IMG/VR virus record: IMGVR_UViG_3300026536_000001
Span: 1 to 59,586 of that record
Reading direction: 5' to 3' (one strand)
From: a virus
Taxonomy: Duplodnaviria > Caudoviricetes
DNA: 59,586 nt
Shown: positions 1-59,586 of the stretch, one piece after another
Layout: every line of letters begins with the position of its first letter
How positions within the stretch are numbered: position 1 is the stretch's first letter
Notes under the pieces: model-generated
Databases searched by the model: none
What the model was told of the DNA's origin: nothing
What the model saw: the letters and a program-made list of their open reading frames with translations, nothing else
Position numbers and translations under genes: made by a program

Positions 1-127
1 ATCAAGCACTGGGTCTTCCCGAATGCAGTAATCATCCGGTTGGTTCGCCGGTTTCTAGCCTGTTCCATCCGCGTCGCCCAACAACAATTCGACGGCTCAT
101 AATTCCCAAGATTGTTCTTGCGCTCGA
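1..127. repeat. 127-bp terminal overlap identical to 59460-59586 (circular assembly)
   Basis: 1-127 equals 59460-59586; an ORF reads through the junction. Confidence 0.95.
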
Positions 128-521
128 TTGTATGCTGCGGGGATGGGCGCTCGCCCATATCGGCCAGGAAATTCTCGAATGAGAGCCATCGCTTACAGAC
201 GCGGATGCCGCGCGCTCCATAGCGGAAGTAATCCGGAGATTGCGGATGATGACAGCGGTCCAGAAGCTTACGCCAGACACTATAGATGGGAGTCCTTGTC
301 CGCCCGTGGGTCGTATGGATCTGCTGCGTTATTTCCCGCAATAAACACCCACACGATTGGGTTCTACCACTCTTCAAGTGATCCAGCCGGACGGGCTTCG
401 TCTGTCCACAATCACACTGGCAGATCCAATATTGGCGGTGCCTCGAATCCACGGGTGGGTCCGCGGGCTCGATCACCGTCCATCGTCCGAAATGTTGACC
501 AATAGGGTTGGTTCGACTCAT
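1..521 (-). CDS. HNH-type homing endonuclease spanning the circular junction (521->1, continuing 59459->59342; ~212 aa), missed by the ORF track
   Basis: Manual translation MSRTNPIGQHFGRWTVI..WICQCDCG..SCGC..YGARGIRVCKRW..HTIERKNNLGNYEPSNCCWAT; ATG overlaps the stop of the AAA gene. Confidence 0.85.
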   Translation of the reverse strand, partial: MSRTNPIGQHFGRWTVIEPADPPVDSRHRQYWICQCDCGQTKPVRLDHLKSGRTQSCGCLLREITQQIHTTHGRTRTPIYSVWRKLLDRCHHPQSPDYFRYGARGIRVCKRWLSFENFLADMGERPSPQHTIERKNNLGNYEPSNCCWATRMEQARNRRTNRMITAFGKTQCL

Positions 522-1336
522 GGGATTAGCGGCATCTCGACATCGGGATAGATCAGCGACATCACGTTACTGAAGTTGATCGAATCGTCGGTGAGCAAGT
601 CTTTCCCTTGCGGCCCTTCCAATTCCGGCCGTGGTTGGCAGTCGATCACGTCGCAACTGTACTTCCATGGCTTTCCTCCCCCAGCGCCGTTTCGTTCGTC
701 CCAATATATGTTCTTCTTGAGTTCGATCTGGACTGCAACATGGTATCCAATGTTCGGGAAGCCTGCGTGCTTGAATTTACCGGAGGGTTTGGCACTATCC
801 CCATCGCCGACCCAGATCTCCTGAGATTTATGCGTGAGCACGAGGTTCTTACCGCTCATGGCGTTCAAGAAATCGATGACATCCTGGTTAGGCCCGCCTC
901 GATCACGCGGCATGATCCGGTTGGAGCGCCCAAAGTGGGCAAACAGGACGTTTTCCCAGAACTGCGAGAATGAGTCGATCCCGATGGTCTTGATCTCTCT
1001 CGATTCCAGAAGGCGGTAGGCGGCACGCATGATGTCGGAGATGTGTTTACGGTAATAAGCTTTGGCCTGTTCGGGATTCATCACGGCAATAGCCAGAGGA
1101 TTGTCCTGTCGGATGAAGTCTTTTTCCGGCATGATCACATCGGTACGGCCCCATTCCTGCATCGTCTTGGCCACAGTGTATCGAGTCTTCCGATCGAGTG
1201 GGATGACGCCAATGGGACCGGGAGCGGTGGCTAGAAAGCGGGTCTTGCCACTACCCTGAACTCCGTGTAAAGCCACCACCATCTCAGGGGATTTCTCGAT
1301 GTGGCTGGTGAACCCTTCAATCGGCTTGAGGATCAC
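518..1336 (-). CDS. P-loop AAA-family ATPase (Sak4-like recombination/NTP-binding protein)
   Basis: Walker A GVQGSGKT, Walker B TIGIDS; near exonuclease gene. Confidence 0.75.
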   Translation of the reverse strand: MILKPIEGFTSHIEKSPEMVVALHGVQGSGKTRFLATAPGPIGVIPLDRKTRYTVAKTMQEWGRTDVIMPEKDFIRQDNPLAIAVMNPEQAKAYYRKHISDIMRAAYRLLESREIKTIGIDSFSQFWENVLFAHFGRSNRIMPRDRGGPNQDVIDFLNAMSGKNLVLTHKSQEIWVGDGDSAKPSGKFKHAGFPNIGYHVAVQIELKKNIYWDERNGAGGGKPWKYSCDVIDCQPRPELEGPQGKDLLTDDSINFSNVMSLIYPDVEMPLIP

Positions 1337-1608
1337 GCTTCCCTCTTCTCTTCACTCTTGAGCTTCAGCCACTTCTCGAACGCCCCTTTATATCCCCAGC
1401 ACCCAGCCGGAGTTTCGTTATACAAATAGGCCACAATTGTAGGTATGATTCTGATGTTGACCATATCCGCCCGTCCCACCGCTTCTTTCAGATCGTTCTC
1501 GATACAGGCTTCCAGGAACCCGCCTGTAGGTACGCCGTCATTCACGTAACGTTTGATGGACTCCTCAATATCGCGTGGCAGGGCCATCCCGTAGAAAGTG
1601 TAGCTCAT
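1333..1608 (-). CDS. phage hypothetical protein
   Basis: 91 aa, 4-nt overlaps with neighbours. Confidence 0.7.
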   Translation of the reverse strand: MSYTFYGMALPRDIEESIKRYVNDGVPTGGFLEACIENDLKEAVGRADMVNIRIIPTIVAYLYNETPAGCWGYKGAFEKWLKLKSEEKREA

Positions 1609-1774
1609 CGGATAACCTCCTTGAAGTGTTCACAGGCATCCATAATCCCGCGAAGATACGACTCTAACAGCAACTCGACGATCACCCGGCTGTCGGCCCG
1701 CAGCGTGCCCTCTGCCATTAACGGAGCGACACGAGCGAGTATCCACTCCCGCATGGCTTCCAGATTCGCTTCTG

Positions 1775-2419
1775 TTAAATACCGGCTGAACTCATCTCTT
1801 GGGCTACCGGAACGAACATCGCCGTCCATAACCGCTCCCTTTCTTCTTCTTTCAATTCCAGAGTGTACAGTCTATAAATGGGTGTATACGGGTGCCGGTA
1901 ATCCCCGTTCACGTACAGAGTGTGCAACCTCGCCAACGTTGATCCGGTGATGGCCAGATAGCCACTGATCTGCCACATCCAAAGCGTCTCCCGGAGGATC
2001 GGCCGCTTCTCCGGATTCGAGCTTTTGAACGTGAACTTGAACTCGTCAATCACCGGCATCCCGCAGTATTCGGAGATCCCATCCGGACTCCCTGTGATCC
2101 CATCCCGCGTGAATTCTCCTGGTTGCCATACCATCTCCGGATACAAACCCGCGGCCCATCTCTCCCAAGCGACTCCTAACGCCATCCGTAAGGGGTAGGA
2201 CCGTTCCCCGTGGATATCACCAATTTCCTCTTGAAGCTCGGCTTCTTTTTGGAGTCTAGCCGGGTCGCCTGCCGGTAGGGACCCGAACCACAACTTTGCA
2301 ATAATCTGGGTGAGATGGACTCCGCCGGACCGTTCTCCGATGTAAGCTGCAACCGGCGCTTTCCACACACTCATATCGATGGCCTGAAGATCCACGTCGC
2401 ACTGTTCGATGAGATTCAT
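1775..2419 (-). CDS. PD-(D/E)XK (Cas4/RecB-like) exonuclease
   Basis: GSPDG..IDEFKFT..WQISGY motifs. Confidence 0.75.
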   Translation of the reverse strand: MNLIEQCDVDLQAIDMSVWKAPVAAYIGERSGGVHLTQIIAKLWFGSLPAGDPARLQKEAELQEEIGDIHGERSYPLRMALGVAWERWAAGLYPEMVWQPGEFTRDGITGSPDGISEYCGMPVIDEFKFTFKSSNPEKRPILRETLWMWQISGYLAITGSTLARLHTLYVNGDYRHPYTPIYRLYTLELKEEERERLWTAMFVPVAQEMSSAGI

Positions 2420-2766
2420 GCCCCGCGTGTCGATCCCGGCTGCTTCATGGTGGATGATATCTGAGCAAAATCCTCGAACTCCTGGATCATCGCGTCGATA
2501 CTTTGGAGTTGAAAATCGTTACAACCGTCTCGAACACATAGATCCCGGTAATATTTCAGCATCGGTAGAGCCAGTTTATCTCTCCCTCTGAACAATATCC
2601 TGGGCTCATCATCCGGTATTGGTTGCATGTTCGAGGTTTTGACAATCAATCCAAGACCTGAAATGTGATGCTTCTCATCGATCCGTGGTCGCCATCCGTC
2701 CGGCGTCGATACTTGTATCTGCCGCATTCTTTCCTCCATTTCAATTGATCGATGACTCTCCGCCAA
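2416..2766 (-). CDS. hypothetical protein
   Basis: coupled ORF in minus-strand operon. Confidence 0.6.
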   Translation of the reverse strand: MAESHRSIEMEERMRQIQVSTPDGWRPRIDEKHHISGLGLIVKTSNMQPIPDDEPRILFRGRDKLALPMLKYYRDLCVRDGCNDFQLQSIDAMIQEFEDFAQISSTMKQPGSTRGA

Positions 2767-2986
2767 ACCTCCGATCCACTCTATCCCGGAGTACTCCTAG
2801 AGTTATCGCCAGCACCATGAACGCATCGACTCGCGATAACCCCTCTTTAGCGAGAACATCGAAGACTTCCTTACTGATCCTGGCTGTATTCCACGCCTCT
2901 TCTTCCGTACTGCGAGAGGTCATCTCCACCCCAGCGGCAATCACCGTGTCGATCGCTTGATTCAACTGATCTCGATCGAACGTCAT
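2741..2986 (-). CDS. hypothetical protein
   Basis: coupled ORF in operon. Confidence 0.55.
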   Translation of the reverse strand: MTFDRDQLNQAIDTVIAAGVEMTSRSTEEEAWNTARISKEVFDVLAKEGLSRVDAFMVLAITLGVLRDRVDRRFGGESSIN

Positions 2987-3182
2987 TCATCTCCCGGTAT
3001 GGCCATGATCATTTCCTTCTCCCGGAGGAGCTGGAGCTCGATCATCACATCGGCCCAGCCCTGGAAGTTTTCGATACAGCCATCCGGGAAGGATAGCTTC
3101 TTTTCGATCTCGGCCCACATCAATAGGGTCCGCCGTTTGATGTCATCCATTTTTAGTCTCGATTCGGAATGTTCGCTCGTGT

Positions 3183-3346
3183 CTCGCCTTCGTCTCGTTT
3201 CGTCACAAAGCGTTCCACTTCGCATCGGATCTCGAATTCGTCTCGCAACAAACCACGGCACTACGCCTCGCCCCACTACGCTTCTCGGATTCGTCTCGCC
3301 TCGCAACACGCCACACCACATCGCAGCGAGACACGACGCGACTTCA
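3183..3346 (-). ncRNA. YG-NNN guide cassette, 3 units, all matching gene 3344-4315
   Basis: handles at 3183, 3231, 3284, 3337; decode to LFQSSFM, LKTGYLPY, LLNATIRD. Confidence 0.85.
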
Positions 3347-4315
3347 CTCCGCGGGAAAGATCAGTACTCCTAATCCGGCATCGAACCCGATTCCTTTCTC
3401 TCCAGTCACACTCGCCAACCACTCATCATTGCGGATGGTCTCATTGACCAAATTCTTTTTGGCCTCGGCATCCAGCTTCGTCCGCCGCATTAAAAAAGTC
3501 ATGAAACTCGACTGGAAGAGCGCACGCTTGACTTCTCTCCCCTTATTTTGCTTGGCGAGTTCATCCAATCCATCTTTCGCGATCGCGTCATAGTCGGCCG
3601 CGACCACGGTTCCGGTTTGAATCTCGCCGTTCGGTGGGATGACCGCCGCCGATCCGCTATTGGGTGATGGAGCCTTCGACCCTGCTCCGGTCCTCGTGGG
3701 TATCGGCGTCTTCCCAGCGGGCTTTCCTTTCCTCTCATACCCAAATACGTGAATCTTCTTCACACCTAGTAGTGTCCTCTCCCGTGTGGCATCTCCGCCT
3801 TCCGGAGTGAAGCCTGTCTTCAGCCGCTCGACATCGAACTTGGTTCCTTCCAGATATGGCAGATAGCCGGTCTTCAACAATTCATCCTTGAAGCCTTTAT
3901 CGGCCAGACTATGAGCGAATTTTGCCCAGGCGCAGTTCTCATAAATCTTGATCGGTTGGTGGTTGGGATCGCCAAACACGGTGTTGCCCTCCGCCCCGAG
4001 GGCCGCCCCCATATCCTCGGCCTCGCTGTCTTCGGGTTTGGCCAGCTTCCCTGGACGCAAAATATCGAGGGTATTCTTCCTGCCGAACCCTAAATGTTCC
4101 AAAGCGGGTTCGTCGTCGATCCTCTCCAACGTGTTGGGATCTAATTTGTACAGCTCTAACCGCACCATACAGGCCGGATCGGTTTGCTCTCCGGTTTGAC
4201 TGTTCGGCGGAAATTGATACACGATACAACTGGCTTTTCCGATCTCCCAGGTTCCTTCCTGAGCCCCGAATCCTCCTTTAACGGTATCTTTACTCGATAG
4301 ACTGATCTTTGGCAT
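3344..4315 (-). CDS. hypothetical replication-region protein (possibly ssDNA-binding)
   Basis: true start probably MPKISLSS (ATG 4315, SD AAGGAGAG); function inferred from context only. Confidence 0.65.
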   Translation of the reverse strand: MPKISLSSKDTVKGGFGAQEGTWEIGKASCIVYQFPPNSQTGEQTDPACMVRLELYKLDPNTLERIDDEPALEHLGFGRKNTLDILRPGKLAKPEDSEAEDMGAALGAEGNTVFGDPNHQPIKIYENCAWAKFAHSLADKGFKDELLKTGYLPYLEGTKFDVERLKTGFTPEGGDATRERTLLGVKKIHVFGYERKGKPAGKTPIPTRTGAGSKAPSPNSGSAAVIPPNGEIQTGTVVAADYDAIAKDGLDELAKQNKGREVKRALFQSSFMTFLMRRTKLDAEAKKNLVNETIRNDEWLASVTGEKGIGFDAGLGVLIFPAE

Positions 4316-4577
4316 GAAACTCTCCTTTAGGTTGAATGTTGATGTGTAAAGCGAATCCGGCATGGGTGACCGGCTCATCGGCACCGCACTTGAAACAGAT
4401 GCCTCTTTCGCGAAGCAGGTTGGGTTCTTGGAAGGTACAACGCTCACCACACTGGGGACAGGTGAATTTGAAGTAGATGACGGCACACTCCGGACCACCG
4501 AATCGAGTGACGACATCATCGGCCCGCTTCAGGATTTCTTCGCGCGGCAGGTCGCCTTGACGCGGCTTGAAGTTCAT
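4290..4577 (-). CDS. zinc-ribbon protein
   Basis: CPQC..CFKC; SD AGGAG before MNFKP. Confidence 0.6.
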   Translation of the reverse strand: MNFKPRQGDLPREEILKRADDVVTRFGGPECAVIYFKFTCPQCGERCTFQEPNLLRERGICFKCGADEPVTHAGFALHINIQPKGEFHAKDQSIE

Positions 4578-4621
4578 CGGCTTTCTCCTGATATTAGAAG
4601 TAAAAACGGATTGCACGTGTA

Positions 4622-4650
4622 ATAATATGAGCCTGGACGACTCCCGTCAA
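4622..4650 (-). promoter_or_regulatory. sigma70-like promoter TTGACG-N17-TATTAT
   Basis: read on minus strand upstream of 4577 start. Confidence 0.55.
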
Positions 4651-4831
4651 GTCTTTTTGACGAACAATAACCGGTATCCGAAAGGTGAGTGAAGTATAAT
4701 CGCCGGTCCGGCACCTCCAGATTCCGGCCACTCAAAGGCATCGCGGTGCTGGAGGAGACGTGCCTTTGCCGGTATCGACTCCAACAGTTCGTCCCACGCC
4801 AGCTTCGAGAGGACACACACGCGATCTTCCA

Positions 4832-6478
4832 TCATTCGTCCATTCCGAGGGCTTCGCGTTTGTCGAGGCTGTCATCATCGGCGATATCCTTCCGCGGCGT
4901 CCGTTCTGGCAGCTTCGTCAACGGCTTCGGTATCGCACTCACACTGAACACACTCTGGCTGAACCAACGCGGTGCCAGCTCCCGATTCTTTCCTAATAAC
5001 CACGATAAATGCGCGTCGGTGATAAACACCTCACACTGATCCGTCTCACTCCTCATCCCTCTCATGGTGGACTGGGCGAGTTCCTGTAAAGCTTCGGCAT
5101 TCATCCAATCCGGATCGTATCTGGTCTTGGCTTTAGCCAGCGGGGATTGGCTGGGCTGGAATGGCACCTTGGCCACAATAATAAACTCGCATTGACTAGC
5201 TGGGAAATCCCATCCGGTCCCGAACGACGGGGATACCAGGATCGCCGGTGCCGCGGCCTTCCTAAACTTATCCGCCGCTTCCGAAGCCGTGTCCGAGTCG
5301 GGATCGGTGGTATTCGCAATCATGAACCGGGCGTGCTGGGAATGCTGGAGCAAAAATTGTTGACGAGCGTAGGAGACCGTGTGGATCAATCCCTTCCGGT
5401 CCAATCTCGCGCCGATGATCTTATCGATATGCCGCACCCAGATGGCCAGCTCCTCCTCACTCGTCCTCCGATCCACTCTCACGGCCTTACCATTCGATCG
5501 CGGCGGGCAGAGATACACGGGCGAGCGTTCGGCCGGGAATATTCTCCCCCATTCCGTGAATTGTCCCTGGAGCCCGAGCTCCTCCAAGGTTCGTTTCTTG
5601 AGTGTCGCACTCATCAACACCACTCTCTGAACTCCCTGAATCAACAACCCGGTATATTTCTTAGGTGAGATCACATCCCAGGTCCAGGTCCTCCCGGCTG
5701 GCGTTGAGGCTTCGTACTCGAACACCCACTCCACTTTCGTCTTCCCCGGCAACGGCACCGGAAATCGCGCCAGCTTTTCCTCCAGCCTCTTCCAGCGTTT
5801 CAGCCGGTCTGTGCCTGTTGGAGTGAGGGCCCGGACACTGAGATCCTGAATGGCGATCCGGGCCAGTGGACGGATCTGAGCAACCCAGTGTTGCCAATCC
5901 GTGAGATTTCCGGTCTTGGGAGGAACCGTCACGATCCGCAACAAATGGAGTTCTCTATCGTCTATCGCGATCCTTAAATGATTGGCTAAATGTTTAACGG
6001 CATGAACCGCCTCATCCAGAATCAGCGTGTCGAAATTCCCGATCGCCTTGATCCCGGCCGCCAACCAATAACTGTAGTTCGACAACACCACAGGCGCGGC
6101 AGCAGCTTGTTGAACCGCGGCGACGTACCCCTCCGGGTTCGCACACCCACATCCCATCGGCCGTCCATCCTCACAGGTACGTGCCATGGGACACGGATAG
6201 TTCACCTGGCCTCGCACATCGACGAGATGATTGCGGAAGTCTTTGAGATATTGATCTTCTAAACCTTTCGTCGAAGTGAGAATCAGGGTTCGACCGGGCA
6301 GGCCGAGCTTCGCAATCGTCGCCGCCACCAGAGATTTCCCCGCTCCCGGCGGCAGTCCTAAACCCTGCACGGCGGAATCGCCGTATAAAGCCTGCTCGAC
6401 CGCTTCCAACTGCTCCGGCCGGTAGCTCTCATAGGAGAAACCGAGGTCTGCTGGCCGGAGGCCGTCCAGCGTGGTCAC
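4832..6478 (-). CDS. DinG/Rad3-like SF2 helicase
   Basis: YRPEQ Q-motif, PPGAGKS, ILDEAVH, MSATL, GWDFP, KVPF, RGMRSETD. Confidence 0.85.
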   Translation of the reverse strand: MTTLDGLRPADLGFSYESYRPEQLEAVEQALYGDSAVQGLGLPPGAGKSLVAATIAKLGLPGRTLILTSTKGLEDQYLKDFRNHLVDVRGQVNYPCPMARTCEDGRPMGCGCANPEGYVAAVQQAAAAPVVLSNYSYWLAAGIKAIGNFDTLILDEAVHAVKHLANHLRIAIDDRELHLLRIVTVPPKTGNLTDWQHWVAQIRPLARIAIQDLSVRALTPTGTDRLKRWKRLEEKLARFPVPLPGKTKVEWVFEYEASTPAGRTWTWDVISPKKYTGLLIQGVQRVVLMSATLKKRTLEELGLQGQFTEWGRIFPAERSPVYLCPPRSNGKAVRVDRRTSEEELAIWVRHIDKIIGARLDRKGLIHTVSYARQQFLLQHSQHARFMIANTTDPDSDTASEAADKFRKAAAPAILVSPSFGTGWDFPASQCEFIIVAKVPFQPSQSPLAKAKTRYDPDWMNAEALQELAQSTMRGMRSETDQCEVFITDAHLSWLLGKNRELAPRWFSQSVFSVSAIPKPLTKLPERTPRKDIADDDSLDKREALGMDE

Positions 6479-6548
6479 GATCTCGTCTCACGACACGGCA
6501 CCTCACCGCGCCCCAACACACGACGCTTCGCGGCGATTCTCGTCTTCG
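6476..6548 (-). ncRNA. YG-NNN guide cassette (1 unit) matching helicase N-terminus
   Basis: decodes to LDGLRPHDFGF vs resident LDGLRPADLGF. Confidence 0.85.
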
Positions 6549-6589
6549 TGGACGGCCTCCGATACTTCACCCTCATCGCGATTTCACTC

Positions 6590-7207
6590 TCATCGGGTCA
6601 CTCCCAAATCTCTCAACGCATTTTCCCGCGCCGTCACCAACCGCTGCCACTCCTCCATCGTCCCGCCTTTGTCCGGATGATAAATATGGGCAAACGATCG
6701 AAACGCTTTCTCGACATGATCCACCGTGGCCTTCGCGCCGGGCGGTATCTCCAGAACCTCGCGCCAGTATTCGCCCGCTTTTTCGGGAATGGCTTTGAAG
6801 CCGCGAAAGGCCCGCTGCATCATGTCGGAAGACCCCCAGCGTTCAATGCCGCGAATCGCTTCAATCGTCTTCTGAATGGCCCGCATGTTTTCCCAGGCCA
6901 GCGCATATTTATCACAAGCGAAACACATCTCCTGTTTCTTCAACATGAAATAAACGGCAATTCCAGGGTCGTCCAGCCGGTGGACTCCGGCTCTGGGCAT
7001 ACCGTCCGCACGCAGCGGAATATTGCTCGAAATGATCACACTCGCGGCGCGCAAGCGGTCCAGCTCGTCACAAAGCTGCCTGCGGATCTGGTCGAAGGAG
7101 CCGCTGAACTGGCTACGGACCCGGTGACCCGCGGGGGTGCGCGGGCGATCCTCCGGCCAGTAGAGCGGGTAGGACTCGATCGCTTTATTCATAAAAGCGG
7201 AGGCCAT
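6590..7207 (-). CDS. DnaJ/J-domain phage protein
   Basis: YPLYWP N-terminus, C-terminal HPDKGG J-domain motif. Confidence 0.85.
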   Translation of the reverse strand: MASAFMNKAIESYPLYWPEDRPRTPAGHRVRSQFSGSFDQIRRQLCDELDRLRAASVIISSNIPLRADGMPRAGVHRLDDPGIAVYFMLKKQEMCFACDKYALAWENMRAIQKTIEAIRGIERWGSSDMMQRAFRGFKAIPEKAGEYWREVLEIPPGAKATVDHVEKAFRSFAHIYHPDKGGTMEEWQRLVTARENALRDLGVTR

Positions 7208-7298
7208 CCAGGGTTCTGCTCATGGCTCGGCTTCACCTCGCTTCGGAACGGGTCACGCCACAGCAGCGCGATTCTCGCCTTCAGGACAGCCTCCGATG

Positions 7299-7616
7299 TC
7301 ATTGTTTCCTCTCGGGAGTGTTCGCCTCCCAGACTATTTCTCGTGGTAAGTCCATTTCTTCCACTAACTTAACTTGATCAGCGTACAGCTCTAGGTACGC
7401 GGCCAGATCATCCAGGGAGATCCCTAGAACTTCCGCCAATCTGCGGGCGACTTTCAAGCTCGGGTTCCTCCGGCCCAACAAAACGAGCGACAGATGCGAA
7501 TGCGATATCCCGACTTCTTTGCATAATTCTCTCAGGTTTAAATCCGGGCGAACCAACCCTTTCCGGCCTCTTCCTGTGGGTAATCCTTCGCTATCGAGCG
7601 ATCGAAAATGACTCAT
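7299..7616 (-). CDS. XRE-family HTH regulator
   Basis: LRELCKEVGISHSHLSLVLLGRRNPSLKVARRLA. Confidence 0.85.
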   Translation of the reverse strand: MSHFRSLDSEGLPTGRGRKGLVRPDLNLRELCKEVGISHSHLSLVLLGRRNPSLKVARRLAEVLGISLDDLAAYLELYADQVKLVEEMDLPREIVWEANTPERKQ

Positions 7617-7639
7617 AGAGTCTAATTATATACCGGGAG

Positions 7640-7903
7640 TCAAGTTTTAGAATCCTCCAACGGTGGTCCATCGCGCCGTGCCTGGAGCATGGCGTCGGCG
7701 ACCACGTAAGCGAAAGTCGCCGTATCTTTGGGTGTCCATTCATCCCTGTTATCAGCAGCGAGTAATCCGGTCAGTGCCGCCGCTGCGAAATAATCGCGCT
7801 GGGTCAACCCGAACTGCGCGATATTTTCACACGGGAAAGCCAAGCCTCCGTCCGCCGCATCTAAATATTTACTCGCATCGAAATGTTTACTCTCAGTATC
7901 CAT
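7640..7903 (-). CDS. conserved phage protein (GLTxRDYFAAAAL motif)
   Basis: AFP..GLTQRDYFAAAAL..AYVVADAML. Confidence 0.75.
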   Translation of the reverse strand: MDTESKHFDASKYLDAADGGLAFPCENIAQFGLTQRDYFAAAALTGLLAADNRDEWTPKDTATFAYVVADAMLQARRDGPPLEDSKT

Positions 7904-7904
7904 A

Positions 7905-8080
7905 GCCGCCTCCTATGTCCCGTCCAAAATACCTATGTCCCCGATTAAATAACTCATTATACTATACTTATATTATTTTGGGACAGTGGGATGGTATATA
8001 TACGTGTATTTCTCTTTACGTGCGAGTGGAGCATATGCCTATAAGGACCTATTAACTTGGGACACCGGATAATGTCCCTT
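7905..8080. other. candidate replication origin: AT-rich gap with TGTCCC/GGGACA repeats
   Basis: CCTATGTCCC x2, GGGACA x2 and TGTCCC directly downstream of the primase-helicase gene. Confidence 0.45.
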
Positions 8081-9455
8081 AATGTCTACCGTTAGTCGAT
8101 ATAAATGGCCGCGTCAATTGGACGCCGATCCAGAACCGGGATTGCCCATGATGGCTACATGGCATCGCGCCGTGCCGTCTCAAATACTTCCAAAAAGGGG
8201 CCGGTGTGGTCGCGGCGACTCCATTGTCTTTGGCCCACATCCGGGCGTTTCCCCACAACACCGCCGAGGTCTCGCGGCCGTCGCCGTGAAATTCGAGATG
8301 GGCCGCGCCAAAATCCTGCCAATCGTCCATCTCGGTCTGCCAACGCTGCTGGGGGAATTCGGCGGACGAGGGAGCCGCCAGTCCATCAGTCTGCCATTCC
8401 AAGCAGCCTTGAACGCGCGAGGTCAGGATGCCTTCACTTTCCCGCTCCAGCCTGTCGCTCAGGAAGCGATCCATCCGCTCGGCCGGAATCCGGATATTGA
8501 ACTGAATGATCCGGAAACGGGAAAACGTCGAGGGACTGGCTTCGATCCGCGGCGCATCGTTGGCGTCGATAAACAGCTTGGCCGCCAGATCGAAAGTGAT
8601 GGGATTCTCGAATAAACGGCGGACTTTGATGGAATCCAGGGAGGCGAGCTGCTTCATTGTGCTTTCATTCAATCGGGCTTCCGATGAAGGCTCCGAGGTG
8701 GTCACCAGACGCTTCCCGAAGAGACTGGCGAGATCGCTATTCCGGTTATTATCCGAGCGAGAATGGCTCAAGAGAGAATCGATCTGGACTTGGCCGCCGT
8801 AGTCTCCCGAGGTGTGCCGCCATGCCCGCAACAGGGTGGTCTTGCCGTTGTCTCCTTCGCCGATAAGGATGAAGTGGGTCTTCTCGCTGACGATTCCGGT
8901 TAGAGCGTATCCGGAGATGCGGCGGATATAGGCACGCATTGGTTCCTCGTAGAACATCTCGCTGACGGTACGATCGTAGATGGGGCATCCGGCAGCGGGA
9001 TTGTAGCGGACACCCGTTGATAGCGTGCAGAAGTATTCCGGCCGGGCTTCCAGCAGCGCCCCGGTCTGAAGGTCGATGACGCCGTTCGGAGTATTCAGCA
9101 TCCAGGGGTCGCGGTCGAACGCCGAGGCATGGATTTGAACCCGGCGGTCATGACTGGCGGCGGTCACAATGGCCGGGAGCCGATTCTCACTACCGCGGAT
9201 GGAGTGATCGAGCTTGCGGATGTCATTGGCTGTCCAGCCCAGCTTGGAGGCTGCGGGAACGACCCGGCGCAGAGACCCCTTGGCCCACTCGAAAACTTGG
9301 CCTGGAGGATCGGCCGACCAGCGGTGACTGTCCCAGTAGAGCCAGCGTTTTTGTTCGATCACATAACGGAGGTGATGGTGGTGGAGAGCCACGAGACGTT
9401 CGGCGTGACCCAGATCGGATAAAGGGAACGACAGCAGTTCTTGATCGGTCATCAT
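8079..9455 (-). CDS. P4/D5-like primase-associated SF3 helicase
   Basis: D5_N (SDLGHAERLV, LNTPNGVIDL), Walker A GEGDNGKTT, GKRLVTTSE. Confidence 0.9.
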   Translation of the reverse strand: MMTDQELLSFPLSDLGHAERLVALHHHHLRYVIEQKRWLYWDSHRWSADPPGQVFEWAKGSLRRVVPAASKLGWTANDIRKLDHSIRGSENRLPAIVTAASHDRRVQIHASAFDRDPWMLNTPNGVIDLQTGALLEARPEYFCTLSTGVRYNPAAGCPIYDRTVSEMFYEEPMRAYIRRISGYALTGIVSEKTHFILIGEGDNGKTTLLRAWRHTSGDYGGQVQIDSLLSHSRSDNNRNSDLASLFGKRLVTTSEPSSEARLNESTMKQLASLDSIKVRRLFENPITFDLAAKLFIDANDAPRIEASPSTFSRFRIIQFNIRIPAERMDRFLSDRLERESEGILTSRVQGCLEWQTDGLAAPSSAEFPQQRWQTEMDDWQDFGAAHLEFHGDGRETSAVLWGNARMWAKDNGVAATTPAPFWKYLRRHGAMPCSHHGQSRFWIGVQLTRPFISTNGRH

Positions 9456-9937
9456 GTGGACGCACTCCTCCCAGGGCGTTTATGGACTCCACGAAACGTT
9501 GTCAACAGCCTCCGCACACTCGGAAGCGGACAGGAGACTACTCCCGGCGGGAGTCGAAAATCAAGTCTTTTTTTGAGGAGAAATGGGGAGAAGGTTTGGT
9601 GTGACCGGGTGTGCGGTTCCGGTCCCTCCCCCCCGTGGGAGATGGCAGGTCTGACCGATCAAGATAAGAACCCGCCATAGCTGATTGGGGGCCGGTTTGC
9701 CCGCCAGCCCCCGAGGATGGTCGATAAACTTCACGCCCCCGTGGAGAGTTATGACCGGAAGCTACGATACAGGATGGGTGCGGGTCTTTGTCAAGATATT
9801 TGTGCGGAAATCGAGAAATATTTGCAGAAAAATTTGCAGACGTGCTAGGATTCGATCGAGCCGATACGCATCGGCTTCTGCTATTCGTTTCGGGGAGGCT
9901 CCTTCGTTCAGGGTCGGAGCCTCCCGCCTCTTTTCTC

Positions 9938-10684
9938 TTAGTAGCCTTCTTTTCTCAGAAAAATATCCACAGCTTCAAGAACAAGAGCGTTGCGAGGGGA
10001 GACATAAATTCCGCCGAAGGTGTCGCAGACGTAACGTCCCAGACGCACCGACAAGTCTAGCGGCATCTCGACACGGAAATGAACCCGCGGATTCCGGTTT
10101 TGTCTCCACTTGAGGGTGGCTTGTGCGGGCTTGACCGGCGCATGCAATAGTGCCGTCCTCTCGATACTCCCGGTCTGCGGACTGAGCAGGAAGAACTTCT
10201 TCGCCTTTTTCGCCGCGTCTCCGGGAAAGAGCATTTCGATCCGTTCGTCCAGCGCATCGCGGCGGGCATCGTGGCCGCTATTGGGGGAGTGTTTCCGCGG
10301 CGGCTTATCTTCTTCCACGTTGTCCTTTGTGCGGTCGATTTGATGAACCCCGTCCTCATCCACAGCGACATCCACTTTGCGGCGGACGGCGGCTTCCATG
10401 TCGATGGACTTGACGAAATGCTGGTAGGCTTTTTGAATCGCTTCTTTTCGCCGTTTGTGCTCGAACTTCCGTTGTCGGCTCCGCATGAGGTGCTGCCGCT
10501 CCGCTATAGTGCCGACGCGGTGCTGCGTTAATTTCAAACCGTCGGGCTCGCGCGCCGGTTGACGGGATTTGGCCGGTAGGGGCTCCGGGTCACTACTGGG
10601 AATGGGATGGCATGGGCACCCGCACCCGGAACAGTGCTCGTGTTGCTGCAACCCGCATGCCGGACTGATGTAGACGTTATCCAT
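9938..10684 (-). CDS. hypothetical protein with Cys/His N-terminus and RHH-like C-terminus
   Basis: likely start MDNVYISPAC; CGLQQHEHCSGCGCPCH. Confidence 0.55.
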   Translation of the reverse strand: MDNVYISPACGLQQHEHCSGCGCPCHPIPSSDPEPLPAKSRQPAREPDGLKLTQHRVGTIAERQHLMRSRQRKFEHKRRKEAIQKAYQHFVKSIDMEAAVRRKVDVAVDEDGVHQIDRTKDNVEEDKPPRKHSPNSGHDARRDALDERIEMLFPGDAAKKAKKFFLLSPQTGSIERTALLHAPVKPAQATLKWRQNRNPRVHFRVEMPLDLSVRLGRYVCDTFGGIYVSPRNALVLEAVDIFLRKEGY

Positions 10685-11068
10685 TGTGCTGCCTTGTCCG
10701 GTAACAGGCTTGCCGGATATAGAGCGGGACTCTCCGTAGTGCGATGCGCCTGTCGGCGACCGGCCCCTCCGCGGGCATGACACTGGCGCGTGGCCGCTTC
10801 GAGTCCCGCCGCGGATACTCCAGGATGAACGTCAGCCGTGTCCGGATATCGGTAATCATGAATATATTTTCCATTGTGCAGCTCCTCGGCTTTATCTTTC
10901 AGTGCGGAAACACGGAATCGCCGTGATCTCTCTCCGGATAGTGCCGCTCGGCACAGCTCCAGTGCATGGGACCAGTCTTGGTCATCTCGGCCTCGGTCTC
11001 CGGTAATCTGTATCCACATCCGGCGCAGATCACTTCCGCTTTGTCTTCGTCCGTTTCACCCATGTCCT

Positions 11069-11314
11069 TTACCTGCGATCTTCCACCTTCCAGAAGTCCC
11101 AGGCTTCCCTAGCGACTCTGCGGAATCGATTCTCCTGGCTGCCCGCTTGGTAGATGGACGGATGGTCGGTGTCGATCAGGAATTGGGCGAACCCCGCTTT
11201 ATCTCGGGCACTCATACAATGGAACCAGACCCACCGGACGGCTTGATCGAAGCTCTCGTGTTTGCGGTCCAGCACCGCTTGGATATGTTTGTTCATCCCT
11301 TGCGCTGTTTTCAT
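11069..11314 (-). CDS. hypothetical protein
   Basis: SD AGGAGG upstream. Confidence 0.6.
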   Translation of the reverse strand: MKTAQGMNKHIQAVLDRKHESFDQAVRWVWFHCMSARDKAGFAQFLIDTDHPSIYQAGSQENRFRRVAREAWDFWKVEDRR

Positions 11315-11318
11315 AAAC

Positions 11319-11558
11319 TCAACCCTCCTGAACCGGATAGAGCGTCAGCTTCCGCTGTTCGATCTTCCGTGTCCGTTCGTCCGTCCACGTCTTGACTAAA
11401 TTCACTATCCATCCGGCCACCGGTATTCCCCGCTCTTTGGGCCAGCGGTAGAACCCCAACATGTGCGGTCCCAGCTCCAATACGACCGATACGGACAGGA
11501 ACCCATTTTCCTGGCCATAGTGCAGCCGGTTTGCCGATAGCGATAGTGCGACTCTCAT
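11319..11558 (-). CDS. hypothetical protein
   Basis: SD GAGGAGG upstream. Confidence 0.6.
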   Translation of the reverse strand: MRVALSLSANRLHYGQENGFLSVSVVLELGPHMLGFYRWPKERGIPVAGWIVNLVKTWTDERTRKIEQRKLTLYPVQEG

Positions 11559-11591
11559 CGGTCCTCCTCAGTTTGTGGTAAAATTCAATTC

Positions 11592-12104
11592 ATGACAAAC
11601 AAAAAAGTATGTGCGCGTTGCTTGAAGAAGAAGCCTTTGGATCAGTTCAAAGTGCGAAAGGGCGGACGGCAGAGCGGGCGATTGGAGAGTTACTGCCATC
11701 CCTGCTATCGCGCCTATTTCCAAGAGTACAACGCTAAGCGGTTTGCCAGCGCAGAGGCCTATCAGCAAGAGCTGGTTCGCACGCGCGAGCGGTATCACCG
11801 GCTTTTCAAGCTCGGGCGAATGGAGCGTAAACGGCAGTTGATCCTCGAAATGGGGGGCCGATGCGAGCGGTGCGGCTACAACCGCTCGGCTGCGGCTTTG
11901 GATTTTGACCACATCGACCCCACGACAAAGCTGCGGACTGTGAGTCATTTGCTGGCGGTAAACCGGCCGGGAATGTGGGAAGCTGCCCGGGAAGAGGCGC
12001 GTAAATGTCGGCTGCTGTGTTCCAACTGTCATCGCGAGTTGACCTATCCCGGGCATGAATTTTCCTTAGATCCTGACGAATTTTTCAGAACGCAATCTCA
12101 ATGA
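11592..12104 (+). CDS. HNH endonuclease, opposite orientation to neighbours
   Basis: CERCGY..LDFDHIDP..LLCSNCH. Confidence 0.85.
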   Translation: MTNKKVCARCLKKKPLDQFKVRKGGRQSGRLESYCHPCYRAYFQEYNAKRFASAEAYQQELVRTRERYHRLFKLGRMERKRQLILEMGGRCERCGYNRSAAALDFDHIDPTTKLRTVSHLLAVNRPGMWEAAREEARKCRLLCSNCHRELTYPGHEFSLDPDEFFRTQSQ

Positions 12105-13284
12105 GCTTCCCTGCGGCTCGATCGAGCTCCACACGTTTGTCCGCATTTGGGGCATCTTGGCTCATCCGGGTCACGCCCTGAGCCAGACCATACGCGGTAT
12201 ATGCCGGTCCATCTTCGTCCGGGTTGACCGCATCGTAGGCTTTCACGATATCCTGCCGGGTGAGAATCCGCAGATTGAACACGAAGTCGATAACCTCTTC
12301 TTTCGTCCTGCCTTTCAAGACGAACTTCTGTGCCTGTTCGATTTTCGCTTCGGCGTCAGATACGCTCGCGTTGGCGTATTTTGTCAGCTCGATCTCCAAA
12401 CCGTGAAAAGCACGTTCATCAGCTGTTCCGACGTGACGGAGGTTGATCTCTTTCACGTCCTCGGCACCGAATATGCAGTGATTGCCGCAAGCCCCTCTAA
12501 AATAAAAGGTTTGCACCCCAAACGTCTGCTTGCCGACTTCCGAATTCCAGACTAAGAATCCGCGGATGAGCCCGCCTTCGGTCCCGTCTCTCACCACTTT
12601 TTCCGGATGGACCAGGAAGGCGAACATATCCTCGAAACTCGCGTAAAGCCCGCTAGGACCGATCAAGTCCCCTTCCCTGACCGTTAGGCTCAGTTCGGCG
12701 TCGGAAGCTGTAGCACGGCGAACCTGGGCAGGATTTTGGGCATTCTGTGCGCTGTCTAGAACGGCAACCCGGCTATTCTGGAAAACCGGTTCTCTAGCGG
12801 CAACCGGCCTTCCCGGCGGCACCCTCCATCCATCGGCCTCGAACCCCAGCAGCCGGTAAACGATATCGCTATTCCAGATTCTCGTGTATTTATCACTGGT
12901 TATCGCTCTTGCTAGAAACCCCCCGTTCTGATGCAACAGCAACCTGGCACTAGCGTCCGGCCTCATGACCGCGGCTTCTTTCAGGCCATGGTTGAGATTT
13001 TGTGCGGCTAAGGTGGCTGGCAGCTTTCTCAGGTAGCTGGCCGGTGCCTCCGCCCTGGCCGCTAACTGTCCAAACGCCCAGTGTGTCAGTTGTGCGTTGT
13101 GATGTTCCCCCACAAGTTGAATATCGCCCTCTTTGGCTTCGACCCTTAGCTGGTTCAGGTTCGGTTTCGCCACTATTGCGGCTTCCCGGTGGGCTCTTGT
13201 GGCTTCATAGAGCTCTTGAATGGTCCAGAACCGTTCATCGGCTGGACGCTCGGACCACTGTTGACTGGCTTTCATGATCTGCAT
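12085..13284 (-). CDS. DUF932-like protein
   Basis: ASQQWSERPADERF, THWAFGQLA, WNSEVG, CGNH; start ATG 13284 with SD AAGGGG. Confidence 0.7.
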   Translation of the reverse strand: MQIMKASQQWSERPADERFWTIQELYEATRAHREAAIVAKPNLNQLRVEAKEGDIQLVGEHHNAQLTHWAFGQLAARAEAPASYLRKLPATLAAQNLNHGLKEAAVMRPDASARLLLHQNGGFLARAITSDKYTRIWNSDIVYRLLGFEADGWRVPPGRPVAAREPVFQNSRVAVLDSAQNAQNPAQVRRATASDAELSLTVREGDLIGPSGLYASFEDMFAFLVHPEKVVRDGTEGGLIRGFLVWNSEVGKQTFGVQTFYFRGACGNHCIFGAEDVKEINLRHVGTADERAFHGLEIELTKYANASVSDAEAKIEQAQKFVLKGRTKEEVIDFVFNLRILTRQDIVKAYDAVNPDEDGPAYTAYGLAQGVTRMSQDAPNADKRVELDRAAGKLIEIAF

Positions 13285-13357
13285 TGTGCTTAATCCCCTT
13301 TGTCCATCGGACCTTGAGGTTTGGTTTGTGCTACCTCGAATGTGACGGACTGTGGCT

Positions 13358-13385
13358 ATTATACGCTCATAGTGCATAATGTCAA
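13358..13385 (-). promoter_or_regulatory. consensus sigma70 promoter TTGACA-N16-TATAAT
   Basis: perfect hexamers upstream of the DUF932-like gene. Confidence 0.8.
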
Positions 13386-14500
13386 GTGCCTTGGTTTTGA
13401 AGTGCCATTACCCGGACTGCGAATGGTGCCTCGGGTTTGTGCGACCTGGCTTGACGACATGGACGATTCTATGCGACTTTTTACCGACATGAACTACGTT
13501 TGTAGTAGTGTATGTCGTTGATAATAAAGGACTTACTGTCACAGTCTGGACATCCGAAGACGCTAGGTTTCTACCGATCGGTAGGTCGTATAAAATCGTA
13601 TAAAATCGTATATCGTAGGCTGGAAAGCCCGCCGTTACAGAGAAACGAGTGACACGTTAGGTTTCTCAAGTCTGATGGTATTGGTTGCGGAAGTGTTATC
13701 GTGACACGATATTGTTGCAGATATCGTGATACGATATGTGTAGTGTGTTGGAGTGTTTTCGAGTCCGCTTTGAGTCCAGTTCGAGTCCGCTTTCGAGTGA
13801 GCTGTGAGTGACCTCTCCTGTCTGCAAGTCACTGATAAGGACTTCGAGTCCTAATCCTTTTGGGCTACTCCAAAAGACTGCTTGCAATTATATACTGGCA
13901 GCATATAAATTGAGAGTCCTATGGTTTCTCAGTCGGACGCGAGTGGAGTTAACGGTATGACACTGCTGCCGTCGTCCACGGATGAGACCAGGAAAGGCTG
14001 ACTCTATGCACAGTCTGGAGACCACCATTGCACTGAACAATGATTGCGATGGGACTTGCCGCGATATCATGCCCACACTTCAGGAGCTCGCTAAACCCAT
14101 CCACTTAGATAAAGACTTCAAAGTCATACCCGACTTCAAAGTCTCACCTACAGACAACCTGATCCCCACTGATGAGGAGCTCGCCGAACTTGAACTCCAG
14201 CGGCTCGAACGCGAGGGTTTACTCTGCCGACTCCCGCGGAACCAATCTGAACTTCAATCCCTGTATGAAACAGTCCGTATCCTTGCTGGTAAGTAGTCAT
14301 GTTGCGGAAACCACACTTTATCGACGCGCTCCACATCGGCGGCCCAATCGACCCCTATTATGACCCTTACTACAAAACCTGCTTTGAGTGCTCCTGCGGC
14401 TTCTCTACTCCACATTGCGATAGTTGGCAGGATGCCGGTAAGCACTTAGATGAGCACCTTGCTGTTAATGAAGTCCGATCGGTCGTGACTTAACGTTTGA

Positions 14501-14537
14501 TGACCTGGGCTCGCAGACTGGGCCCAGGTCACTTTTC
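14501..14537 (+). terminator. hairpin/terminator TGACCTGGGC...GCCCAGGTCA + CTTTT
   Basis: 10-bp inverted repeat followed by T-run. Confidence 0.5.
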
Positions 14538-14711
14538 AACCTTTGGAGGCTACTATGTCAACAATGATTCATTGGGACCGGGACAGACTCGAACGCTTCA
14601 AGTCCGTCTACGCGCTCTGTACCTCTCCTGATGCTGTATTCACGTTTGAAGGCAACCAATTCCTTTGCTCCTACGCGCGTTATCTAATCGAATACCTGGA
14701 AGGGAGATTCA

Positions 14712-14918
14712 ATGGCTAACCTGACATCGGCCGATACCGCAGACCTCGAACGTATGCTTGACAGCTCCAGTCTACATGAGGTCTTAGACACACTACGCTT
14801 GATCTGCCACGAGAAGGCAGACCACATACGCTCCAGCTGGCAAGATGAGCGTACCGCTAAAGTGTGGGATAGACGCGGACGATTGCTTTACAACATGCTG
14901 GCGCGGATTACGTTCTAA
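14712..14918 (+). CDS. small hypothetical protein
   Basis: SD GGGAG, 68 aa. Confidence 0.55.
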   Translation: MANLTSADTADLERMLDSSSLHEVLDTLRLICHEKADHIRSSWQDERTAKVWDRRGRLLYNMLARITF

Positions 14919-15678
14919 ACCCCACAGTCTGGCCACAGTCTCTCCTCTAGGGACTGTGGCTGTCCCCCACTCCCTGCCGCGTGCCTGTCCCTGCCCACCT
15001 CCCACCTTTGTCCAGGGGGGTAGCCAAGAGATGCGCGTGCTGGCTATGGATTCGTGAGTCTAAAAAATAACGAAAAATCGAAAATTAAAAATCGATCACG
15101 AAGAATAATTCAGGAATAATATTCAGGAAATATTCCGGACGTATTTGTTGTGCAGAGCGGCGGCTCGCGTGCGTCCTTCGCGAATGATGACGGGGCCATC
15201 CACGGACAGGTCGCCGCCGGTTGCCTCGCCGGAAGGCGTGGCGTCTTCCGCCTCAATTAGTGGAGGCGGGCCGTCCCTTTCCCCGCGCGCCGGAGGCGGG
15301 CCGTCCAGCAGTCCCAGCGTCAACATGGCCAGGATCGCGATATGCTGCTCAATCGAGTGCCGTAACAGATCGGCCGGATCTAAGGCGCGGCAGGCCTTGT
15401 CGAGTTCTTTGCTGGCCGCAAGGATATGGGGATAAGCGTATTTGCGGGCGTGTTCCATCCTTGAACCGTAGTACCAAGACCGCCGGTCTACCAGCGAAAA
15501 CGAGTGCCGTCCCACTGTCAACGATAATCGCTATCTTGACTTCTATCCGTCCGCGGAAGTCACGTAAATTTTCCTGGACATGTGCATGTCCCGACCCGAG
15601 AATGCCGCGAGGTTATTGAGATCAATGAATATCTTCAGTTTTCCGGCAACGCTCTTCAACAAAGGAAAGGATTCCATC

Positions 15679-15861
15679 ATGCAAGCATTCGTCAACAGTC
15701 TCATTCGTCATTCGGCCACCACTCTGGGAGGCGCGTTGGTCTCTCACGGCTATCTGGCTGCCGATCAAGCCCAACTCGGTATTGGCGCGTTGATCACCCT
15801 CGGTGCCGTCGCGTGGTCCATTTTCGACAAAGTGTCCACCTCCAAAGCCCTGTCCGCATGA
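15679..15861 (+). CDS. putative holin (two TM segments)
   Basis: MQAFVNSLIRHSATTLGGALV..GALITLGAVAWS; SD AAGGA. Confidence 0.65.
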   Translation: MQAFVNSLIRHSATTLGGALVSHGYLAADQAQLGIGALITLGAVAWSIFDKVSTSKALSA

Positions 15862-16130
15862 AACGCCGGGCCGGAGCCGCGGTGCTGGCCTTGGGCCTCG
15901 TTCTATCCGGGTGCTCGAAACGGATCGATGTCCAGTCCCCGCACCTGACCGTGACCGCCAGCGACCGCATCTCGGATGTGTTGAAGAGTGATCTTCCCGC
16001 CGCCGAGAAGGTTCAGGTCATCCACGATATATTGGATCGCGAACAGTCCAAAGGCCAGAACTGGACGAGTTCGTGGAAGGAAACTCTGGCTTGGCTATCG
16101 ACAGTCGCGACCCTCGCGATCCGGCACTGA
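15858..16130 (+). CDS. lipoprotein, possibly spanin-like
   Basis: signal peptide with lipobox LSGC; overlaps holin stop. Confidence 0.6.
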   Translation: MKRRAGAAVLALGLVLSGCSKRIDVQSPHLTVTASDRISDVLKSDLPAAEKVQVIHDILDREQSKGQNWTSSWKETLAWLSTVATLAIRH

Positions 16131-16156
16131 TCGTGGCTATTATCTGGGAGGCACGG

Positions 16157-16360
16157 ATGCCTTTAGAAGACTTTCAACCCACACCCATCGGTGTCGCGTT
16201 GGCGGCGATCATCGCTTGGTTTGCGAAACGATATGCCGCCACCGTCGATCGCGATGTCGCTAGGCTGGATGCGCGAATCGATCATCTCGAACAGCGTCTA
16301 TCCGAAAGCGAGTGCCTGGTCATCCGGAAGGTGAGTCATCATGCGGAAAGCAAAGTGTAG
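16157..16360 (+). CDS. small membrane protein with coiled coil (lysis cassette)
   Basis: SD GGAGG, one TM, heptad C-terminus. Confidence 0.55.
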   Translation: MPLEDFQPTPIGVALAAIIAWFAKRYAATVDRDVARLDARIDHLEQRLSESECLVIRKVSHHAESKV

Positions 16361-16572
16361 TCTTGCTGGACGGGTCGCCATCGGCTGCCTCCGGCTGATC
16401 TTGATCTTGATCCGGATGCGCCTGCGATAAGCTTTATACGGTATAGGTCCGGTGTTGGATTCCCCGCCCACGCCGCCGCCCAGGTGCCTGTCTTGGGGGC
16501 TTTCCCATAAAGGGAACGGCAGATCGTCGCGGACAACACTGCCGCAAGCCCCCACAGGTTCATTGAGTATGT

Positions 16573-16673
16573 ATCGACTTCGCCCCGATTCGCCTCACCT
16601 CGCGTCGTTTCTCGAATTCGTCTCGACTCGCCTCAGCCCGCCGCGCGGCGGCTCATTCCACCACTCGTCTTCA
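16573..16673 (-). ncRNA. YG-NNN guide cassette, 2 units
   Basis: handles 16573, 16611, 16664; one unit matches adjacent 16487-16507. Confidence 0.75.
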
Positions 16674-16966
16674 CGAAGGAGCACACTCGATTCTGTTTAC
16701 CGGAGCGCCTTTTTCCATGACTCCACCCGCTCTTTAGAAACCTCAATGGTGGTATGGTTGGTACGATTGTCTAGGCGTATCCAATAGCGCCTGCCATCAC
16801 CGGACCCCGTTTGATAGAGGGTTTGAACACCGGTTTTGAATATTCGTCTGGCCAATATCTGTCGCTGGATGGTTTCAACCATAGATCCACCATACCAGCA
16901 GGTAATACACCGCGGCCGCGATCAGGGCCACTCCGATCATGGTCAGCCACTTCTCCAACAGACGGC

Positions 16967-17236
16967 TCATTCCTCGACTCCCCCGAGGTGATTGTTGTGC
17001 CGGTCTATTGTTTCTTCGACCGGCTCCTGGGATCGATAGAGGGCGTCTTGAATCTTTCCGGCGTGTTCCCCGATCTCCTTCATCCGTACGATCACGATCT
17101 GGATCAGCCCCTCAATTGCCGATCCTGGCTTCACGGGATGCCTGCGGATGACACCAGGAAGGTGTTTGGCCGATACCTCCACCGCTTTGAGTGTGTCCGC
17201 TAAAGATTGAAGAGCGCTGCGGAACTGGTGATTCAC
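16967..17236 (-). CDS. hypothetical protein
   Basis: coupled ORF. Confidence 0.5.
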   Translation of the reverse strand: MNHQFRSALQSLADTLKAVEVSAKHLPGVIRRHPVKPGSAIEGLIQIVIVRMKEIGEHAGKIQDALYRSQEPVEETIDRHNNHLGGVEE

Positions 17237-17713
17237 GGGATTTCCAGCCTGATCAACTGTTCCAGGAGTTGAGTCGCCACTTCACGATCGCCGCGCGAGA
17301 CGATGGCCTGGAGTTGCTCCCGGAACAGATGGGCGTCATTGCGGCAACAGAGGAAACCGATACGGAACCAGAAGCTCCCGTCATCAGGAGCCTCCATGAC
17401 GGTACCGACGGCTTCCATGAGTGTAGCGTTCAGGATCGAATCCCTCAACTTGTCCAGATGATTCACGATATTTCCACCCATTCGATATGAAGTGCTTCCT
17501 CCACCCGGATATTGCGGATCAGCTCCCCCTTCCCCATCAACTCCCTCAATCCATCGGCCTGTTCCCGAACCGACTCCTGATCCTCGGCTTCTCTTACAGC
17601 CCTCGTCCACCACGCCTCCGGTATGACGCTGGCGGGAACGATCGGTTCTTCCCAGTGGAAGGCTTCGGGATGGGAGATCGGGTTGACATACTCGAAGACG
17701 ACGCGATATTTGG

Positions 17714-18109
17714 TCACACCGTCCTCGTTCGACTTACAGCAGGCGGATAAAGCCACGTCACTCCGTCAGGTTTCGATAAATCCATATCCAGATGAATAAA
17801 GCTGAAGCCAATACCAACCCTTCTGAAACCTAACGCGATGGCATTTTCGACGATCACAAATCTTGTGTGACTATCCCTCGCTGTGATGTCAACTGCAAGG
17901 CCGTTTTCGTGCGAGGAGGAATCGACTCCTCCGACTTCTCGATTGTGTTCGGGTGTGCGATATCCACTACTGATGAAGAGTGGAAAGCCGCATTTGGACC
18001 GCAGCTCGTCGAGGAGCTTTACGAAATCGAGATTCATCTTCGAGCCGCTTCCAGGCGCATCTGGACTTGAGAATTCATCCGGTTGGAAATAGCGTATGCC
18101 TTCCCACAT
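17714..18109 (-). CDS. peptidase M15A-family endolysin
   Basis: SSGYRTPEHN..SSHENGLAVDI..FIHLD. Confidence 0.9.
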   Translation of the reverse strand: MWEGIRYFQPDEFSSPDAPGSGSKMNLDFVKLLDELRSKCGFPLFISSGYRTPEHNREVGGVDSSSHENGLAVDITARDSHTRFVIVENAIALGFRRVGIGFSFIHLDMDLSKPDGVTWLYPPAVSRTRTV

Positions 18110-18164
18110 GCTGTCGATTCCTCCACCTTAGATTTGCCGGAGGCCGTTAGGGATTGGATAGATT

Positions 18165-18242
18165 CTCGGCTTCACCCCAGAACGGCTCGAAACGGCCCAC
18201 ATCGGCCCACATCGGCTCAGCGCGAAACGACCCTCGGCTTCA
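18165..18242 (-). ncRNA. YG-NNN guide cassette (1 unit, 12 triplets) matching endolysin
   Basis: decodes to GFRSMGMGFSFG vs resident GFRRVGIGFSFI. Confidence 0.85.
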
Positions 18243-18274
18243 TCCCGTCCGGCCTCCGGTAAAATTCGCTTCCT

Positions 18275-18303
18275 ATCCTAGCAAAAAATTGCTACGCTAG
18301 CAA
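18275..18303 (-). promoter_or_regulatory. putative promoter TTGCTA-N17-TAGGAT for guide and endolysin
   Basis: hexamer spacing 17 on minus strand. Confidence 0.45.
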
Positions 18304-18305
18304 GT

Positions 18306-18524
18306 ATGCCGTTGACCTCTCTAGCTTCGGCGGAGGAATCCGAGACGGGCGCGTTCTCACGTTTGAGCGTGGTCCTGCATCGTTGGCGTGCCATGAGCGA
18401 ACTCACCCTCAAGGAAGTCGCTGATGAGATTGGGATTTCCACCTCCACGCTATCGAGATTCGAGCGTGGAGAAATGCCGGATGGGGAAACTCTCCGGAAG
18501 ATATTGTTGTGGTTGATGGCGTAG
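18306..18524 (+). CDS. XRE-family HTH protein
   Basis: LTLKEVADEIGISTSTLSRFERG. Confidence 0.85.
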   Translation: MPLTSLASAEESETGAFSRLSVVLHRWRAMSELTLKEVADEIGISTSTLSRFERGEMPDGETLRKILLWLMA

Positions 18525-18549
18525 TATACTGCCGCTCTGAGGAGGACCT

Positions 18550-19041
18550 ATGCCTAAAGTTTCGTTGAGTTCTCAGACCGCCGAACGTGAACCGGAATCG
18601 AGCAAGACTGATCCGGAACCGCATCCCGAACCTCAACCCTCACCGTCTCCTACACCCGAAAAACGAACTGTTACCGACCCTTCCGCCGCTTTGGCCGAGC
18701 TCGGCAGGCATTTATCTCAAGCCCGCGATCCGGATGTGGCCGCGCTCCAGAGGGCGCGAGGCGAGAAGGGTTGGGTTCATCTTACGTTTAGTGGCTTCTC
18801 GCCAGATGATACCGGAGTCTCTTTGCACCGCCAGTTCGCTGGAAAGATTTCTGCTCGCCGCTCCGACGGTATCTTAGTCACAATATCGGTTCCCACCCGT
18901 CGCACCGGCGATCCCAGCCGTATCGGTGTCGATCTGGTGAGCGCCTTCCAGCGGTTGGAGGAATACCGAGTATGCGCGTGTACGCCGACAGTCCCTTGTA
19001 CAGCCCACGTTCAAGAGCGGATGGCTGCCGCGAGAGGATAA
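18550..19041 (+). CDS. hypothetical protein
   Basis: SD GAGGAGG. Confidence 0.65.
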   Translation: MPKVSLSSQTAEREPESSKTDPEPHPEPQPSPSPTPEKRTVTDPSAALAELGRHLSQARDPDVAALQRARGEKGWVHLTFSGFSPDDTGVSLHRQFAGKISARRSDGILVTISVPTRRTGDPSRIGVDLVSAFQRLEEYRVCACTPTVPCTAHVQERMAAARG

Positions 19042-19045
19042 ACGG

Positions 19046-19801
19046 ATGCCTCTTCCTGAATTTCAGGCGTATAACGACTTGAATGGCCGTGAATGTTTAG
19101 ATATATTGCACAGTCGCTTTTTCGACCTTATCACTTCCATTCCGGAATTCCAGGAACGTTTCGCCCTCAAACGGGTCTGTCTCCGCCTCGAACTGACCAT
19201 CGATATCTGGGGCTCCGGTAAGAAGATCCTGCACGACAAGTTCGAGCTCCAATCCACCGCACCGCCTCCCCCGGATTTCGTTCCTATTGAAGCGGCCCAC
19301 ACGCTCACTGCCGACGTGGACGCCCGCTCGAACCCTCCCGATTTGGTGAGAGAAGAGCATGGCCTTCCCATTCCCACAGCGATTCGAAACTCCTCCGGAT
19401 TTTTAGCGGACGAGCCGGTCCCCTCCACGGTTCCTCCCAAGTATCCTCCGGCTCCTCCCCCCGATAAGTCCAAACTCCCAGCCAACCTTCCGAATCCGAA
19501 CGCCCGCCAGTTGGGTAAACGCCGTTACGCCGCTTTCGTCGAGCAAGACTACGGCTCCTGGGTGACCGGCGACCGTTCCAAGAACGAACCCCCGATCGTC
19601 GGTGCCGAAAAGATCGCGCTGACCGGCGCGGGTTCCGATCACGCTCCGGTTCAGCCCGACTTCCGGGCGGCCGACTTCCGCGACTTACCGGAAGAGAAGG
19701 TCCGTTCCATCGTCGAGGATACCCTCTCCCGCGGGCAGAGGGTGGACGCGGACCTCTCCCGGCAGCAGCAACCTCTTCCCGATGAAGGAGGGACGGAATA
19801 A
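19046..19801 (+). CDS. hypothetical proline-rich protein
   Basis: operon continuity. Confidence 0.65.
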   Translation: MPLPEFQAYNDLNGRECLDILHSRFFDLITSIPEFQERFALKRVCLRLELTIDIWGSGKKILHDKFELQSTAPPPPDFVPIEAAHTLTADVDARSNPPDLVREEHGLPIPTAIRNSSGFLADEPVPSTVPPKYPPAPPPDKSKLPANLPNPNARQLGKRRYAAFVEQDYGSWVTGDRSKNEPPIVGAEKIALTGAGSDHAPVQPDFRAADFRDLPEEKVRSIVEDTLSRGQRVDADLSRQQQPLPDEGGTE

Positions 19802-20250
19802 TGGCGATTGAAGAGAAGCTGGACCGGGTGATCTCTCTTCTCGAACAACTGGTCAACCTGGAGGACTTGAAAGAGCGCCGTCTGGCCGAGCGTGTTGCCG
19901 AGAAGCTCAAGCCCCCGGCCGGACCTAACGACGTGCCTTCGGCCCGTGGGGGGCCTAACGGACGAGCCGCTGTCCCGAATGCAGCCTTGCGCCAGCCCGA
20001 AGCTGAACGTCCTCCGCTTCGCCGCCGTTCCACTCTCTCCGACCTCACTCTCGCCGATCCTATTGACCAGGAACGGGCTCGTGCCGCTTCCGTCCAGTTC
20101 GCGATCGACAACATGACCGTTCCCTGGTCGGAAGCGCATATGCGCGCGGTTCTTCAATACGAACAGATGTTGCGTGACGAGTATGGTGAGGAAGCGGTCT
20201 TGAACCTGCCGTGGAATAAATTGTCAAGGGGGCCGGATGCCACCCGATGA
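19801..20250 (+). CDS. hypothetical protein
   Basis: coupled ORF. Confidence 0.65.
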   Translation: MAIEEKLDRVISLLEQLVNLEDLKERRLAERVAEKLKPPAGPNDVPSARGGPNGRAAVPNAALRQPEAERPPLRRRSTLSDLTLADPIDQERARAASVQFAIDNMTVPWSEAHMRAVLQYEQMLRDEYGEEAVLNLPWNKLSRGPDATR

Positions 20251-20689
20251 TATCGGCTCCATTATCAGCGATATGAATAAGATCCTGGATAACTTGAAAG
20301 TACCCGCTTTGATGACCGTGAGCGAGTATCTCTTATCTATGGCGAAGCAACTGGAACGCGCGCAGAGGAATGACGATGTGGGCGAGTTCAAACGTCTGCT
20401 TCAGTCGGTTGAGAAGACTATCGCGGAGTTGTTGAAGTCCATCGATGGGGGAGAACCGGATGCCACACGCTGATCTCAGTCTCATTGTAAAAGACCTCCA
20501 GGAGTACGAACAGCAGCGCACTCAGATCGAAGTCTGCGGTATCTCCTCGGTCCAGCCCATCACCTGTATCGTTCTGAACGGCATCCCTCATTCCGGCGTG
20601 GCCACCCACGCCTGTACCAAGAGCCGCGATCACACGGGTCCAGAACTGTGCCAGTGCGCCTGCGGCTATAAGTGGCTGGGGAAGAAATA

Positions 20690-21415
20690 ATGCCCAAAGG
20701 TTCACCTCCCGGCCGCCCTTTCAAGAAAGGAGACATCCCGGCCACCAAAGGCAAGCACCAAGTCCGTGGCTATTATCCGGGAACCCGTAAGCAGCGGGAG
20801 AAGGCCCCGCCCCCTCCACCTCCGACCGAGGGTCAGATCATGGACTCCATCGTCCAGAAGTTGAAGGTCGCCGACTCTCCTCTCGCTGTGGCTTTCTCTT
20901 CGCTGGATGGCGGCTGGCGCAACTATATCCGGTACGTGATCCAGGCGGCAAAAGAGGGCGACACTGAGATGCAGCGGTTCATGAACGCGCTCAATGGTCT
21001 TTCCGCACGCGAACGGTTGACGGTCTCTCCCGAAGATGTCTGTGATATGGCTGGTGTAAGTGTGGAGGATCTGATCGGGGCGGTCCTGCCGTTAATTTGG
21101 CGCTACTCCCGCTTGAGAAGTTCCATCGTTGCGGCCACTCACGATCCGGTCGTCCTCCGAACCACAGCGGCGTATGCGATGCGTCCGGATAATCAGCACG
21201 ATCGCGAGATCTTCTTGAAGGCGACAGGAACATTGCCAATTCCGAAAGGCAGTGTGACGGCTATTTTTAATTCCGCTGGTTCTGGGCCTCCCCCTCCGAC
21301 CCCGGCAGGAATCCTTCCCCCGGTATCTTCAGACATTTCAGATATGGAAGCTCTCGACGATAAATTTTCAGCTAGCAACCCCCTTGACACATCATCCAGT
21401 TCGGATGAGAATTGA
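20690..21415 (+). CDS. probable terminase small subunit
   Basis: GRPFKKG N-terminus, directly upstream of terL; its stop TGA is the first base triplet of a guide handle. Confidence 0.55.
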   Translation: MPKGSPPGRPFKKGDIPATKGKHQVRGYYPGTRKQREKAPPPPPPTEGQIMDSIVQKLKVADSPLAVAFSSLDGGWRNYIRYVIQAAKEGDTEMQRFMNALNGLSARERLTVSPEDVCDMAGVSVEDLIGAVLPLIWRYSRLRSSIVAATHDPVVLRTTAAYAMRPDNQHDREIFLKATGTLPIPKGSVTAIFNSAGSGPPPPTPAGILPPVSSDISDMEALDDKFSASNPLDTSSSSDEN

Positions 21416-21530
21416 AGCCGAGAGGCGAAGCGCCGCGTGCCGTCGTGGGACGTAGTGACGTGAAGCGCCGTGAGCCGCGCTGGCGTGTTGTGCCGTGACG
21501 TGAACCGCAGTGGGGTGAGACGAATTCGAG
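21413..21530 (+). ncRNA. YG-NNN guide (20 triplets) complementary to a terL homologue
   Basis: decodes to LPWFVGNARLGFVYPEHGFL vs resident LPWFTGSARLGYIYPEQGFL. Confidence 0.9.
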
Positions 21531-21542
21531 TCCTGACCTGCG

Positions 21543-23696
21543 ATGTACAGCGAAAAAGTCACACAAGCCAAGATCGCGTTCGCGTTGAGGACCGGCTTCT
21601 TGAAAACGGAGCCGGTCTTCCACACCCGCAGCGAGTGTGATGCCGCAGTCTCCCACCTGAAGTCCAACTGGGACGAAGACTCACAGACCTGGAAGCGTGA
21701 GTTAACTCGCGAAGAGATCGCGTTTATAAAAAACGAAAGGTTTCTCTGTCGCGTCAGTTATAATTATTGGAAAACGCGGTACTGCTGGATCAAGTCCCGT
21801 GAAGATAAGCCCATCCGTTACACTCCATGGGTTAGTCAAACAATTCTGACAGACATATTTTCCGAGCACGAGATCGAAGGCATCGCGATCGAGTTACAGG
21901 CACTTAAGGCTCGACAGCTCGGAGTCTCCCGCGAAGTCTCTCTGGCGCAGCTCCATAGAGTTCAGTTCTTCAGTCACATCAACGCCATGATGGCTTCCTC
22001 TGCTCCAGCAAAGACGGCGAAACTCGGCGATATGTTAGCCTTCACGTTGGGTTATCAGCCGCACTGGTTACTGCCTCGTTTCGCTTTCGGCCCCCGTGAG
22101 CAAGCCCAGCACTTCGGCGGGGAGTGGTTCGAGCTAGAGACAGGCTCCTCACTCACACTCCAGTCCGGATCTCAAGTCACTGGTATCGCCCGCGGCACAA
22201 CCCCTACCGTTATTCATATTAGCGAGCTTGCCGAGTTCGAGTACCAAGGTCTCGGCCCCGAAGAAGTCATCGACTCATCTTTATTCCGCGCAGTCCATCC
22301 CTCCGCTCGTGTCTTCATGGTTCTGGAATCCACCGCACTAGGCCAGTTCAATTGGTGGCACAAGAAGTGGCTCTCCTCCAAGTCCGGCTGGCCGACACGC
22401 CGCTCCCGCCTGCGTCCGGTCTTCCTTCCATGGTTTACCGGAAGTGCGCGTTTGGGCTATATATACCCAGAACAAGGATTTTTGGACCGCTCTCCCGTCC
22501 CCGCCAACTACTCTCCCGCACTCTGGGCTCTCGAACACGCCAAGCGAGCCGAAGATTACGTCAAGTCGAACGATACTCTGCGGGCGTACATGGGAAGCAA
22601 CTGGACGATGCCTCGCGAACAAATCTGGTTCTACGAAGTCGAGCGCCAGCAAGCCGTTAACGAAAATCGCTTGAATAAATTTTTTCAAGAGATGCCAAGT
22701 AGTGATGACGAGGCTTTTCAAAGTACGAACGTCTCGGTCTTCTCCACTGAAACCATCACCGCGCACCGCGACCGCACCCGCGCTCCACTCGGCGTCTACG
22801 GCTTGATCGGCCCGGATATGTCCCCCCGCACGGTCCTCTTCTCCCGCGCTCACATCGATCCCAACTCTAAACCGATTGTGATCGATTATCCGTGGGGCGC
22901 TCACCCGCACCAATACGAACTGGTCCCTCTACGCTGGGACGGTTACGCGACCGATGACGGTTTAGACAAACTCTACATTTGGGAGATGCCCGAAGACGGC
23001 CAGATCTACGGCCTCGGTGTGGACACCGCCGACGGTATAGGTAAGGACCGCTCAACCATAGAGGTATTAAGAAAAGGCTCTCCTCTTCAACGGGCGGGTC
23101 AGTGTGCGGAGTTCGCCTCGGATAAGATCAACGCTTTGGACTTGACCCCATACATGATGGCTTTGGGAGCTCTCTTCAGTGTCAAAGACACGGATGGGAA
23201 TCGTCGTCAGTGCCGTGCGGCGATTGAATGCCGGGGCAAGGGTGATCTCTCCCAATTGGGCATGAGAATCGATGGCTGGAGAAATTTTCACCCTTGGCAA
23301 CGTATTGATTCTAAAACCATTTCTCCCGACAAAGTAAGCAAGTTAGGGGTATTTACAAACGAATGGTTTCGTCAATCGATTCAAGAATATCTGGTGAAAT
23401 TCCTTCGCGATGAAGAGGTTGAAATTCTCTCGCCGTTCCTTGTGAGTGAAATGCAGTCCCTTGAGTCTCGTGAGGACGTGCAGAGCTTCCGCGCGACATA
23501 CGGCGGCCACGATGACAGAGTGATGTCGCTCGGTTTTATCCTCATTTCGTTATATCAGTACGAGCCCAATCGTCCTGTTGCTGCACTGACACAGACGAAG
23601 CAATCGCGGGGGCAAGTTCGATTTGAACGCAAATACGCTTCCTGGCGACCCAACGATCAGGAGCGCCTGACTACTTTAGATGACGCCAGCGTATGA
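21543..23696 (+). CDS. terL: terminase large subunit
   Basis: LKARQLGVS Walker A, HISE Walker B, LESTA, GVDTADG and HDDRVM RNase H-like motifs. Confidence 0.92.
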   Translation: MYSEKVTQAKIAFALRTGFLKTEPVFHTRSECDAAVSHLKSNWDEDSQTWKRELTREEIAFIKNERFLCRVSYNYWKTRYCWIKSREDKPIRYTPWVSQTILTDIFSEHEIEGIAIELQALKARQLGVSREVSLAQLHRVQFFSHINAMMASSAPAKTAKLGDMLAFTLGYQPHWLLPRFAFGPREQAQHFGGEWFELETGSSLTLQSGSQVTGIARGTTPTVIHISELAEFEYQGLGPEEVIDSSLFRAVHPSARVFMVLESTALGQFNWWHKKWLSSKSGWPTRRSRLRPVFLPWFTGSARLGYIYPEQGFLDRSPVPANYSPALWALEHAKRAEDYVKSNDTLRAYMGSNWTMPREQIWFYEVERQQAVNENRLNKFFQEMPSSDDEAFQSTNVSVFSTETITAHRDRTRAPLGVYGLIGPDMSPRTVLFSRAHIDPNSKPIVIDYPWGAHPHQYELVPLRWDGYATDDGLDKLYIWEMPEDGQIYGLGVDTADGIGKDRSTIEVLRKGSPLQRAGQCAEFASDKINALDLTPYMMALGALFSVKDTDGNRRQCRAAIECRGKGDLSQLGMRIDGWRNFHPWQRIDSKTISPDKVSKLGVFTNEWFRQSIQEYLVKFLRDEEVEILSPFLVSEMQSLESREDVQSFRATYGGHDDRVMSLGFILISLYQYEPNRPVAALTQTKQSRGQVRFERKYASWRPNDQERLTTLDDASV

Positions 23697-23917
23697 ACGA
23701 AAAGGTCTTTCAATCCAGTCACTTGCAACGCGGCGTTTACGATCCGGCGACGGGGAACCTAGAGATCGAGTTCGTCAATGGTCAACGCTATACTTACGAG
23801 GGCGTGCCGCAAGAGAAATGGGAGGCCCTGACACGAGCGGTATCCCCCGGAAAGTTCTTGCATAACTGGATCAAAGGATCGCATAATTCTCGACCGATGG
23901 GCACCTCTGAGACCTGA
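23693..23917 (+). CDS. KTSC domain protein
   Basis: YDPATGNLEIEFVNGQRYTYEGVP..SPGKF..IKG. Confidence 0.9.
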   Translation: MNEKVFQSSHLQRGVYDPATGNLEIEFVNGQRYTYEGVPQEKWEALTRAVSPGKFLHNWIKGSHNSRPMGTSET

Positions 23918-24035
23918 AGCCGAGGCTCGATTTGGAGCGTGTCGCGACGGGTTGAAGCGGGGTGAGACGAATCCGAGTAGCGATGTGTAGCGTAGCGAGG
24001 CGTCGTGGTTTGATCTGGCCTGCGGTGAAGCCGAG
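23915..24035 (+). ncRNA. YG-NNN guide cassette, 2 units (terL sense; portal antisense)
   Basis: decode to AIECRGKG and RAITDLYYIY. Confidence 0.9.
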
Positions 24036-24052
24036 TAGCGGAGGACTGAGGG

Positions 24053-24724
24053 GTGCCCGTCGTAGACTACCGCTGTTCCAGTTGCTTCAGAGATGACTCT
24101 CATTATTATCCGTTAGCCTCGTTTCCATACCCCGAGGTTATCCAGTGCCCATTTTGCGCTTCGCAGTCCGAACGCAACTACATGGCCGGTTCTCCATCAG
24201 TCGGTTTTTCTCCTATAGTCATACATATCCGAAAAGATACTGGTGAAGTCTCGATCCCAGGCCGAGTGGATGATCCGGTTGAAAAAGGCTACGAACGAGT
24301 CGAAATACGAGACTTTAGAGCCTATGAAAAATTCCGCCGTCACGTCGAGTCTGTTGAGAAAGAGAAGTCGCAGTTCTTCATGGAAGCGTCGAATGCTTTC
24401 TTTGATGATGTCCGGCGCGAACATCGCCAATCCCAACGTACTCGTATCGAACAAGCCATCCGTCAAGGAGGCTATGAAGCCACCTATATCGATGAAGACG
24501 GCAACGAAAAGAAGCGATGGGCCCCTATAACCCAACGTGCTCGGTTCCTCTTCGATCTCGCGTGTAAGTATACGGACCGTACTCGTGATGAGCGCCGTAA
24601 GAAGCTGGCATCTGGCTCCCCCAACTTCCACTCCCGCGCCCTCGAACACAGGTCCTCTGAGGCTAGTGTCGTTTCGGGTGAAGCCAAACGCGCCTCCCTC
24701 TTCTTCCGCAAGGGCAAGCCGTGA
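24053..24724 (+). CDS. FmdB-like zinc-ribbon protein
   Basis: MPVVDYRCSSC..CPFC. Confidence 0.7.
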   Translation: MPVVDYRCSSCFRDDSHYYPLASFPYPEVIQCPFCASQSERNYMAGSPSVGFSPIVIHIRKDTGEVSIPGRVDDPVEKGYERVEIRDFRAYEKFRRHVESVEKEKSQFFMEASNAFFDDVRREHRQSQRTRIEQAIRQGGYEATYIDEDGNEKKRWAPITQRARFLFDLACKYTDRTRDERRKKLASGSPNFHSRALEHRSSEASVVSGEAKRASLFFRKGKP

Positions 24725-26793
24725 GATCCGACACCGGTAATTTTTACTTGGCCCCACCGATACTCAACCAGGATGGCGAGACTCCCACTACTGACGAACT
24801 CCTCGGCTGGACAAAAGAGTTCCGTCAACAAGCGCAGTCATACCTAAGGCTGCAACCAGCGCACCCGTACATCCAAGATGGTCTCGACCTCATCAACGGA
24901 GACTTCGCTAAATCGACCGTCTCGACTCTCTCCAACGCCCGCACCGACTTGACCGTACGTAACGAAAAAGAACTGATCGCCGCTCAGACCAACCTCCGCA
25001 TCATCCCGGCCATCACCACCTCCATCGAAGCCTTCAAAGAGCAAGGCGTTTTATTAGATAAAAGTTGGATGTGGTGGCAGCAGAAAACCTTCGCCGATCG
25101 CGTGATCCGTCAAGCCTGGCAGAACGCCGTGGCTTTGGGCACCGGCTACTGTTCGATCGGCTACGACCCGGACTACTACTGTGCTGGTAAAGGCGAGATC
25201 GCCCTCCGTTCTCATGGCCCTCTCGATATCCTCCCGATCGGCCTCCCGCACGACCACAGTATCCAAAAGGCATATGCGGTCGCCATCAAAGTCCCCACGC
25301 CCTACCACCAAGTCATCGAAATGTTCCCGGACTTCCGCGATCAGATCCGCCCCACCACCGAGATGAAGGGCCGCGGCACCGTCATGGCCCAATCGGTCAA
25401 GTTCGCTTCGGCCGTCCTCAAACGTTTCGGTCCGACCGCGATTCAGGAACGCGAGCCGATGCCGTGGGCGATGACGGATTTATTTTACATTTATATCGAC
25501 GACCGCACCGTCAACCGCACCGGCAAAACCATCGCCATGGGCGACCCCCACACCTCCTGGGAGTACTTCGTCCCTTCTGTCGGCGATCTGATCGAGACCG
25601 GCCGCGACGACGAAGGCAAGTCCGTTTACAAACAAGCGACTCCGGAAGACTGCCGCTTCTATCCGAACCGCCGCCGGATCATCTGCACCGATAATTTAAT
25701 CCTCACTCCCGACCCGACTCTCCAGGTCAACCCGGCCTGGCACGGCAAGGTCCCCGTCGTTCAATTCCGCGCCGATGACTGGCCTTGGATGTTTCTCGGT
25801 TTCCCCCTCTCCAAAGCCGGAATGCTGCTGGAAAAAGCCAATACCGAGCTCCTGCGCGGCATCGTCGATATGATGAACGTGCGCCTCTCCCCACCGACCG
25901 GCTACGATCGTAACACCATGGCCCGCTCCCTAGCCGAAACCATCAATCTGCGCGTCCCCAACCAACGCCTCGGCCTCGATTACGGCCTGGGTGGCGACCA
26001 ATTCAAACCCCTCCTCCCGGTCGAGTTCCTGAACGTCCCCTCCAACATCCCGGAATTGATCACTCAAAACGAAGCCCGTCAGACGCACTACATGGGAGTG
26101 GCCGACGCTTCGGCCCTGACCCGTGCCCGCCAGCTCCCGGCCGGAGATTCCACCGACCGCTTATTAGAAGCCCTCGGTCCTCTGGTTAAAGATATGTCCC
26201 GGAACATGGAGCTCTCGGTCACCGGGATTGGCGAGATGTGGGTTCCGCTCGTGTTTCAGTGGTGGAAGGCGGGGAAGCGTTTCCAGATCTTTGGTGAAGA
26301 CGGACTCGTTGAAGAGGATATCGATTTCAACCCCGGTTCTCTGGTCCCTCAGGACGTTCTCTCTCTCCCCAAACACTCCTCCTACTTTGAACGCGCCCGG
26401 AAACATTGCGCTCATTTCCACTATGCGATCGAGCCGTACAGCCTGCACGAACTCAATTCGATGACACGGAAGATGGCCTTCCTCCAGCTTTCCCGCTCCG
26501 GCTTCCCGATTTCCTGGAAGACCCTAGCCCGAGTATGGGATGTCAAGAACTTCGACTTCGACCCCAAAGATACCGATCCGTCCAGCCCGAATTTCGGCAA
26601 GAGCCTCCAGGGAGAGTTCCCGATCTGGCTGGCCCAACAAGAGATTATGGCTCGAATCGCAATGGCCACGGGAGGCGGAGGCGGTAAAGGGAAAGGTCCT
26701 CAAGGACGTCCTCCTACGGGTCAGCAGCCGCCTTCTTTGGAGCAAAAAGGCGGGTTTGGTGGGCGCTCCACCATCCGCGAATCCAGGAGGTAG
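24721..26793 (+). CDS. portal protein
   Basis: 690 aa after terL; LGTGY..GYD, HGKVPVV motifs typical of podophage portals. Confidence 0.8.
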   Translation: MRSDTGNFYLAPPILNQDGETPTTDELLGWTKEFRQQAQSYLRLQPAHPYIQDGLDLINGDFAKSTVSTLSNARTDLTVRNEKELIAAQTNLRIIPAITTSIEAFKEQGVLLDKSWMWWQQKTFADRVIRQAWQNAVALGTGYCSIGYDPDYYCAGKGEIALRSHGPLDILPIGLPHDHSIQKAYAVAIKVPTPYHQVIEMFPDFRDQIRPTTEMKGRGTVMAQSVKFASAVLKRFGPTAIQEREPMPWAMTDLFYIYIDDRTVNRTGKTIAMGDPHTSWEYFVPSVGDLIETGRDDEGKSVYKQATPEDCRFYPNRRRIICTDNLILTPDPTLQVNPAWHGKVPVVQFRADDWPWMFLGFPLSKAGMLLEKANTELLRGIVDMMNVRLSPPTGYDRNTMARSLAETINLRVPNQRLGLDYGLGGDQFKPLLPVEFLNVPSNIPELITQNEARQTHYMGVADASALTRARQLPAGDSTDRLLEALGPLVKDMSRNMELSVTGIGEMWVPLVFQWWKAGKRFQIFGEDGLVEEDIDFNPGSLVPQDVLSLPKHSSYFERARKHCAHFHYAIEPYSLHELNSMTRKMAFLQLSRSGFPISWKTLARVWDVKNFDFDPKDTDPSSPNFGKSLQGEFPIWLAQQEIMARIAMATGGGGGKGKGPQGRPPTGQQPPSLEQKGGFGGRSTIRESRR

Positions 26794-26796
26794 CTT

Positions 26797-27105
26797 ATGC
26801 CCGAACAGGGTCCGATGAAATTCCGCAAGAAGCCAATCGTTATCGAAGCCATCCAACTCCGCTGGGATACCTGGGGTGCGGTCTGCGACTTCGTGCCGCG
26901 TCCCTGGTTCCTCTCCGGCGTTTATCTCGATCCAGATGGCAAGGAAACGACCGATACCAACGGCCGCTGCGGGCTGCGGATGAAGACCCTCGAATCCGAA
27001 GAGTTTATCGCCCAAGAAGGGGATTGGATTGTGAAGGGCATCGGTGGAGAATTTTATCCAGTCCGCGACAATATTTTCCGTGAAACCTACGATCCTGTCG
27101 AATGA
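26797..27105 (+). CDS. conserved phage protein
   Basis: FRKKPIVIEAIQ..TLE..GDWIVKGIGGEFYPV..IF.ETYD. Confidence 0.8.
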   Translation: MPEQGPMKFRKKPIVIEAIQLRWDTWGAVCDFVPRPWFLSGVYLDPDGKETTDTNGRCGLRMKTLESEEFIAQEGDWIVKGIGGEFYPVRDNIFRETYDPVE

Positions 27106-27279
27106 GGAGGTGAGCGATGCCCGCCCAACGATTCACCAAAAAAGCGAACACGCCGAAACGTCGTCGGCAATGGCAGCACGTTTATGACTCTGCCCTCCGC
27201 CGCGGGGCTTCCGAAGGCTCCGCGATTGCTCAAGCCTCCGGAGTGATTAAAAGATCTCGCCGTCGAGGGGGGCGCTCCC

Positions 27280-27516
27280 GTGGCCGCCGATAACGGAACC
27301 GCCAACACCGGCAATACCGGCAGCGTCGCCAACACCACCTTGGTCGTCCACCACCCCGTCGCCGACCTGGACCGCCTCCTCGCCGAGATTCACCGTATCC
27401 AGTTCACGGGTTCGATCACCCTCAATTTCTCGCAAGGCTCCCCCTCTGGCACGGTTGAGGTGAAACAAAAGGTTCAGGCCAGCTTTTTCGAGATTTCCGG
27501 CTTCTTGAACGGGTAA
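27280..27516 (+). CDS. hypothetical protein
   Basis: FTGSITLNFSQG motif. Confidence 0.5.
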   Translation: MAADNGTANTGNTGSVANTTLVVHHPVADLDRLLAEIHRIQFTGSITLNFSQGSPSGTVEVKQKVQASFFEISGFLNG

Positions 27517-27661
27517 GGCTGGTTTGATAAAATAAGAATCATTGAAAATTTCCCCTTGACATTCCCATCTCCTCAATCCTACCTTTTCCCATTGTACGAG
27601 TTGGGAACTTGAAGGATCGTTCTTAGAGAGAACATCGGCCCTTTAAGAACGGTATCCGCAG

Positions 27662-27708
27662 AAAGCCCATTCCTGTGAGTCGCGTGCTCACCGGGATGGG
27701 CTTTTTTA
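27662..27708 (+). terminator. Rho-independent terminator-like hairpin
   Basis: AAAGCCCAT(T)CC..GGATGGGCTTTTTT. Confidence 0.7.
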
Positions 27709-27977
27709 TTTCCCATTTCGTAGCGATCCCCAGTACCGATAGCCCACCGGCTGTCGGGGAAAGGAGGCTCCCATGATCGGTCATTTTGAGTACGCCGAGC
27801 GCGGGCGTCGTCGAGGGCGTCGGCGCGGCCGGAAGCGGTAGGTTCCTGTCCGTGTCAGTTGTCCGGGACCGTTCTTCCCGGACTGTTGTGAGGGAGAGGG
27901 GCCCGGTTCCCACCCATCAGGTTCCAGTCTCCTCTCCTTCGTTCATTCTTCTTTATTCTTTTTCGCTGGAGTATTCG

Positions 27978-28085
27978 ATGAGGCACACGGGGATGACTAA
28001 AAGCGGCTTGAAGCGGGGACGCGGTCGCTCGAAAATCCGCACGCCCATGTACACCCGAATCCGCGGTAGAGGACGTAAACGCTAA
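27978..28085 (+). CDS. 35-aa Arg/Lys-rich basic peptide
   Basis: SD GGAG; MRHTGMTKSGLKRGRGRSKIRTPMYTRIRGRGRKR. Confidence 0.55.
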   Translation: MRHTGMTKSGLKRGRGRSKIRTPMYTRIRGRGRKR

Positions 28086-28086
28086 C

Positions 28087-28395
28087 ATGGCGGTCGAGAC
28101 CCCATCCACGCCGGACCCTCAATCCGGAGCGTATGGTGGTGTGCGGCAAATGACCGGTGACGATGGTATGGCCGGTGCGTCTCCATCTCCAGTCCAAGCC
28201 GATCCGGCACAGATGCTCGCCGGAGTCACGTCTCAACTTCGACAAGCCGACCAAGCCGTTAGCGAGATTGCCCGTGCTTTTCCGCAGGCTGCTGCCGAGG
28301 CCAGACGCGCGCGTTCGGCACTACGTTCGCTGCTTCAGAAAGTTGTCAGCGAACCCGGAGGAGGCGCTCCTGCCGCGCCTGTAGGTGAGGTATGA
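28087..28395 (+). CDS. hypothetical protein
   Basis: SD AGAGG, head-gene region. Confidence 0.6.
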   Translation: MAVETPSTPDPQSGAYGGVRQMTGDDGMAGASPSPVQADPAQMLAGVTSQLRQADQAVSEIARAFPQAAAEARRARSALRSLLQKVVSEPGGGAPAAPVGEV

Positions 28396-28442
28396 AAGGT
28401 TTGAGTCGCGAGCGGCCCCATCGGTCAGGGCCGCCCTTGGAA

Positions 28443-28578
28443 CACGATCTCACATCGCGACACGACAACTCACGGCGTTTCACGACAACGCGCGCCACGA
28501 CACCGCACGACGATACGCTTCTCGGATTCGTCTCGCATCAACTCATCTCGCCACGACCCGGGTCGGCCCTCGTATTCA
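28443..28578 (-). ncRNA. YG-NNN guide cassette, 2 units, antisense to the late operon
   Basis: one unit decodes to IDELGFERADREYF vs scaffold IDELGLEGADKDYF. Confidence 0.85.
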
Positions 28579-28598
28579 GTATCGGGATCGCGATCCAC

Positions 28599-28627
28599 AT
28601 TGTATCCCAACGCGCCGGTCTCAACAA
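28599..28627 (-). promoter_or_regulatory. putative antisense promoter TTGTTG-N17-TACAAT for guide cassette
   Basis: located ~20 nt upstream of first handle on minus strand. Confidence 0.45.
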
Positions 28628-28675
28628 CCCTAAATCCGCTGGTTATCAACCAAGAACGGATGGAGGACTGAGGTT

Positions 28676-29659
28676 ATGCCTGTAGACACCAAAAGAGTTC
28701 AAGAATTGATCGATGAGTTAGGTCTCGAAGGCGCGGACAAAGACTATTTCGCCCGCGTTCTCACCACCAATGAGAAGGCGGGCGTTGCTTTTACCGGGCA
28801 GAGAGAGAGGCACGATAGGTTTACGCAGAAGACTCAAGAACTCTCTCAGAAAGAGAAAGAGTTGGAACAACGTGCCAATCAGCGCGACTTGGAGTTAGCG
28901 CAACAGTTAAACGCGGCGGAGGATCGCATCCGCAAAATCATGGCCGACTATGAGACTTCCGAGATCTCTCGTACTAAAGCAGAGACACTTCTTCGCCGTG
29001 TCAAAGAGATTTACAATTTGAGTGACGAAGACATACCGAAGCTCTCCGAGCCTCCCAAGCCCAAAGACACTCCTCCTCTCGACATCGACAAGAAGTTCAG
29101 CGAGTTCAAGGACACACTCCTCAAGGAACTGGCTCCCAACTTCCGCGCCCTCCCTCGAATCAACGTCATTCAGGCAGAGATTTTTGAGAGGCACCGCGAG
29201 CTTACCGGCAAGCGTCTCACCCAGCGCGAAATGGAAGAACTGATGGCCGAATCCATGAAAGACAACGGTCCGACTCTCATGGAAGCTTGGCGCGAAAAAT
29301 ACAAGATCGCCGATATCGAGAAGAAGAAGGAACGCGAGGAGTGGTCCAAAGAGGACCGGCAGAAGTGGGAAGACGAACAGAAAGCCAAGAACAGCGAAGA
29401 AGCGATGCGGCAAGTCCGCTCCACTCCCGACGGCCGCACTCAACACCTCTCTCCGGTCTTCCGCGAATACAAACGGCACGAAGACGGCACCTTCGCTTCT
29501 CAGCAAGCTCCGGATAAGGACAAGAACCGTCCGGCCGACAGAGTACCGGCAGTGCAGAATGGACAGAAGTTGAGCGGAGCCGAACGAGCGGCGAAGAGCT
29601 TCATCGAAAGAAGACAGGCGGGAGTGCCTCTGGGGAAAGAGGCTGTTGGGAAAACCTAG
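28676..29659 (+). CDS. capsid scaffolding protein
   Basis: charged coiled coil (FTQKTQELSQ) upstream of MCP. Confidence 0.7.
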   Translation: MPVDTKRVQELIDELGLEGADKDYFARVLTTNEKAGVAFTGQRERHDRFTQKTQELSQKEKELEQRANQRDLELAQQLNAAEDRIRKIMADYETSEISRTKAETLLRRVKEIYNLSDEDIPKLSEPPKPKDTPPLDIDKKFSEFKDTLLKELAPNFRALPRINVIQAEIFERHRELTGKRLTQREMEELMAESMKDNGPTLMEAWREKYKIADIEKKKEREEWSKEDRQKWEDEQKAKNSEEAMRQVRSTPDGRTQHLSPVFREYKRHEDGTFASQQAPDKDKNRPADRVPAVQNGQKLSGAERAAKSFIERRQAGVPLGKEAVGKT

Positions 29660-29694
29660 CGCGAGGTATAGTGGGCGCGGAGGTTTGAGAGATT

Positions 29695-30237
29695 ATGACG
29701 GAACGGGACAAATTGATCTGGGCAGCCGGGTTTTTTGATGGGGAAGGCTGTGTCTCAATTGTTCGCAACATCGACAAGCGGCGACCTAAAGATGGGCATG
29801 TTCTGGAATATGAGAGGTTCCAACTCGTCGCTGTGGTCGTTAATAAAGCGCGTGCTCCGCTGGATGTCTTTGTCGAGTTGTTCGGAGGCAGCCTGCGGAC
29901 ACAGAAAGCCACCAATGGCTCGACGTACTGGAAGTATAAGCTGCATGGGAAAAAAGCCGTGCCGATGTTGGAGCGCCTTCTCCCGTATATGCTCACGAAG
30001 CGCGAAGTCACCGAGCTCGGTCTCCGATTCGAGGAGTACTTGGAAGCGACGACTCCGAAGCCCACGGTGTACCGCGACGAAGAGTCATTGAGTGTGCTAC
30101 GTGTGTTCCATGAGCAAGCACGAGTTATGAATATGCGGAACAAAGGCGGCATGAACTATGTGGAGGCGGAGTCTTCTATTTCAGATGTAAAATATCATCA
30201 AAAAGGAGGCTTATCGGGCATTAATCTAGTACATTAG
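29695..30237 (+). CDS. LAGLIDADG homing endonuclease
   Basis: LIWAAGFFDGEGCVSI..LFGG..LLPYMLTK. Confidence 0.9.
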   Translation: MTERDKLIWAAGFFDGEGCVSIVRNIDKRRPKDGHVLEYERFQLVAVVVNKARAPLDVFVELFGGSLRTQKATNGSTYWKYKLHGKKAVPMLERLLPYMLTKREVTELGLRFEEYLEATTPKPTVYRDEESLSVLRVFHEQARVMNMRNKGGMNYVEAESSISDVKYHQKGGLSGINLVH

Positions 30238-30262
30238 ATTTTGTCCGTAAGTAATTGATTCT

Positions 30263-31420
30263 GTGGCAGATCCTCTATTGGACGAGATCAACCTTTCGAC
30301 CTTGCCGGAGATAAATGATAGTGCAATAGAAGACGAGTTCTTTCTGGGCAGTGTCTTCCAGGCCCACCTCCGTTCCAAATGCCTCGTTCCCTTCACCGGA
30401 GGCGCGTTCACCCGCAACCTCCAGCTCTACGCTCCATTGAACGGCGGTGCGTACCCGAAAGGCATTGGCGGCTTCAACCTCACCAAACCCCAGACTCTCT
30501 CCGGAACCGTGTTCGATCCGCGCTACTACTGCGTGATGATCATCGAATACCTGGAGGACATCGATGTCTTGAACACCGGAGATCTATCGGTCTTCTCTCT
30601 ATTGGAAACGGATGTGGCCAACGGTTATCAAACGATCTCCGCCATCATGGCCCTGGAAGTCCAGCAGAACGGGGTCCTCGGAGCGCGTGCGGGTGTCAAC
30701 ATCAACGGCTGGGTGGAGGCGCTCAATGACGGGGTTCTCCCCTCCTACGATGGCAACGTCTACACCAACTACGGGACGGCTGCGCGTAATGGCGCTGTCA
30801 AACGCGCTCTCAATGGCAATGTCTACTGGGGCGGCAAGACCGACGGCACTCCCGGCTCGATCCAGTATCCGCAGTTGAACGCGATGTACAATCTGGCGAA
30901 ACGCGGGCGCGACGAACCCGACCTGATCTGCGGCAACAAGCCCATCATCAGCTTTGTCGAGAACCGTATCCAGCCACTCCAGCGTTTCGGCCAGGACGCG
31001 GCGAGTGTTCGCGATCCCTACTTCGGGGCCACCGGCTTCCGCTTCAAGAACGCGGTGGTGATGATCGACGATTATTTCCCGTCGAGTTTTGGACCGCCGT
31101 TCTCCGATAGCTCGAACTTCGGGTTAGGCTCGAACCTCACGGCGGCCTTCACGAACCCGTTAGCGGCGACCGGAACTCCGGCCAACAACTTCCCGAACTC
31201 GACTCAGGCGGCCAATCTCACTCCCGGAGAGGTTTTGAATATGTTCAACACCTCGCGGATTCGCTTCCGGGTGTCCAATTCCCGTGAGTTTGGCTTCAAC
31301 CCGACCGACTTTATCCGCTCGCCCGATGACACGCGCGTCGCGAGTCAGTTGAAGGCGGCGGTCAATATTGAGTTCACAGCCCCCTGGAGCTCGGTCCAGG
31401 GCTACGGATGGAATTCGTAG
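30263..31420 (+). CDS. major capsid protein
   Basis: 385 aa after scaffold; EPDLI..LQRF..GFRFKNA..DDY resembles podophage coat proteins. Confidence 0.8.
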   Translation: MADPLLDEINLSTLPEINDSAIEDEFFLGSVFQAHLRSKCLVPFTGGAFTRNLQLYAPLNGGAYPKGIGGFNLTKPQTLSGTVFDPRYYCVMIIEYLEDIDVLNTGDLSVFSLLETDVANGYQTISAIMALEVQQNGVLGARAGVNINGWVEALNDGVLPSYDGNVYTNYGTAARNGAVKRALNGNVYWGGKTDGTPGSIQYPQLNAMYNLAKRGRDEPDLICGNKPIISFVENRIQPLQRFGQDAASVRDPYFGATGFRFKNAVVMIDDYFPSSFGPPFSDSSNFGLGSNLTAAFTNPLAATGTPANNFPNSTQAANLTPGEVLNMFNTSRIRFRVSNSREFGFNPTDFIRSPDDTRVASQLKAAVNIEFTAPWSSVQGYGWNS

Positions 31421-31510
31421 TATTGAGGTCTTTACAGTGTAAAGTTCAAATCGAAGACAAACGATAACTCCGAAACGGATCGGGTGTCTTGCTGAAGTGG
31501 AGGTGTTCTC

Positions 31511-32149
31511 GTGCCTATCTCTGATCCTGGCGACCTCAAGGTCACCAGTAAGTTCTACAACGATATCGATGACCCCTCTCCAGGGGCCAGTCTCTCAACC
31601 GCGGACGTTTCCGGATCGATCATCCAGCCCTATGGCGGCCAGGTCGGCAAGCCTCTCACTCTAACCGGCCCCATGGCGGCCCAACACTCGAACCCTGCCG
31701 TCGGTACACTGTACGAGGGCCGCTACCAGTATGTCCGGACCAAAGCCGGATCTACGGTCGCTCCCGTCCGCGGCGGACTCTGCTTCTGGGACGACTACGA
31801 GAATATAGTCGTTACTCCTGACGCGACACAAGGCAATATTGGCAACTTTGCCGGAGTCTACCTGCGTGCCAATACCAAAGGGCGCTGGTGCCTGATCCAG
31901 ACCTCCGGGAAAGCCACCGTCAATTTCATCGCCGCCGGGACCACCAAAGACGGCTCGGTGGCGGGTGATCTGGTCGTCGTGGATCTGACCCCAACCAATT
32001 TTGCCGACGTGCTGGCGGATGCGACCAATCTCACCTCGCCACGGGCGAAGGCGATCATCGGGATTGCGATCGAGGCTCCAGATGCCGGTGGCCTCTTTCT
32101 GACCCATCTGTTCCCGCTGCGTCAAGTCTTCGGCGGAGGAGCGTTCTAG
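31511..32149 (+). CDS. capsid decoration/cement-like protein
   Basis: GRYQYVR..GRWCLIQTSG, follows MCP. Confidence 0.55.
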   Translation: MPISDPGDLKVTSKFYNDIDDPSPGASLSTADVSGSIIQPYGGQVGKPLTLTGPMAAQHSNPAVGTLYEGRYQYVRTKAGSTVAPVRGGLCFWDDYENIVVTPDATQGNIGNFAGVYLRANTKGRWCLIQTSGKATVNFIAAGTTKDGSVAGDLVVVDLTPTNFADVLADATNLTSPRAKAIIGIAIEAPDAGGLFLTHLFPLRQVFGGGAF

Positions 32150-32150
32150 T

Positions 32151-32498
32151 ATGGCGGGCACTTTACCTGATTACCCAACGGTTCCGGGGAACAAGCGCGT
32201 TTCGGTCACGACCATTCTTGGCCCGGCGCATTACGCGACGATCGGTATTGCCACGCCGCCCACCGGAGGTCAGTTGATTCACGCGCGGGATCTCGGCTTG
32301 ATCGATATCGACTGGGCGTTCGGCTCCATGTCCAACAACGGGCAGTATGAGGCGATCGTCTGCTATCCGAACAATCCCGTTGGTCCGGTCGAGTCGATCC
32401 GGCTGATGTGGAGACTGGCGGCCACCGGAGCGCAGCTCGCGAATGAATCGACGGCAGCCGCAGCCCTGACGGTTCGTATTGTAGCTAGCGGTAACTAA
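32151..32498 (+). CDS. virion structural protein
   Basis: position and composition. Confidence 0.55.
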   Translation: MAGTLPDYPTVPGNKRVSVTTILGPAHYATIGIATPPTGGQLIHARDLGLIDIDWAFGSMSNNGQYEAIVCYPNNPVGPVESIRLMWRLAATGAQLANESTAAAALTVRIVASGN

Positions 32499-32513
32499 AA
32501 GAGGTGTCGAGAT

Positions 32514-33539
32514 TTGTTTCAGGACTACTGGCAAGATCTCTGTGCAAGTATACCGAGGCTTCCGCCCTCGCACGCGCAGATCCTTGTCAACCGGGCGTGG
32601 GCGGATATCCGGGACTTCCGGCTGTGGTCGTGGCTGGTCCCAATCGGCTATATCACGACCCCGGCCGCCATCACCGTTGGTGTCGCTAATGTCACGTTAG
32701 GTTCGGTATCGGTCGTGGTGGATGCGGCTGCGGCTGCGGCTTTGAACTCCGTCGTCGCGGCCAACCCACCCCTCTTCAGCACTCAGGTCGGTGTCGGCCG
32801 CCAGTTCCGTCTCGCATCGCAGACTTCCGGCACACCAGGCCCGTTATACAACCTGGTCAACTACAACAACGGCACGCAGACGCTCACTCTGGATCGTGTC
32901 TACGCCGAAGCCAACGCGATCAATCAACGATTCACCGTTTATAAAGCCTATTATCAGGCTCCTCCTTCTGACGGGTCCTCCGCTCCGGACTTCTTGCGCT
33001 ACTTCACCGTGACCAACCCGGCGGGGGGCTATACCATCCGTGGCCGGAAGCTCTACTACACCCAATCGCAATTGAACCGAACCGACCCGCAACGCGGGGC
33101 TACCGGGGATACGTACATCCTTGCTTCCTATCTGGATGACCCGGCTTCCGGCAACGTCGTCCACGAATGGTATCCGCACCCAGTCCATTTGCGCGTCTAT
33201 ACCTGTATCTACCAGAAACGCGGTCTGCCCTTATCGAACACCATTGATGTTCCGAAGACCTTCCCGGCGGACCTGTTGATGGAACGCGCGTATATGTACG
33301 GGACAAAGTGGGCCCTCCGAAACGTGGCGACCTTCCCGGAATTGCAGCAGACCAACTGGGTGGCGGCTTATCAGATCCACAAGCAGGATTTCAAGGAGAG
33401 ACTGATCCAAGTGATCAAACAAGACGATGAGACCTCACCGTTGGTCGCGTTTCAACAGGGCGGGATCTTCGACATGCCCCTCGGCGGTCAGTTCTTACAG
33501 TCGCATGATATTTCGCGTCTTGTCGGAGGATTGGATTAA
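32514..33539 (+). CDS. head-tail adaptor-like protein
   Basis: ILVNRAWADI..WSWL, WYPHP motifs. Confidence 0.55.
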   Translation: MFQDYWQDLCASIPRLPPSHAQILVNRAWADIRDFRLWSWLVPIGYITTPAAITVGVANVTLGSVSVVVDAAAAAALNSVVAANPPLFSTQVGVGRQFRLASQTSGTPGPLYNLVNYNNGTQTLTLDRVYAEANAINQRFTVYKAYYQAPPSDGSSAPDFLRYFTVTNPAGGYTIRGRKLYYTQSQLNRTDPQRGATGDTYILASYLDDPASGNVVHEWYPHPVHLRVYTCIYQKRGLPLSNTIDVPKTFPADLLMERAYMYGTKWALRNVATFPELQQTNWVAAYQIHKQDFKERLIQVIKQDDETSPLVAFQQGGIFDMPLGGQFLQSHDISRLVGGLD

Positions 33540-33891
33540 ATGGCGTCCCGGGTGTATCCTTATTTGCAATCCACAAGAAGTCGTGGATTCACTCTCACTC
33601 CACAACAACGGGCGGTTGGACAGGTTCCGTGGGTGCAATCGCCCTTCTTTTTCTCCCAATATCCAAGGAGGTTCTCTATGCCTAAAAAGCAGGGCTCAAT
33701 TCGCAGCCCGATGACGAAGGATATCCAGGCGAATCCGTCTCACCGAACGCCTTCGACTGAAGGGACCACAGAGGTCATGAGAGGGACAGCCCCTAAACCG
33801 GCTCCAATCTCTTCACCGAATCGATCCGAGGCAACGGTGGATACGGGACGTAAATCTTATAATGACCAAAAGCGTGATTGAGGGGTGATCT

Positions 33892-35244
33892 CTGGCAGTC
33901 TACAGTCAGACTACTTTAGCGAGCGCGGCCCAGCAACTCGGCGTAAGGCTGAACGACCCGGACCACATTTACTGGCCCCTCGCTGAAGTCTACTCCCGCA
34001 TTCTTGAAGCCCTCCGTATTTTCAATTCCCTGACAGGCTACTATCGTGAGAGGGTGACCTTCCCCACTATTGCGACTCAACCCTTCTATGACCTCCGCAC
34101 CCTCTTCCCGTCCGAATACGCCTTCTCGATCACCGACAACCAACTCCTCTCTGACATCCAACGCCACTTGATCGAACCGGTGACGAACCCTTGGACCGGC
34201 ACCTCTCAGTTCTCTATCGCGGATATCTCTGAGGCGCTTCAAACCGTCCGTGATGAGTTCCAGTTGGCTACGGGTATCCATACGACCCGCCTCGCTCCAA
34301 TAGCTGTCGGAGCGTTATCATCCCGTATTCCTTTAAACCAGTCTGTTATCGATGTGCGCCGGTCGGCTTGGAAAGATACTGCCTCCGGTATCGTCTATCC
34401 ATTGGTCCGAACTGACGAATACGCTGCCAACGCTTATTCTCAGAACTGGGCTCAGACGTTCGACCTTCCGTTCGCGTACTCGATCGCCGCTTCACCACCC
34501 ATCACTTTGCAATTGATACCGCCGAACCTGCTTGCGGGATCGCTCGACCTCTGTGTGAACCCGTCGGGTCCGGCTCTCATTTGTAACCCGATCTCCCCAG
34601 CCCTCGTCGGCATCCCCGATGATTTGGTCTGGGGGGTCACCTGGGGAGCGTTAGCCTGCCTCCTGGCCCATGACTCACCTTCCAAAGACGCCATGCGGTC
34701 CCAGATTGCCGAGGAGCTGCACGACCTAGCCATCGTTGCTGCGCGCTCCCCGGTGTCCTCTTTACTCATGAGTATCGCCGGAGCTCCGCTCGGGATCGAG
34801 AGTTTAGAGGACACCGATCGTTATCGTCCCAATTGGCCACAAACCTTGGACCGGCCGGAGATTGCCGCTTATGTATCGCCGAATCTATTCGCGCTCGTCC
34901 CTGTCCCGAACGCCATTTATACCGTGACTGTGGATCTGGTCCGCAGCTTCCCGGTCCCTGATCCGCTCAACCCCAACACCACCTATCTTCAAGTTGGAGC
35001 GGAATTGATCGATCCGATCCTCGATATGGCTCAATATCTGGCCTCGTTCAAAGAAGGCACCTCCGAAATCCAAGCCGCCCTTCCCGGCCGTCAACGGTTC
35101 ATCGAACGCTGTGGGTTGATGAACCAACGGCTCCGGGCCAACGCCACCTATAACCGATTGTTGGATCAACCGGCCGCGCGGCAGTCCTTCACACTACCTC
35201 GGATCATGCCGGATACGAAAGCACCGGAGGTGGTTGGTGCCTGA
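33892..35244 (+). CDS. tail adaptor-like protein with probable CTG start
   Basis: frame open 54 codons upstream of GTG 34054; CTG 33892 follows SD GAGGGGTGA. Confidence 0.6.
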   Translation: MAVYSQTTLASAAQQLGVRLNDPDHIYWPLAEVYSRILEALRIFNSLTGYYRERVTFPTIATQPFYDLRTLFPSEYAFSITDNQLLSDIQRHLIEPVTNPWTGTSQFSIADISEALQTVRDEFQLATGIHTTRLAPIAVGALSSRIPLNQSVIDVRRSAWKDTASGIVYPLVRTDEYAANAYSQNWAQTFDLPFAYSIAASPPITLQLIPPNLLAGSLDLCVNPSGPALICNPISPALVGIPDDLVWGVTWGALACLLAHDSPSKDAMRSQIAEELHDLAIVAARSPVSSLLMSIAGAPLGIESLEDTDRYRPNWPQTLDRPEIAAYVSPNLFALVPVPNAIYTVTVDLVRSFPVPDPLNPNTTYLQVGAELIDPILDMAQYLASFKEGTSEIQAALPGRQRFIERCGLMNQRLRANATYNRLLDQPAARQSFTLPRIMPDTKAPEVVGA

Positions 35245-38200
35245 AGTCCTTCGTAAACCTCAAAAGCTCGCCTCTAGAGGTATCGGTCTGCGCTATCCTC
35301 CGGATCTCACTCCCGAAGGTCTCTATCCGGCTCTGACCAATATGGTGTCGCGGACGAACGGCACCATCGAACCCCGCCGCGAGGTCACGCTTCTCAACCC
35401 ATATCCTGATCCTGTCCATTCCATGCGTCGATTAAACGATCCGGCGATTCCTCAGTCCGTATTGATCGCCGGTTCGGGTCAGAAGCTTTTCCGTGACGCG
35501 GTGGAATGCGACCCGGGCTTTTCCGGCTTGCCTCTCGCTATGGTCCCGCTACGTCCGGCCCAATCGCCGTCGCCGTGGATGTATGTCATGGATGGAAAAC
35601 AGTCCAGGAAGATCCGTGCCTCCGGACTTCCGGCCTGCTATGAAGTGGGAATTGCCCCTCCCGTTCAGCCACCAGTCGCGAGACGGGTTCCGCCGAACTT
35701 CTACCCATTAACGACCGCCGATCCTGTTGGTCCATTCACCAACGCCAGTCCTCCACCATGGCATTCGCGCGGGACGGCGAGCGCCAACGCCAGTTTTAGC
35801 CGGATCAACACCACTATCAGCGCCATTATCTATGATGCTTTTACCTCCGGCTGGTGTTCGATCATTCCGGCCACATTTGACACGAACATCCAAGTCGGCG
35901 CTCTGGCCATCCTAAGTACGGACACAACGAATCCGATCTTGATCCGGGAAGTTCACCCGGCCGTCACCGCCACGACCATCTCCAAGATCCTCTACGATAC
36001 GGGTGCGAGTGGACCCTGCTCGATTGTTCCGGCCAACGGGGAGCTCCTCGAAGCCAATTCGGTTGTTCAGATTGGTGCGGAACTTGTCCGAATTCGATCC
36101 GTCACGGTCGGTCCAGATGGCCAGAAATCCTTCAGAACGGTGACCGCGAACCCGCATGTGGATGGAGAGGCGATAACCGGTGTGGACTCGTTTCGGACCT
36201 CGACGGTTCTGCCGCACATCGCTACGGAAACGATCAAGGCCAACGCCTACATTTTTAATGTGGCCTCGGCCGCACCCCCGAATATCGGCTGGCTCTATCT
36301 CAACTTCGATGGCAGCTTCGGAGCGGATGGCTCCCCGATCGATTTATCCGCCCTCGGTGGCCGGACCGTCTCTCCGGAAGACTTCATCCATATCTCCTTG
36401 GCGCTATCGGGAACGTTCACCAGACTCCGGGTCTACTTGAATATCGACGCGACGTTCCCTTCCGGAACCACCGTCACCAACGCGCTGGTGAAAGAGTTCG
36501 ACCCGGCCACGGTCCAGCTCCCGTGGACGGAACTCCTCTTTAAAATCTCCGATATGGAACGGATTGGCACCGGAGCCATGCGTTCGTTGCAGACGGTAAC
36601 GGGGCTGATCGTGGAGGTCTCGGCATCCTCCCCATCCGCGGTGAGTATGAGTTCCTGGTGGATCGGCGGCACCTACGCACCCTCTTCTTTTGGTGCGCTC
36701 GGCTACACCTATTATTACCGCTACCGATCTTCCCTCACCGGAGCGTACTCCAATCCCTCTCCACCGACACGCACTCCTCTCGGTCTTCTCCGGGAGGCGG
36801 CAAACCTGGTTCCGATCGCCTCATTGGACGATCAGGTAGACACGATCGATCTCTTCCGCTTCAAGAACCTCTCTTCAGGTGAAAATGCCCTCCCGCGCCG
36901 TGTCGTCTCCATCCCCAACTCCGCTGCCGCTCTGGGAGGCAATGATCTCATCTCCGATGCCGCTGCGGAAGTAAACGAGACCCTCGATTTCGAGCATTTC
37001 CAACCCTTCCCGGTATCCGACCTCCCGCACTCCGGAACCTGCGAAGTCTCCGGCGTTCTGGTCCACCGTTTATCGGGTGACCCCTTCAACATCCACTGGC
37101 AGGCCGGATCTCAGGTTTTGATCAACGGTGTGGCCTATACCCTCTTCGCTCCTCCGATCGATACCGATACGTTGGAGCTGACCGAAAGCGCCGGAGCCTT
37201 CAACTCCACGTCCTTCTCCGTTCCAGAAGCGACTTTGGGCGGTCAATCGATGCCCTGTTTGTGGGGTCCAGACCCTCTCACTGGCGTTGTCTTTGCGTGC
37301 GGCCACCCTCTCATGGGAGGGACTTTATCCTGGACCCGCCCCTACGATCCGGACGGCGCGTCCGACGCGGACACGCTGGAGATCACCTCCCCGTCCGAAC
37401 CCTTAATGAACGGCTTCATGTATGACGGCCGCTCCTACGTCTATACCACCGAGCGCCTCTTCCTCCTTTACGCCCAACGGATCACCGATCCCAACGGCAA
37501 TCCGCGCCTCCAGTACGCCGCTCAAGAAGTCCCCAATCACAAAGGACTCTCCTGCCGGTACGCCTCCGCGGTCGGCGATCTGTTCTGGGCTGTCAACAAA
37601 GACGGTGTGTACCAGCAATCGGAAGCCATCACGACGGAGGGTCTCCACCCTCTCTTTCCGCATCAAGGTGAAGTCGGTGTGGAGACCAACGGATATAAGC
37701 CGATCGACTTTACGAAACCGAACGAAATCCGGCTGTTCTTCACTAAAGGGGCGCTTTACCTCCTTTACAAAGATACGGATAACGTCCGGCAGATGATGGT
37801 CTACGATCGCAAGTTATCCCAGCCGGGCTGGTTCCCGCGCACCTTCCAAGTGATCCCCTTATGCGTGTACGAAGAAGAAGGTCAAGTTCCTCCGTTACCG
37901 ACCTCTCCTCCGCGCACTCTGCTGGGTGCCGGTGGTCCGATCGTTCCCGACACTCCCATCGCCTTTGACTTCATCACCCGCGCCGAAGACATGGCCGATC
38001 CGCGTCTTCAGAAACTCTTCTTGGACCATATGATCGATCTGGACCCCAAACAGGGAATCACCATCACCCCTCATATTTTATTTAATAACTTAACGGTGGA
38101 TCTTCCGTTCGCTCCAGCAGTCATCGCTGGTCTGCGCCAACAAATCCCGATCTCGCAGCTTCCCGGAACCGACCTCTCTCTTTACCGCAACGCCGCCCTC

Positions 38201-38635
38201 AAACTAATCTCCCAGTACGACCCGAACACCCACACGCCACCGGTCTTCTATGAATACGAGCCGAACGCCGTCCTGCAACCATACCTCGCACGCGTTATGT
38301 CCAGTCCCAACTTCATCACCCTCGGCTTCACGACCTATGGCCACCTCCGCGACAGCTATTGGTGCTGGATCTCCACCTCCCCGATTACCGTGGTGATCAA
38401 AGCCAAAGACCTCGACAACGAATATACCTACACCTTCCCCATCCCTTCCTCCTCGGGGAAGGTCCGGAAGCAATATTTCCCGTTAAAGGCCCTCAAGGGC
38501 TTGGTGTTTTACTTTTCAGCCGATGCGGCCTCTCCCTTCGCTCTATTTACTGAAGAAACGATTGTCCGGGCGAAGGAGTGGGGATCGAACGCGGCGTTCA
38601 TATCGGCGAAACCGTTTCAAGGGCAATCGCGTTGA
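35234..38635 (+). CDS. large tail (nozzle/tubular B-like) protein
   Basis: 1133 aa beta-rich ORF in tail module. Confidence 0.6.
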   Translation: MVPEVLRKPQKLASRGIGLRYPPDLTPEGLYPALTNMVSRTNGTIEPRREVTLLNPYPDPVHSMRRLNDPAIPQSVLIAGSGQKLFRDAVECDPGFSGLPLAMVPLRPAQSPSPWMYVMDGKQSRKIRASGLPACYEVGIAPPVQPPVARRVPPNFYPLTTADPVGPFTNASPPPWHSRGTASANASFSRINTTISAIIYDAFTSGWCSIIPATFDTNIQVGALAILSTDTTNPILIREVHPAVTATTISKILYDTGASGPCSIVPANGELLEANSVVQIGAELVRIRSVTVGPDGQKSFRTVTANPHVDGEAITGVDSFRTSTVLPHIATETIKANAYIFNVASAAPPNIGWLYLNFDGSFGADGSPIDLSALGGRTVSPEDFIHISLALSGTFTRLRVYLNIDATFPSGTTVTNALVKEFDPATVQLPWTELLFKISDMERIGTGAMRSLQTVTGLIVEVSASSPSAVSMSSWWIGGTYAPSSFGALGYTYYYRYRSSLTGAYSNPSPPTRTPLGLLREAANLVPIASLDDQVDTIDLFRFKNLSSGENALPRRVVSIPNSAAALGGNDLISDAAAEVNETLDFEHFQPFPVSDLPHSGTCEVSGVLVHRLSGDPFNIHWQAGSQVLINGVAYTLFAPPIDTDTLELTESAGAFNSTSFSVPEATLGGQSMPCLWGPDPLTGVVFACGHPLMGGTLSWTRPYDPDGASDADTLEITSPSEPLMNGFMYDGRSYVYTTERLFLLYAQRITDPNGNPRLQYAAQEVPNHKGLSCRYASAVGDLFWAVNKDGVYQQSEAITTEGLHPLFPHQGEVGVETNGYKPIDFTKPNEIRLFFTKGALYLLYKDTDNVRQMMVYDRKLSQPGWFPRTFQVIPLCVYEEEGQVPPLPTSPPRTLLGAGGPIVPDTPIAFDFITRAEDMADPRLQKLFLDHMIDLDPKQGITITPHILFNNLTVDLPFAPAVIAGLRQQIPISQLPGTDLSLYRNAALKLISQYDPNTHTPPVFYEYEPNAVLQPYLARVMSSPNFITLGFTTYGHLRDSYWCWISTSPITVVIKAKDLDNEYTYTFPIPSSSGKVRKQYFPLKALKGLVFYFSADAASPFALFTEETIVRAKEWGSNAAFISAKPFQGQSR

Positions 38636-38662
38636 AGGACAGGATGAAGGATTGAATGCGTA

Positions 38663-38998
38663 TTGAAGTGTTTCAACTGCCCCCAGGATACCCATGCCTT
38701 CGATCACGACCCCTGGTGGAGACAACTCCTCTGCCGGTCGTGTATCGAGAAGATCATTCTGGAGTGGCAGGAGCGGAAGTCCATTATCGAGAACGAGAAG
38801 AACGCTCTAGCCGAGAACTTACTCCTCACCGACATGGAGCACACCGTCGAAGTCTTCTCCATTCATATGGCCGAAGAAGATCACGGCCAAGATACCTGGA
38901 ACCGTCTCGACGCGCTGGTCCAGTCCCAGTACGTGTGGCTGGCCCGTTATCTGTTGGACTTCCTGAAGACATCACCATTCCGGTTGACCAGGAAGTAG
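38663..38998 (+). CDS. hypothetical protein
   Basis: CFNC..CRSC. Confidence 0.5.
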   Translation: MKCFNCPQDTHAFDHDPWWRQLLCRSCIEKIILEWQERKSIIENEKNALAENLLLTDMEHTVEVFSIHMAEEDHGQDTWNRLDALVQSQYVWLARYLLDFLKTSPFRLTRK

Positions 38999-39007
38999 AG
39001 GAGACCC

Positions 39008-39247
39008 ATGCGCCATCTGACCATTGATATCACCGATCAAATGGAACTCGACCTGGCCGATGCCGGTTTAACGATCGGACAGGTGTTGATCTCGATCCAA
39101 CATCAAGTCGCGGAACTGGCGGATCGGAAGCGGGCGGAGAAGCTGGCGCAGCAGATCCTGAAACTCCCACCCGCCGAACGGCAGGAGATCCAGACACTCA
39201 TTCAACGGAACGGGAATACCAGCAAGAAAGAAGAACACGTCAGTTAG
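39008..39247 (+). CDS. hypothetical protein
   Basis: SD GAGGAG. Confidence 0.6.
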   Translation: MRHLTIDITDQMELDLADAGLTIGQVLISIQHQVAELADRKRAEKLAQQILKLPPAERQEIQTLIQRNGNTSKKEEHVS

Positions 39248-39256
39248 GGGGACATC

Positions 39257-40540
39257 ATGGCGATTGCGGGTCCAGGTTATGTCGGCCGTTATGTAAAGGG
39301 CGACCTCATCGAATGGAAATTCACCATTCTTGTTGCGGATGTGCCATCCACGCTCGGCACCCCTGCGATCCGTGTCTATGAAGAAGGCAACGCGACGGAG
39401 TTCATCGGAGCCTCGGATGTGTTCACGGTAGATTACGACGGTAAGACCGGCTTATGCCGAGTCCAGTTGGACACTTCCGACAGTGGCTACAACGCAGGTA
39501 AAGCCTACGACGTGTTTATCTCATCGGGTGCAGTCGGCTTGACAAGTTTCGTTGGTGCGTGCGTCGGCCACTTCGCTCTTCTGCCCGAACCAGCGGACTT
39601 ACGTGCAGTCAATGGTGGCTCGACCGGCGCGACGGCGGGTAAAATGGAGCTGAAGCAACTGAAATTGGCTGGTGTAGGTGTAACTGATGCTGATGTACCT
39701 CTTGTAATCACAGCGGACAACGATGCAATTCGAGTAACACCCGGTGGCAATAAGGTTGCATTAAACGTGACTCTGGGTAACGGTGGTGTCGGGCTGCAGA
39801 TGTACGGAGGTACAAGTTCCTATGGAGCAGACATCGAGGTCGGCGCTAACGTCGCTTTCTTATCAACGAATAACGACTCCAGCGCAGCGGCGGTGACGAT
39901 AACGAACTTTACAACTGGCGCTTCATTGGACGTGATTCCGCCGGGCGGTGATGTGCTAAAGATTACCCCCTCTGGTACGGGTAAGGCGATCGACGCCCTT
40001 GGTCAGATCTACGTCAAAGCGCCAATAGGGGCATTTGATGCTGCGGTATGGCTAGACTCTACAGCCGCAGACGGAGCTGGTCTTAAATTGACGGGAGGTG
40101 TTGGACTTGATATACACGGTGATGGTGATAACGGTGCGGATGCCGTTGTTCTTACAGGTAATCGTAGGTCTATCGATGCAATCGGTAGAGTTACTATAGA
40201 AGGAGTAGGAACGGACGATAGTACAATCGAGCTATATCCGACGGGAACTGGAAAAGCTATCGATGCCCAAGGTCAGGTCCTGATAGCTCCCACGAACACG
40301 AACGACGACGCGATCAAGCTCGTCCCCAACGGCACCGGCCAGTCCATCAACGCCCCGGTCGAAGGGTTGATCGGTATCATCGAATCGCTCCGCCTCGCCA
40401 ACGCCGTTCTTGGCGGCAAGATCACCGGAGGCGGAACCACGACGGAGACTTTCCGCGATGTCAACGATACCAAAGACCGGGTGATTGCCACCGTCGATGC
40501 GTTTGGCGACCGCTCGGCAATCACACTGGACCTTGCATGA
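39257..40540 (+). CDS. tail fibre/spike-like protein with internal repeats
   Basis: PxGTGKAIDAxGQ repeats, Gly/Thr/Asp-rich. Confidence 0.6.
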   Translation: MAIAGPGYVGRYVKGDLIEWKFTILVADVPSTLGTPAIRVYEEGNATEFIGASDVFTVDYDGKTGLCRVQLDTSDSGYNAGKAYDVFISSGAVGLTSFVGACVGHFALLPEPADLRAVNGGSTGATAGKMELKQLKLAGVGVTDADVPLVITADNDAIRVTPGGNKVALNVTLGNGGVGLQMYGGTSSYGADIEVGANVAFLSTNNDSSAAAVTITNFTTGASLDVIPPGGDVLKITPSGTGKAIDALGQIYVKAPIGAFDAAVWLDSTAADGAGLKLTGGVGLDIHGDGDNGADAVVLTGNRRSIDAIGRVTIEGVGTDDSTIELYPTGTGKAIDAQGQVLIAPTNTNDDAIKLVPNGTGQSINAPVEGLIGIIESLRLANAVLGGKITGGGTTTETFRDVNDTKDRVIATVDAFGDRSAITLDLA

Positions 40541-41115
40541 AGACTTGCGCCATTTGTAACACTTCGTTCAACACACGCTGGTCATTCCAGGTCTACTGCT
40601 CGAAGGAGTGTCTCGCGGAATCTGGCCGTCGCAACGCGAAGAGGTGGCAACACGACAACTATGAACGAGCTATTGCGCGGATCAAGAAGTGGAGGGAGGC
40701 GAATCCTGAAAAGGTGAAGTCCTATGAAGCGAAATTGCCTATCGAGCGGCGACGTGAGATCAAACGCAACTATGCTCGTCGTCATCTAGCCGAGATCCAT
40801 GAGAAATCACGTATCTGGCGTCACCTGAACCCGGAGAAGGCTCAAGCGCAGAGCAAACGGTACCGGACTCGGAGAAAGGAAGCTGGAGGCCGGTTTTCGG
40901 ATGCAGAGTGGAACCTTTTGCTTTGGGTCTTCAAAGGTCGGTGTGCTTATTGCTGGCAGGTTCCGGACCGGTTGGAAACAGACCACATCATTCCGCTCTC
41001 TAAAGGAGGTACCAATGACATTGAAAACATCCTCCCTGTTTGCAAGCAATGTAATGCCCAAAAAGGGGTGCGCGTAATCCACCCACTCGACGAGGAACTC
41101 CTTATATGTCAATAA
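40537..41115 (+). CDS. HNH endonuclease
   Basis: CAYC..DHIIPLSKGGTNDIENILPVCKQCN. Confidence 0.9.
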   Translation: MKTCAICNTSFNTRWSFQVYCSKECLAESGRRNAKRWQHDNYERAIARIKKWREANPEKVKSYEAKLPIERRREIKRNYARRHLAEIHEKSRIWRHLNPEKAQAQSKRYRTRRKEAGGRFSDAEWNLLLWVFKGRCAYCWQVPDRLETDHIIPLSKGGTNDIENILPVCKQCNAQKGVRVIHPLDEELLICQ

Positions 41116-42224
41116 TTTGTGGAGACGGATTCGACCACTACTTCAACGGCGGGGCTCCCGGAAGCCCCCTTGCTCAAAAATGGGATGTGGTCATCGGCAG
41201 CGGCATCCCCCAGATCGTGCCCAACGACGATGACGCCCAGACCGGCCGCTTCGGAACCAACGCCATGAAACTGCGAACCGATCCGGCGCGGTATGTCCAG
41301 CGGAACCTGCCGAATCTCGCGACCTTCGGGCTGGGCTTTGCCATCCGTCCCACCGTCATGACCATCTTCTCCTATCCGATTGTGGAGTTCCGTGATTCTA
41401 GCCTCCGCCAATTGACCCTGAACCTCCGCTCCGATCTGAGGCTGGAGATCCGCAATTATAACGGAGCCAATAATCCCGTCTCCACACTCGCGATTTCCGA
41501 TACGTCACTCATTGGCAACACCTGGAACTACGTTCAAGTCAAGGTCACTTTCAACGCGACCACCGGGAGTGTCGAGGTGCGCTTCGGAGATGTCACCGTC
41601 ATCAATGTCTCCCCCGTCGTCACCCGCAACACCGCGAGCGTCTTGAACGGCATCACCAACTTCATTTTTGGCTCCTCCACCGATGGCGGCTCTAGCGAAG
41701 CCTATTATATCGACGATGTGATCTGCTGGGACACGGCCGGTGGGATTCACGACGACTTTCTCGGCGACGTGCATATCCAAGCCCTCCTGCCCGACGCCGA
41801 CGGTCCCGTGACCCAGTGGACTCCGCAAGGCGCGGGAGCCAATTATCAATGTGTGAACGAAAACCCTCCCGACGGCGATACGACCTATGTGGAGTCCTCC
41901 ACTTCCGGCAATAAGGATCTCTATCACTTCCCGGATGTTTCTCCGCCCAACCCGTCTCAGGCCCGGATTGTGGCGGTGTTGCAGAATATCGACTGCCGGA
42001 AGACCGGAGGGGGAACAGAACCCATCCAGGCCACCTGCCGGTCCAACACCAGCGATTTCGACGCGCCGTCCAGTTTCGAGCCGGGTTCCGACTATCATAT
42101 TTTCCAGTTCCAGAACTTCACAGTCTGGGAGACGGACCCAGATGCCGGTGTGGAGTGGGACATCGCCCGGTTGAACGACGCCAACGCGGCGACCCGGGCT
42201 TATTTTGGCCATAAATTACCGTAG
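41106..42224 (+). CDS. virion protein, ConA/LamG-like fold probable
   Basis: DGFDHY, WNYVQVKV, YYIDDVI motifs. Confidence 0.6.
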   Translation: MSIICGDGFDHYFNGGAPGSPLAQKWDVVIGSGIPQIVPNDDDAQTGRFGTNAMKLRTDPARYVQRNLPNLATFGLGFAIRPTVMTIFSYPIVEFRDSSLRQLTLNLRSDLRLEIRNYNGANNPVSTLAISDTSLIGNTWNYVQVKVTFNATTGSVEVRFGDVTVINVSPVVTRNTASVLNGITNFIFGSSTDGGSSEAYYIDDVICWDTAGGIHDDFLGDVHIQALLPDADGPVTQWTPQGAGANYQCVNENPPDGDTTYVESSTSGNKDLYHFPDVSPPNPSQARIVAVLQNIDCRKTGGGTEPIQATCRSNTSDFDAPSSFEPGSDYHIFQFQNFTVWETDPDAGVEWDIARLNDANAATRAYFGHKLP

Positions 42225-42232
42225 GATAAACG

Positions 42233-42616
42233 ATGACCGATCGTGTCAGTCAAAACGGCCGCGAAGATATTCTCCAGAGCACCACGGCCGACACGACTCA
42301 AGAGAGTCGCGAAGACGTGATTCAGAGTACGGATGCGTTGGTTACTCAAGATGGTATCGAGCTGGCCGAACAAAGCGGCAAGGTTCAAGTCACTCAGGAT
42401 ATTATCGAACTGGCCGAGGCCGTGTCGGTCAACCCGCCTATTCGAGTGACCGAGGAGGCTCTGGAGGTCGCTGATATCAGCCGGACTGCCATCGTGACTC
42501 AAGAGGCTTTGGAAATTGCCAATCGCAGCCTGAGATCCCGGGTGACTCAGGATATTCTCGAACTGGTCTGGGCCCATACCCAACCCGCGCTCGGCTCGAT
42601 CTGGGTCATCCATTGA
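42233..42616 (+). CDS. repeat protein (VTQ(D/E)xxE repeats)
   Basis: ~7 repeats of ~16 aa. Confidence 0.6.
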   Translation: MTDRVSQNGREDILQSTTADTTQESREDVIQSTDALVTQDGIELAEQSGKVQVTQDIIELAEAVSVNPPIRVTEEALEVADISRTAIVTQEALEIANRSLRSRVTQDILELVWAHTQPALGSIWVIH

Positions 42617-42638
42617 CCATGTTAAGGAGGAGGACGAT

Positions 42639-43085
42639 GTGTCCTACATCTCATCACGCTTTTTCACCGCACGCTTCTTCGGGGCGTTGTTCTTCGGCAC
42701 TCCCGCCGAGCTGGTCCAGGTGACGGCGATGGGTAATCCTTTAGCCGTTCGTTCCTGGTATAGCGGGTTGTTGACCGATATTGTGAGTCCGATCGATCTG
42801 GCCACTCTGGTTAAAGACTTATACGCCGGTCTGCCCCAGCCGCTCCTGGTCGCCGATATCACGGCCTCGGAGCTGAAGATCCTGGCCCCGGCCGCCAATA
42901 CGAAAAACGTGCTGGTCGGCGACGAGCAGTTGGGGATTGTGAACTTCGGCGACTCGATCGCTCCTGCGGCCACCCGCGAATGGGGGCCGTTCAATGTCTC
43001 CCGTATCCCACTCGCCAATATCTTCGTCATGTCGGCGGATGGGGTGACACCCGTAGCCTTGGGGATTCAAGCCTTCGTGGGTTAA
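42639..43085 (+). CDS. virion-associated protein
   Basis: SD AGGAGG. Confidence 0.55.
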   Translation: MSYISSRFFTARFFGALFFGTPAELVQVTAMGNPLAVRSWYSGLLTDIVSPIDLATLVKDLYAGLPQPLLVADITASELKILAPAANTKNVLVGDEQLGIVNFGDSIAPAATREWGPFNVSRIPLANIFVMSADGVTPVALGIQAFVG

Positions 43086-43090
43086 AACAT

Positions 43091-43516
43091 ATGGTTGCCA
43101 TTCTCCGTCCACCCACACTCCGCGGGACTCCAGACGAAGATCAGGAGAACGCCAACTATGCGGTGGAGATCCACAACGCTATTCTTCAGCTTGATCAGAA
43201 GCAGCAGCAACTCGACAAGACGCTAAAGTCAGTCCAGACGGCCATGGCACCCGCGACAGCAACAGCGGCTCCAGCTCCAGTCGCAGCTCCATCCGGGCAT
43301 GTGGTTTCCAGTTTCAGTATTGTCGGGCCGCCGACCTCGGCGCTGATCTGGATCATCACGCATAATCTAGGAACCACGAATGTCCTGGTTCAGATCCGCC
43401 GGGTGTCCAACGGTCAACTAGTCACCCCGAACGTCCATGTAATCGACGCCAATGCCATCCGGGTCATCGTTCCAGGCGGATCGACGAATGCGTTTGTGGC
43501 GGTGATTCATGGCTGA
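43091..43516 (+). CDS. tail fibre-associated protein
   Basis: WIITHNLGT..VLVQI motif. Confidence 0.55.
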   Translation: MVAILRPPTLRGTPDEDQENANYAVEIHNAILQLDQKQQQLDKTLKSVQTAMAPATATAAPAPVAAPSGHVVSSFSIVGPPTSALIWIITHNLGTTNVLVQIRRVSNGQLVTPNVHVIDANAIRVIVPGGSTNAFVAVIHG

Positions 43517-44657
43517 CATCTTCTTTGAGCGGCCTCAAGTCAACGGTGTGGATGTCGCCCTCACGTCGGATATCGCCGAGCTCCGCAATCTCGTGCTAGG
43601 ACTCATGGAGCATACCGAAGAGACTTCGCCGGAGATCGGACTTCCCGGACCGAAAGGGGATAGCGGACCCCCAGGCCCGACGGGTCCTGCGGGCAGCAGC
43701 TCCACCACGGCAGGCCCTCCAGGCTGGGATGCCGACGATCCCGGCGAGCCTCTCATGATTCCAGGCCCGTGTGGCCCTACAGGTCCGCAAGGCCCCACCG
43801 GCCTCCCAGGCCCTCCCGGTCTAGACGCCGACCCTCCGGAGGAACCGCTCATGACGGGCTACATGCCAGTATCGCCCGGCGGCACCACAAAGTTCCTGCG
43901 CGCCGATCTGACTTGGGCCAGTCCTTCCGCGGGCTCCGGCGGCAGCATCCAATACGGAACACGTGCGAGCCTCCCGGCCGCCAACACCGTGTCCGCGGGG
44001 ACGCTCTATCTGTGTACGGATTCACCCTATTCCTATCTGAGTGACGGATCGAACTGGCAAGCGTACATCTATGGCTACGCTGTCGTGGAGCCATCAGGTC
44101 TCACTAAAATCAACAGTGGTCCAACAACGACATTGAACACGACCTATGGGGGGTATCTCTTCTATTGCGCCTCGTCCGGGGACCAGGTCGTGAGCTATGT
44201 GATGGCTGTGACGCCATCCAACACGTTGAAGGTGACGCTCGGGTTCTTGGGCGCGAAACAGTGCGGTGTTGTCATCTACAACAGCAACAACAACAAGGTC
44301 TACTTCTTCCGCGTCATCGGCAACGGAGCCCCGTCCCCCACTACCGGGGGGTCCGTCTACAAGACCCTCTACACGAGCGACGGGGCCTCGGTCAGCAGCC
44401 CCAATGCCCAGCAGTCGGCCATCGGGTACTTAGGCTGGCCCTACGCCGCTTTCTACGTCAAGTTTGACGCGACCAATTTCTATGTCGGGACCACCCTTGG
44501 ACCTGACGACTCTATTCCGGCGCTGGAGTATCAAATTTGTTCGGAAGCCCTAGCTACCAACATTGGGACCAATTACACCCACGTGGGTTTCGGCGTGAAC
44601 AACAGCGGAGCCGACCAGTGGATCTGGGCGCAGCATTTGAAGATCGTGAGCACATGA
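43509..44657 (+). CDS. collagen-like tail fibre
   Basis: GXY repeats, [11 protein letters not shown] motif. Confidence 0.75.
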
Positions 44658-44861
44658 GGAGGTATGGATGAAATGGGAATACGAATGTATCGTGACCTGC
44701 CTCAAGGCGTCGGAGGGAGGACCGGGTGGCATCTGGGCGACACTGAATAATAGCGAGAGCGGCTTCGAGCTGAGAGTGTTCTTCGAGAAGACCGACTGGA
44801 GTGTGGGTCAGAAGATCAAAGTCTACGTGCAGACGGAGACATAATTGCGGGGGTGATCTGA

Positions 44862-45188
44862 ATGGCACGCATACCGAAGAGACTGGCGGGACCGGCGCTG
44901 GTGAGCAATGCCGCGGCAACGAAATACACTGTGCCTGCGCTCACAAAAACGGTGATCCGACATATTCACGTCTCGAATCCCACTGCTTCAGCGGTGACTT
45001 TCACTCTATCGATCGGCGCGGACGCAGCAGGGGTCCGATTATTTGATGCTTACTCGATAGCGGCAGGTGCAGTTCTCGATCACTATTGCTATTATATCCT
45101 GGATGTGGCTGAGATTATTCAGGCATTGGCAGGGACGACGAACGTGCTAACCTTAACGGTGGACGGTGATGAAATCGTTTTGGGTTGA
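44862..45188 (+). CDS. virion-associated protein
   Basis: YTVPA..IHVSN motif. Confidence 0.6.
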   Translation: MARIPKRLAGPALVSNAAATKYTVPALTKTVIRHIHVSNPTASAVTFTLSIGADAAGVRLFDAYSIAAGAVLDHYCYYILDVAEIIQALAGTTNVLTLTVDGDEIVLG

Positions 45189-45205
45189 GCGTGTTAGGTT
45201 ATTTC

Positions 45206-45302
45206 TGAAGACGAGGTGCGACGTGTTACGCCCGTGATCCGAACCGATATGAGGTGAAGTCGAGCAGTGATGTGCGATGCAGCGATACGGGACGAAGCCG
45301 AG
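45206..45302 (+). ncRNA. YG-NNN guide cassette, 2 units, enclosed by a 13-bp inverted repeat
   Basis: handles TGAAGACGAG, TGAAGTCGAG, CGAAGCCGAG; IR 45190-45202/45311-45323. Confidence 0.75.
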
Positions 45303-45342
45303 CAACTAACATAACCTAACACGTTCGATCCAGAGGTGAAAA

Positions 45343-45912
45343 GTGGCCGACTGGAAACATGACCCGACCATAAAATACGGGTATGACATCCTCAAGCAAC
45401 TCGGAGGCGAACAAACCGATCTCGGCCGCCAAACTACCGCTCAAGGCGTCGGGATACTCGGGCCAGTATCCGACTACTTCCGCCGTTTGCTCGGAGGCGA
45501 CACCAATGCTTTAATGCAAGCCATCGGTCCCGAAGCCGACATTATTGGCCAACAATTCAACGCCATCCGTCAGATGATTTCTCAGCAGCCTCGGGGTGGC
45601 GGCAAAACCTCCCAACTGGCCCAACTCCCCATCGAACAGTCGCGCGAACTCTCCGGTCTCGTCGGACAAGCTCGGCGCGGAGCTCCAGCGGGTTTAGAAC
45701 AGATCGCTGGACTGCTCTCCCAACTCGGTGAACAGGAGACGGGACGTGGGTTTGCGGCTGGACCAGAGCTGGCTCAAATCGGCCTTTATGGACGGCAACA
45801 GGACTACGAACAATCGTGGGGACGGTTCTTCAAACAGCTCGCTGTCGGGGCGGTTGGAGGGGCGGGTGAAGGACTCGGCCTCGGCATCGCCAAACACTTC
45901 AAATTATTTTAG
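45343..45912 (+). CDS. DNA ejection/pilot-like protein
   Basis: Gly/Gln-rich helical protein, end of late operon. Confidence 0.55.
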   Translation: MADWKHDPTIKYGYDILKQLGGEQTDLGRQTTAQGVGILGPVSDYFRRLLGGDTNALMQAIGPEADIIGQQFNAIRQMISQQPRGGGKTSQLAQLPIEQSRELSGLVGQARRGAPAGLEQIAGLLSQLGEQETGRGFAAGPELAQIGLYGRQQDYEQSWGRFFKQLAVGAVGGAGEGLGLGIAKHFKLF

Positions 45913-45914
45913 TT

Positions 45915-47921
45915 ATGGGATTTTTAACCAACCTCGTCCGTGAAAAAGCCAAGAAGCAATTCGACGAAACGATCAGCGAAGGTGATAAGCTCCGATTTTT
46001 GATCGAGAACCATCCCGATCCAGAGATGAAGGGCAGATCCGCCGAAGCCCTCGTCAAACATTCCGGATTATCCGCCAAAGAAGGCCAGAATCTCCTCGCC
46101 CTCATGACCCACTTATCGAGTTCGATAGGACAAGGAGGCGAACAGCAGGTATCCGACACCGGAGGACCGCCGATGCTGTCGAAAGTGGCCGGTCCGGAAG
46201 CATCCACTACTGAGGAACTCCCTCCTGTCGCGCCTCCAGCCGGTCCATCTGGAGGTGGTTTCGTCCCGCTCCCTTCAACCACCTATGGCCAGGCCACACC
46301 CCGACCTATACCTGAAGGCGCTCGACCAACAGGCGATTGGCTCGCCGGAGAGTACGAGAGCGCCAACCCCGGCGGTGGACAGGTCCCTCTCCAACCTCGT
46401 GGCGATCCGGGATTGGAACGGATGGCCACCCCTACAGCCACTCCTCCACGCGAAAAAGGACCGGGATTCTTCGGGAGTCTTGGCCGGATTGGATTAGAGA
46501 CTCTAGCCGGTGGTCTCTCTCAAGGGCTCACCGTTCGCGAACAACTCCAACGCGAAGCCGAGACTCGTCAGGCCGAAACCCGGAGGAAGGAACTCGAACA
46601 GCAGGCTGGACTACGGCGAGAGGAGATGGGCTATGAATCTCAACTCCGTACTCAAGAGGCTGTCAATCCTCAAGTCCGTCAAGCCAGAATCGACGATGCG
46701 GTCAACAGTTATGTCCGGCAGCGGCAGGCAGAAGAGAAGCTCAACGATATTCAAGCCGGTAAGTTGAAGGTCAAGTACAAAAATTACATCCAGGAAGAGA
46801 TGGGTAAACTCCGACCTGGAGAATCCGATGATGATGCGTACCGCCGGGCCACCATGAAGATCAACGCCGAAACGGGTAAGGCGGCCTTCTACCCTCCGCC
46901 CACACCTCTCCGCGGCGACCGCTTTGCCGTCCCCGATGACCCAGCAAATCGACAAGGGGGGTGGCATTGGATGGAACGGGTGGGTGCGACAGCCGTCCCG
47001 GTTATCGATGAAACGACGGGCAGGCCATTGGCGGCTCCCATCCCAGCGTCCGAGAAACCACCGCTGGCCCCAGCGAATGTCCGGAGTGCGTTGTGGGTCC
47101 AGTCGCATCTGGCCGATCCCGATCCCCAAGTCCGTGCGGCAGCCAAACAATTGAACGATCGGGCCAACGCGGCGATTCAAGCTGCAGCGACTCAAGCCTT
47201 AGACCCGGAAACCTTACGCTTTTTAGCCGAACGTTCCTTGATTACCGGCAACGATCCCACTTTCGGCTTCGGTACAGCCGCGTCCAAGAACCGGACACAG
47301 TTTTTTATGGCTCAGGCCCAACTCGCTAGGGAGTCCGGCAACACCACAGCGGAGCTGATTGCCAATCAGAACATGGCGAAGGCAGCCCGGCAGGATCTCC
47401 CACGGATGCAGTTGCTCCTATCCCAAACCAGAGTGAACGAGGGAGCGGCCGAAGGGTATTTCAACCTTCTCACTAAAGAAGCGGGCCCTCGGATGGATGC
47501 GGAATCGTGGTCACTCGCTGTACCAGCGTTGGACTCTTGGATACGGACAGGAGTGGTGAAAGCAACAGGGAATCCCGCCGTCAACAACTATTTAACAGGT
47601 CTGACGGAAGCCCTAACCGAGTACGCCAAAGTTGTTGCTGGCCAGACTACAGGAGCAGCAGTAACCCAGGAGGCCAACCGGCAGGCACAGGGACTCATTG
47701 ACCGCGGATTATCCACGGAAAGCGTCAACGATTGGGTAGAGCATATTGCCAAGCCCTTCATGAAGAAGCGGGAGACCGAATATCAGGAGGAGATCAACAA
47801 TCTCCGGCAAATTAGCGGACAAGTGGGTGGCGTTGGACAGGGACGCGCTCCAGTTACGCCTGGTGGAGATGGGACCGCACCCAAGACGGCTGAAGAACTA
47901 CTTAAAGCTCTGGGCCGGTAG
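45915..47921 (+). CDS. internal virion/ejection protein
   Basis: 668 aa, position. Confidence 0.55.
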   Translation: MGFLTNLVREKAKKQFDETISEGDKLRFLIENHPDPEMKGRSAEALVKHSGLSAKEGQNLLALMTHLSSSIGQGGEQQVSDTGGPPMLSKVAGPEASTTEELPPVAPPAGPSGGGFVPLPSTTYGQATPRPIPEGARPTGDWLAGEYESANPGGGQVPLQPRGDPGLERMATPTATPPREKGPGFFGSLGRIGLETLAGGLSQGLTVREQLQREAETRQAETRRKELEQQAGLRREEMGYESQLRTQEAVNPQVRQARIDDAVNSYVRQRQAEEKLNDIQAGKLKVKYKNYIQEEMGKLRPGESDDDAYRRATMKINAETGKAAFYPPPTPLRGDRFAVPDDPANRQGGWHWMERVGATAVPVIDETTGRPLAAPIPASEKPPLAPANVRSALWVQSHLADPDPQVRAAAKQLNDRANAAIQAAATQALDPETLRFLAERSLITGNDPTFGFGTAASKNRTQFFMAQAQLARESGNTTAELIANQNMAKAARQDLPRMQLLLSQTRVNEGAAEGYFNLLTKEAGPRMDAESWSLAVPALDSWIRTGVVKATGNPAVNNYLTGLTEALTEYAKVVAGQTTGAAVTQEANRQAQGLIDRGLSTESVNDWVEHIAKPFMKKRETEYQEEINNLRQISGQVGGVGQGRAPVTPGGDGTAPKTAEELLKALGR

Positions 47922-47926
47922 GACCA

Positions 47927-50017
47927 ATGGCACAAGATATCCAGACCATGTTGGATGATCCGAGATTCCACGGCCTCCCCGCGCCGGAACGCATCAAGTT
48001 TCTGAACACGGTTTATCCCGAGTTCAGATCACTACCGGACGCCGAGAAGCTGAAGTTTGTAACCTCGCCACGTTTATCTCCAAAGAAGCGGCCGATTGGG
48101 GCCACCGGCACATTCACTGAACCTACCCGGACCGAGGTGGCTCTACGCACCGCTTTAGGCCCGTTCGCCCGGCTTGGTGCCGGTGTCGTGGATGCGGCTA
48201 AAGCGACTGTCCATATGCCTCTGGATATTGCCCGTGCTGCTGGACAACCACCCCAAACAGAGCGTGAGAAACTCGCGGCTGCCTCGGCCGGTGGACTGGG
48301 ACTCCTTGGCGAACGACTCATTGCTCGTCCGACCATGGAGTCCTACGAATCGGCTAAAAAAGCGACCTCCCCATGGCGAGCTGCCGTTGCGGGCACCGGA
48401 ATGGTCCCGCTTGTGGGTCCCCCGGCGCGCCACATCGGAGAGCGGCTGCTGAGCGGTGATATCGCTGGAGCGATGGGCGAGGCTCTTGTCCTGTATCTCC
48501 TGCCAAAGACAGTAGGCGAAGCGAAGACGAGCTATCTCAAACCCCTCAAGTACCCGGAAACCGATACAGCCGTCACGAAATCGTCGATCGATGATCTCTC
48601 TTCGGTGATCCGTCCTGGAGTGAAGGCCGTCCCGCTCCAGCCCACGGCTCTTGCCGGTCAACCTCTGCTCAAACAAGTGGCTCAGGAAGCCAATTTCAAT
48701 CCCCTCCTCAACCTCGCGATCAAGCGGGAGACGGTGCCACCCGGAGACGCGTTTGGCGATCTCTATCGTGGCGGAACCGAAGCCCAAACCCGGCTAGTAT
48801 CCCAGAGACTCGGAGTGGAATACAATCCGGCCGATCCGACGCCGATCCCTTTAATGTTTGCCGATCGCGCGGTGGACATCGCCCAACGTCCGATGGATCG
48901 GATCGTCAACTATTTCGCGAATGAAGACGCCGCTGCGGTTCGTGACGCTATTGTCAAAGGATTGGAGGAGCGCGCTTCAGCCACTCCCGACAGCGCCTTG
49001 AAATCCAACTACGCCCACCTGATTCAAGAGGTATGGGCCAAATCACCCAACGTGGCCGGGATGAACGCCTTGAAAGTCTACGCGAACAAGGAGTCGGCCA
49101 GGCTGTATCGGATGTTTCCTGGAGCTCAGATCCAAGCCACGGCGACACCGATTCAAGCCTTCAAGGATCTCGGCGATCTGGTCCGATCCAACTTATACCC
49201 CTTTCTCCAACAAAAAGGGGCCGCCAATTTGTTCGAGTTCGGCCGTCAGGAAGCGGTGGCTATCGCTATGAGGGACGGGATTTACCAATCGTGGACCGAA
49301 GCTGCGATCCGGCAAGTCGCCGACGACCGGCAGGGTTATCTCGATTGGGTCACTTCCGGCCACAGCGATACCCTGCGGTTCGCTTTAACCGAGCGTTCAG
49401 CGGCGACGGTCGGCATGGCTGGACGCTTCTTCAAGGGAAAACCCAACCCATTAGGTGATTTCAACAAAGCCTTTCGCAACGGGATCGGATCGACGGGCGG
49501 GTTTGTCCCTCATCCCGCTCTCTCACGCCGTCCGAAGTTCTGGCCCGATCCACTCACGGGTCGTGGCGAACGCGGACAGCTTCCGATGGGACCGACACCA
49601 CCGATAGAAGGAGGACCACCCACATACCAGGAACCGCTCTGGAGAGAACCCTCTGTGGGCGGGCCACGCGGGCCACAAGGACCTCCCGGCGAGGAGTATC
49701 GAGCGGATATCCGCCGCCGTCAGATCTGGCGCGAAGGGGCCGAGCCGAAGCCCAAAGGCCAACTCTCTCTAGAAAAGGGAATTCCGCCCAAGCTATTCGG
49801 GATCGAACAGACGCCGTTCCGCTGGCAACCCGCCCAGCGTGAAACCTACACCCTCAAAGATCTCAATGACATGGGACGCGAAATCATGGACTATCTGAGC
49901 AAAAACCAGCCCCGACCCAAAGTCCGCCAAGAACTCATGAGCGACCTGATCGCGATCCGGCGCGAGATCAACCGGCGTATGGCTGCCCGGAAGGCTGGTC
50001 CCAGTATGAACTTCTAA
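47927..50017 (+). CDS. internal virion/ejection protein
   Basis: 696 aa, position. Confidence 0.55.
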   Translation: MAQDIQTMLDDPRFHGLPAPERIKFLNTVYPEFRSLPDAEKLKFVTSPRLSPKKRPIGATGTFTEPTRTEVALRTALGPFARLGAGVVDAAKATVHMPLDIARAAGQPPQTEREKLAAASAGGLGLLGERLIARPTMESYESAKKATSPWRAAVAGTGMVPLVGPPARHIGERLLSGDIAGAMGEALVLYLLPKTVGEAKTSYLKPLKYPETDTAVTKSSIDDLSSVIRPGVKAVPLQPTALAGQPLLKQVAQEANFNPLLNLAIKRETVPPGDAFGDLYRGGTEAQTRLVSQRLGVEYNPADPTPIPLMFADRAVDIAQRPMDRIVNYFANEDAAAVRDAIVKGLEERASATPDSALKSNYAHLIQEVWAKSPNVAGMNALKVYANKESARLYRMFPGAQIQATATPIQAFKDLGDLVRSNLYPFLQQKGAANLFEFGRQEAVAIAMRDGIYQSWTEAAIRQVADDRQGYLDWVTSGHSDTLRFALTERSAATVGMAGRFFKGKPNPLGDFNKAFRNGIGSTGGFVPHPALSRRPKFWPDPLTGRGERGQLPMGPTPPIEGGPPTYQEPLWREPSVGGPRGPQGPPGEEYRADIRRRQIWREGAEPKPKGQLSLEKGIPPKLFGIEQTPFRWQPAQRETYTLKDLNDMGREIMDYLSKNQPRPKVRQELMSDLIAIRREINRRMAARKAGPSMNF

Positions 50018-50405
50018 CGTCTCCGGAGCACGTCTAGGATAGAGGTTCCAAATAGGTCCGCAATCCAGCCCGCGATAAATAGAAGAACCATGAGTAGAAC
50101 CCAACCTACAAATAAAGCTGCTGCAATCGTTACGATCACTCGACTTCACCTCACTTCATCCATAACCCTATTTGCGGTGGCCGGACTCGATACCGGCTGG
50201 TGGCGCTTCCGCTGGCAATGATTCGGATTTCTTAATCGCCGTATCAAGGAGCCTCTCTTCGGCGAAACGCCAGTCTGGACCCTTTAACCCTGTCCGGTAC
50301 TCCGGTTACCTGCTCCTAACGGTTTGCGCTCACTCTCCATTCGCTCCCCCTACTGCTAGAGGGACCTCGCTAGGTCTGTGTGTCCTGTCCACACCGCACC
50401 GCAAA

Positions 50406-50640
50406 CTCGACTTCATCTCACCACATTCCGGCTCGCCGCAAAACTCGGCTTCGTTTCAGCTCGTCGCAAACCACTACACACCAAGACGATTCTCGAATTC
50501 GTCTCGCTTCGTGACAACTCGTAACACCGCAATGCGATTCTCGGATTCGTCTCGTTCCAGATCGTCTCGCCTCACGTCGCCACAAATCACCACTCGGCTT
50601 CGTCTCGTCTCGACTCGGCTCACATCGCCGCTCGGCTTCA
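50406..50640 (-). ncRNA. YG-NNN guide cassette, 5 units
   Basis: handles 50406, 50444, 50492, 50540, 50593, 50631. Confidence 0.85.
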
Positions 50641-51015
50641 CACGGTCATGGCCGGTATCGTCGGCAACGGGATCTCCGGATCAGGCTTCTCCTCCGGCTG
50701 CAAGATTGAACCCAGGTCCGCAATGGTCGCCACATGCCGGACGGTATTTCCGCGGATCAGTAGCAAACCACCGCAATGAAAACAGTTCGCCCAGTTTCCC
50801 GTCGCTGCAATCGGGTTCAACTGGGTCTCCCGGACATCGTGATTGGCTCGAACATGGACCGGCGACGGCTTCCGGGTTTGAGGCTTCCCCTTCCGGAGAG
50901 AACCCGCTTGATTCGCGTGCCAGCGTTCATGTGCGGCCAACCCTCTTATATCTATTGGTTTAGCGCAGATCGAACACGGCACTCGACGCATTATTATTTT
51001 TGTTTTTGCCTTCAT
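50638..51015 (-). CDS. C2H2 zinc-finger protein
   Basis: CSIC..HERWH; CFHC. Confidence 0.6.
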   Translation of the reverse strand: MKAKTKIIMRRVPCSICAKPIDIRGLAAHERWHANQAGSLRKGKPQTRKPSPVHVRANHDVRETQLNPIAATGNWANCFHCGGLLLIRGNTVRHVATIADLGSILQPEEKPDPEIPLPTIPAMTV

Positions 51016-51199
51016 ATCTATCCTCTCGCGGCCTCATCGACGTCTTTGGTTTCGAGGATCGCTTTGCCTTCCCTTTTGTACATCGCACAAGCTGGTGTCT
51101 CACACCACAGCTCGACGACAGGAACTTTTCCTTCACCGTGAGCAATCGCCATCTGACCCCAGCACGATGGGCACAGAAACGTAGGTTTGAGCCAGACTT

Positions 51200-51550
51200 T
51201 CACGGTTTCAGCACCTCGAAAAACGCCTGCTGCCAGTAGCCCTCGCCGGTCACGTAAGACTTCTCGATCACATCCGGTGGGACACCGTTTTCCAGGAGCA
51301 GTTCTCGCTTGATGGAACGGCGGCCTTTCACCCACGTCGATCGGAATCCGATACCGTTATTTTTCACTCCCTGAATCCCGTTCATCGTACAGACATTCGA
51401 TAACCCGGCTTTGATCTCGTTCAGACGTTCGATCTTCGACTTGATCTCTCGATCCAGGGCGAACCCTTCGTCCAACAACGCTACGGCCTCTTTGGCGTCG
51501 CCAACGTTGAGTGTTCCAAACACTGGCTCGACTTCGGTTTGTTCTTTCAT
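51200..51550 (-). CDS. hypothetical protein
   Basis: 116 aa; matched by adjacent guide. Confidence 0.7.
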   Translation of the reverse strand: MKEQTEVEPVFGTLNVGDAKEAVALLDEGFALDREIKSKIERLNEIKAGLSNVCTMNGIQGVKNNGIGFRSTWVKGRRSIKRELLLENGVPPDVIEKSYVTGEGYWQQAFFEVLKP

Positions 51551-51589
51551 AAACGTTTCCTATTCGTATCGGGGCGACCCCCTCTGGTA

Positions 51590-51662
51590 CTCGCCTTCGT
51601 CTCAGACCACCTCGCAACGCGGCACCTCGCGGCACGGCACGTCACCGCACAACTCGGCTTCA
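51590..51662 (-). ncRNA. YG-NNN guide cassette (1 unit) matching gene 51200-51550
   Basis: LTLNGLGGVR(N) vs resident CTMNGIQGVKN. Confidence 0.8.
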
Positions 51663-53102
51663 TCCCTTCGACCATCTACTCATGATTTTTGACTCCGCTT
51701 CGACAGGTACACGAAGATATGACTCCGATGAGTCTCTGTCAAGCATAACATTCATCATGGTCGCGGCAGTCATGTCCCCGACAACCTCGGCCCACTCTTC
51801 TTCGACTTCAGACAGCAGTTCGTCGTGGATACTTACGAGCGGTTGCACCCAGACATTCCTCTTTCGGAGGTCTTCGTGGACTTCCTCCATCTCTCCCATC
51901 GTCAGCCGCATCCAATCCGCACCCGTACCCTGGACCGGCATGTTGGCGGCCTGTCTCAACCCTGCCGCTCGAATATGGGGTAGCGCCGACTGGACTTCAG
52001 GCACCTTCCTAACACGCCCGAATAGGGTCCACACGACACCGTACCGCCGCGCCCGATAGAACTGGTCCTCGATATAACCCTTGACTCCCGGATACCACTC
52101 ATTGAACCAGCGTTCAATAAACCGTTCGCACCATGCCACGTCGATCTCCGGAGGGAGAGGGAGATTGGCCGTCGCGTAGGTTACACACATCATGTCGAAC
52201 AGTCCTGGCCCGCCCAGACCATAGAACACCCCGAAATTCACATTGCGGCTCGGTGTCCGCTGCGTGATGTAATCTGGCGTCTGGGTATTGAACGCCAATT
52301 TGGCCGTCTCGTTGTGGGGGTCAATGCCGAGTTTGAAGATCCGGATCAGGTTCGCGTCCTGGCTGTAATGCGACCCGATTCGCATCTCCTCTTGACTGAA
52401 ATCCGCCGAAACTAAACGGGTTCCCGGACTGGCAACAAACCCCTTGCGAAGTTCGCGTCCCAGTGCCGTACGGGAAGGGATGTTCTGGAGGTTGGGATTC
52501 TTCGTTGCCAACCGGCCGGTCTCTGTCCGCGTATCTAATACTTCCGCATGGACCCGATCGGTCGCTCCATAGTGTTTTAATCCGCACCAGCAGCTCCCCG
52601 CCGGATGGTGCCGCGCTAATTTGGGTAGCGCATCGCAATAGGTACTTTTAAGTTTCATTCTCTCGCGATAATCCAACACTTTCTGAATCACCGGATGCTC
52701 GCGCTTCAACCCTTCCAACTGCTTCTTCCCCGTCGATACCCGGCTGCCAGAAGGAGTCATCTTCAACGGCTTTCCCTGACCGACTTTCAGTACATCAAAA
52801 AGCAGGGTGGCCAGTTGATCCGACGATCCCACATTCATGGGTAGATAATCGTCATCGCCAATGAGATTGGAACGGCTGATGAACTCTTCTAACCGGTCCG
52901 GAGGGATCACCTCACAGATCTCTTCACGCAAGTAACGGGCTTCCCGTTCCAGGCGGATACCGAGATCGGCGAAGTAGCCTTTATCGATCGCAATACCATA
53001 TTGCATCATCCGGCGGACCATCGGAACGGGTAACAAATCGAGCTTTCTCACGTTTTCGAGGTCGGGACGGTTGGTTACTTGGATATCACCATACAGGCTC
53101 AT
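51660..53102 (-). CDS. polA: family A DNA polymerase, polymerase domain
   Basis: TETGRLA..NPNLQNIP, ADFSQEE (motif A), RNVNFGVFYG (B), IHDEL (C). Confidence 0.92.
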   Translation of the reverse strand: MSLYGDIQVTNRPDLENVRKLDLLPVPMVRRMMQYGIAIDKGYFADLGIRLEREARYLREEICEVIPPDRLEEFISRSNLIGDDDYLPMNVGSSDQLATLLFDVLKVGQGKPLKMTPSGSRVSTGKKQLEGLKREHPVIQKVLDYRERMKLKSTYCDALPKLARHHPAGSCWCGLKHYGATDRVHAEVLDTRTETGRLATKNPNLQNIPSRTALGRELRKGFVASPGTRLVSADFSQEEMRIGSHYSQDANLIRIFKLGIDPHNETAKLAFNTQTPDYITQRTPSRNVNFGVFYGLGGPGLFDMMCVTYATANLPLPPEIDVAWCERFIERWFNEWYPGVKGYIEDQFYRARRYGVVWTLFGRVRKVPEVQSALPHIRAAGLRQAANMPVQGTGADWMRLTMGEMEEVHEDLRKRNVWVQPLVSIHDELLSEVEEEWAEVVGDMTAATMMNVMLDRDSSESYLRVPVEAESKIMSRWSKG

Positions 53103-53332
53103 ATCCGCCGGTTTGGCTCATACCCACCGATCTCCGGCCATAACTGACCTATCCAATACTTGAAGCCTTCAGAGTCGATCAGGCCCGCCCGCCACAACTG
53201 GAGGAGAACGAGTTTACGGTTTGTGTTCACCGCAAGCCATTGACGATATAACGGCTGGGCAATCGGAACGGATGGGATCGCCATCGCCGCCACGGCTCCT
53301 CCGCAACACTTGAAGAAATCTCTTCGGTTCAT
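53099..53332 (-). CDS. small protein with Tat-like N-terminus (MNRRDFFK)
   Basis: twin-arginine-like motif. Confidence 0.55.
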   Translation of the reverse strand: MNRRDFFKCCGGAVAAMAIPSVPIAQPLYRQWLAVNTNRKLVLLQLWRAGLIDSEGFKYWIGQLWPEIGGYEPNRRI

Positions 53333-53673
53333 CTTTCGAAATCGGCCATCATTTCAACGGCTCGATCGGCAGCCGTCACTAGTTGATGAAGTAAGGGCAA
53401 CAGCACTGAGGAAAGAGCGACGATGGAATTCAGAGGATCTTTCCCCTTGACCCGCGCCATCAAATCCCCGGCGATCGCCTGAGTCTCTTCCAACGCACCC
53501 GGTCTGGCGATACGGTGGCAAATCGCGCTGAGTGGTATCTGAACTTGTTGGGCAAGCTTCGCGATCTCATTGCGCCGGTCGATGGTGGCTTCCAGACCAG
53601 ACTTGCCACTGGTTCTGGCCTGACTGGCTAGCTCCCTGACGGCTTCTTGAATCGCTCTCTCCTTATCGGTCAT
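53329..53673 (-). CDS. hypothetical protein
   Basis: SD GAGGAGG before MTDKER. Confidence 0.6.
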   Translation of the reverse strand: MTDKERAIQEAVRELASQARTSGKSGLEATIDRRNEIAKLAQQVQIPLSAICHRIARPGALEETQAIAGDLMARVKGKDPLNSIVALSSVLLPLLHQLVTAADRAVEMMADFER

Positions 53674-54394
53674 GATCCTCCTCACGAACCCCGAAATAGC
53701 CGAGCCGCTCCCGTTCTTCCTCAAGCGCGACCGCTAATTGCAGAGTCACATCCGCGTCTCTTACAGCGTATTCGACGGCCTCCTCTTCCGGCACCCAGCC
53801 AATCCCCTTCTCCGGGAGATCCAAATCCAACCCCCACTGCTGTTCAATCTCCTTTAACCGGCTCTCTATGTCGTAATCCGGACTCTTCATCCCAAATTTA
53901 AAAATGCGTTCCAAAGTCCTGTAGGCGATACTGGGTTTCTCGACCACCTTGACGGCTCCGCGGCGGGTTTCCTTCCACTCCAGATCCGGAGTCAAGGCCG
54001 CTTCCATCAGCAGCTCCGACAGTCTTTCCAACAGCTTTTCCCTGGAGGCGGCCCCCACGAGATCCGACCAATCTTGCATCCGGACACCGAACAGGCGGTA
54101 GCCGAGAACCTTGAGACTCTGAGGCAACCCCAGATGATATGACTCCTGAAGTGTGTCTCGATAACGTCCATGATATCGAACGCCGATGAGATCCATAACC
54201 GGCAGGTCGGCCGGAGCGTGATGGAAGACCAAAATAGCACCGCTGTCGAGCCTTGAATTGAGCAAATCCACCAAAACGGCCACTGCCTCCGTGTCGGACA
54301 TTCGAACCAAGATTCCTGTTCCCGGCCGCAGCGACACTTGGATACTGAACGGCGCCCCGGCGTGACTTTCGGTATCTATGCCGATCAAGTCCAT
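53663..54394 (-). CDS. 3'-5' proofreading exonuclease domain (split from polA)
   Basis: IGIDTE (ExoI), FHHAPADL (ExoII), YAVRDA (ExoIII). Confidence 0.85.
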   Translation of the reverse strand: MDLIGIDTESHAGAPFSIQVSLRPGTGILVRMSDTEAVAVLVDLLNSRLDSGAILVFHHAPADLPVMDLIGVRYHGRYRDTLQESYHLGLPQSLKVLGYRLFGVRMQDWSDLVGAASREKLLERLSELLMEAALTPDLEWKETRRGAVKVVEKPSIAYRTLERIFKFGMKSPDYDIESRLKEIEQQWGLDLDLPEKGIGWVPEEEAVEYAVRDADVTLQLAVALEEERERLGYFGVREEDHDR

Positions 54395-54861
54395 ATCTTC
54401 CTGTTACGGATACGACTCACGGTGCTCTGATGGACACTGAACCGTCCGGCAATCTCTAGCTGCGTCCCGACGGCCCGTCGTATCGCTTCGACGACCTTCG
54501 GCCCGTGTACCCAGCTATAGCGATGCGGCTTAACGAGGACGCCGACCCTTTTCTTCTTAGCGGCATCCCGCATGTTATCCGCGTCCGATCCTGAAAACAG
54601 ATGGGCCGGATTGCAGCAAGGCGGATTATCGCAGTGGTGGCAGATCAGGCGTGATGTGTCCATACCCGTGATAGAAGCGACAACCCGGTGGGCGTAGAAG
54701 GAAACCACATGCTTAGGCTCGATAGCCACGATAAACCGGCCGTAACCCGCAGCCGTTCTCGGACCCATCCATTCCCAGCAATCGTTTTTGTCTCCAGTGC
54801 GAATCGTCGAATGGAGACGGTGAAGTTGATCACCACTGAACTCCGGGATAGGTTTAATCAT
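54385..54861 (-). CDS. HNH homing endonuclease
   Basis: CWEWMG..YAHRV..CHHCDNPPCCNPAHL..DNMRD. Confidence 0.92.
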   Translation of the reverse strand: MIKPIPEFSGDQLHRLHSTIRTGDKNDCWEWMGPRTAAGYGRFIVAIEPKHVVSFYAHRVVASITGMDTSRLICHHCDNPPCCNPAHLFSGSDADNMRDAAKKKRVGVLVKPHRYSWVHGPKVVEAIRRAVGTQLEIAGRFSVHQSTVSRIRNRKIWT

Positions 54862-55131
54862 GTTTTATTTTCTCGGTATCGGCCCCGATCAGGTTCACTT
54901 CCGTCGTATCGCAACGGTCCACTCTCGCCTCGGCCGAACCTGAAACCGCACACATATCCGGCACATCCTCCCGAACGGCCTGGACGACCACTTCGTCTCT
55001 TCCAAATGATGAAGATCCTTCCCACAAATCGTCTTCCACTCATCCATTGTCACGGTATCGACAAGGTGGGTGGAGGAGGTCCGCCGCGAATAAACGGTAT
55101 GGTTGAATTTCCAAGCAACGTAGTCCGCCAT

Positions 55132-55344
55132 TTATTCTTCGGGCTCCGGTCCGAGATACGTCTTCCAACACTCCCCGTGCAGTCCGGTGATCAACCGCTC
55201 GCGCTCGTCTGTTGTGAGCTCCGGAAAGCATCTTTGGATCAACTCCCCCGCCTTCCAACGCCGATACGCCGCCTCGTCCAGATCGAACTGCTGGGTCTGT
55301 TTGCACACCGGACAGGGCTTGCTATAGATCCGTATCGTCGGCAT
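55132..55344 (-). CDS. small zinc-binding phage protein
   Basis: CPVC..LIQRCFPEL..RERLITG..CW. Confidence 0.65.
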   Translation of the reverse strand: MPTIRIYSKPCPVCKQTQQFDLDEAAYRRWKAGELIQRCFPELTTDERERLITGLHGECWKTYLGPEPEE

Positions 55345-55955
55345 CAGGGATTCTCCTCGAAGTACGTCCGCACCCCATCTTTATGGACCAATCGATAGTC
55401 CGTCTCGGGATATTGATCGACCGGCCACACCCACTCTCGCGTCTCCAGCCACGGTTGGAGCCGCTTCCAATCATCGAGCAACACGCTCATCCACCTCGTT
55501 TCGTGTAAACCTAACGCGGGATGATACATGGGAACAATAAATCCCTTCCAGCCAAACAAGCTCCCCTCGAAAGGACGGCCATGATCCGTCTCTAATCGGA
55601 GACCTGGAACGAGGGAACACGCCACTCCTCCTAACAGGAATACGATCTCCGGTTGAACCTTATCGAGTTCACCAGGGAGCCAATGGGCCGAACACCCGGC
55701 GATCTCTTTCTCGTTAGGAGTGCGGTTGCCCATCGCAAAACATTTTACTGTGTTGCTAACGAATACCTCCGTTCTAGAGAGCCCGGCGAGCGGGAGATAG
55801 GTTTCATTCCACTCCCGCCCGGATGGACCCACAAACGGAATCCCTTGTTTCATCTCCCACTGGCCCGGTCTTTCCCCGACGGCTCCGTATCTCGCCGGAC
55901 ATGGACCGTGACCCAGGACCGGCCTGAACCTCCTGGGACAGATGGGACAAGTCAC
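55344..55955 (-). CDS. uracil-DNA glycosylase (family 4-like)
   Basis: VGERPG..PFVGPSG..NTVKC..MYHPA. Confidence 0.88.
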   Translation of the reverse strand: MTCPICPRRFRPVLGHGPCPARYGAVGERPGQWEMKQGIPFVGPSGREWNETYLPLAGLSRTEVFVSNTVKCFAMGNRTPNEKEIAGCSAHWLPGELDKVQPEIVFLLGGVACSLVPGLRLETDHGRPFEGSLFGWKGFIVPMYHPALGLHETRWMSVLLDDWKRLQPWLETREWVWPVDQYPETDYRLVHKDGVRTYFEENP

Positions 55956-56191
55956 GCCGGTAGTCCCTCACCAACGTACTCGAACATCCTCTCCCAATCC
56001 GCCCGTGGAATATGACAATGCCGGAGCGTCCCGGCCCACTCCGGTTCGATCCGTAACGGAACATAGGTCACCAGATCCGGACCTTTCCCGTAGTGGTCCC
56101 GCGACAGGTTGATGAACAGGTACAACTCACCAACACCACCACCTTTGCCGCGGCCGGACACAGCGATCTTGCGATAAACTCCAGAGAGCAT
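55952..56191 (-). CDS. hypothetical protein
   Basis: SD GGAGG. Confidence 0.55.
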   Translation of the reverse strand: MLSGVYRKIAVSGRGKGGGVGELYLFINLSRDHYGKGPDLVTYVPLRIEPEWAGTLRHCHIPRADWERMFEYVGEGLPA

Positions 56192-56199
56192 CTGGCCTC

Positions 56200-56460
56200 C
56201 TATTTCGGGAGTAGATTTTCCGGGAAGTCGATCTTCCGTATCTTACTGTTCATCCACATCTTAGCTACCTCGAATGGTAGGCGGATGTTGAGATAGACCG
56301 CCCCTTTCAGGGTTGTGTTTACTCCATCTGCTGTTTTTGGATCGATCTCCCCGTTCAATTGAAGATTCAAAACTTCTTCGTAAACATCACGATGGTTCTG
56401 AACCGTCTTCAACGGCATGAATCGTTTCTTCTTATCATCGGCTTTGCTTTCGTCAGGCAT
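56200..56460 (-). CDS. small protein directly downstream of the main guide array (candidate accessory)
   Basis: SD AGGAG; 86 aa. Confidence 0.65.
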   Translation of the reverse strand: MPDESKADDKKKRFMPLKTVQNHRDVYEEVLNLQLNGEIDPKTADGVNTTLKGAVYLNIRLPFEVAKMWMNSKIRKIDFPENLLPK

Positions 56461-56487
56461 ACTCCTATCCTTTCTTTGAATTCGGTA

Positions 56488-57231
56488 CTCGGCTTCGTCT
56501 CAGATCACAGCACTCCAGCGCAAATCGATACTCGAATTCGTCTCGTCTCGACACGCGGCAACGCTCAACGAATCACCCCGGCCCTCGGCTTCATCTCAAC
56601 ACGTTACGTTGTGTCACACCTCGGCTTCACGTCGTCTCGCTTCGTATCGCGACACCGCTCTGCGCCTCTTGTATTCATCCCAGCACACTTCAGCGCAACC
56701 GCACAGCACGTCTCGGATTCACATCGCCTCACTGCAAGACGCAACACAACACATCGCCTCTCGACTTCGCCTCAGCTCATGTCACCGCGCATCACGACAG
56801 ATCGACTCTCGGCTTCGATTCACAACAAGCTCGACTCCGTTCATCGCGGATCGTCTCTCGGATTCATCGCAGCTCAACGCGCTTCACACCAACTCACGCC
56901 ACCACGCGACAACTCTCGGATTCACATCGGCGCACACCAGCGCAACACGTATCTCGGATTCACCTCACCACGACACTCGTCGCTACGCTTCACAACACAA
57001 CTCGAATTCGCCACAACTCACTTCGAAACAACGCACCACGCCGCGCGACACGTCTCGAATTCGTCTCACAACACTGCAACACACACCATCACGTCACACG
57101 TCGCAACTCGGATTCGTCTCGGTTCGTTTACGTATCAGGGCGTCCCCTATTCTCAATACTCGAATTCGTCTCGCGCCACACCAGCGCAACTCGCGTCGAA
57201 ACGCGGCACCTCGCTACGTCTCTCGTCTTCG
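56488..57231 (-). ncRNA. main YG-NNN guide array, 15 units between 16 handles
   Basis: handle spacings 43,53,36,48,44,48,48,49,58,38,48,53,53,52,63 (11 of 15 = 5n+3). Confidence 0.9.
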
Positions 57232-57235
57232 AGCT

Positions 57236-57937
57236 TTAGCTCGCTTCTTCAATGGTAGCGATATACTTTCCTCCGCCCGCTGATCTCTCCCCACCGTAGC
57301 CGTGCGTCCCTCCATAATTCATCAGCGTACTCAGATCCTTGATACTCACGGAGGTTCCCAGGATCTTCAATCTGAATTTGATCATGGCGGGCCGCACCAC
57401 TTCAAAGGACTTCAACGCATTGATGGGTTCTCCTCTCGGTCCTCTGGCGTGGACTGGCTTGTCCAACACTTCGTCGGCCGCAGTAACCGGAGTCCCGTCT
57501 GGCCGCAGGATCGGAATATACTCGTTGGCCTCATCCAAATATGCCCCGTTCACTACCCTTGTTGCAAAGCTCCGTTCACCTTTTATTTTCCCTATAAATT
57601 GCGCTGAGATCACCCTCGCACAATCCTTCAAATGCGCCCGTATCGTATCTTCCCGCACCACCAGCACCTCGTTCTTTTTCTGAAACACTCTTAACGGAAT
57701 GGCCGCTGTTGTTGGATTGGTCAGCGTATCGAGAACCTCCTCGGTGATCTCATCAATACTCTTTCCTCCTGCTGGCATCACGTCCGGAGCTCTACTGTCC
57801 AACCAGGGTCCGACCAGATTCCCATTGGCAGGCACAGACCCGCACAAGTCCCGGATGAAGTCCCACCTCACGTTATAAACGGTCCAGATCGAATCGTTTC
57901 TCTCTTTCGTTTTCGTTTCTTTCTCGGTAATACTCAT
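57236..57937 (-). CDS. stand-alone RAMP/Cas7-like RNA-binding protein (VIPR-like effector)
   Basis: N-terminal beta strand plus LCGSVP, TIRAHLKDCA helix, C-terminal G-rich loop YGGTHGYGGERSAGGGKY; abuts array; start MSITEK with SD AGGAG. Confidence 0.8.
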   Translation of the reverse strand: MSITEKETKTKERNDSIWTVYNVRWDFIRDLCGSVPANGNLVGPWLDSRAPDVMPAGGKSIDEITEEVLDTLTNPTTAAIPLRVFQKKNEVLVVREDTIRAHLKDCARVISAQFIGKIKGERSFATRVVNGAYLDEANEYIPILRPDGTPVTAADEVLDKPVHARGPRGEPINALKSFEVVRPAMIKFRLKILGTSVSIKDLSTLMNYGGTHGYGGERSAGGGKYIATIEEAS

Positions 57938-58016
57938 TGTTGGTTCTCCTGTTTTTATTGGCGACGTTCCGTTCCGTCTATGATGTACCGGTATCTCCCC
58001 CGGTGTAGGGAGTCTA

Positions 58017-58044
58017 ATTATATGCCCACAGTCGATATTGTCAA
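58017..58044 (-). promoter_or_regulatory. consensus sigma70 promoter TTGACA-N16-TATAAT driving RAMP gene and array
   Basis: perfect hexamers ~80 nt upstream of RAMP start. Confidence 0.8.
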
Positions 58045-58228
58045 GTGTCCACTTCAACCTTGCCATCGTGTAGACGCACGACGATTTTCAAAAACTCGGA
58101 ATTCTTCGTTTCGGCCATTATGGTTTTCGTATCCAATAAAAGACTCTTCCCGCTGCCATAGAGAAGATACAGCTTATCCAGATGTTCAATCAGGCTGTGA
58201 AACTCCGCGCGGACCTCCTGTTCAAAAG

Positions 58229-58990
58229 TCATACCGGCCTCCCATATAATTCCTTCACCACCTTCTCGGCCGTGACTCGGCTCTTCTTAATCCCGAGAGC
58301 TTGCATCCACTCCTCCACACTCGCCGAAACCATACTGACGGCGTTCGGGAAGAACTTCCCCACTTGCCATGCCCGGTGGTCGATACCTTCGATTTGACTG
58401 GCCATCCTCACCACGAGATTGGGCGGATCGGGGTGGATCAGCCGAACTGAAGTTGACTCTGGAGCTACCGGAGCATAGATGTCTCTCGGGCTCTTATGCG
58501 CCTCCCAGTCCTTCTCCCACCAGCGATAGAGATCCACAACACACTTCGCGGTCTCAGTTGGATTCGCTGTTCGACGGATCTTGACTCCGCACAATTCAAC
58601 GGAGGTGCAAAAATTATCCACTCCCTCGTATAGAGTCAACCTCTTCCCGAACAGCCCAGACCTCCATCCACCATTCCCATGGCAAATCTCCAGTTCTCCG
58701 CCTGGCCCCGGCCTCCAGATGCCCTCCACAACGAGGTATGTCACGTCGTAGGTCTTCAACAGCCCGCGCAACTGGTGGCCTTGTAACCGACCCGTCTCCA
58801 TTGATTGAATCAAGTCGGATATCGTTTTCCTCTCGACTCCAATAGAGAGCATCCCCTCCGGCCCGTTCCCAGCGAAAGCCAGGTCACCGAACTCCAGCCT
58901 CGACAACTGAACGATAACGCCGAAGGGATGGAAATAATTCTTCAATTCACGACTTCCGGCACGATCGTCTACAAGTATTTGCGGGTTCAT
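58229..58990 (-). CDS. ERCC4/XPF-domain nuclease
   Basis: ILVDDR..LEFGD..GVERKTISDL..YLVVEG. Confidence 0.85.
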   Translation of the reverse strand: MNPQILVDDRAGSRELKNYFHPFGVIVQLSRLEFGDLAFAGNGPEGMLSIGVERKTISDLIQSMETGRLQGHQLRGLLKTYDVTYLVVEGIWRPGPGGELEICHGNGGWRSGLFGKRLTLYEGVDNFCTSVELCGVKIRRTANPTETAKCVVDLYRWWEKDWEAHKSPRDIYAPVAPESTSVRLIHPDPPNLVVRMASQIEGIDHRAWQVGKFFPNAVSMVSASVEEWMQALGIKKSRVTAEKVVKELYGRPV

Positions 58991-58997
58991 CTCGACT

Positions 58998-59295
58998 CTC
59001 GGCTTCGTCTCGCTACAACTCGCGTCGGCACACTTCTCGGCTTCGTCTCGTCTCGAAACACTGCGACTCGTTGCGCTACGGGTCGTCTCTCGGATTCACC
59101 TCACGCCAGCACGAATCGACACATCTCACCACACTACTCGGATTCACCCCAACACGTCTCGTCACAACGCACCACAGCACAACACGGACCGACACTCGGA
59201 TTCACCTCACAGCAAGTCGTAACACAACACGCCGCAACGGTTCTCGACTTCACCCCACCACGCTCCACTCCACATCACGTCGCTTCTCGACTTCA
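58998..59295 (-). ncRNA. YG-NNN guide cassette, 6 units
   Basis: handle spacings 38,53,48,58,48,43 (all 5n+3). Confidence 0.88.
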
Positions 59296-59341
59296 ATCTC
59301 CGCCTTACGGCTCACGGATAAATGAGTCCGCGTAAAAGCTC

Positions 59342-59586
59342 TCAAACAGCACGTTGCCGCCTCCGGGCCGGTCTGGTCAACGCGGCTTCTACCAGCCAAC
59401 CCCGCTGAATCCTCGACCAAATCGCACTCCAATGGATACCCGTTTCATCCTGCCATGCCATCAAGCACTGGGTCTTCCCGAATGCAGTAATCATCCGGTT
59501 GGTTCGCCGGTTTCTAGCCTGTTCCATCCGCGTCGCCCAACAACAATTCGACGGCTCATAATTCCCAAGATTGTTCTTGCGCTCGA
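59342..59586 (-). CDS. C-terminal part of junction-spanning HNH endonuclease
   Basis: in frame with ORF starting at 521. Confidence 0.8.
   Translation of the reverse strand, partial: ERKNNLGNYEPSNCCWATRMEQARNRRTNRMITAFGKTQCLMAWQDETGIHWSAIWSRIQRGWLVEAALTRPARRRQRAV

Follow-up and report, generated by a model that had tools for sequence, protein, structure and literature searches.

Probable VIPR guides scattered through a soil phage genome, some of them beside genes of its own that they nearly match

The window analysed here is a 59,586-nt stretch of DNA from a soil phage (Caudoviricetes; IMGVR_UViG_3300026536_000001). About 41 pentamer-repeat units were found at 13 loci by a header count over the whole window, together with a gene for a small RAMP protein. 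The names vipr (protein) and vrRNA (repeat RNA) follow the VIPR systems discussed below. Fractions in the list are agreeing variable (NN) positions.

57236..57937, minus strand: vipr, 233-aa RAMP (Cas7/Csm3-like) protein, presumed vrRNA-binding effector
56200..56460, minus strand: orf86, candidate vipr-accessory (vap-like) small protein
56488..57235, minus strand: main putative vrRNA array, 14 units, directly downstream of vipr
57163-57222, minus strand: vipr-directed unit, the first of the main array; own-vipr site 57537-57566
58998..59295, minus strand: putative vrRNA array, 6 units, upstream of an ERCC4-like gene and vipr; no own-genome match
50406..50644, minus strand: putative vrRNA array, 5 units, at the end of a minus-strand gene block; no own-genome match
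3183..3342, minus strand: dispersed cassette, 3 units; unit 3235-3284 matches site 3852-3875 in gene 3344-4519 (minus strand), 15/16
6476..6552, minus strand: dispersed cassette, 1 unit with degenerate header; matches 6438-6467, codons 5-14 of the adjacent helicase gene 4832-6478 (minus strand), 17/20
7226..7287, minus strand: dispersed cassette, 1 unit; weak local match only (12/14, p=0.04)
16573..16677, minus strand: dispersed cassette, 2 units; no significant match
18165..18246, minus strand: dispersed cassette, 1 unit; matches 17798-17830, antisense to ORF 17714-18109 (minus strand), 20/22
21409..21530, plus strand: dispersed cassette, 1 unit (21 pentamers) within a 127-nt gap that precedes the gene for a 717-aa protein; matches 22427-22483, codons 296-314 of that gene, 31/38
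23911..24035, plus strand: dispersed cassette, 2 units; unit 23924-23973 agrees perfectly, 16/16, with 23220-23243 (AIECRGKG, codons 560-567 of the 717-aa protein); unit 23977-24031 matches 25467-25493 in a portal-like gene, 16/18
28443..28582, minus strand: dispersed cassette, 2 units, opposed to the flanking plus-strand genes; unit 28447-28521 matches 28711-28749, codons 13-25 of gene 28676-29659, 21/26
45206..45302, plus strand: dispersed cassette, 2 units too short for target placement
51590..51666, minus strand: dispersed cassette, 1 unit; no significant match

The helicase gene was assigned by its detected helicase domains, and the 717-aa protein is probably the large terminase.

The repeat is 5 nt long and reads, on its G-rich strand, (g)YG followed by two variable bases, NN. 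Over 280 pentamers Y and G were invariant and the preceding G was present in 54%. Guides have 4-19 variable pentamers each and stand in head-to-tail units, separated by a 13-14-nt repeat (CGA and two semi-constant pentamers). With 3 or fewer mismatches allowed, the header motif occurred 77 times, whereas 100 shuffles averaged 27.6 occurrences and gave 45 at most. TCG followed by six pentamers matched 32 times at 11 loci, a reversed control pattern did not match at all, and the longest uninterrupted run of R-NNN-C pentamers was 21. The repeat units are genuine and far above chance.

The protein encoded beside the main array was analysed next to its homologues. An AF2 model of Vipr (pLDDT 79.3, pTM 0.73) gave 118 Foldseek matches at E≤0.001. 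The best were Csm3/Cas7 chains at E about 2e-6, and chains of this kind from type III-A, type VII and Cas7-11 effectors spanned E about 2e-6 to 7e-5 with TM 0.31-0.53. As modelled, Vipr of this phage has the Csm3/Cas7 (RAMP) fold. A Pfam scan of Vipr revealed no family at the cut-off and no nuclease domain, and a PDB sequence search with the Vipr family profile found nothing. Vipr has 271 homologues, none carrying a name, and an invariant Gly-rich C-terminal stretch (G209-G223). A homologue was present in all five array-bearing contigs, and TCG-headed arrays were found in 29 of the 36 IMG/VR loci with a Vipr homologue, within about 3 kb downstream of vipr and with the G-rich strand co-directional with it. 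In the window arrays flank vipr on both sides and may be co-transcribed with it. Since no cas genes were detected among the ORFs scanned in the window, Vipr is a stand-alone RAMP protein outside a CRISPR-Cas locus. A CRISPR array was rejected as an identity for the repeats on the same ground and because the repeat measures 13-14 nt, not 23-50, with pentamer-periodic spacers.

Two other genes lie close by. The orf86 product has no Pfam match, and at 9 of 38 family loci a homologue follows immediately after vipr. An ERCC4-type nuclease gene adjoins vipr, between two arrays. It was detected in 1 of the 38 family loci and has a syntenic homologue (41% identity) in a relative, G001, that has neither vipr nor arrays. 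The nuclease is not specifically tied to the VIPR system.

Guides were decoded by removing the constant C-R dinucleotide from each pentamer and aligning the remainder in frame with nearby genes. A match was taken as firm when its score, in a search within ±3 kb, was above all 300 shuffles; 35 units were testable. Firm own-genome matches were obtained for seven guides, at 81-100% of NN positions, 40-1500 nt from the cassette and all in cis. Three further units reached p<0.05, with about two such expected by chance. The seven guides all come from dispersed loci, where 6 of 13 units tested remained unmatched, and the genes matched encode the helicase, the 717-aa protein, the portal-like protein and three others. 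Of these guides, six differ from the own gene at 1-7 of 16-38 positions and one agrees throughout. Five sites are on the sense strand and two on the antisense; two (6438-6467 and 28711-28749) fall no later than codon 25 of the gene that comes next after the cassette. The sequence-only reading, which had placed about 41 units at 12 loci, is borne out in its count, again 41 by headers, and in all 12 loci, to which 7226-7287 adds a thirteenth. Its statement that the matched gene is adjacent or nearby applies to every firm match. Decoding works as it proposed, but for roughly half of the approximately 14 units it had claimed.

When only pentamer positions 3-4 were scored, seven guides exceeded all shuffles; with position 3 ignored none did, and with position 4 ignored only one. 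NN identity to the own targets was 136/156 (87%) versus 26/78 (33%) at the skipped base, which coincided with the codon wobble position in all seven guides. The matches follow the one-nucleotide-skip rule with wobble phasing that characterizes VIPR. A 5-nt period with a constant dinucleotide recalls periodic protein-binding sites on nucleic acid such as those of TRAP. Nevertheless, that the repeats are sites for a TRAP-like RNA- or DNA-binding protein, or C-rich Rho-loading tracts, and not guides appears very unlikely: the variable dinucleotides hold gene-specific, frame-locked information, and the arrays accompany a RAMP protein in 29/36 loci.

VIPR was described in 2026 bioRxiv preprints. 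According to the available parts of one of them (10.64898/2026.04.26.720920), the small RAMP protein Vipr binds pentamer-repeat vrRNAs, pairing involves NN dinucleotides only with every third target base skipped, alignment is on the wobble, targets are on either strand, and DNA is bound and silenced with no cutting. VIPR has been proposed as the ancestor of CRISPR effectors. Natural targets described so far comprise satellites, prophages and the VIPR loci of rivals; self-matching guides are not reported by the authors in these parts. The tandem 5-nt repeat found here, a fixed trinucleotide plus variable NN, is of the VIPR kind with a variant scaffold. Alternative consensus repeats are described in the same preprint, related ones being NNNGG, YNNNG and NNNNG; (g)YG-NN is not literally among those given. 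Folding in search of a structured 3′ tail gave energies equal to those of shuffles (z −0.7 to +0.35), and an Rfam search with the repeat RNA gave no match. The invariable structured tail that marks VIPR RNAs is thus not seen; because architectures differ between types, as far as the preprint text describes them, this bears on VIPR type and not on membership.

The system was compared, from partial texts, with the published type II VIPR of phage SUSP1 and of a Pseudomonas fulva prophage (10.64898/2026.04.26.720920, 10.64898/2026.04.26.720927). Shared features are a phage-encoded small stand-alone RAMP protein, pentamers of three scaffold and two variable bases, NN pairing with one skipped base on the wobble, targets on either strand, arrays beside and co-directional with vipr, and a small gene after vipr, here a candidate accessory gene. 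In contrast, the scaffold before NN is (g)YG and not GGY, guides have 4-19 rather than 9-16 variable pentamers, no folded tail was detected where the SUSP1 clade has a pseudoknot, 10 of 13 loci are away from vipr, and seven guides have self hits at or above 80% NN, the target threshold of the preprint, where its available text has none. Non-canonical arrays (CAC/NN, TGH/NN; 10.64898/2026.10.21.760802 and the fig. S18 legend of 10.64898/2026.04.26.720920) are described as 5-nt arrays in which other fixed trinucleotides occur next to Vipr-like folds. CAC/NN read on the opposite strand is GTG/NN, as here, and in staggered arrays one vrRNA ends where the next starts, which resembles our head-to-tail units. 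These arrays are described beside the protein, whereas those of the window are dispersed genome-wide. The pentamer anatomy, the RAMP fold, the protein-array association (36 viral contigs) and the one-base-skip rule are shown here. We are highly confident that the repeats are vrRNA guides of a VIPR system. The sequence-only view that a single RAMP protein serves the guide cassettes in trans agrees with both the preprints and the Csm3/Cas7 fold.

The 25 units of the three arrays around vipr and at 50.4 kb have no firm own-genome match and, by analogy, look like ordinary VIPR guides directed elsewhere. The other ten loci (16 units) occupy intergenic gaps across the whole genome. A single array locus was found in each of five complete Vipr-family genomes, versus 11-13 loci here, and a near-self match in 1 of 80 guides from 38 other family loci. 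By comparison with the family, both the dispersed units and their self-proximal near-matches look new. The cassettes resemble insertions: the gap before the 717-aa gene, 127 nt here, is 14 nt in G001, and the gaps corresponding to cassettes are 14 nt or absent in that relative.

Cassettes identical to those of the window were found in four soil runs. In three of the four, contigs join cassettes together, which suggests repeat-mediated cross-joining or assembly ambiguity. Several dispersed units (6476, 16573 and 28447) have degenerate headers. Together with the 6/13 unmatched units, the joined contigs and degenerate headers are what would be expected if the dispersed units were decaying or hitch-hiking array copies without present function, spread by recombination between short repeats, their resemblance to neighbouring genes reflecting origin. 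We consider this improbable, as the pentamer frame is unbroken across up to 21 units, wobble phasing is found in 7/7 guides, the cassettes are identical across the runs, and the 87% versus 33% identity indicates selection on read positions, not neutral decay.

By analogy with published VIPR, Vipr would assemble into a filament on the G-rich transcript with a protomer at each pentamer, holding the constant (g)YG bases and presenting each NN dinucleotide. NN would pair with double-stranded DNA, every third target base being skipped, and the bound filament would silence transcription. The dispersed guides may be directed against kin, silencing the corresponding alleles of close relatives in the same cell; we give this role slightly less than an even chance. 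A few mismatches, many of which are synonymous switches at Leu or Arg codons, would protect the own allele, and with the guide adjoining the spared allele recombination would seldom yield a self-silencing genome. Taken whole, VIPR guides with the dispersed ones anti-kin is our best explanation, and we regard it as evenly balanced between right and wrong. The (g)YG scaffold in place of GGY and the missing structured tail are points against it. Archaeal viruses carry mini-CRISPR arrays against related viruses that give superinfection exclusion, likewise short viral guide arrays directed at close relatives. Those arrays, unlike the units here, use host Cas proteins and contiguous spacers, and we know of none beside a homologous own gene.

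Several comparisons of the guides with alleles of other phages favour the anti-kin role. The vipr-directed guide 57163-57222 matches two foreign vipr genes at 17/20 and its own at 15/20, and 0 of 200 shuffles reached 17. Satellites and VIPR-null phages carry solo or orphan vrRNAs (10.64898/2026.10.15.759431) that are similar in the parts described: they stand alone, away from vipr, are aimed with wobble alignment at rivals' vipr genes, and match self less well than rivals. They differ in belonging to vipr-less genomes, with one or two each at the former VIPR locus, those of satellites being directed at host REP decoys, while the present phage is vipr-positive with ten extra loci placed beside genes that their guides resemble. 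At codons where guide and own 717-aa gene disagree, the relatives G001 and L037 share the guide state at four and the own state at one. At the portal-like site the guide reads Y and the own gene F; Y is found in most of 25 homologues inspected, and 9/9 amino-acid compatibility in 1 of 120. Leu/Arg synonymous switches make up 8 of 17 mismatched codons, which also fits the anti-kin role; against this, saturated synonymous divergence would produce such an excess anyway.

Other comparisons also speak against that role. In 973 kb of own and related sequence, six of seven guides find their best match in the own genome, and no better-matching allele for those six was present in this sample. Guide 23924-23973 matches its own gene at 16/16 and five relatives at 14/16, so that, if active, it would make the phage silence its own gene. 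For the 19-pentamer guide of cassette 21409..21530, 120 homologues are all at most 16/19 amino-acid compatible, the own gene being 15/19. Conservation of target sites is unremarkable (top 8%, 57% and 76% of windows), and the available parts of the VIPR preprints were found to hold no data on tolerance of 1-7 mismatches by Vipr. In the two patches of the 717-aa protein, own-lineage changes are not enriched at guide-read positions (4/22 vs 143/594, p=0.62). The sequence-only reading had proposed that a guide is linked to a resistant allele in a recoded patch. Linkage to a mismatched allele is seen for the six guides with 1-7 own mismatches and fails for the 16/16 guide; recoding is not supported, given the lack of enrichment and cassette-less relatives that match as well: on the 19-pentamer guide six of them score 28-32/38 versus 31/38 for the own allele.

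The main rival, to which we assign a rather low probability, is self-regulation, in which dispersed vrRNAs control phage genes linked to them in cis. A vrRNA transcribed with or beside the target operon would load Vipr and dampen or time transcription, giving the helicase, 717-aa, portal-like and other genes negative feedback or an early/late switch. The own-genome best matches (one perfect), their confinement to at most 1.5 kb in cis, and the two sites early in the gene that follows their cassette, no later than codon 25, argue for it. So do the seven matches at or above 80% NN, a level at which the accessible preprint text (10.64898/2026.04.26.720920) has no self hits; and as VIPR is described there as silencing without cutting, self-targeting need not kill. 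However, six of the seven guides are imperfect, and co-evolution of guide and site would be expected of a regulator under maintenance. Several mismatches lie where the own gene has moved and the guide still agrees with relatives, the vipr-directed guide fits foreign genes better than its own, and dispersed guides are missing from all five complete related genomes that share the Vipr family.

DNA cutting followed by repair is how homing endonuclease genes and TnpB/IscB guide-directed homing spread. Like the proposed anti-kin guides, these systems link a selfish element to a spared allele and attack the empty or sensitive one. The sequence-only reading had invoked a gene-drive-like arrangement; in its strong form, a guide would bring damage to a relative's sensitive allele during co-infection, and cassette and resistant allele would be copied in together by repair. 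The tight linkage of guide and mismatched allele, the inserted look of cassettes relative to G001, and the ERCC4-type gene between two arrays beside vipr fit this idea, and nuclease accessory genes occur in some VIPR types (10.64898/2026.04.26.720920, as far as available). We nevertheless think it unlikely. Characterised VIPR systems bind and repress without cutting in the published parts, the ERCC4 homologue is present in vipr-less, array-less G001 and in 1/38 family loci, and no nuclease cutting a sensitive allele or cutting activity tied to the VIPR system was found here. A perfect self match exists, no recoded patch was found, and, as no cassette-bearing close relative was found among the related sequences compared, no co-conversion tract is visible.

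The kind of system is already known, VIPR, and its deployment here differs, with guides scattered and seven nearly matching neighbouring own genes. Solo vrRNAs beside nearly matching essential genes may, tentatively, be linked poison-antidote pairs or VIPR turned inward as an own-gene regulator; neither was found described in the available parts of the VIPR preprints. If the anti-kin reading with linked immune alleles is true, the arrangement would be a compact natural poison-antidote linkage made from a programmable DNA binder. If the guides act on self, VIPR would also serve phages in gene regulation. In both cases the seven guide-site pairs found here, which span 0 to 7 mismatches, form a natural test set for the mismatch tolerance of Vipr.

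The array header CTCGRMTTCGTCTC, allowing up to 3 mismatches, was found 77 times in the window; 27.6 occurrences were expected, and none of 100 shuffles exceeded 45. Each header is followed by a run of R-N-N-N-C pentamers, the longest comprising 21. The unit is TCG plus n pentamers, which results in periods of 38, 43, 48 or 53 nt; a search for TCG with six pentamers gave 32 matches spread over 11 loci, against 0 for the reversed control. Counting of headers revealed 41 units at 13 loci. The sequence-only reading had listed about 41 units at 12 loci, so its number of units stands and its list of loci is extended by one, at 7226-7287. Among 280 spacer pentamers, 54% have C at position 2 and the bases at positions 3 and 4 are freely variable; the terminal R and C are fixed by the run-calling rule. 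The arrays show no folding signal and an Rfam scan was empty. Early ideas that they are TRAP-like protein-binding sites, Rho-loading tracts, translated repeats or TIGR arrays were dropped, as was a code in each pentamer's purine, since the purine had no link to wobble class.

Features of the window
21409-21530 (+): cassette with the 19-pentamer (long) guide
23924-23973: 8-pentamer (short) guide
50150-50400: about 250 nt, non-coding and non-pentamer, separating a lone header (50139) from the 50.4-kb array; no Rfam match
51540-51589 and 57107-57158: two units, pentamer frame broken by a common element of about 20 nt that contains a short GC-rich inverted repeat; each adjoins an array
53663-54394 and 55344-55955: two ORFs of the 3'-5' exonuclease
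54385-54861: 158-aa ORF inside the exonuclease insert
56018-56062: nine R-NNN-C pentamers in a row that lack a TCG header, near ORFs 55952-56191 (-) and 55653-56015 (+); perhaps chance, perhaps a decayed unit
57236-57937 (-): vipr, the RAMP gene

The 28.4-kb cassette is oriented against its neighbour genes. A promoter-like site at 21384-21412 (TTGACA, 17 nt, GAGAAT) directly adjoins the 21.4-kb cassette at its 5' side, in the RNA orientation, and would place this guide RNA (vrRNA) in the leader of the 717-aa gene operon, in a scan whose total was not above chance (6 sites, 4.9 expected).

A scan of IMG/VR with the exact header motif gave 0 matches. A looser pattern gave 29 loci, five with real arrays and the remainder GC-rich chance matches; a pattern requiring T in the first pentamer misses most family arrays. 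The ORF beside the largest array of the window had homologues in all five array-bearing contigs from this motif scan. In the database, 271 homologues were found, all unnamed, and the database form is 233 aa long, which places the gene at 57236-57937. The first matches of an AF2 model of the 233-aa protein (pLDDT 79.3, pTM 0.73) were Csm3/Cas7 chains with E about 2e-6, and 118 matches had E<=0.001; a sequence search of the PDB with the Vipr family was empty. Chain 6ifn_F is among the Csm3/Cas7 matches, and the text of the first VIPR preprint names chains B and E of 6ifn as queries (10.64898/2026.04.26.720920). At 29 of the 36 IMG/VR homologue loci TCG-headed arrays lie directly downstream of vipr, and their G-rich strand runs in the direction of the gene; it is, therefore, this strand that corresponds to the RNA, read as (g)YG-NN, where NN is the read dinucleotide. 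An 86-aa ORF follows vipr at 9 of 38 family loci and, in the window, is placed after the array.

The window, 59,586 bases long, represents a complete virus record whose ends are identical over 127 nt. Its origin is soil: the virus was present in about 20 soil metagenome runs (21 listed) of 16 studies, none recorded as RNA. No nucleotide match was found among GenBank phages, and polymerase identity to them did not exceed 37%. Few window proteins matched known families, namely a family-A DNA polymerase, a 3'-5' exonuclease, an ERCC4-type nuclease, a D5-type primase-helicase, a superfamily-2 helicase, a Sak4-like protein and tail-fibre pieces. PF16510, which we take to be the P22-type portal family, is present in some homologues of the 690-aa protein. 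Next to the latter is the 717-aa protein, which has no family match and, judged by size and position, is probably the large terminase. Its 1067-aa homologue P0166 carries precomputed Pfam assignments PF14528 and PF14890, presumably intein/LAGLIDADG families, which suggests an intein in the 717-aa gene family. The single 502-aa exonuclease gene of G001, a relative of the window, aligns to both exonuclease ORFs, and the 158-aa ORF inside the insert has weak matches (E about 1e-3) to HNH and His-Me homing endonucleases. A tRNA scan of the window was empty.

When the pentamers were reduced to their three inner bases and these were joined, the best genome-wide matches adjoined the cassette. Mismatches were confined to one column, and positions 3-4 alone sharpened the matches, e.g. 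to 31/38 compared with a shuffle maximum of 25. The number of significant guides was seven with position 2 ignored, zero with position 3 ignored and one with position 4 ignored. Within +/-3 kb, 7 of 35 units scored above all 300 shuffles; three further units had p<0.05, with about two expected by chance. In the seven pairs of guide and firmly matched own gene, identity was 136/156 at NN and 26/78 at the skipped base, which is a third codon position in 7/7. The NN scores of these guides were 81, 82, 85, 89, 91, 94 and 100%, and the target genes lie 40-1500 nt off. The target strand is sense in five and antisense in two, the gene strands at 16.3-18.1 kb being uncertain (GC by codon position was indecisive). 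No own-genome match was obtained for three arrays, the two on either side of vipr and the one at 50.4 kb.

The scaffold position beside NN was not blind: with a purine there, the skipped target base was a purine in 20/26 (odds ratio in the seven pairs 4.9, Fisher p=0.0036). This hints either that the guides were derived from real coding sequence or that the scaffold base senses the skipped base. Guide 28525-28569 matched 28374-28394, 150 nt apart, at 14/14 only when positions 2-3 were read and position 4 skipped, a register shifted by one relative to all other matches, which reflects either chance or a second register.

As described in the text of the first preprint, VIPR consists of a stand-alone phage RAMP protein (Vipr) and vrRNAs of tandem YNNGG units; NN alone pairs, one target base is skipped and falls on the wobble, either strand is targeted, the effect is transcriptional silencing, and repeats and architectures vary among seven types (10.64898/2026.04.26.720920). 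The text of its companion presents a filament and triplex mechanism from cryo-EM (10.64898/2026.04.26.720927), that of the third preprint solo vrRNAs and vrRNAs against rivals' vipr genes with lower self-match (10.64898/2026.10.15.759431), and that of the fourth non-canonical units, e.g. CAC/NN (10.64898/2026.10.21.760802). The published skip rule is reproduced by the independent decoding here. That the window system is VIPR is well supported, and we have little doubt of it.

There are differences from VIPR as the published text describes it. The scaffold order is (g)YG in the window and GGY in published VIPR. The window guides are short, spaced by a 13-14-nt repeat alone and without a folding signal, unlike those published; a figure legend on 'staggered arrays', compared by its text alone, may describe this architecture. 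The text of the first preprint has no self match of at least 80% at NN, whereas seven window guides reach 81-100%. The clade, its consensus or self-match scores may already be listed in the first preprint (Figures S10 and S16-S18, data S3/S4) or in the third (tables). The layout also differs: all five complete family genomes hold their units in one stretch of <=1.5 kb, while those of the window occupy 11-13 loci. Near-self guides in 38 other family loci amounted to 1/80, about the false-positive rate of the test. That one match is in L083, a 6-kb IMG/VR contig with arrays flanking vipr on both sides and the header subtype of the window; guide 2824-2873 matches site 2231 at 15/16, about 600 nt apart.

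IMG/VR contains a single syntenic relative, G001, with protein identities of 56-86%. It has neither vipr nor period-5 arrays, and where the window has its cassettes at 21.4 and 23.9 kb the genes of G001 are 14 nt apart or overlap. Scanning metagenomes with the 717-aa protein as query added 21 loci of 32-78% identity, all without arrays. The four soil runs compared were identical to the window except for one base and are thus uninformative on cassette gain or loss. Helicase homologues in a 50%-clustered library were all <=45% identical, too distant to compare codons 5-14.

The short guide matches its own gene perfectly (16/16; relatives 14/16), and the best match of a guide is usually in its own genome: for the remaining five guides, too, the G001 score is below the own one. 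This perfect match and usual preference make self-regulation, in which the dispersed guides act on their own genes, a serious rival, although we consider it unlikely. The long guide scores 31/38 on its own gene and 32, 31, 31, 29 and 28 on five relatives. It is closer to its own gene (31/38) and to G001 (32/38) than these two are to each other (28/38) and so looks consensus-like or ancestral. Amino-acid compatibility with 120 homologues per gene, a weaker stand-in for exact scans of collections for xNN (the target with one base skipped), reached at most 16/19 for the long guide (own 15/19), 8/8 for the short guide in 12/120 homologues including the own protein, and 9/9 for the portal-like site in 1/120 (own 8/9). 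Where own gene and guide mismatch, the guide's state is often found in relatives.

The recoding of target patches that the sequence-only reading expected did not show as an excess of own-lineage changes: at read positions of the 717-aa gene these numbered 4/22 within the patches and 143/594 elsewhere (p=0.62). Leu/Arg synonymous switches account for 8 of 17 mismatched codons and fit escape without protein change and saturated synonymous divergence equally. Conservation of the target sites lies between the top 8% and the 76th percentile. That reading had also proposed homing-like allele competition; homing with DNA cutting is improbable, as it lacks a nuclease. The guide directly after vipr is the sole case of a better foreign match: it scores 17/20 on two foreign vipr genes (a value reached by 0/200 shuffles) and 16/20 on another two, compared with 15/20 on its own. 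Given its behaviour, the guide states common to relatives and the published biology, we tentatively favour, from comparison with distant relatives, an anti-kin role for the dispersed self-proximal guides, in linkage with mismatched own alleles.

The mismatch tolerance of Vipr, on which the text of the VIPR preprints yielded no data, would discriminate between anti-kin action, self-regulation and homing. What makes the system interesting is its dispersed, self-proximal guides.

Follow-up and report, generated by a model that had tools for sequence, protein, structure and literature searches.

A probable VIPR guide cassette beside a near-matching gene in a soil phage genome

The genome of a soil phage (Caudoviricetes; IMG/VR record IMGVR_UViG_3300026536_000001), whose whole 59,586-nt stretch is called the window here, contains a short array of pentanucleotide repeats at positions 3183-3343. 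We read this array, at a probability of roughly 0.6, as a three-guide VIPR cassette that is aimed at rival phages' alleles and linked to a mismatched resident allele.

VIPR (Viral Interference Programmable Repeat) was described in 2026, and most of what is known of its natural biology comes from one E. coli phage family. According to their main text, pentamer-repeat guides are bound by a Cas7-like RAMP protein, Vipr (bioRxiv 10.64898/2026.04.26.720920; further VIPR preprints, 10.64898/2026.04.26.720927 and 10.64898/2026.10.15.759431). In the canonical GGY/NN form there is one Vipr protomer per pentamer, the fixed trinucleotide being hidden and the two variable bases presented (10.64898/2026.04.26.720920). 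As described there, the variable bases pair with dsDNA while one target base in three, in most cases the wobble base, flips out, and the complex represses transcription; disturbing the NN pairing abolished silencing.

The three-unit array and the resident gene

The array, the adjoining gene and the sites matched by the guides are the following.

3183-3343, minus strand: three-unit vrRNA-like mini-array, headers and pentamer tracts (C-R-N-N-N on the plus strand)
3183-3190, 3231-3238, 3284-3291: the 8-nt headers of the mini-array
3191-3230 (8 pentamers), 3239-3283 (9), 3292-3341 (10): the pentamer tracts
3344-4519, minus strand: resident gene P0001, a 391-aa ORF in a replication-gene neighborhood
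3500-3520, minus strand: guide 1 resident site, LFQSSFM, 7/7 residues, 11/16 informative bases
3852-3877, minus strand: guide 2 resident site, LKTGYLPY-L, 16/18 informative bases, p = 0.01 (100 shuffles)
3425-3451, minus strand: guide 3 resident site, LLNATIRDD in the guide against LVNETIRND, 6/9 residues, 15/20 informative bases

Each unit consists of an 8-nt header, CTCGRNTT, and 8-10 pentamers C-R-N-N-N (plus-strand reading C[GA]NNN). When the first two letters (C-R) are removed from the pentamers, the decoded strings contain all three sequences that an earlier reading, made from the letters alone (the sequence-only reading), had compared with the neighboring gene; its three comparisons are present as claimed, and its strings and the peptides LFQSSFM, LKTGYLPY, and LLNATIRD are all recovered by decoding. 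Searched as contiguous strings, the decoded sequences gave no matches in the window at up to two mismatches. Just 2 nt lie between the array tract and the stop codon that ends the gene at 3344-4519 (minus strand), so that the array would be read through from that gene. Its RNA would be the minus strand, with units read as NN-n-Y-G; this strand is assigned from how arrays are oriented with respect to vipr in 41 loci. A promoter and terminator scan near the mini-array gave nothing above shuffle expectation, and an Rfam search of the repeats gave no family at threshold. Contigs from four soil runs contain the identical sequence, without variants, and a look through the listed public runs gave no RNA run with this stretch.

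P0001 probably starts at the methionine at residue 69, which would give a protein of 323 aa, because its homologues align from MPKISL onward. It matched no Pfam, PHROG or PADLOC family, and the Atlas gave only weak OB-fold/SSB-like leads, under its own bar; the importance that the sequence-only reading ascribed to the gene was deduced, not observed.

With the arrays masked, no unit has a better match anywhere in the 59.6-kb window than the one in the adjacent gene P0001 (peptide match p = 0.005, 0.005, and 0.025; 200 codon shuffles per unit), and all three peptides are read in decoded frame +1; the earlier assignment of all three guides to one gene is thereby borne out. The unmasked control is noisy: in the real frame 1, the best match is nearby for 10 of 34 units, compared with between 0 and 8 of 34 when other frames or decodings are used (the top alternatives, with 8/34 and 7/34, being those that keep codon positions 1 and 2), up to 7/34 for the reverse complement, and up to 6/34 for triplet shuffles. 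Under the two-base rule alone the best matches of guides 1 and 3 fall elsewhere (p = 0.94 and 0.55); what ties these two guides to P0001 is the match at the peptide level, in which the third base counts as well.

At the guide 1 site both serine codons of the resident belong to the other codon family (AGT TCC in the guide, TCG AGT in the gene); this Ser-Ser swap and the Leu swaps are as originally stated. The guide 2 peptide LKTGYLPY is identical to the resident in 8/8 residues (3854-3877), and the two mismatches of this guide lie, by our reading, in the first and last pentamer. With 16 of its 18 informative bases matching the resident, guide 2 has not been escaped, contrary to what had been proposed for all three sites. 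Guide 3, as read from the alignment, agrees with the natural homologues P0154 and P0155 at two residues that differ from the resident (A and D).

For none of the three guides was a sequence found that fits better than the resident P0001 does. The homologues in G001, L060, and L061 match each guide at 11-15 of its 16, 18, or 20 informative bases, which is not above the resident. Relatives of P0001 were found neither by pattern in viral contigs nor in cultured phages, and three metagenome loci with relatives are without arrays and show no better guide match. At the sites of guides 1 and 2, the protein homologues of P0001 have other residues. Guides decoded as full triplets had no nucleotide match in G000-G003 beyond reversed-sequence controls.

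The sequence-only reading had seen "maximal synonymous change" at the three sites as a mark of escape, with spikes of synonymous divergence expected there. This was overstated, as 15 of 20 codons for identical residues differ (hand count, Met excluded), and the corresponding value for natural homologues is 0.61-0.62. There are no spikes: against two homologues the divergence is 0.61-0.62 along the whole gene, roughly the uniform course that had been named beforehand as the contrary outcome. Skipping of the third base together with ordinary saturation mostly explains the apparent maximum. The notion of escape is supported by the codon-family swaps discussed below and not by the third-position differences, since that base is skipped in VIPR as described in the preprints and agrees in 36/110 cases.

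The Vipr-like gene and the dispersed cassettes

Further guide units and the genes of the vipr locus are distributed over the window as follows.

6476-6552, minus strand: single unit with the header CACGATCT, immediately upstream of the helicase gene 4832-6478 (minus strand), matching helicase codons 4-13 at 19/22 informative bases (p = 0.02)
7226-7285, minus strand: single unit adjoining the HTH gene 7299-7616 (minus strand); 12/16 informative bases against 7440-7460, not significant by the two-base rule alone
16573-16663, strand not specified: two units, no own-genome match
18165-18246, strand not specified: single 12-pentamer unit, matching 17796-17830 (plus strand) at 20/24, p = 0.01
21415-21530, plus strand: one unit of 20 pentamers, written C-R-N-N-N on the minus strand, immediately upstream of the gene 21543-23696 (plus strand), matching 22425-22483 at 33/40 and the G001 homologue at 34/40
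23917-24035, plus strand: two units, one matching 25465-25493 (plus strand) at 17/20, the other 23220-23245 (minus strand) at 16/18
28443-28576, strand not specified: two units upstream of the gene 28676-29659 (plus strand), the one with 14 pentamers agreeing with codons 12-25 of that gene at 23/28; the sole case with the C-R-N-N-N strand equal to the gene's own strand
45224-45302, plus strand: two units of 5 and 6 pentamers, a length that does not allow assignment
50406-50640, minus strand: five-unit array, no own-genome match detected
51590-51664, minus strand: one unit of 11 pentamers, upstream of the DNA polymerase A gene
56483-57235, minus strand: main vrRNA array directly downstream of vipr; the final unit, 57167-57221, shares 16/22 informative bases with 57537-57568 in the phage's own vipr gene
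57236-58066, minus strand: vipr-like gene P0002, 276 aa, Cas7-like RAMP with C-terminal G-rich loop HGYGGERSAGGG
58229-58990, minus strand: ERCC4-domain nuclease gene directly upstream of vipr (Pfam ERCC4, E 3.1e-9)
58998-59299, minus strand: second large array, upstream of the gene row ERCC4 - small ORF - vipr

The predicted product of P0002 fits Vipr as a small RAMP protein with a G-rich loop, the published Vipr being compared by description and not by sequence. Its AF2 model (pLDDT 87.6) had Cas7/Csm3/Cmr4 as the top Foldseek matches (E 1.7e-6 to 1e-4; probability 1.00 at E about 2e-6), profile matches were to Csm4, Cas7, and Cas6 chains, and the C-terminal motif HGYGGERSxGxG is conserved, with G256, R261, and G266 invariant. 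No Pfam domain, Nop included, was detected in P0002, and no homologue was matched among cultured phages; the family comprises 222 representative clusters. Homologues of P0002 adjoin the same type of array in G002, G003, and 41 viral loci; in the latter, 206 pentamer runs (as C-R-N-N-N) lie on the strand opposite vipr and 9 on the vipr strand, and by our count 40 of the 41 loci have at least one run on the opposite strand. The arrays at 56483-57235 and 58998-59299 surround the vipr gene row, a layout that is the same in G002 and G003. The VIPR vrRNA architecture and the presence of a Vipr RAMP gene in the same genome agree with the earlier proposal that the units are guides.

The ERCC4 gene has a homologue, 41% identical, in G001, a relative (DNA polymerase A 56% identical) with no pentamer arrays at all. 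As G001 has this homologue while lacking both vipr and arrays, the gene probably belongs to the core genes of the phage and not to the VIPR accessories. In a search for a vap gene, no vipr neighbor was conserved across 38 loci (BLAST E<=1e-5). Among the scans for relatives, the first pattern scan yielded only L002, a chance tandem repeat, seven of the nine loci from the second were chance or simple repeats, and the genome-contig scan gave two MAG loci only.

In this genome the cassettes occupy about 13 intergenic sites. There are 36 strict runs of at least six pentamers, almost all behind CTCGRNTT, and the unit spacings of 38, 43, 48, and 53 nt correspond to 8+5n. Within the pentamer, C at position 1 and G or A at position 2 are fixed by the search, position 3 is C in 52%, and positions 4 and 5 are variable. 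Dispersal was seen in this genome only, whereas each of eight other array-bearing genomes has, by our reading, a single cluster; two further genomes in the comparison had no match to the longer pattern. Seven guides match an own gene at most 1.5 kb away at 82-89% of informative bases. Self-matches reach significance (p<=0.02) for seven guides, and in this genome of 59.5 kb none of the seven is more than 1.5 kb away from the site that it matches. By our reading, the 20-pentamer guide agrees with natural homologues at some residues that differ from the resident.

Codon-level signals and competing readings

Over ten guide-gene pairs, guide and resident are identical at 81/110 (74%), 97/110 (88%), and 36/110 (33%) of codon positions 1, 2, and 3, respectively, and the decoded frame is the same in 10/10 matched pairs. 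For the 45 guides with at least nine pentamers, a 1-nt skip produced seven matches at 85% or more, one of them perfect, compared with one match each for skips of 0, 2, and 3 nt and two for shuffles; run over all 275 units, the skip-rule test has no power for short guides, and at nine or more pentamers its numbers are small.

Swaps between codon families of Leu, Ser, and Arg are the sole synonymous route past a wobble-blind guide. Such swaps are found at 13 of 21 identical positions in nine guide-gene pairs, while 7.4 are expected from the codon usage of the genome (P=0.006); the swaps that the sequence-only reading noticed are therefore part of a real signal. Of all codons that differ at informative bases, 13/33 still encode the amino acid of the resident and, as an untranslated guide needs no synonymy, the guides are taken to follow real coding sequence. 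The third variable base keeps the purine or pyrimidine class that the amino acid requires in 20/22 two-fold boxes, compared with 10/22 four-fold boxes; in two-fold boxes A exceeds G at this position in G000 (31:19) and not in the other loci (128:135). By our reading, in-frame stop codons are not clearly depleted across the guides overall, so the third-base signal is limited to near-self guides.

A comparable case is provided by a guide of G003, which matches the vipr genes of two other phages at 20/20 informative bases and its own vipr at 17/20. The perfect match covers the codons of the vipr G-loop, with the skip on the wobble base; the phage's own vipr gene specifies the identical peptide and departs from the guide solely through Arg and Ser codon-family swaps. 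The Arg of the G-loop is encoded by AGR in 12/39 vipr genes, the background being 12.5% (kinship ignored). When all guides were compared with vipr genes at up to two mismatches, there was no enrichment (8 matches, 7.4 expected).

In the preferred reading, transcription would continue past the stop codon that ends the upstream gene and give a minus-strand RNA, its NN-n-Y-G units being a GYG-like version of GGY, and the three guides would target P0001-family alleles of related, competing phages. The resident allele would be spared, or partly spared, by differences at some informative bases, in part amino-acid changes and in part Leu/Ser/Arg codon-family swaps. As the guide lies beside the resident allele, guide and mismatched allele would be inherited together when related phages recombine.

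It is conceivable, though in our estimation rather improbable, that the dispersed guides instead load Vipr on neighboring genes of the phage itself, damping or timing their expression, with the mismatches setting the strength of repression. VIPR acts as a repressor in the preprints, the seven guides at 82-89% within 1.5 kb exceed the 80% target criterion given there, the cassettes, situated within gene rows, would be transcribed together with the genes, and the units at 6484 and 28451 are upstream of a gene and match its first 13-25 codons, the best place for a roadblock. However, mismatches would then be expected to be random, yet the 13/33 mismatched codons are synonymous family swaps, and the 13/21 swaps against 7.4 (P=0.006) are above even the saturated expectation. 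Moreover, retention of the third-base class (20/22 two-fold against 10/22 four-fold boxes) indicates that the guides follow another coding allele, only 11/16 informative bases of guide 1 agree with the resident, and disturbed NN pairing abolished silencing in the experiments described in the preprint.

Less likely again is a homing-like spread of selfish cassettes, for which the free-standing homing endonuclease genes of T-even phages offer a comparison: guide and mismatched allele would spread in mixed infections, the rival allele being bound or cut and replaced by recombination. The position of 7/7 guides within 1.5 kb of the resident homologue of the apparent target, the dispersal over ~13 sites in this genome only, the ERCC4 nuclease gene at the head of the vipr gene row, and the nucleases of VIPR types III-V in the preprints are all consistent with such a spread. 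Nevertheless, the ERCC4 gene is also present in the VIPR-less G001 and hence is probably core, no nuclease is conserved beside vipr in 38 loci, G001, without arrays, is only 35-56% identical in the proteins compared, and VIPR as characterized in the preprints only represses.

Finally, it is hardly credible that there is no guide system at all and that the repeats serve protein binding or DNA curvature, or form a CRISPR or TIGR array, and match the peptides by chance: although intergenic repeat families are common in phages and alternative decodings gave up to 8/34 nearby matches in the unmasked control, the shuffle tests contradict chance, the frame is locked in 10/10 pairs, the RAMP gene is co-inherited with arrays in 41 loci, the TIGR architecture is absent here, no Rfam family reached threshold, and none of eight scanned proteins matched a PADLOC family.

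Within the preferred reading of guides against rival alleles, we tentatively suggest that guides left the vipr locus as ~50-nt modules of "weapon plus immune allele," the resident copy being kept immune by Leu/Ser/Arg codon-family swaps, and that the third variable base, in which the purine or pyrimidine class of the target's wobble base is preserved, reflects either three-of-five reading in this clade or contiguous-triplet copying. Copying of triplets into a pentamer scaffold, if true, would be the first hint at guide acquisition in VIPR; the third-variable-base signal bears on where VIPR guides come from. If the preferred reading is true, guides can be dispersed and linked to resident near-copies, with self and non-self told apart partly by codon-family choice. 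It would also supply a concrete rule for escaping a wobble-skipping guide with the protein unchanged, explain the unusual polymorphism expected of Arg, Ser, and Leu codons in targeted motifs, and turn the seven guides with 82-89% self-match into a natural data set on mismatch tolerance. Dispersal, gene linkage, and codon-family discrimination look unreported in the main text of the VIPR preprints; the supplements, in which the seven VIPR types are defined, may contain this clade.

Comparison with known systems

The soil phage shows a compact, non-GGY form of VIPR. As in the published systems, it is phage-borne, a single small Cas7-like RAMP protein has a G-rich loop, arrays flank vipr, the pentanucleotide tandem repeats have variable dinucleotides that correspond to the first two codon positions and pass over the wobble base, and some guides match vipr genes of other phages, the self-match being lower than the non-self match. 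The fixed part of the pentamer is, however, n-Y-G here (C-R-n on the other strand) rather than GGY, and the units are 38-58 nt long with an 8-nt header between them, whereas published vrRNAs are of ~100 nt with a structured or pseudoknotted tail. The tracts contain 5-20 pentamers, no vap gene was recognized, and the guides are distributed over ~13 dispersed intergenic cassettes, each adjoining a near-matching resident gene. Self-matches reach 82-89% here, while the VIPR authors, whose target cut-off is 80%, describe none at that level in their sets. A structured 3' tail is absent, the tracts being separated by the 8-nt header and one semi-conserved pentamer. This tail defines the characterized type II (a pseudoknot in the SUSP1 clade) and not the family, because the preprint also describes staggered, ribozyme-spaced, and single architectures. 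The motif n-Y-G/NN on the presumed RNA strand agrees with the NNNNG class and the "related consensus" named there.

Non-canonical 5-nt arrays (CAC/NN, GAC/NN, WGT/NN, and TGH/NN) that adjoin a Vipr-like fold have been reported in 21 clusters (10.64898/2026.10.21.760802). The plus-strand pattern here, C-A/G-(C)-N-N, fits CAC/NN as given in that preprint, whose passages on these arrays describe repeat logos and neighboring folds and mention neither targets nor dispersal nor a link with adjacent genes.

TIGR-Tas systems are likewise phage-borne and compact, with tandem short guide units and without long conserved repeats; as described, they combine a Tas protein that has a Nop domain with edge and loop repeats of 8-12 nt, which alternate and enclose two 9-nt spacers (PMC12045711). 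This assignment was rejected, as P0002 has no Nop domain and a RAMP fold, and the unit is 8 nt + 5n.

The predicted fold of P0002 and the periodic interruption of the guide are shared with the Cas7 backbones of Class 1 CRISPR systems (type III Csm3/Cmr4, type VII Cas7); in contrast to these, the guide period here is 5 nt rather than 6, three guide letters are displaced per unit, and there is no repeat-spacer array, cas1/cas2, Cas10, Cas5, or Cas6. A CRISPR-Cas assignment was also rejected, there being no direct repeats of ~23-50 nt and no PADLOC match in eight scanned proteins (Vipr and P0001 included).

By other molecular machinery, so that the likeness is conceptual only, virus-borne mini-CRISPR arrays and free-standing homing endonuclease genes follow the same logic: a weapon against the allele of a close relative is carried together with an own allele that it mismatches.

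Guide cassettes of the window and their Vipr-like protein

The window ends in an exact direct terminal repeat of 127 nt (1-127 = 59460-59586) and represents a complete genome of ~59.46 kb; in IMG/VR the record is rated 100% complete and falls in the class with direct terminal repeats. The following features are considered here.

3183-3343: 160-nt stretch that separates the stop codon of 3344-4519(-) from the following gene on the minus strand, with three units, each an 8-nt header (respectively CTCGCCTT, CTCGAATT, CTCGGATT) followed by 8, 9 or 10 pentamers C-[G/A]-N-N-N (guides 1, 2 and 3)
3344-4519, minus strand: adjoining (resident) gene, 391-aa ORF
57236-58066, minus strand: vipr-like gene encoding P0002, 276 aa, with the two largest arrays on either side

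Units of this type occur at ~13 intergenic places of the window, spaced 38, 43, 48 or 53 nt from start to start, i.e. 8+5n, and a strict scan returned 36 runs of at least six pentamers. Two units (6476-6483 and 28443-28450) have the header CACGATCT in place of CTCGRNTT. Each of the two stands upstream of a gene and matches codons at its 5' end. CGTCT is the first pentamer in 17 of 34 units (e.g., 3191-3195, 3239-3243, and 3292-3296), and by our reading of the alignments its informative CT faces a resident Leu or Phe codon in 6 of the 8 matched CT units, a hint that this semi-conserved terminal pentamer pairs as well and serves as a fixed anchor.

The window and two other array-bearing viral contigs (G002 and G003), recovered by scanning for the header-plus-pentamer pattern, have one protein in common, P0002 in the window. 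It had no match among Pfam, PHROG or PADLOC families; its own family comprises 222 representative clusters, and its C-terminal G-rich loop is conserved. AlphaFold, run on an alignment, gave a confident model (pLDDT 87.6) whose top structural matches are Cas7-family RAMPs (type VII Cas7, Csm3, Cmr4, and Cas7-11; E ~2e-6, probability 1.00), and the sequence profile weakly matches Csm4, Cas7 and Cas6 chains. Across another 41 viral loci that carry a homologue, we tallied 206 pentamer runs (as C-R-N-N-N) on the strand complementary to the gene versus 9 on the gene strand, most of them directly downstream of the vipr homologue and with a CTCG header; in the direction of the vipr gene the units read NN-n-Y-G. 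The family was not found in cultured phages, and in the genome collection it was limited to 2 loci. An ERCC4-domain nuclease gene, 58229-58990(-), heads the row ERCC4 - 63-aa ORF - vipr. Its homologue (41% identical) lies at 59122-59886 in the relative G001 (60.9 kb, with direct terminal repeats; identities 56% for DNA polymerase A and 35% for the resident-gene homologue), which lacks both vipr and pentamer arrays. The ERCC4 gene probably belongs to the phage core, with a role in recombination, and the VIPR locus was probably inserted beside it.

Decoded guides and the neighboring genes

The decoded strings quoted in the sequence-only reading are exactly what results when every pentamer is stripped of its two fixed letters, and were not found as contiguous DNA in the window. 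Translated one base in (frame 1), they match three sites, all inside the adjoining gene: the proposed identities of LFQSSFM with 3500-3520(-) (7/7) and of LKTGYLPY with 3854-3877(-) (8/8) were reproduced, while LLNATIRDD agrees with LVNETIRND at 3425-3451(-) only in part (6 of 9 residues). When arrays were masked and every unit was compared with 200 codon shuffles, empirical p for the three units was 0.005, 0.005, and 0.025; genome-wide, p<=0.01 was reached in 5 of 34 units, all five matching less than 1 kb from themselves. An earlier, unmasked control was noisy, with nearby matches in 10/34 units for the real frame 1 versus 0-8/34 for other frames and decodings, up to 7/34 for the reverse complement and up to 6/34 for triplet shuffles; the top alternative decodings (8/34 and 7/34) were those keeping codon positions 1 and 2. 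Resemblances of further units are as follows.

Guide units elsewhere in the window and the genes they resemble
6484: helicase N-terminus, own neighbor
7234: HTH gene, own neighbor
21423 (20 pentamers): gene 21543-23696, own neighbor, 14/19 residues
28451: gene 28676-29659, own neighbor
57167: gene 57236-58066, own neighbor

One decoded frame is common to all ten guide-gene pairs; the register of the pentamers is therefore fixed relative to the codon frame. In these pairs the guide equals the resident at codon position 1 in 81/110, at position 2 in 97/110, and at position 3 in 36/110 codons. The third base of the guide triplet is thus close to uninformative, which is why decoded strings look maximally recoded. 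True translation of the resident ORF probably starts at codon 69 (MPKISL), which is also the start of all homologues; Atlas structural leads for the product are weak, OB-fold/SSB-like (DUF3127, SSB), and below the Atlas bar.

The published code with a one-nucleotide skip was tested on the 45 guides of at least nine pentamers from all loci, short guides having no power. The 1-nt skip gave seven matches of at least 85% and one perfect match, versus one match of at least 85% each for skips 0, 2, and 3 and two for shuffled guides. The perfect match (20/20) is that of a 10-pentamer guide of G003 (locus L046, 3995-4044) to the codons of the invariant vipr G-loop (HGYAGERSDG) in two other phages, L020 and L034, the skip falling on the wobble base; the vipr of G003 itself encodes the same ten residues with AGA and TCC for CGN and AGC, and matches its own guide at 17/20. 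On the resident gene, guides 1, 2, and 3 match at 11/16, 16/18, and 15/20 informative bases, the guide 2 mismatches lying, by our reading, in the first and last pentamers, each at a Leu codon that belongs to the alternative family. Under the two-base rule alone the resident site is singled out by guide 2 only (p=0.01), equally good chance matches to guides 1 and 3 occurring elsewhere.

Codon-family swaps and the probable target alleles of the guides

Maximal synonymous change in identical peptides had been proposed as a mark of escape, with spikes of synonymous divergence expected at the three sites. This was not borne out: third-position differences prove nothing, and there are no spikes, as identical-residue codons differ between the resident gene and two homologues at a gene-wide fraction of 0.61-0.62 (0.35 to 0.86 in windows); between guide and resident, 15 of 20 differ by hand count. 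The proposed codon-family swaps, in contrast, held: they occupy 13 of the 21 identical Leu/Ser/Arg positions against 7.4 expected with families drawn independently from the usage of the window genome (Poisson-binomial P=0.006), and the invariant Arg of the GER motif in the vipr G-loop is AGR in 12 of 39 genes (binomial p=0.002, uncorrected for relatedness; background 12.5% of Arg codons in long ORFs of the same loci), both counts being small, post-hoc samples. Such counts would be expected if the genes were in an arms race with guides blind to the wobble base. The Ser codon after this Arg is AGY in 10 and TCN in 9 vipr genes (39 loci). Supplements aside, the texts consulted contain no mention of codon-family or six-fold codon choice (bioRxiv 10.64898/2026.10.15.759431) or of six-fold codons, leucine or arginine (10.64898/2026.04.26.720920).

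Three lines of evidence point to alleles of related phages as the targets of the guides. Among 33 codons differing at informative bases (nine pairs), 13 keep the resident amino acid, all by Leu/Ser/Arg family swaps; as the guide is untranslated, we take this synonymy to mean that it tracks an actual coding sequence different from that of the resident. The third variable base shares the purine/pyrimidine class of the resident wobble base in 20/22 two-fold and 10/22 four-fold boxes, in pairs picked without use of that base (31/33 and 16/30 in a wider set), and guide 3 and the 20-pentamer guide, where unlike the resident protein, sometimes agree with natural homologues by our reading of the alignments; both point to related-phage alleles. 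Across all units of the window genome, third bases in two-fold boxes are C 61, A 31, G 19, and T 13, on the inferred RNA strand mostly G and U, bases able to wobble-pair; the real genes of the phage favor G over A, and the bias was not seen in other loci.

Alternatively, the guides could act on the phage's own genes. For seven guides, 82-89% of informative bases agree with a site in their own genome, a level exceeding the 80% threshold at which no self-hits were described by the VIPR authors (10.64898/2026.04.26.720920), and no sequence matched better than the resident by any of the three guides was found among the relatives and homologues searched; self-regulation therefore stays a live rival to targeting of related phages. 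The 20-pentamer guide matches the G001 homologue slightly better than its own gene (34/40 vs 33/40). Two guides, 23925-23969 on 23220-23245(-) (16/18) and 18173-18232 on 17796-17830(+) (20/24), match in frames unlike the called ORFs (plus-strand, 717 aa, and minus-strand, 131 aa); either their targets are antisense-strand, or the simple ORF calls there are wrong.

The window has ~13 cassette sites, and for all seven guides with a significant self-match the matched site is no more than 1.5 kb away. In the other genomes of the Vipr family that were scanned, by our reading of positions, arrays form a single cluster (8/8 with arrays detected; two more genomes did not match the longer array pattern), and a significant near-self match was found in 2 of 55 guides of other loci, both in G003. 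The arrangement in the window may tie each guide genetically to the mismatched resident allele, which would keep recombinants from inheriting a guide against their own gene; homing-like spread would be a bolder version of such linkage. Soil metagenome runs of 15 studies contain the same phage sequence; contigs from four soil runs showed zero differences over 2900-4600, and therefore offer no population variation to exploit.

Comparison with known RNA-guided systems

The definitions of CRISPR and, as far as described in the text consulted, TIGR-Tas do not fit the window element. VIPR combines a phage-borne ancestral RAMP (Vipr) with vrRNAs of YNNGG pentamer repeats, whose NN dinucleotides recognize double-stranded DNA with a one-nucleotide skip, usually on the wobble base; NNNGG, YNNNG, and NNNNG repeats and seven types are also mentioned, and in nature the guides are directed at competing phages, satellites, and other VIPR systems (10.64898/2026.04.26.720920). 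Each pentamer is bound by one Vipr protomer, its trinucleotide sequestered, NN paired, and the skipped target base flipped out (10.64898/2026.04.26.720927). Solo vrRNAs, vipr-targeting guides, and self-match below non-self match have been reported (10.64898/2026.10.15.759431), as have non-canonical CAC/NN-type repeats beside Vipr-like folds (10.64898/2026.10.21.760802), which, as described there, agree with the + strand reading of the window units. Dispersed, gene-linked, near-self cassettes are apparently unreported, though the preprint supplements may already place this clade among the described types. The transcription strand, processing sites, and activity of the cassettes are putative. 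No accessory gene of the VIPR kind was recognized beside vipr, and the element lacks the structured tail of the characterized VIPR type. It shows the testable defining features of VIPR in variant form, and is a member of this known, very recent RNA-guided class, in a compact non-GGY form.

Follow-up and report, generated by a model that had tools for sequence, protein, structure and literature searches.

VIPR (Viral Interference Programmable Repeat), known as type II from Escherichia phage SUSP1, uses a filament of the protein Vipr and a vrRNA in which each pentamer carries two informative bases, one base being skipped on the DNA target (10.64898/2026.04.26.720920; 10.64898/2026.04.26.720927). 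As far as the available text of the VIPR reports goes, the published role of the system is conflict between mobile elements, the wobble skip making the guides robust to synonymous drift, and an identity of at least 80% is the level for calling a target (10.64898/2026.04.26.720920; 10.64898/2026.04.26.720927; 10.64898/2026.10.15.759431). In the accessible part of the discovery paper, most top natural targets are perfect matches, no self-targeting at ≥80% NN is given for the clades tested there, the RAMP proteins, which have an RRM core, a G-rich loop and a thumb, are not detected by sequence, and other array architectures (staggered, ribozyme-interspersed) are described (10.64898/2026.04.26.720920; 10.64898/2026.04.26.720927). 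A minimal VIPR locus comprises vipr and one accessory gene (vap); its vrRNAs are expressed and processed, purify together with Vipr, and give an RNP that binds dsDNA and silences transcription. Non-canonical VIPR-like arrays with fixed trinucleotides such as GAC/NN, CAC/NN, WGT/NN and TGH/NN are also on record (10.64898/2026.10.21.760802), as are solo (orphan) vrRNAs in F5 satellites and VIPR-null phages, some of which target vipr genes with the skip at the wobble position (10.64898/2026.10.15.759431).

A VIPR system with a C-R-y scaffold

The window, here the whole 59,586-nt stretch that was analyzed, is a complete phage genome (59.6 kb) carrying about 35 units over 13 loci (Table 1), each consisting of an 8-nt CTCGGCTT-like repeat followed by 5–20 pentamers of the form C-R-N1-N2-N3. 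Eight CRNNN pentamers in a row are found 74 times in the genome and not once in shuffles. A regular-expression count returned 34 units with 289 pentamers, in which C and R are both present in 100% (A or G at about 50:50), N1 is a pyrimidine in 68% and the last two bases are variable. The tracts are separated by the 8-nt repeat plus one conserved pentamer, and an invariable structured 3′ tail after the tracts is not present in this genome's units; an Rfam search of the whole window returned no family at or above its gathering score. Long ORFs cross the arrays, yet the arrays were rejected as protein-coding: unit lengths change in 5-nt steps, so no reading frame is kept through them. The orientation of the flanking ORFs (11 of 12 array loci) and the fact that SUSP1 arrays share the strand of vipr point to the probable RNA strands given in Table 1.

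The gene associated with these arrays encodes a 233-aa protein, and 18 contigs have the identical protein on record. Repeat-plus-pentamer patterns were present in 34 viral stretches, 30 of which held one unit of 6–8 pentamers and were set aside as probable chance occurrences; the ORF at 57236-58066 (−) is the only one common to four other IMG/VR contigs with multi-unit CTCGGCTT-type arrays. Of the 36 viral loci encoding a homologue, 32 have a CRNNN array immediately downstream of it on the other strand. The AlphaFold2 model of the protein (pLDDT 82) gave 99 Foldseek hits in the PDB at E ≤ 1e-3, and among the matches listed all were Csm3, Cmr4, type VII Cas7 or Cas7-11, a RAMP/Cas7 fold. A glycine-rich C-terminal motif is invariant. 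Sequence and profile comparisons with the SUSP1 Vipr family gave no significant similarity: hhalign of A1 against the SUSP1 protein reached a probability of 1.6% over 122 colinear columns; with A2, the alignment of the SUSP1 family, the probability was 1.5% (E 0.033) and the aligned part was confined to the C-terminal strand-helix-G-loop. A tblastn search of 50,697 phage records returned no match. Searching the PDB sequences with a profile yielded only two spurious hits (E 1.3), and no solved Vipr structure was found in the PDB copy covered by the profile and Foldseek searches. A small ORF close to the gene is a candidate accessory gene; it has no Pfam or PHROG family, and here the array stands between it and vipr. 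No other cas genes were found among the 50 ORFs scanned against Pfam and/or PHROGs, and no integrase among the ORFs scanned, most of which have no family.

Together, the arrays and the 233-aa protein have the architecture of a VIPR system, an already known kind of system. As in SUSP1-type VIPR, a phage-borne locus places a small RAMP-fold protein beside tandem pentanucleotides with three fixed and two hypervariable bases, one base is skipped per dinucleotide, at the codon wobble position, and sites lie on both strands (10.64898/2026.04.26.720920; 10.64898/2026.04.26.720927). Unlike SUSP1, whose scaffold is G-G-Y and whose tracts end in a structured tail of about 40–60 nt with a pseudoknot, this phage has a C-R-y scaffold (g-Y-G when read from the opposite strand) and a separator of 8 nt plus one pentamer; and, as far as the published descriptions available extend, the units differ in being scattered over 13 loci, with eight matching own genes at ≥82% (10.64898/2026.04.26.720920; 10.64898/2026.04.26.720927). 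As other array architectures are described, the structured 3′ tail may be clade-specific and not defining for VIPR; the solo units here have a long-range bracketing stem instead. The non-canonical arrays share with this phage the 5-nt period, a non-GGY fixed trinucleotide and an adjoining Vipr-like fold, and their CAC/NN type resembles its commonest pentamers; the 8-nt separators, dispersed units and self-matches are found here, and the accessible text of that report makes no mention of them (10.64898/2026.10.21.760802). Like the solo vrRNAs of F5 satellites and VIPR-null phages, the units here include vrRNA genes apart from the vipr operon, and one guide (57167-57221) is similarly vipr-directed; those solos, however, belong to elements without vipr and redirect or attack foreign VIPR, whereas here the phage bears vipr and each solo lies beside its matched gene (10.64898/2026.10.15.759431). 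In the portion of the VIPR literature at hand, no system was found to combine a scaffold other than GGY with 8-nt separators and solo guides that match their own genome in near-cis.

The best structural matches of the 233-aa protein are the Csm3/Cmr4 (Cas7) backbone subunits of type III effectors, whose filament binds the guide with one protomer per guide repeat, at a period of 6 nt. Unlike type III CRISPR-Cas, the present arrays have 8-nt repeats, no 24–40-nt repeats, no contiguous spacers and a strict 5-nt period. The solo units also have a functional analogy to CreTA-type crRNA-like regulators (type I), in which a guide-like RNA adjoins the gene that it represses via partial complementarity; there the effector family is different and the pairing contiguous.

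Table 1. Features of the VIPR system and of the endolysin locus. Fractions are informative positions matched in this genome.
Feature	Position	Strand	Remarks
Solo vrRNA-like unit, 12 pentamers	18165..18246	−	Probable RNA strand; repeat and pentamer anatomy
Left arm of bracketing inverted repeat	18133..18154	.	Pairs with 18242-18263
Right arm of bracketing inverted repeat	18242..18263	.	22 nt, 82% complementary
M15 peptidase (endolysin) gene, 131 aa	17714..18109	−	PF08291, E 8.7e-16; phrog_894 endolysin
Site matched by unit 18165-18246	17795..17830	−	1-nt-skip rule, 20/24; endolysin codons 94-105
vipr-like gene, 233-aa RAMP/Cas7-fold protein	57236..57937	−	Assigned by fold; ORF open to 58066, homologues start near M44
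Small ORF, candidate accessory (vap-like) gene	56203..56460	−	Homologous ORF directly follows vipr in 6 of 35 related loci
Main array downstream of vipr, about 14 units	56488..57235	−	Some units degenerate
Array, 6 units and terminal repeat	58998..59293	−	Unit 59251-59285 matches 1148-1168, 13/14
Array, 5 units	50406..50644	−	No significant match in this genome
Single unit, 11 pentamers, downstream of polA	51590..51666	−	No significant match
Three units	3183..3349	−	Unit 3239-3283 matches 3852-3878 in adjacent 391-aa gene, 16/18
Solo unit, 11 pentamers, helicase gene 5′ leader	6484..6546	−	Matches 6438-6470, 19/22
Solo unit, 20 pentamers, upstream of 717-aa gene	21415..21530	+	Matches 22424-22483, 33/40
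Two units	23917..24035	+	23925-23969 matches 23220-23246, 16/18; 23978-24027 matches 25464-25493, 17/20
Two units	28451..28576	−	28451-28520 matches 28708-28749, 23/28
Solo unit, 8 pentamers, arms as at 6484 and 18165	7226..7281	−	No significant match by the NN rule
Two units	16581..16671	−	No significant match
Two short units, 5–6 pentamers	45232..45302	+	No significant match

The unit in the endolysin leader and the code of the self-matching guides

The original prediction had placed a guide-like unit, in sense orientation, in the 5′ leader of the M15 endolysin gene, and the anatomy at 18165-18240 bears this out. On the plus strand, an 8-nt repeat (18165-18172) is followed by 12 C-R-N-N-N pentamers (18173-18232, N-N-N-Y-G on the minus strand) and by a second repeat copy (18233-18240) to which the first conserved pentamer is added. 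The unit lies upstream of the endolysin start, on the same strand as the gene, with its variable bases in coding-strand sense. The inverted repeat that brackets it forms a stem in the minimum-free-energy fold, the z-score of which is modest (−1.88); such repeats flank 5 of the 7 solo loci examined, and nearly identical arms are common to three of them (6484, 7226 and 18165). Within 17600-18700, a terminator scan found none and a scan with the consensus sigma-70 promoter, which may not be that of the host, found one promoter-like site at 17683-17710 (+).

When the three variable bases of every pentamer are strung together on the minus strand, they reproduce the 36 letters and 12 residues decoded earlier, and the best six-frame match of these residues in the whole window is, as had been claimed, the endolysin site at 17795-17830 (−), with 8/12. 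That peptide score was reached by 1 of 300 triplet-order shuffles and by 12 of 300 units sampled from all triplets pooled together. As the operative code, however, triplet decoding did not hold up, the first variable base being at chance level and the other two informative; the plain nucleotide score of the unit against the site (23/36) is not significant, with 25 of 100 shuffles equal to it. Under the two-of-three code, the same site agrees at 20 of 24 informative positions and is the best genome-wide (runner-up, 17), a score reached by 4 of 3000 order shuffles and 2 of 2000 base shuffles. Unit and site are 343 nt apart and the skipped base falls on codon position 3, the wobble position. The match of the unit to the phage's own endolysin gene is clearly non-random under this code.

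Scoring of the own genome by the NN rule singles out seven of 35 units that were equaled by 0–1 of 200 shuffles and an eighth by 6 of 200. All eight, the endolysin-leader unit and seven other dispersed units, have their best site at most 1,503 nt away (14–1,503 nt, in both orientations) at identities of 82–93%. A 1-nt skip scored better than skips of 0, 2 or 3 in 8/8, N2N3 was the best informative pair with one tie, and mismatches concentrate at N1, which is codon position 3 in 9/9 cases. The C-R-N strand has coding-strand sense in five units and the opposite in three; both strands are matched. The site of the helicase-leader unit comprises codons 3-13 of the helicase gene (4832-6478, −), that of unit 28451-28520 lies near the start of the gene at 28676-29659, and unit 59251-59285 has its site on the far side of the genome ends, at a distance of about 1.5 kb. 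Two other codes were rejected. In one, suggested by a hand count on two units, the scaffold purine would be coded, and the pair (R,N1) falls to background; when units are read as peptides or contiguous 3n-mers, full-triplet nucleotide scoring is significant in only 1–2 of 34. Agreement at codon positions 1 and 2 is what gives rise to the peptide similarity. A second unit (56668-56721), also proposed to hit the endolysin gene (17987-18007), is not confirmed: it needs a 1-nt register slip to reach 9/14, its best site in the genome is a different one (12/14), and 65 of 200 shuffles perform equally well.

For the main-array guides, no significant site was found in the own genome or in four VIPR-less related phages, nor, apart from the vipr-directed guide, in 461 kb of other VIPR-bearing phages' loci. 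That guide, in the last main-array unit (57167-57221), fits a conserved site of the relatives' vipr at 18/22 versus 16/22 for the own vipr. Among the eight solo guides with self-matches, seven fit the own genome better than they fit G001 and G002, the two nearest related phages; the exception is unit 21423, which fits the VIPR-less relative G002 marginally better, at 34/40 versus 33/40 at home. Since unit 21423 fits a relative better, and guide 57167-57221 the relatives' vipr, non-self aiming occurs in this phage.

Readings of the self-matches

The combination of scaffold, separators and near-cis self-matches suggests self-regulation. The best explanation of the endolysin-leader unit, to which we assign a probability of roughly 55%, is that it is a solo vrRNA gene of the phage's VIPR that forms a self-directed negative loop on the endolysin. 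By analogy with described VIPR filaments, one Vipr protomer per pentamer would hide the three scaffold bases (C-R-y or the complement) and present the two variable bases, so that 12 dinucleotides could read double-stranded DNA at two bases of every three. The unit would be part of the endolysin operon's leftward leader transcript, from which the bracketing stem would help to release it, and the resulting 12-protomer filament would settle on the endolysin gene and lower or time its transcription, making the loop cis-encoded. The seven other dispersed units could act likewise on their own neighboring genes.

Silencing of the phage's own helicase or endolysin would carry an obvious cost, which weighs against self-regulation. 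So do the imperfection of the self-matches (82–93%), the non-self aiming of unit 21423 and of guide 57167-57221, the published clades without self-hits and G008, a complete VIPR-bearing phage in which 0/15 units match their own genome.

A wider form of this idea, which we offer tentatively, is that VIPR has been turned inward in this phage: guide cassettes, enclosed by stems and placed in the phage's operon leaders and trailers, would be cut from the messenger, loaded onto Vipr and used to silence their neighbors as an RNA-programmed gene-timing network. The genes silenced, on this equally tentative view, would be the helicase, the recombinase, the endolysin and three large unknown genes. The guide cassettes may, in addition, be mobile themselves and spread as small units.

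A weapon aimed outward is the alternative that survives best, although we consider it rather unlikely. The Vipr filament would be directed at the endolysin gene of co-infecting related phages, as originally proposed, and the own gene would be a homologous near-match, its four mismatched informative positions perhaps protecting it while a guide beside a resistant allele stayed linked to it through recombination. Such a use agrees with the conflict role and the drift-tolerant wobble skip in the available VIPR descriptions. Distant M15 genes also fit above background: in a homologue set of 80 IMG/VR and 80 metagenome loci (≤65% amino-acid identity), 23 of the 80 metagenome loci score at least 18, the 12 listed of these all at the homologous position, and a score of 18 came up 8 times in 1600 scans of the 80 IMG/VR loci with shuffled guides. 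The related phages G001–G004 lack vipr and arrays and would hence be defenseless targets, and the better fits of unit 21423 and of the vipr-adjacent guide to relatives point the same way. The search of relatives' M15 genes for a closer fit nevertheless found no closer homologue in the collections covered; the best homologous-site score in the 160 loci is 19/24, against 20/24 for the own gene, which leaves the competitor reading of the endolysin guide unsupported. The preference of 7/8 solo guides for the own genome likewise counts against an outward aim. Self-immunity by mismatch is doubtful because the own-genome identities lie above the ≥80% at which a target is called. Moreover, roughly 25 main-array guides show no linkage to homologous own genes; location thus matters for the solos, which a pure weapon would not require.

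That the solo units are cassettes, mobile or decaying, is improbable. On this view their likeness to nearby genes would record an origin or a landing and not a present function, and they would be either inverted-repeat-bracketed mini-elements inserted near a recognized site or, just as improbably, once-perfect guides that are drifting. Guide-directed transposons are known to end up beside the site matched by their own guide. The inverted repeats, with nearly identical arms in three loci as copies would have, the lack of dispersed units in the other complete VIPR-bearing genomes examined and the imperfect matches are all compatible with cassettes. The wide range of unit–site distances in both orientations is, however, unlike fixed-offset insertion, no transposase was found beside the units among the annotated ORFs (the annotation being partial), and the intact pentamer scaffolds speak against decay.

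Chance is strongly disfavored and very improbable, for although about 35 units in two reading directions could yield an 8/12 peptide match at random and the plain nucleotide score is readily equaled by shuffles, the two-of-three score is not, its site is close by in a 59.6-kb genome and codon-phased, and seven other units have the same three properties.

Significance and comparison with relatives

VIPR became known only in 2026, as a weapon that mobile elements use against one another, and in the published material available the clades analyzed so far are without self-targets. Here, each of eight guides in a complete phage genome fits a gene no more than 1.5 kb from it, at target-level identity and by the published code including the wobble skip. 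Should these fits be functional, VIPR would also be the virus's own transcription control, in a compact cis-encoded design in which guide and target are co-inherited and which could be copied for programmable feedback circuits. Should the own alleles instead be immune, guide and resistant allele would make up a linked module, and selfish linkage of this form would be new to phage competition. In both cases, the VIPR code is extended to a scaffold without the canonical guanines, and tracts only 8 nt apart constrain models of how Vipr recognizes and measures its RNA. An inward-turned VIPR, if real, would be a possible bridge from guide-based warfare to guide-based regulation.

None of the guides of 105 units from relatives matched this window. 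Within the relatives' own genomes, 2 of the 105 units are significant by the NN rule, and full-triplet scoring gives 1 of 90. Both NN matches are on one contig with the repeat type of this phage (L092), in which two units match sites 68 and 568 nt away at 17/20 and 16/18.

Repeat units and their reading rule

The window (59,586 bp) comprises a complete virus record and has direct terminal repeats. The unit at 18165-18246 (unit 18165), which sits between the start of the M15 peptidase (endolysin) gene and a divergent helix-turn-helix gene, is not a one-off within it. Runs of eight C-R-N-N-N pentamers occur 74 times, compared with none in 100 shuffles, and the CTCGGCTT-like motif occurs 26 times, compared with 1.4 expected. 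Parsing yielded 34 units by strict pattern, 35 tracts of at least six pentamers and 13 loci. In each unit 5-20 pentamers follow an 8-nt repeat (CTCG, two variable bases, TT), which makes unit length increase in 5-nt steps. Position 1 of the pentamer is C and position 2 a purine in 289/289 cases (145 G, 144 A); the following base, N1, is a pyrimidine in 68%, and N2 and N3 are diverse. Pentamer register is lost through 1-nt slips and non-conforming stretches in main-array units within 56584-56711, 56808-56856 and 57107-57158, so that the array mixes degenerate and intact members. A further nine C-R-N-N-N pentamers run through 56022-56066 without the 8-nt repeat, just upstream of a UDG-family gene (55344-55955) and of the main array; this run, excluded from the unit counts, is probably a chance run or a degenerate unit.

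The original prediction read unit 18165 as a triplet-coded guide against the endolysin. Minus-strand decoding with three variable bases per pentamer returned the same letters, and the peptide match at 17795-17830 (8/12) is the best six-frame match of the whole window. It was equalled in 1/300 triplet-order shuffles and 12/300 random units from the pool and, taken alone, is only suggestive; the plain nucleotide identity (23/36) was equalled in 25/100 shuffles. Comparison of all units revealed several that resemble a nearby gene, with mismatches concentrated on N1, which always corresponds to codon position 3 of the matched gene. NN scoring was then applied, counting N2 and N3 only and leaving one free base between successive dinucleotides. 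Under this rule unit 18165 scores 20/24 at the endolysin site (runner-up in the genome, 17), a value equalled in 4/3000 order shuffles and 2/2000 informative-base shuffles. The genome-wide best site was equalled by 0 or 1 of 200 pentamer-order shuffles for seven of the 35 units, and by 6/200 for an eighth; none of these eight sites is more than 1,503 nt from its unit (counted across the genome ends), and the scores are 16/18, 19/22, 20/24, 33/40, 16/18, 17/20, 23/28 and 13/14. In all eight a skip of 1 base outperformed skips of 0, 2 or 3, and N2N3 was the best informative pair, with one tie. By these shuffles the endolysin gene is genuinely matched, as predicted; the code at work, however, uses two bases in three rather than triplets or amino acids. 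The other unit proposed to hit this gene (56668-56721) is not supported: it needs a register slip and reaches 9/14 at the proposed site, compared with a genome-wide best of 12/14 elsewhere that 65/200 shuffles equal.

Features of the unit 18165 region, the solo cassettes and the apparently split polymerase region
Feature	Position	Strand	Remark
8-nt repeat, unit 18165	18165-18172		
Twelve pentamers, unit 18165	18173-18232		
Terminal repeat, unit 18165	18233-18240		
M15 peptidase (endolysin) gene	17714-18109	minus	
Helix-turn-helix gene	18306-18524		divergent
Bracketing arms, unit 18165	18133-18154 / 18242-18263		22 nt, 82% complementary
Bracketing arms, 6484 cassette	6456-6468 / 6549-6561		
Bracketing arms, 7226 cassette	7191-7209 / 7284-7302		
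Bracketing arms	23895-23915 / 24042-24062		
Bracketing arms	28427-28436 / 28561-28570		
Polymerase-domain ORF	51660-53102		
Unannotated ORF	53329-53724		separates polymerase-domain and exonuclease ORFs
3'-5' exonuclease ORF	53663-54394		
HNH endonuclease ORF	54385-54861		after exonuclease ORF
Further HNH ORFs	29695-30237; 40537-41115		

A Vipr-like gene beside the main array

IMG/VR was scanned for the repeat plus pentamers, and multi-unit arrays were found in four other contigs; 30 further stretches with one minimal match each are probably chance. Among the window ORFs only 57236-58066 (minus strand), which adjoins the largest array, is common to all four contigs. Its product has no Pfam or PHROG family; the likely start gives a protein of 233 aa with 271 uncharacterised homologues. 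The AlphaFold2 model (pLDDT 82) matched Csm3, Cmr4, type VII Cas7 and Cas7-11 chains (99 matches at E ≤ 1e-3, TM ~0.35-0.5). In 32 of 36 viral loci the vipr homologue is followed closely by a pentamer array that reads C-R-N-N-N on the opposite strand; among the four without one, one locus ends 212 nt past the gene. In 6/35 loci a homologue of the small ORF 56203-56460 stands directly 3' of the vipr homologue. The replication genes that neighbour vipr in this phage each recur beside it in at most one of the homologue loci, so the module moves between unrelated phages. The family scan took in ~50 window ORFs, most of them without a family. The family A DNA polymerase appears split across 51660-54861.

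In the accessible text of 10.64898/2026.04.26.720920, Vipr is a phage-borne ancestral RAMP protein guided by vrRNAs in which 9-16 pentamers (each a fixed GGY and two hypervariable bases) precede a 3' tail; double-stranded DNA is recognised by a '1-nt skip rule', with skipped bases at wobble positions and sites on both strands, transcription is silenced, and seven types and alternative repeat consensus motifs are distinguished. The structure, as outlined in 10.64898/2026.04.26.720927, has one protomer for each pentamer; the three scaffold bases are flipped out, and five bases of RNA correspond to three of DNA. The available part of 10.64898/2026.10.15.759431 describes satellites and VIPR-less phages that carry solo vrRNAs, and applies the scoring and shuffled-guide null that are used here. 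In that of 10.64898/2026.10.21.760802, VIPR-like arrays whose fixed trinucleotides are non-canonical, CAC/NN included, form 21 clusters. The window fits VIPR in anatomy, protein fold, gene-array association and code. It differs from characterised VIPR in its scaffold, C-R-y (g-Y-G on the other strand) instead of GGY, and in separating tracts by 8 nt and one conserved pentamer instead of a structured tail; the comparison sequence SUSP1 has a long tail after each tract. Because profile comparison of the Vipr-like protein with the SUSP1 Vipr family was not significant (probability 1.5%, only the C-terminal G-loop region aligned), we class the system with VIPR for its architecture and code rather than for sequence homology. 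We infer from sequence all function assigned to the units and the Vipr-like protein; very probably, unit 18165 is a VIPR guide that truly matches the endolysin gene.

Transcribed strand and bracketing repeats

In SUSP1 the GGYNN strand is the vipr strand. Here, the long ORFs that flank the arrays run in the sense of the N-N-N-Y-G strand at 11 of the 12 array loci with clear orientation, as counted from reading of long ORFs and not gene calls. This makes it more likely that the units are transcribed within the surrounding operons, which would place unit 18165 in the leftward leader of the endolysin gene, as the original prediction had it. Against operon-sense transcription, every tract has a copy of the repeat 3' of it when read along the C-R-N-N-N strand (the 5' copy is missing in two), an arrangement that a 3' tail on that strand would explain just as well. 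A look-up of RNA data sets that contain the sequence listed none.

An inverted repeat brackets five of the seven loci examined that hold solos, the dispersed units away from the main array (56488-57235). Cassettes 6484, 7226 and 18165 have nearly identical arms with a GGAGG-like core, and minimum-free-energy folding of the minus-strand RNA recovers the stem bracketing unit 18165, at a modest z-score (-1.88). The inverted repeat may be a processing or insulation signal, and the cassette may have been copied within the genome. The left arm of the 6484 cassette lies within the helicase gene's first codons and within the guide's own predicted site. Next to unit 18165, at 18264-18305 and just upstream of the helix-turn-helix gene, TAGCAA and TTGCTA form a 6-4-6 palindrome around four A, accompanied by a partial third copy; it looks like an operator, and the divergent control region in which it lies includes the solo unit.

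The phage's own endolysin gene or a rival's

We favour, with a probability of about 0.55, an account whose functional part is drawn from sequence only: unit 18165 would be a solo vrRNA that uses its 12 dinucleotides to address the endolysin gene of its own phage. Transcribed together with that gene and then released, it would assemble with 12 Vipr protomers into a filament bound at 17795-17830, where the guide, having coding sense, would pair with the template strand. By hindering transcription, the bound filament would put a cis-encoded brake on expression of the lysis gene, and the other solos would do the same to the helicase (codons 3-13), a Sak4-like protein and several unknown genes.

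The original prediction instead had the guide aimed at the endolysin of rival phages. VIPR is a weapon elsewhere, the own-genome matches are imperfect, and a guide linked to a resistant allele would also account for the closeness of unit and gene; we nevertheless regard this as the less probable reading, possible but doubtful. A closer endolysin was not found in collections that may lack near-identical records: among homologues in 80 IMG/VR loci (≤53% identity) and 80 metagenome loci (≤65% identity), the best score was 19/24 in either set and none exceeded the own 20/24. Nearly all top scores in these 160 loci fell at the homologous site, and none of the loci holds a pentamer array. The nearest related phages reached (G001-G004; genomes of 52-61 kb) were found via a 717-aa protein (44-70% identity) through loci L261-L265, and have several genes in common with the window at ~65-75% nucleotide identity. 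Neither a vipr homologue nor pentamer arrays are present in these four, so that either this lineage has gained the VIPR module and all 13 array loci or the others have lost them. The own genome fits better than the two closest related phages for seven of the eight solo guides, the exception being unit 21423 (34/40 in one related phage, 33/40 in the own genome).

That unit 18165 is a relic or a mobile cassette, a reading for which the nearly identical arms of three cassettes speak, is unlikely, and a chance match to the endolysin gene, set against the shuffles, is highly improbable.

The self-matching solos look unusual among the systems compared. This phage has eight self-hits of at least 80%, whereas the accessible text of 10.64898/2026.04.26.720920 reports none in the clades tested there. 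Three other complete VIPR-bearing genomes have arrays beside vipr only, and in the one examined in full 0/15 units match their own genome. Main-array guides have no significant sites in the own genome, the four related phages or other VIPR loci, except for the last unit, beside vipr (57167-57221). This guide scores 18/22 in two relatives' vipr genes, 17/22 in two and 16 in four more, compared with 16/22 in its own vipr (57537-57569); shuffled guides reached 16 in 7/960 trials and 17 never. The site is conserved in vipr genes (motif F-A/S-T-R-V-x-N-G; loci L085, L077, L090 and L082). The unit therefore looks like an outward-aimed guide against rival VIPR systems, of a kind already published, which this phage would carry as well. 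Significant self-matches among the relatives number 2/105 units, both in L092, a 6-kb IMG/VR contig with this phage's repeat type, and both local (568 nt from the unit in one case, 68 nt and inside L092's own vipr in the other). L092 unit 3995-4044, beside vipr, matches 3898-3927 in its own vipr at 17/20, over invariant G-loop codons and with the skip on the wobble base.

Follow-up and report, generated by a model that had tools for sequence, protein, structure and literature searches.

A putative VIPR-type guide RNA gene beside a phage terL, and its possible action on competing phages

A run of 20 consecutive pentamers lies directly upstream of the gene for the terminase large subunit (terL) in a phage known from soil metagenomes only. 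An initial annotation had read these units as a guide that decodes to a rival allele of terL, from which the carrier had escaped by recoding its own copy. This raises the question of what the array is, how it is read and on whose terL it would act. The whole stretch of 59,586 nucleotides (the window) was analyzed together with related loci. The repeat is probably a non-canonical VIPR-type guide RNA gene that most likely acts on the terL of competing phages, a reading to which we give a probability of roughly 0.55.

The array and its setting

The array consists of NNN-YG units flanked by 8-nt delimiters, and lies among the following features:

21384-21412 (+): promoter-like site TTGACA-17-GAGAAT just 5' of the array, a weak lead only
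21415-21422 (+): 5' delimiter AAGCCGAG, which shares its first base with the end of the TGA stop (21413-21415) of ORF 20672-21415
21423-21522 (+): guide array, vrRNA-like, 20 pentamers N1N2-N3-Y-G, last unit AGACG
21523-21530 (+): 3' delimiter AATTCGAG
21543-23696 (+): terL, terminase large subunit, 717 aa
22424-22483 (+): terL site matched by the 20-unit guide, which runs antisense to the gene; agreement at 33/40 read and 4/20 skipped positions; peptide LPWFTGSARLGYIYPEQGFL
23220-23246 (+): terL site AIECRGKGD, matched by the next array
23925-23969 (+): 9-unit array 3' of terL, same sense; 16/18 read positions at 23220-23246

The array first annotated at 21413-21530 is real, but that span takes in the stop codon and both delimiters, and the matched patch of terL begins one base earlier than had been placed. 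The TGA-AGNCGAG overlap recurs at several other first delimiters in the genome. Predicted folding of 21423-21522 was no better than that of shuffles (z -0.05), giving no RNA structure, and promoter-like sites in 20600-24200 numbered 2 against 1.7 expected from shuffles. Aligned over 85% of its length (E 5e-61), the terL product shares 28.9% of its residues with the TerL annotated in Tunturiibacter phage Tunturi_1; it has no Pfam match and no named PHROG match. The array sequence before terL is identical in contigs from four further soil runs that cover it, which possibly represent one sampling campaign; none of the runs containing this stretch is listed as RNA.

The window holds 39 delimiter-flanked arrays of 4-20 units each, 328 units in total, in all of which Y-G at positions 4-5 is built into the definition used by the array detector. 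The 8-nt delimiter, consensus AAKNCGAG, is the sole gap between adjacent arrays, and AGACG is the final unit in 18 of the 39. The commonest base accounts for just 43% and 44% at unit positions 1 and 2, while position 3 is G in 52-54% and another base in 46%. Each unit is thus a pentamer of two hypervariable bases and a conserved trinucleotide; since the scaffold order is (N)-Y-G and not G-G-Y, it represents a consensus related to, rather than identical with, the canonical VIPR motif. Arrays are scattered over the genome, and at 14 sites compared with adjacent genes 13 share the strand of the gene, the exception being 28451-28568. Seven guides, two of them those at terL, match a gene within 1.5 kb at 82-89% of read positions. 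The other five are:

3239-3283 (-): 9-unit array after gene 3344-4519 (-); 3852-3878, 16/18; 7 inner units 14/14
6484-6538 (-): 11-unit array in the leader of the helicase-like gene 4832-6478 (-); codons 3-13 (6438-6470), 19/22
18173-18232 (-): 12-unit array before the peptidase M15 gene 17714-18109 (-); 17795-17830, 20/24, same sense
23978-24027 (+): 10-unit array; 25464-25493 in the portal-like gene 24721-26793 (weak portal PHROG match), 17/20
28451-28520 (-): 14-unit array; site 28708-28749 in the opposite-strand gene 28676-29659 (+), 23/28

The kind of element is not new, guide arrays like these being already in print as VIPR (Viral Interference Programmable Repeat). A small RAMP-like protein with pentamer-repeat guides is described in four 2026 preprints, from the accessible portions of which all statements about VIPR here are taken. 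Each unit contributes two bases to pairing with DNA, and the wobble base of the codon is passed over (10.64898/2026.04.26.720920); biochemistry and cryo-EM of canonical VIPR show the same alternation of two bases read and one skipped (10.64898/2026.04.26.720927; 10.64898/2026.04.26.720920). VIPR silences, works on either strand and has competing phages and satellites as its natural aims, and its authors call targets at a cut of 80% (10.64898/2026.04.26.720920). For the guides studied there, no own-contig match of at least 80% is given, which is a property of the studied VIPR clades and not a formal definition of the family (10.64898/2026.04.26.720920). All three scaffold positions are conserved in canonical VIPR; other architectures exist, such as staggered arrays in which the end of one vrRNA is the start of the next, and VIPR has been suggested to be a precursor of CRISPR and a minimal programmable DNA binder.

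Reading code and the match in terL

The code was derived from this genome alone, ahead of comparison with the VIPR literature, by trying three variable dinucleotide offsets with four skip lengths on the phage's own genome. Reading N1N2 with a 1-nt skip placed 9 of the 26 arrays of at least 8 units at 80% or more on the own genome, with a summed -log10E of 31.9 as against 5.5, 5.3 and 1.5 for skips of 0, 2 and 3 nt; this rule is by far the best fit here. At all seven significant array-gene sites the skip falls on the codon wobble, five guides being antisense and two same-sense to the gene, and in none of the seven was the observed score reached by any of 200 shuffled guides. The arrays therefore appear to follow the VIPR target rule of two bases plus a 1-nt skip.

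For the guide before terL, comparison of the joined and reverse-complemented triplets with both strands of the whole window places the best ungapped match at 22424-22483, with 37/60 nt identical (60 unit-order shuffles: mean 32.5, maximum 35). Agreement by codon position is 16/20, 17/20 and 4/20, so 16 of the 20 wobble positions differ from the resident gene, as originally reported. The decoded peptide matches resident terL at 14/19 residues by tblastn (E 3.5e-9), or 15/20 with the partial last codon, while the lowest E values from five shuffles of unit order across all 39 arrays lay between 0.002 and 0.07; the claim that the guide decodes to a terL-like, non-resident coding sequence is thereby confirmed. 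When only the first two bases of each unit are used, the score in terL is 33/40 (binomial E 4e-9 over both strands), and none of 200 shuffled terL guides exceeded 27. The guide thus appears to read a segment coding for LPWF..G....G..YPE.GF.

The codon usage of this patch had been called conspicuously A/T-ending. Just 7/20 of its codons end in G/C, compared with 61.5% across terL, but equally low content occurs in 43 of the 698 20-codon windows of the gene, and the patch stands at the 2.7th percentile genome-wide, making it only weakly distinctive. The seven matched resident patches have codon-usage percentiles of 0.04, 0.47, 0.08, 0.46, 0.42, 0.49 and 0.04 and are not systematically odd. Escape by synonymous wobble recoding, as first proposed, is not supported by the published code, in which the wobble goes unread. 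The resident still matches at 33/40 read positions, above the 80% cut.

The third base of each unit carries information of another sort. Across the seven pairs it agrees with the resident wobble at 26/85 positions, about chance. In split-box codons it keeps the resident amino acid in 27 of 32 cases (null 18.8, sd 2.4, P 0.0003), with the base itself identical in just 10/32, and in four-fold boxes the purine/pyrimidine class is retained in just 15/29. By these counts the third bases act like those of synonymous codons in a foreign allele. In antisense guides 75% of units have G at N3, where gene wobble composition predicts 35%, an excess that points to a scaffold preference at N3; in the two same-sense guides it is not G-rich (26% of 19 units).

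Partner protein and alleles in related phages

A candidate for the protein that would act with these guides is encoded beside the largest group of arrays, near the right end of the window:

56200-56460 (-): 86-aa ORF that may encode an accessory protein; in 6 of 38 related loci a homologue immediately follows the Vipr-like gene
56496-57221 (-): main cluster, some 16 arrays, immediately 3' of the Vipr-like gene
57236-57937 (-): candidate Vipr-like partner, 233 aa, with an invariant C-terminal glycine-rich motif (G209, H212, G213, Y214, G216, E217, R218)
59006-59285 (-): 6 clustered arrays, 5' of the ERCC4-domain gene 58229-58990 (-)

Homologues of the 233-aa protein were found at 36 IMG/VR loci, in 35 of which at least two same-strand arrays lie within 3 kb downstream; the one exception has just 212 bases downstream. 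With an E cutoff of 1e-3 the family comprises 271 members, of which the 120 listed carry neither a Pfam family nor a named function, and the nearest Atlas clusters are 93-100% viral. Comparison by hhalign with the SUSP1 Vipr family gave a weak match (P 0.022, 0.035 and 0.038; probability 1.3-2.2%), colinear over 126-140 columns with the glycine loop included, and the profile drew a single irrelevant match from PDB sequences (E 0.88). The TerL relatives G001-G003 have neither a 233-aa homologue (0/5 records, the own-genome positive control being matched) nor delimited arrays.

The notion of a rival terL allele is borne out in part. It is favored by the third-base signature and by relative L001, whose wobble bases agree with the guide's third bases at 14/20 positions where the resident agrees at 4/20, a score reached by just 5 of 693 in-frame windows (P about 0.007). 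No perfect rival allele was found, and the expectation of a near-perfect decoded sequence in the terL of relatives was not borne out in the sequences searched: no carrier of the decoded peptide appeared in a search of 5.8 billion proteins, the best of 11 TerL relatives reaching 16/20. Read-position scores are 34/40 for G002, 33/40 for the resident and 30/40 for G001; G002, a VIPR-less relative, is no better a match than the resident, and among the sequences searched no rival allele lies above 85% of read positions or is clearly better than the resident. Two of the resident's seven read-position mismatches in 40 are Leu CTN-to-TTG family switches, decoded CTC standing against resident TTG at both. 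Resident T5 and I13 are absent from the 6 other long-form TerL relatives of the protein search, and the guide sides with the majority at both positions. The short-form relatives L005 and L006 share the T at position 5. These mismatches and residues may reflect escape, with which they are compatible without proving it. At the second terL site, the Arg of AIECRGKGD is resident-specific among 8 TerL sequences, and here the guide 23925-23969 carries the Arg state.

A related locus, L280, carries a 10-unit guide directly 3' of its own Vipr-like gene. Compared with the Vipr-like genes of the 36 loci, this guide scores 20/20 in 6 and 19/20 in 9 more, and 17/20 in the gene beside it, which encodes the same motif, HGYAGERSDG, with other codon families for Arg and Ser. 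To judge from these alignments, L280 would be a precedent within the same family for a guide that adjoins a poorer-matching own gene and is perfect in the genes of other phages.

Whose genes are read, and the place of the system among known ones

In the reading we favor, N1N2 of each pentamer would provide the specificity, and N3-Y-G a scaffold of three bases. The array would be expressed as RNA and bound by its likely partner, the 233-aa glycine-loop protein, which, by analogy with published Vipr, would place one protomer on each unit and present N1N2. On double-stranded DNA the complex would read two of every three bases, leaving the codon wobble unread, and would silence transcription of its target as VIPR does. 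Its purpose would be action on the terL of related, competing phages, whose allele would be the natural target, and the seven mismatches would protect the resident gene. As the guide adjoins the carrier's own differing terL (7/40 read positions), guide and tolerated allele would be inherited together. Against this explanation stand the lack, among the sequences searched, of a rival allele clearly better matched than the resident, the best match of 6 of 7 guides lying in the own genome, the seven own-contig matches above 80%, the weak hhalign match of the 233-aa protein to the SUSP1 Vipr family, and the ordinary codon usage of most resident patches. Target sites, with conservation percentiles of 39, 94 and 61 within their genes, are also not consistently in the most conserved parts. 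Moreover, the guides 23925-23969 and 3239-3283 are perfect on the resident at the read positions of their inner units (16/16 in the eight units before the constant last unit, and 14/14, respectively), and these two would therefore bind the phage's own genes under the published code.

Binding of that sort is what self-regulation would require, with a guide from the neighboring transcript and the Vipr-like protein occupying the DNA of the guide's own gene to damp or time its transcription, which at terL and the late operon would amount to negative feedback. We consider this doubtful. All seven matches do lie 14-1437 bases from the guide, 6 of the 7 guides find their best match in the own genome when the three complete relatives G001-G003 are compared, one of the two perfect guides bears the resident-specific Arg state, the helicase guide sits in the leader of its gene and matches codons 3-13, and published VIPR silences on either strand (10.64898/2026.04.26.720920). 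Yet five of the seven guides carry 11-18% mismatches at read positions, the third-base signature is that of a diverged allele and not of the resident, and the sites, found 8 to 1677 nt into the genes, show no preference for the promoter-proximal part; L280, with the same layout, is perfect on other phages' genes and poorer on its own.

The paradox of the two perfect guides would vanish under a contiguous-triplet code, since the resident wobble matches at just 2/8 and 2/7 of their units. Here Y-G alone would be scaffold, all three variable bases would pair without a skip, the true targets would be foreign alleles matched three in three, and the resident would be protected mainly by its synonymous wobble differences. 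N3 is indeed variable (G 54%, others 46%) where all canonical scaffold positions are conserved, acts as a real third codon base with 14/20 agreement to the L001 wobble, and lacks G enrichment in the two same-sense guides. We nevertheless hold such a code unlikely: the published mechanism reads two bases and skips one (10.64898/2026.04.26.720927; 10.64898/2026.04.26.720920), the excess of G at N3 in antisense guides suggests scaffold preference, and no three-in-three target was found among the sequences searched. Furthermore, the L280 own gene has codon-family switches at read positions, which would be needless under a triplet code because wobble mismatches would already protect it.

Least probable is that the array is an inactive remnant, a decayed solo guide, or else a leader with no targeting role, which as a TRAP-like cis-regulator would only recruit the oligomeric protein to the mRNA, with the terL match a fossil. 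TRAP-type sites consist of a constant triplet and a 2-nt spacer, and so resemble the array in their period of 5; a read-position match of only 82.5% in the resident, and of 34/40 in G002, also speaks for a remnant. The perfect Y-G of all 20 units, the two intact delimiters and the identical array in the further soil runs, possibly of one campaign, argue against decay, as do the third bases, which would have decayed in an old and unselected array.

CRISPR-Cas was considered as a known system and rejected, as the delimiter is 8 nt compared with direct repeats of about 24-40 nt, the 'spacers' are pentamer-periodic and no CRISPR-type repeat was seen; among 20 window proteins scanned with Pfam none belonged to a Cas family, and Rfam gave nothing at gathering scores. 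The Cas7 backbone of Class 1 CRISPR (Cascade, Csm, Cmr) shares with the proposed complex an oligomeric RAMP filament on a guide with periodic unpaired positions, but its period is 6 (5 positions paired, 1 flipped on both strands), and it belongs to repeat-spacer arrays with Cas1-Cas2 acquisition. Free-standing phage homing endonucleases, whose resident target site is resistant, resemble the proposal in selfish action on a rival's allele of a nearby essential gene and in close linkage of the agent to a tolerated resident allele. They differ in that a protein recognizes and cleaves, while recognition here would be RNA-guided, and published VIPR of this simple kind is described as silencing and not cutting.

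The closest described relative is the type II VIPR of Escherichia phage SUSP1, where canonical YNNGG runs were confirmed beside agp038 and agp039. Both are encoded by phages and consist of pentamers in tandem, each containing two hypervariable bases (10.64898/2026.04.26.720920; 10.64898/2026.04.26.720927). In both, targets on one strand or the other are matched two bases in three with the wobble skipped, and arrays adjoin the gene of a small protein with a glycine-rich loop at its end. The scaffold is N3-Y-G rather than G-G-Y; 8-nt delimiters and often an AGACG end stand in place of a ~40-nt 3' tail with pseudoknot; arrays have 4-20 units against 9-16 and are scattered genome-wide; the protein has 233 aa against 195 (profile match P 0.02-0.04); and seven guides match their own contig at 82.5-89%, where the VIPR study reports none at 80% or above. 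VIPR-like arrays detected with a genomic language model share period 5 and a fixed trinucleotide other than GGY, with the motifs GAC/NN, CAC/NN, WGT/NN and TGH/NN beside proteins of Vipr-like fold; (N)YG/NN with AAKNCGAG delimiters is not among the motif examples in the available text, which mentions neither genome-wide scatter nor self-matching (10.64898/2026.10.21.760802). Solo or orphan vrRNAs are described from satellites and VIPR-null phages, some aimed at the vipr genes of relatives, with self-match scores below rival scores, so that autoimmunity is avoided (10.64898/2026.10.15.759431). The guides studied here share their location away from the vipr gene, and L280 shows the same lower self-match than rival match; unlike published solo vrRNAs, as far as the accessible text describes them, they occur in a phage that keeps its own protein gene, and they adjoin the carrier's own target homologue (terL, portal-like, helicase-like).

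A further proposal, which we regard as tentative and rather improbable, is that linked cassettes of guide plus tolerated allele at terL, the portal-like gene, the helicase-like gene and four others constitute an RNA-guided allele drive with guides copied from rivals. Each guide would silence the rival's version of the neighboring essential gene in mixed infections, sparing those recombinants that take guide and allele together; as the third letter would keep the skipped base of the target, guides would have been copied three bases at a time from rival coding sequence. If true, this would be the first trace of templated guide acquisition for VIPR, for which the accessible text of the four preprints describes no adaptation machinery. 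To that literature, as available, the present genome adds an (N)YG/NN scaffold, 8-nt delimiters and a protein family far from SUSP1 Vipr in sequence. It also adds solo guides throughout a VIPR-positive genome, beside near-matching targets of its own, which bears on how self-targeting is avoided or used, and a variable scaffold base that records the target wobble and provides a handle on guide origin. Were the third base read, the family would contain a second, contiguous-triplet code.

Anatomy and decoding of the array before terL

The intergenic gap in front of terL is filled by a delimited array of pentamers of the form N1N2-N3-Y-G, laid out as follows.

Features of the terL array
21423-21522, + strand: pentamer array of 20 perfect NNN-YG units, lying after the TGA stop of ORF 20672-21415 and ahead of the terL start
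AAGCCGAG and AATTCGAG: delimiters at the two ends of the array
21543-23696, + strand: terL, terminase large subunit, 717 aa, by homology to annotated TerL

The virus record is complete (59,586 bases, with direct terminal repeats). The terL product had no named match in Pfam or PHROGs; it is 28.9% identical, across 85% of its length, to the TerL annotated in Tunturiibacter phage Tunturi_1 (E 5e-61). Several arrays have a first delimiter that starts inside a TGA (TGA-AGNCGAG; at 3341, 16663, 18232, 21415, 23917-23924, 50630 and 51652). For the terL array, comparison with the listed ORFs showed the TGA to be the stop codon of ORF 20672-21415; the array therefore begins where the upstream gene ends. 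No RNA structure was predicted for the array (z −0.05), and Rfam returned no match. The stretch 21300-25600 was found in 20 rows of soil-metagenome DNA runs from 16 studies, 12 of which rows may be the source of the window itself, and no RNA run was among the 20. Contigs from four runs outside those 12, possibly from one sampling campaign, showed no differing letters where they covered this stretch; being identical and of low depth, they carry no information on co-variation of guide and target.

The initial annotation had decoded the array, by reverse-complementing and joining its triplets, into a terL-like sequence, and this was right in substance. The best match of the joined triplets in the entire window is 22424-22483, inside terL, with 37/60 identical bases, while 60 unit shuffles of the guide averaged 32.5 and reached at most 35. 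As peptides, guide and terL agree at 14 of 19 residues (E 3.5e-9, the best of the shuffled arrays attaining only E 0.002), and the match to terL stands on both counts. Identity by codon position is 16/20, 17/20 and 4/20.

The first three arrays that matched nearby genes did so in one shared codon register, with mismatches at the wobble position, and peptide searches added further array-gene matches, in two of which array and gene share the same sense. When only N1N2 was scored, seven arrays reached E below 0.005 on their own genome, agreeing at 82.5-89% of read positions with genes at distances of 14 to 1437 bases; no shuffled guide out of 200 attained any of the seven scores. Reading N1N2 and skipping one base scored 31.9, compared with 5.5, 5.3 and 1.5 for skips of 0, 2 and 3, offsets that take in the constant Y-G being inflated by low complexity and thus uninformative. 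Among units of antisense guides, 75% have G as their third base, vs 26% of 19 same-sense units; the wobble composition of the genes, for comparison, is 35% C and 29% G, and these figures decide neither for nor against a third base that is read.

The rule derived in this way is that of Viral Interference Programmable Repeats (VIPR). In the accessible part of the published description, a small RAMP-like Vipr protein works with guide RNAs (vrRNAs) of 9-16 YNNGG units, in which NN pairs with double-stranded DNA and one base, generally at wobble, is skipped; sites on either strand are read, a PAM is unnecessary, the outcome is transcription silencing, and the natural targets are competing phages and satellites (10.64898/2026.04.26.720920). 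The same part names the alternative units NNNGG, YNNNG and NNNNG (10.64898/2026.04.26.720920), and a structure of the filament, likewise seen in part, accompanies it (10.64898/2026.04.26.720927). We consider the terL element to be a VIPR-type guide array, with a probability of about 0.9; if it is a guide, the two-in-three code is most likely how it is read.

Arrays across the window and a candidate partner protein

Runs of at least four YG pentamers number 89 on the two strands of the window, and 39 of them, with 328 units together, have a delimiter-like 8-mer (AAKNCGAG) on at least one side. The delimited arrays lie in intergenic gaps, singly or clustered, on the same strand as the adjacent genes in 13 of 14 sites checked. 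AGACG is the final unit in 18 of the 39, and G occupies the third unit position in 52-54%.

Array clusters and associated genes
56496-57221, − strand: cluster of delimited YG pentamer runs
59006-59285, − strand: cluster of delimited YG pentamer runs
50414-50630, − strand: cluster of delimited YG pentamer runs
3191-3341, − strand: cluster of delimited YG pentamer runs
57236-57937, − strand: 233-aa ORF immediately upstream of the largest array cluster, its C terminus bearing an invariant glycine-rich motif; candidate Vipr-like partner
56200-56460, − strand: 86-aa ORF with relatives directly after the Vipr-like gene in 6 of 38 loci

The idea that all arrays are antisense coding copies in one register was rejected, as 289 codons held 6 stops vs 5.5 expected; most cluster arrays are therefore without a detectable coding match in the window. 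Long open frames of 176-299 aa run opposite the clusters (56359-57258, 56609-57283, 58805-59335 and 50172-50963, all +); these resemble by-products of array composition and might be annotated as genes in error. A 97-aa ORF (28392-28685, +) overlaps − strand arrays at 28451-28568 and, together with two ORFs on the − strand (27247-27576 and 27623-27913), hints at a small divergent unit within the structural gene block. A 158-aa ORF (54385-54861, −), with weak HNH, His-Me endonuclease and HTH matches (E 0.001-0.02, all under Pfam cut-offs), may be a free-standing homing endonuclease amid replication genes.

Relatives of the 233-aa protein number 271 (E 1e-3 or better), and the 120 of these listed all lack a Pfam family and any name other than "hypothetical"; the protein's own cluster occurs on 18 contigs, and its nearest Atlas clusters are 93-100% viral. 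At least two same-strand arrays lie within 3 kb downstream of the relative's gene in 35 of 36 IMG/VR loci, some of which resemble copies of each other (L257/L258, L275/L276, L255/L282), and the lone exception has just 212 bases left downstream. An ERCC4-domain nuclease gene (58229-58990, −) separates an array cluster from the Vipr-like gene, and its relatives stand beside Vipr-like genes in none of 38 loci. The VIPR locus of SUSP1, an Escherichia phage with a published type II system, was located and contains YNNGG runs. Profile comparison of the 233-aa family with the SUSP1 Vipr was colinear, glycine loop included, and weak (P 0.022-0.038, probability 1.3-2.2%). A tblastn search of GenBank phages with the 233-aa protein returned just two records at E 0.3, and a scan of genome contigs 2 loci, both in metagenome-assembled genomes. 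Of the arrays that follow the Vipr-like gene in the window, the first (57167-57221, −) agrees with the Vipr-like gene of another IMG/VR locus, L265 (at about 10354), at 18 of 22 read positions, which is non-significant (E 0.16).

A scan of IMG/VR for four YG units, AGACG and the delimiter gave 7 single matches, a chance-like yield. The same pattern hit at least 117 loci on metagenome contigs; among the matches listed, 112 loci had one minimal run, 4 had two and 1 had three. This pattern proved too narrow, since relatives have delimiters of the ACGYCGAG type. Scanning IMG/VR for 14 YG units revealed many other period-5 arrays, long and of high complexity, whose fixed trinucleotides differ.

Further period-5 arrays from the IMG/VR scan
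NN-GCG arrays: loci L033, L050, L080, L081, L104, L118, L123
NN-GTG arrays: loci L065, L074, L077, L100, L125, L127
TGT-NN arrays: loci L043, L069, L078

In L065 and L125 the flanking genes are on the other strand from the arrays, which sit immediately ahead of start codons. Inside their own loci the three types matched no gene clearly; a single own-locus match in L081 (E 5e-5) may be array-to-array. These are probably other non-canonical VIPR-like types, and the available part of a recent report describes non-canonical trinucleotide arrays adjoining Vipr-like folds (10.64898/2026.10.21.760802).

Whose terL the guide reads

Eight TerL relatives with 41-70% identity were found in IMG/VR, none with arrays near terL; the three complete ones (G001-G003) had neither delimited arrays nor the 233-aa protein in searches whose own-genome control matched. 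At read positions the terL guide agrees with G002 at 34/40, with the resident gene at 33/40, with G001 at 30/40 and with G003 at 24/40. A protein search restricted to the patch gave 11 relatives, agreeing with the decoded peptide at 16/20 at best, and no perfect target is known among these and the IMG/VR TerL relatives compared. When all window guides were run against 2.2 Mb of locus sequence, relatives were matched by the terL guide only, and an alignment-based TerL scan of IMG/VR gave no contig beyond two already known.

Over the seven pairs of arrays and matched nearby genes, codon positions 1-2 agree in 61 of 80 codons. Where the codon box is split, the third base keeps the resident's amino acid at 27 of 32 (null 18.8, sd 2.4, P 0.0003) and is identical to the resident's at 10 of 32; in four-fold boxes the purine/pyrimidine class agrees at 15 of 29. 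On sequence comparison, this pattern is the mark of homologous coding sequence, not of base pairing. The terL guide's third bases agree with the wobble bases of one relative, L001, at 14/20 (as high in 5 of 693 in-frame windows), with those of L002 at 9/20 and with the resident's at 4/20 (as low in 133 of 693). At the read positions that distinguish guide from resident, it is often the resident that departs from the other relatives: two of its Leu codons are TTG where relatives with Leu use CTN, and its T5 and I13 occur in none of the six other long-form patches from the protein search, the short-form L005 and L006 having T at position 5. Since the third base keeps the amino acid and fits L001 wobble, and the resident departs from its relatives, the guide's content points to a non-resident allele. 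This much of the proposed rival terL allele survives, and we regard such an allele as only somewhat likelier than the phage's own gene to be the natural target.

A further report describes, in its available part, solo vrRNAs as well as guides directed at the vipr genes of rivals, for which self-match is lower (10.64898/2026.10.15.759431). The family of the 233-aa protein offers a precedent in the IMG/VR locus L280, where a 10-unit guide (3995-4044) directly after the Vipr-like gene matches the glycine-loop coding sequence of Vipr-like genes in other phages, with 20/20 for six of the 36 loci (L254, L257, L258, L262, L267, L268), 19/20 for 9 further loci and 17/20 for its own gene (3898-3927). 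That own gene codes for an identical HGYAGERSDG motif, its Arg and Ser codons being drawn from other families; its changes are codon-family switches, not wobble changes. Own-locus matches at E below 0.01 were obtained for 3 of 168 arrays across the 36 loci, two of them in L280, and given this rarity the scattered self-matching guides of the window are unusual.

Self-matching guides and placement within VIPR

The initial annotation had held that the carrier escapes its guide by synonymous wobble recoding and that codon usage in the resident patch is conspicuous. G/C-ending codons make up 7 of 20 there vs 61.5% in terL, a signal that is weak, as 43 of 698 terL windows are equally poor. Codon scores of the seven resident patches ranged over percentiles 0.04 to 0.49 with no consistent signal, and conservation of the target sites showed no consistent preference. 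Leu/Arg/Ser family switches, counted by hand, fall at 6 of 14 conserved six-fold positions vs about 3.9 expected from usage, a possible excess that is suggestive only. Escape at wobble is unsupported unless the N3-Y-G family reads all three bases.

Two guides are at odds with the preferred reading. The guide at 23925-23969 matches resident 23220-23243 perfectly at read positions, as does that at 3239-3283 with resident 3855-3875, and the former has the Arg state where seven of seven TerL relatives have Lys. With the published code, these guides would bind the phage's own genes. Such binding may be tolerated or used, as in self-regulation, or guides this short may be ineffective. A third explanation is that the third base is also read in the N3-Y-G family, in which case the wobble differences of the resident would protect it, as initially proposed. 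All three explanations remain for these two guides, and for the terL guide the two-in-three code is still preferred.

Scattered self-matching guides are not reported in the portions of the VIPR literature covered, whose supplements may list the motif, the protein family or such guides. The kind of element found before terL is already in print; as far as those portions go, what seems to be new is the scaffold, the protein family, the genome-wide placement of guides beside near-matching genes of their own phage, and a "fossil" third base.
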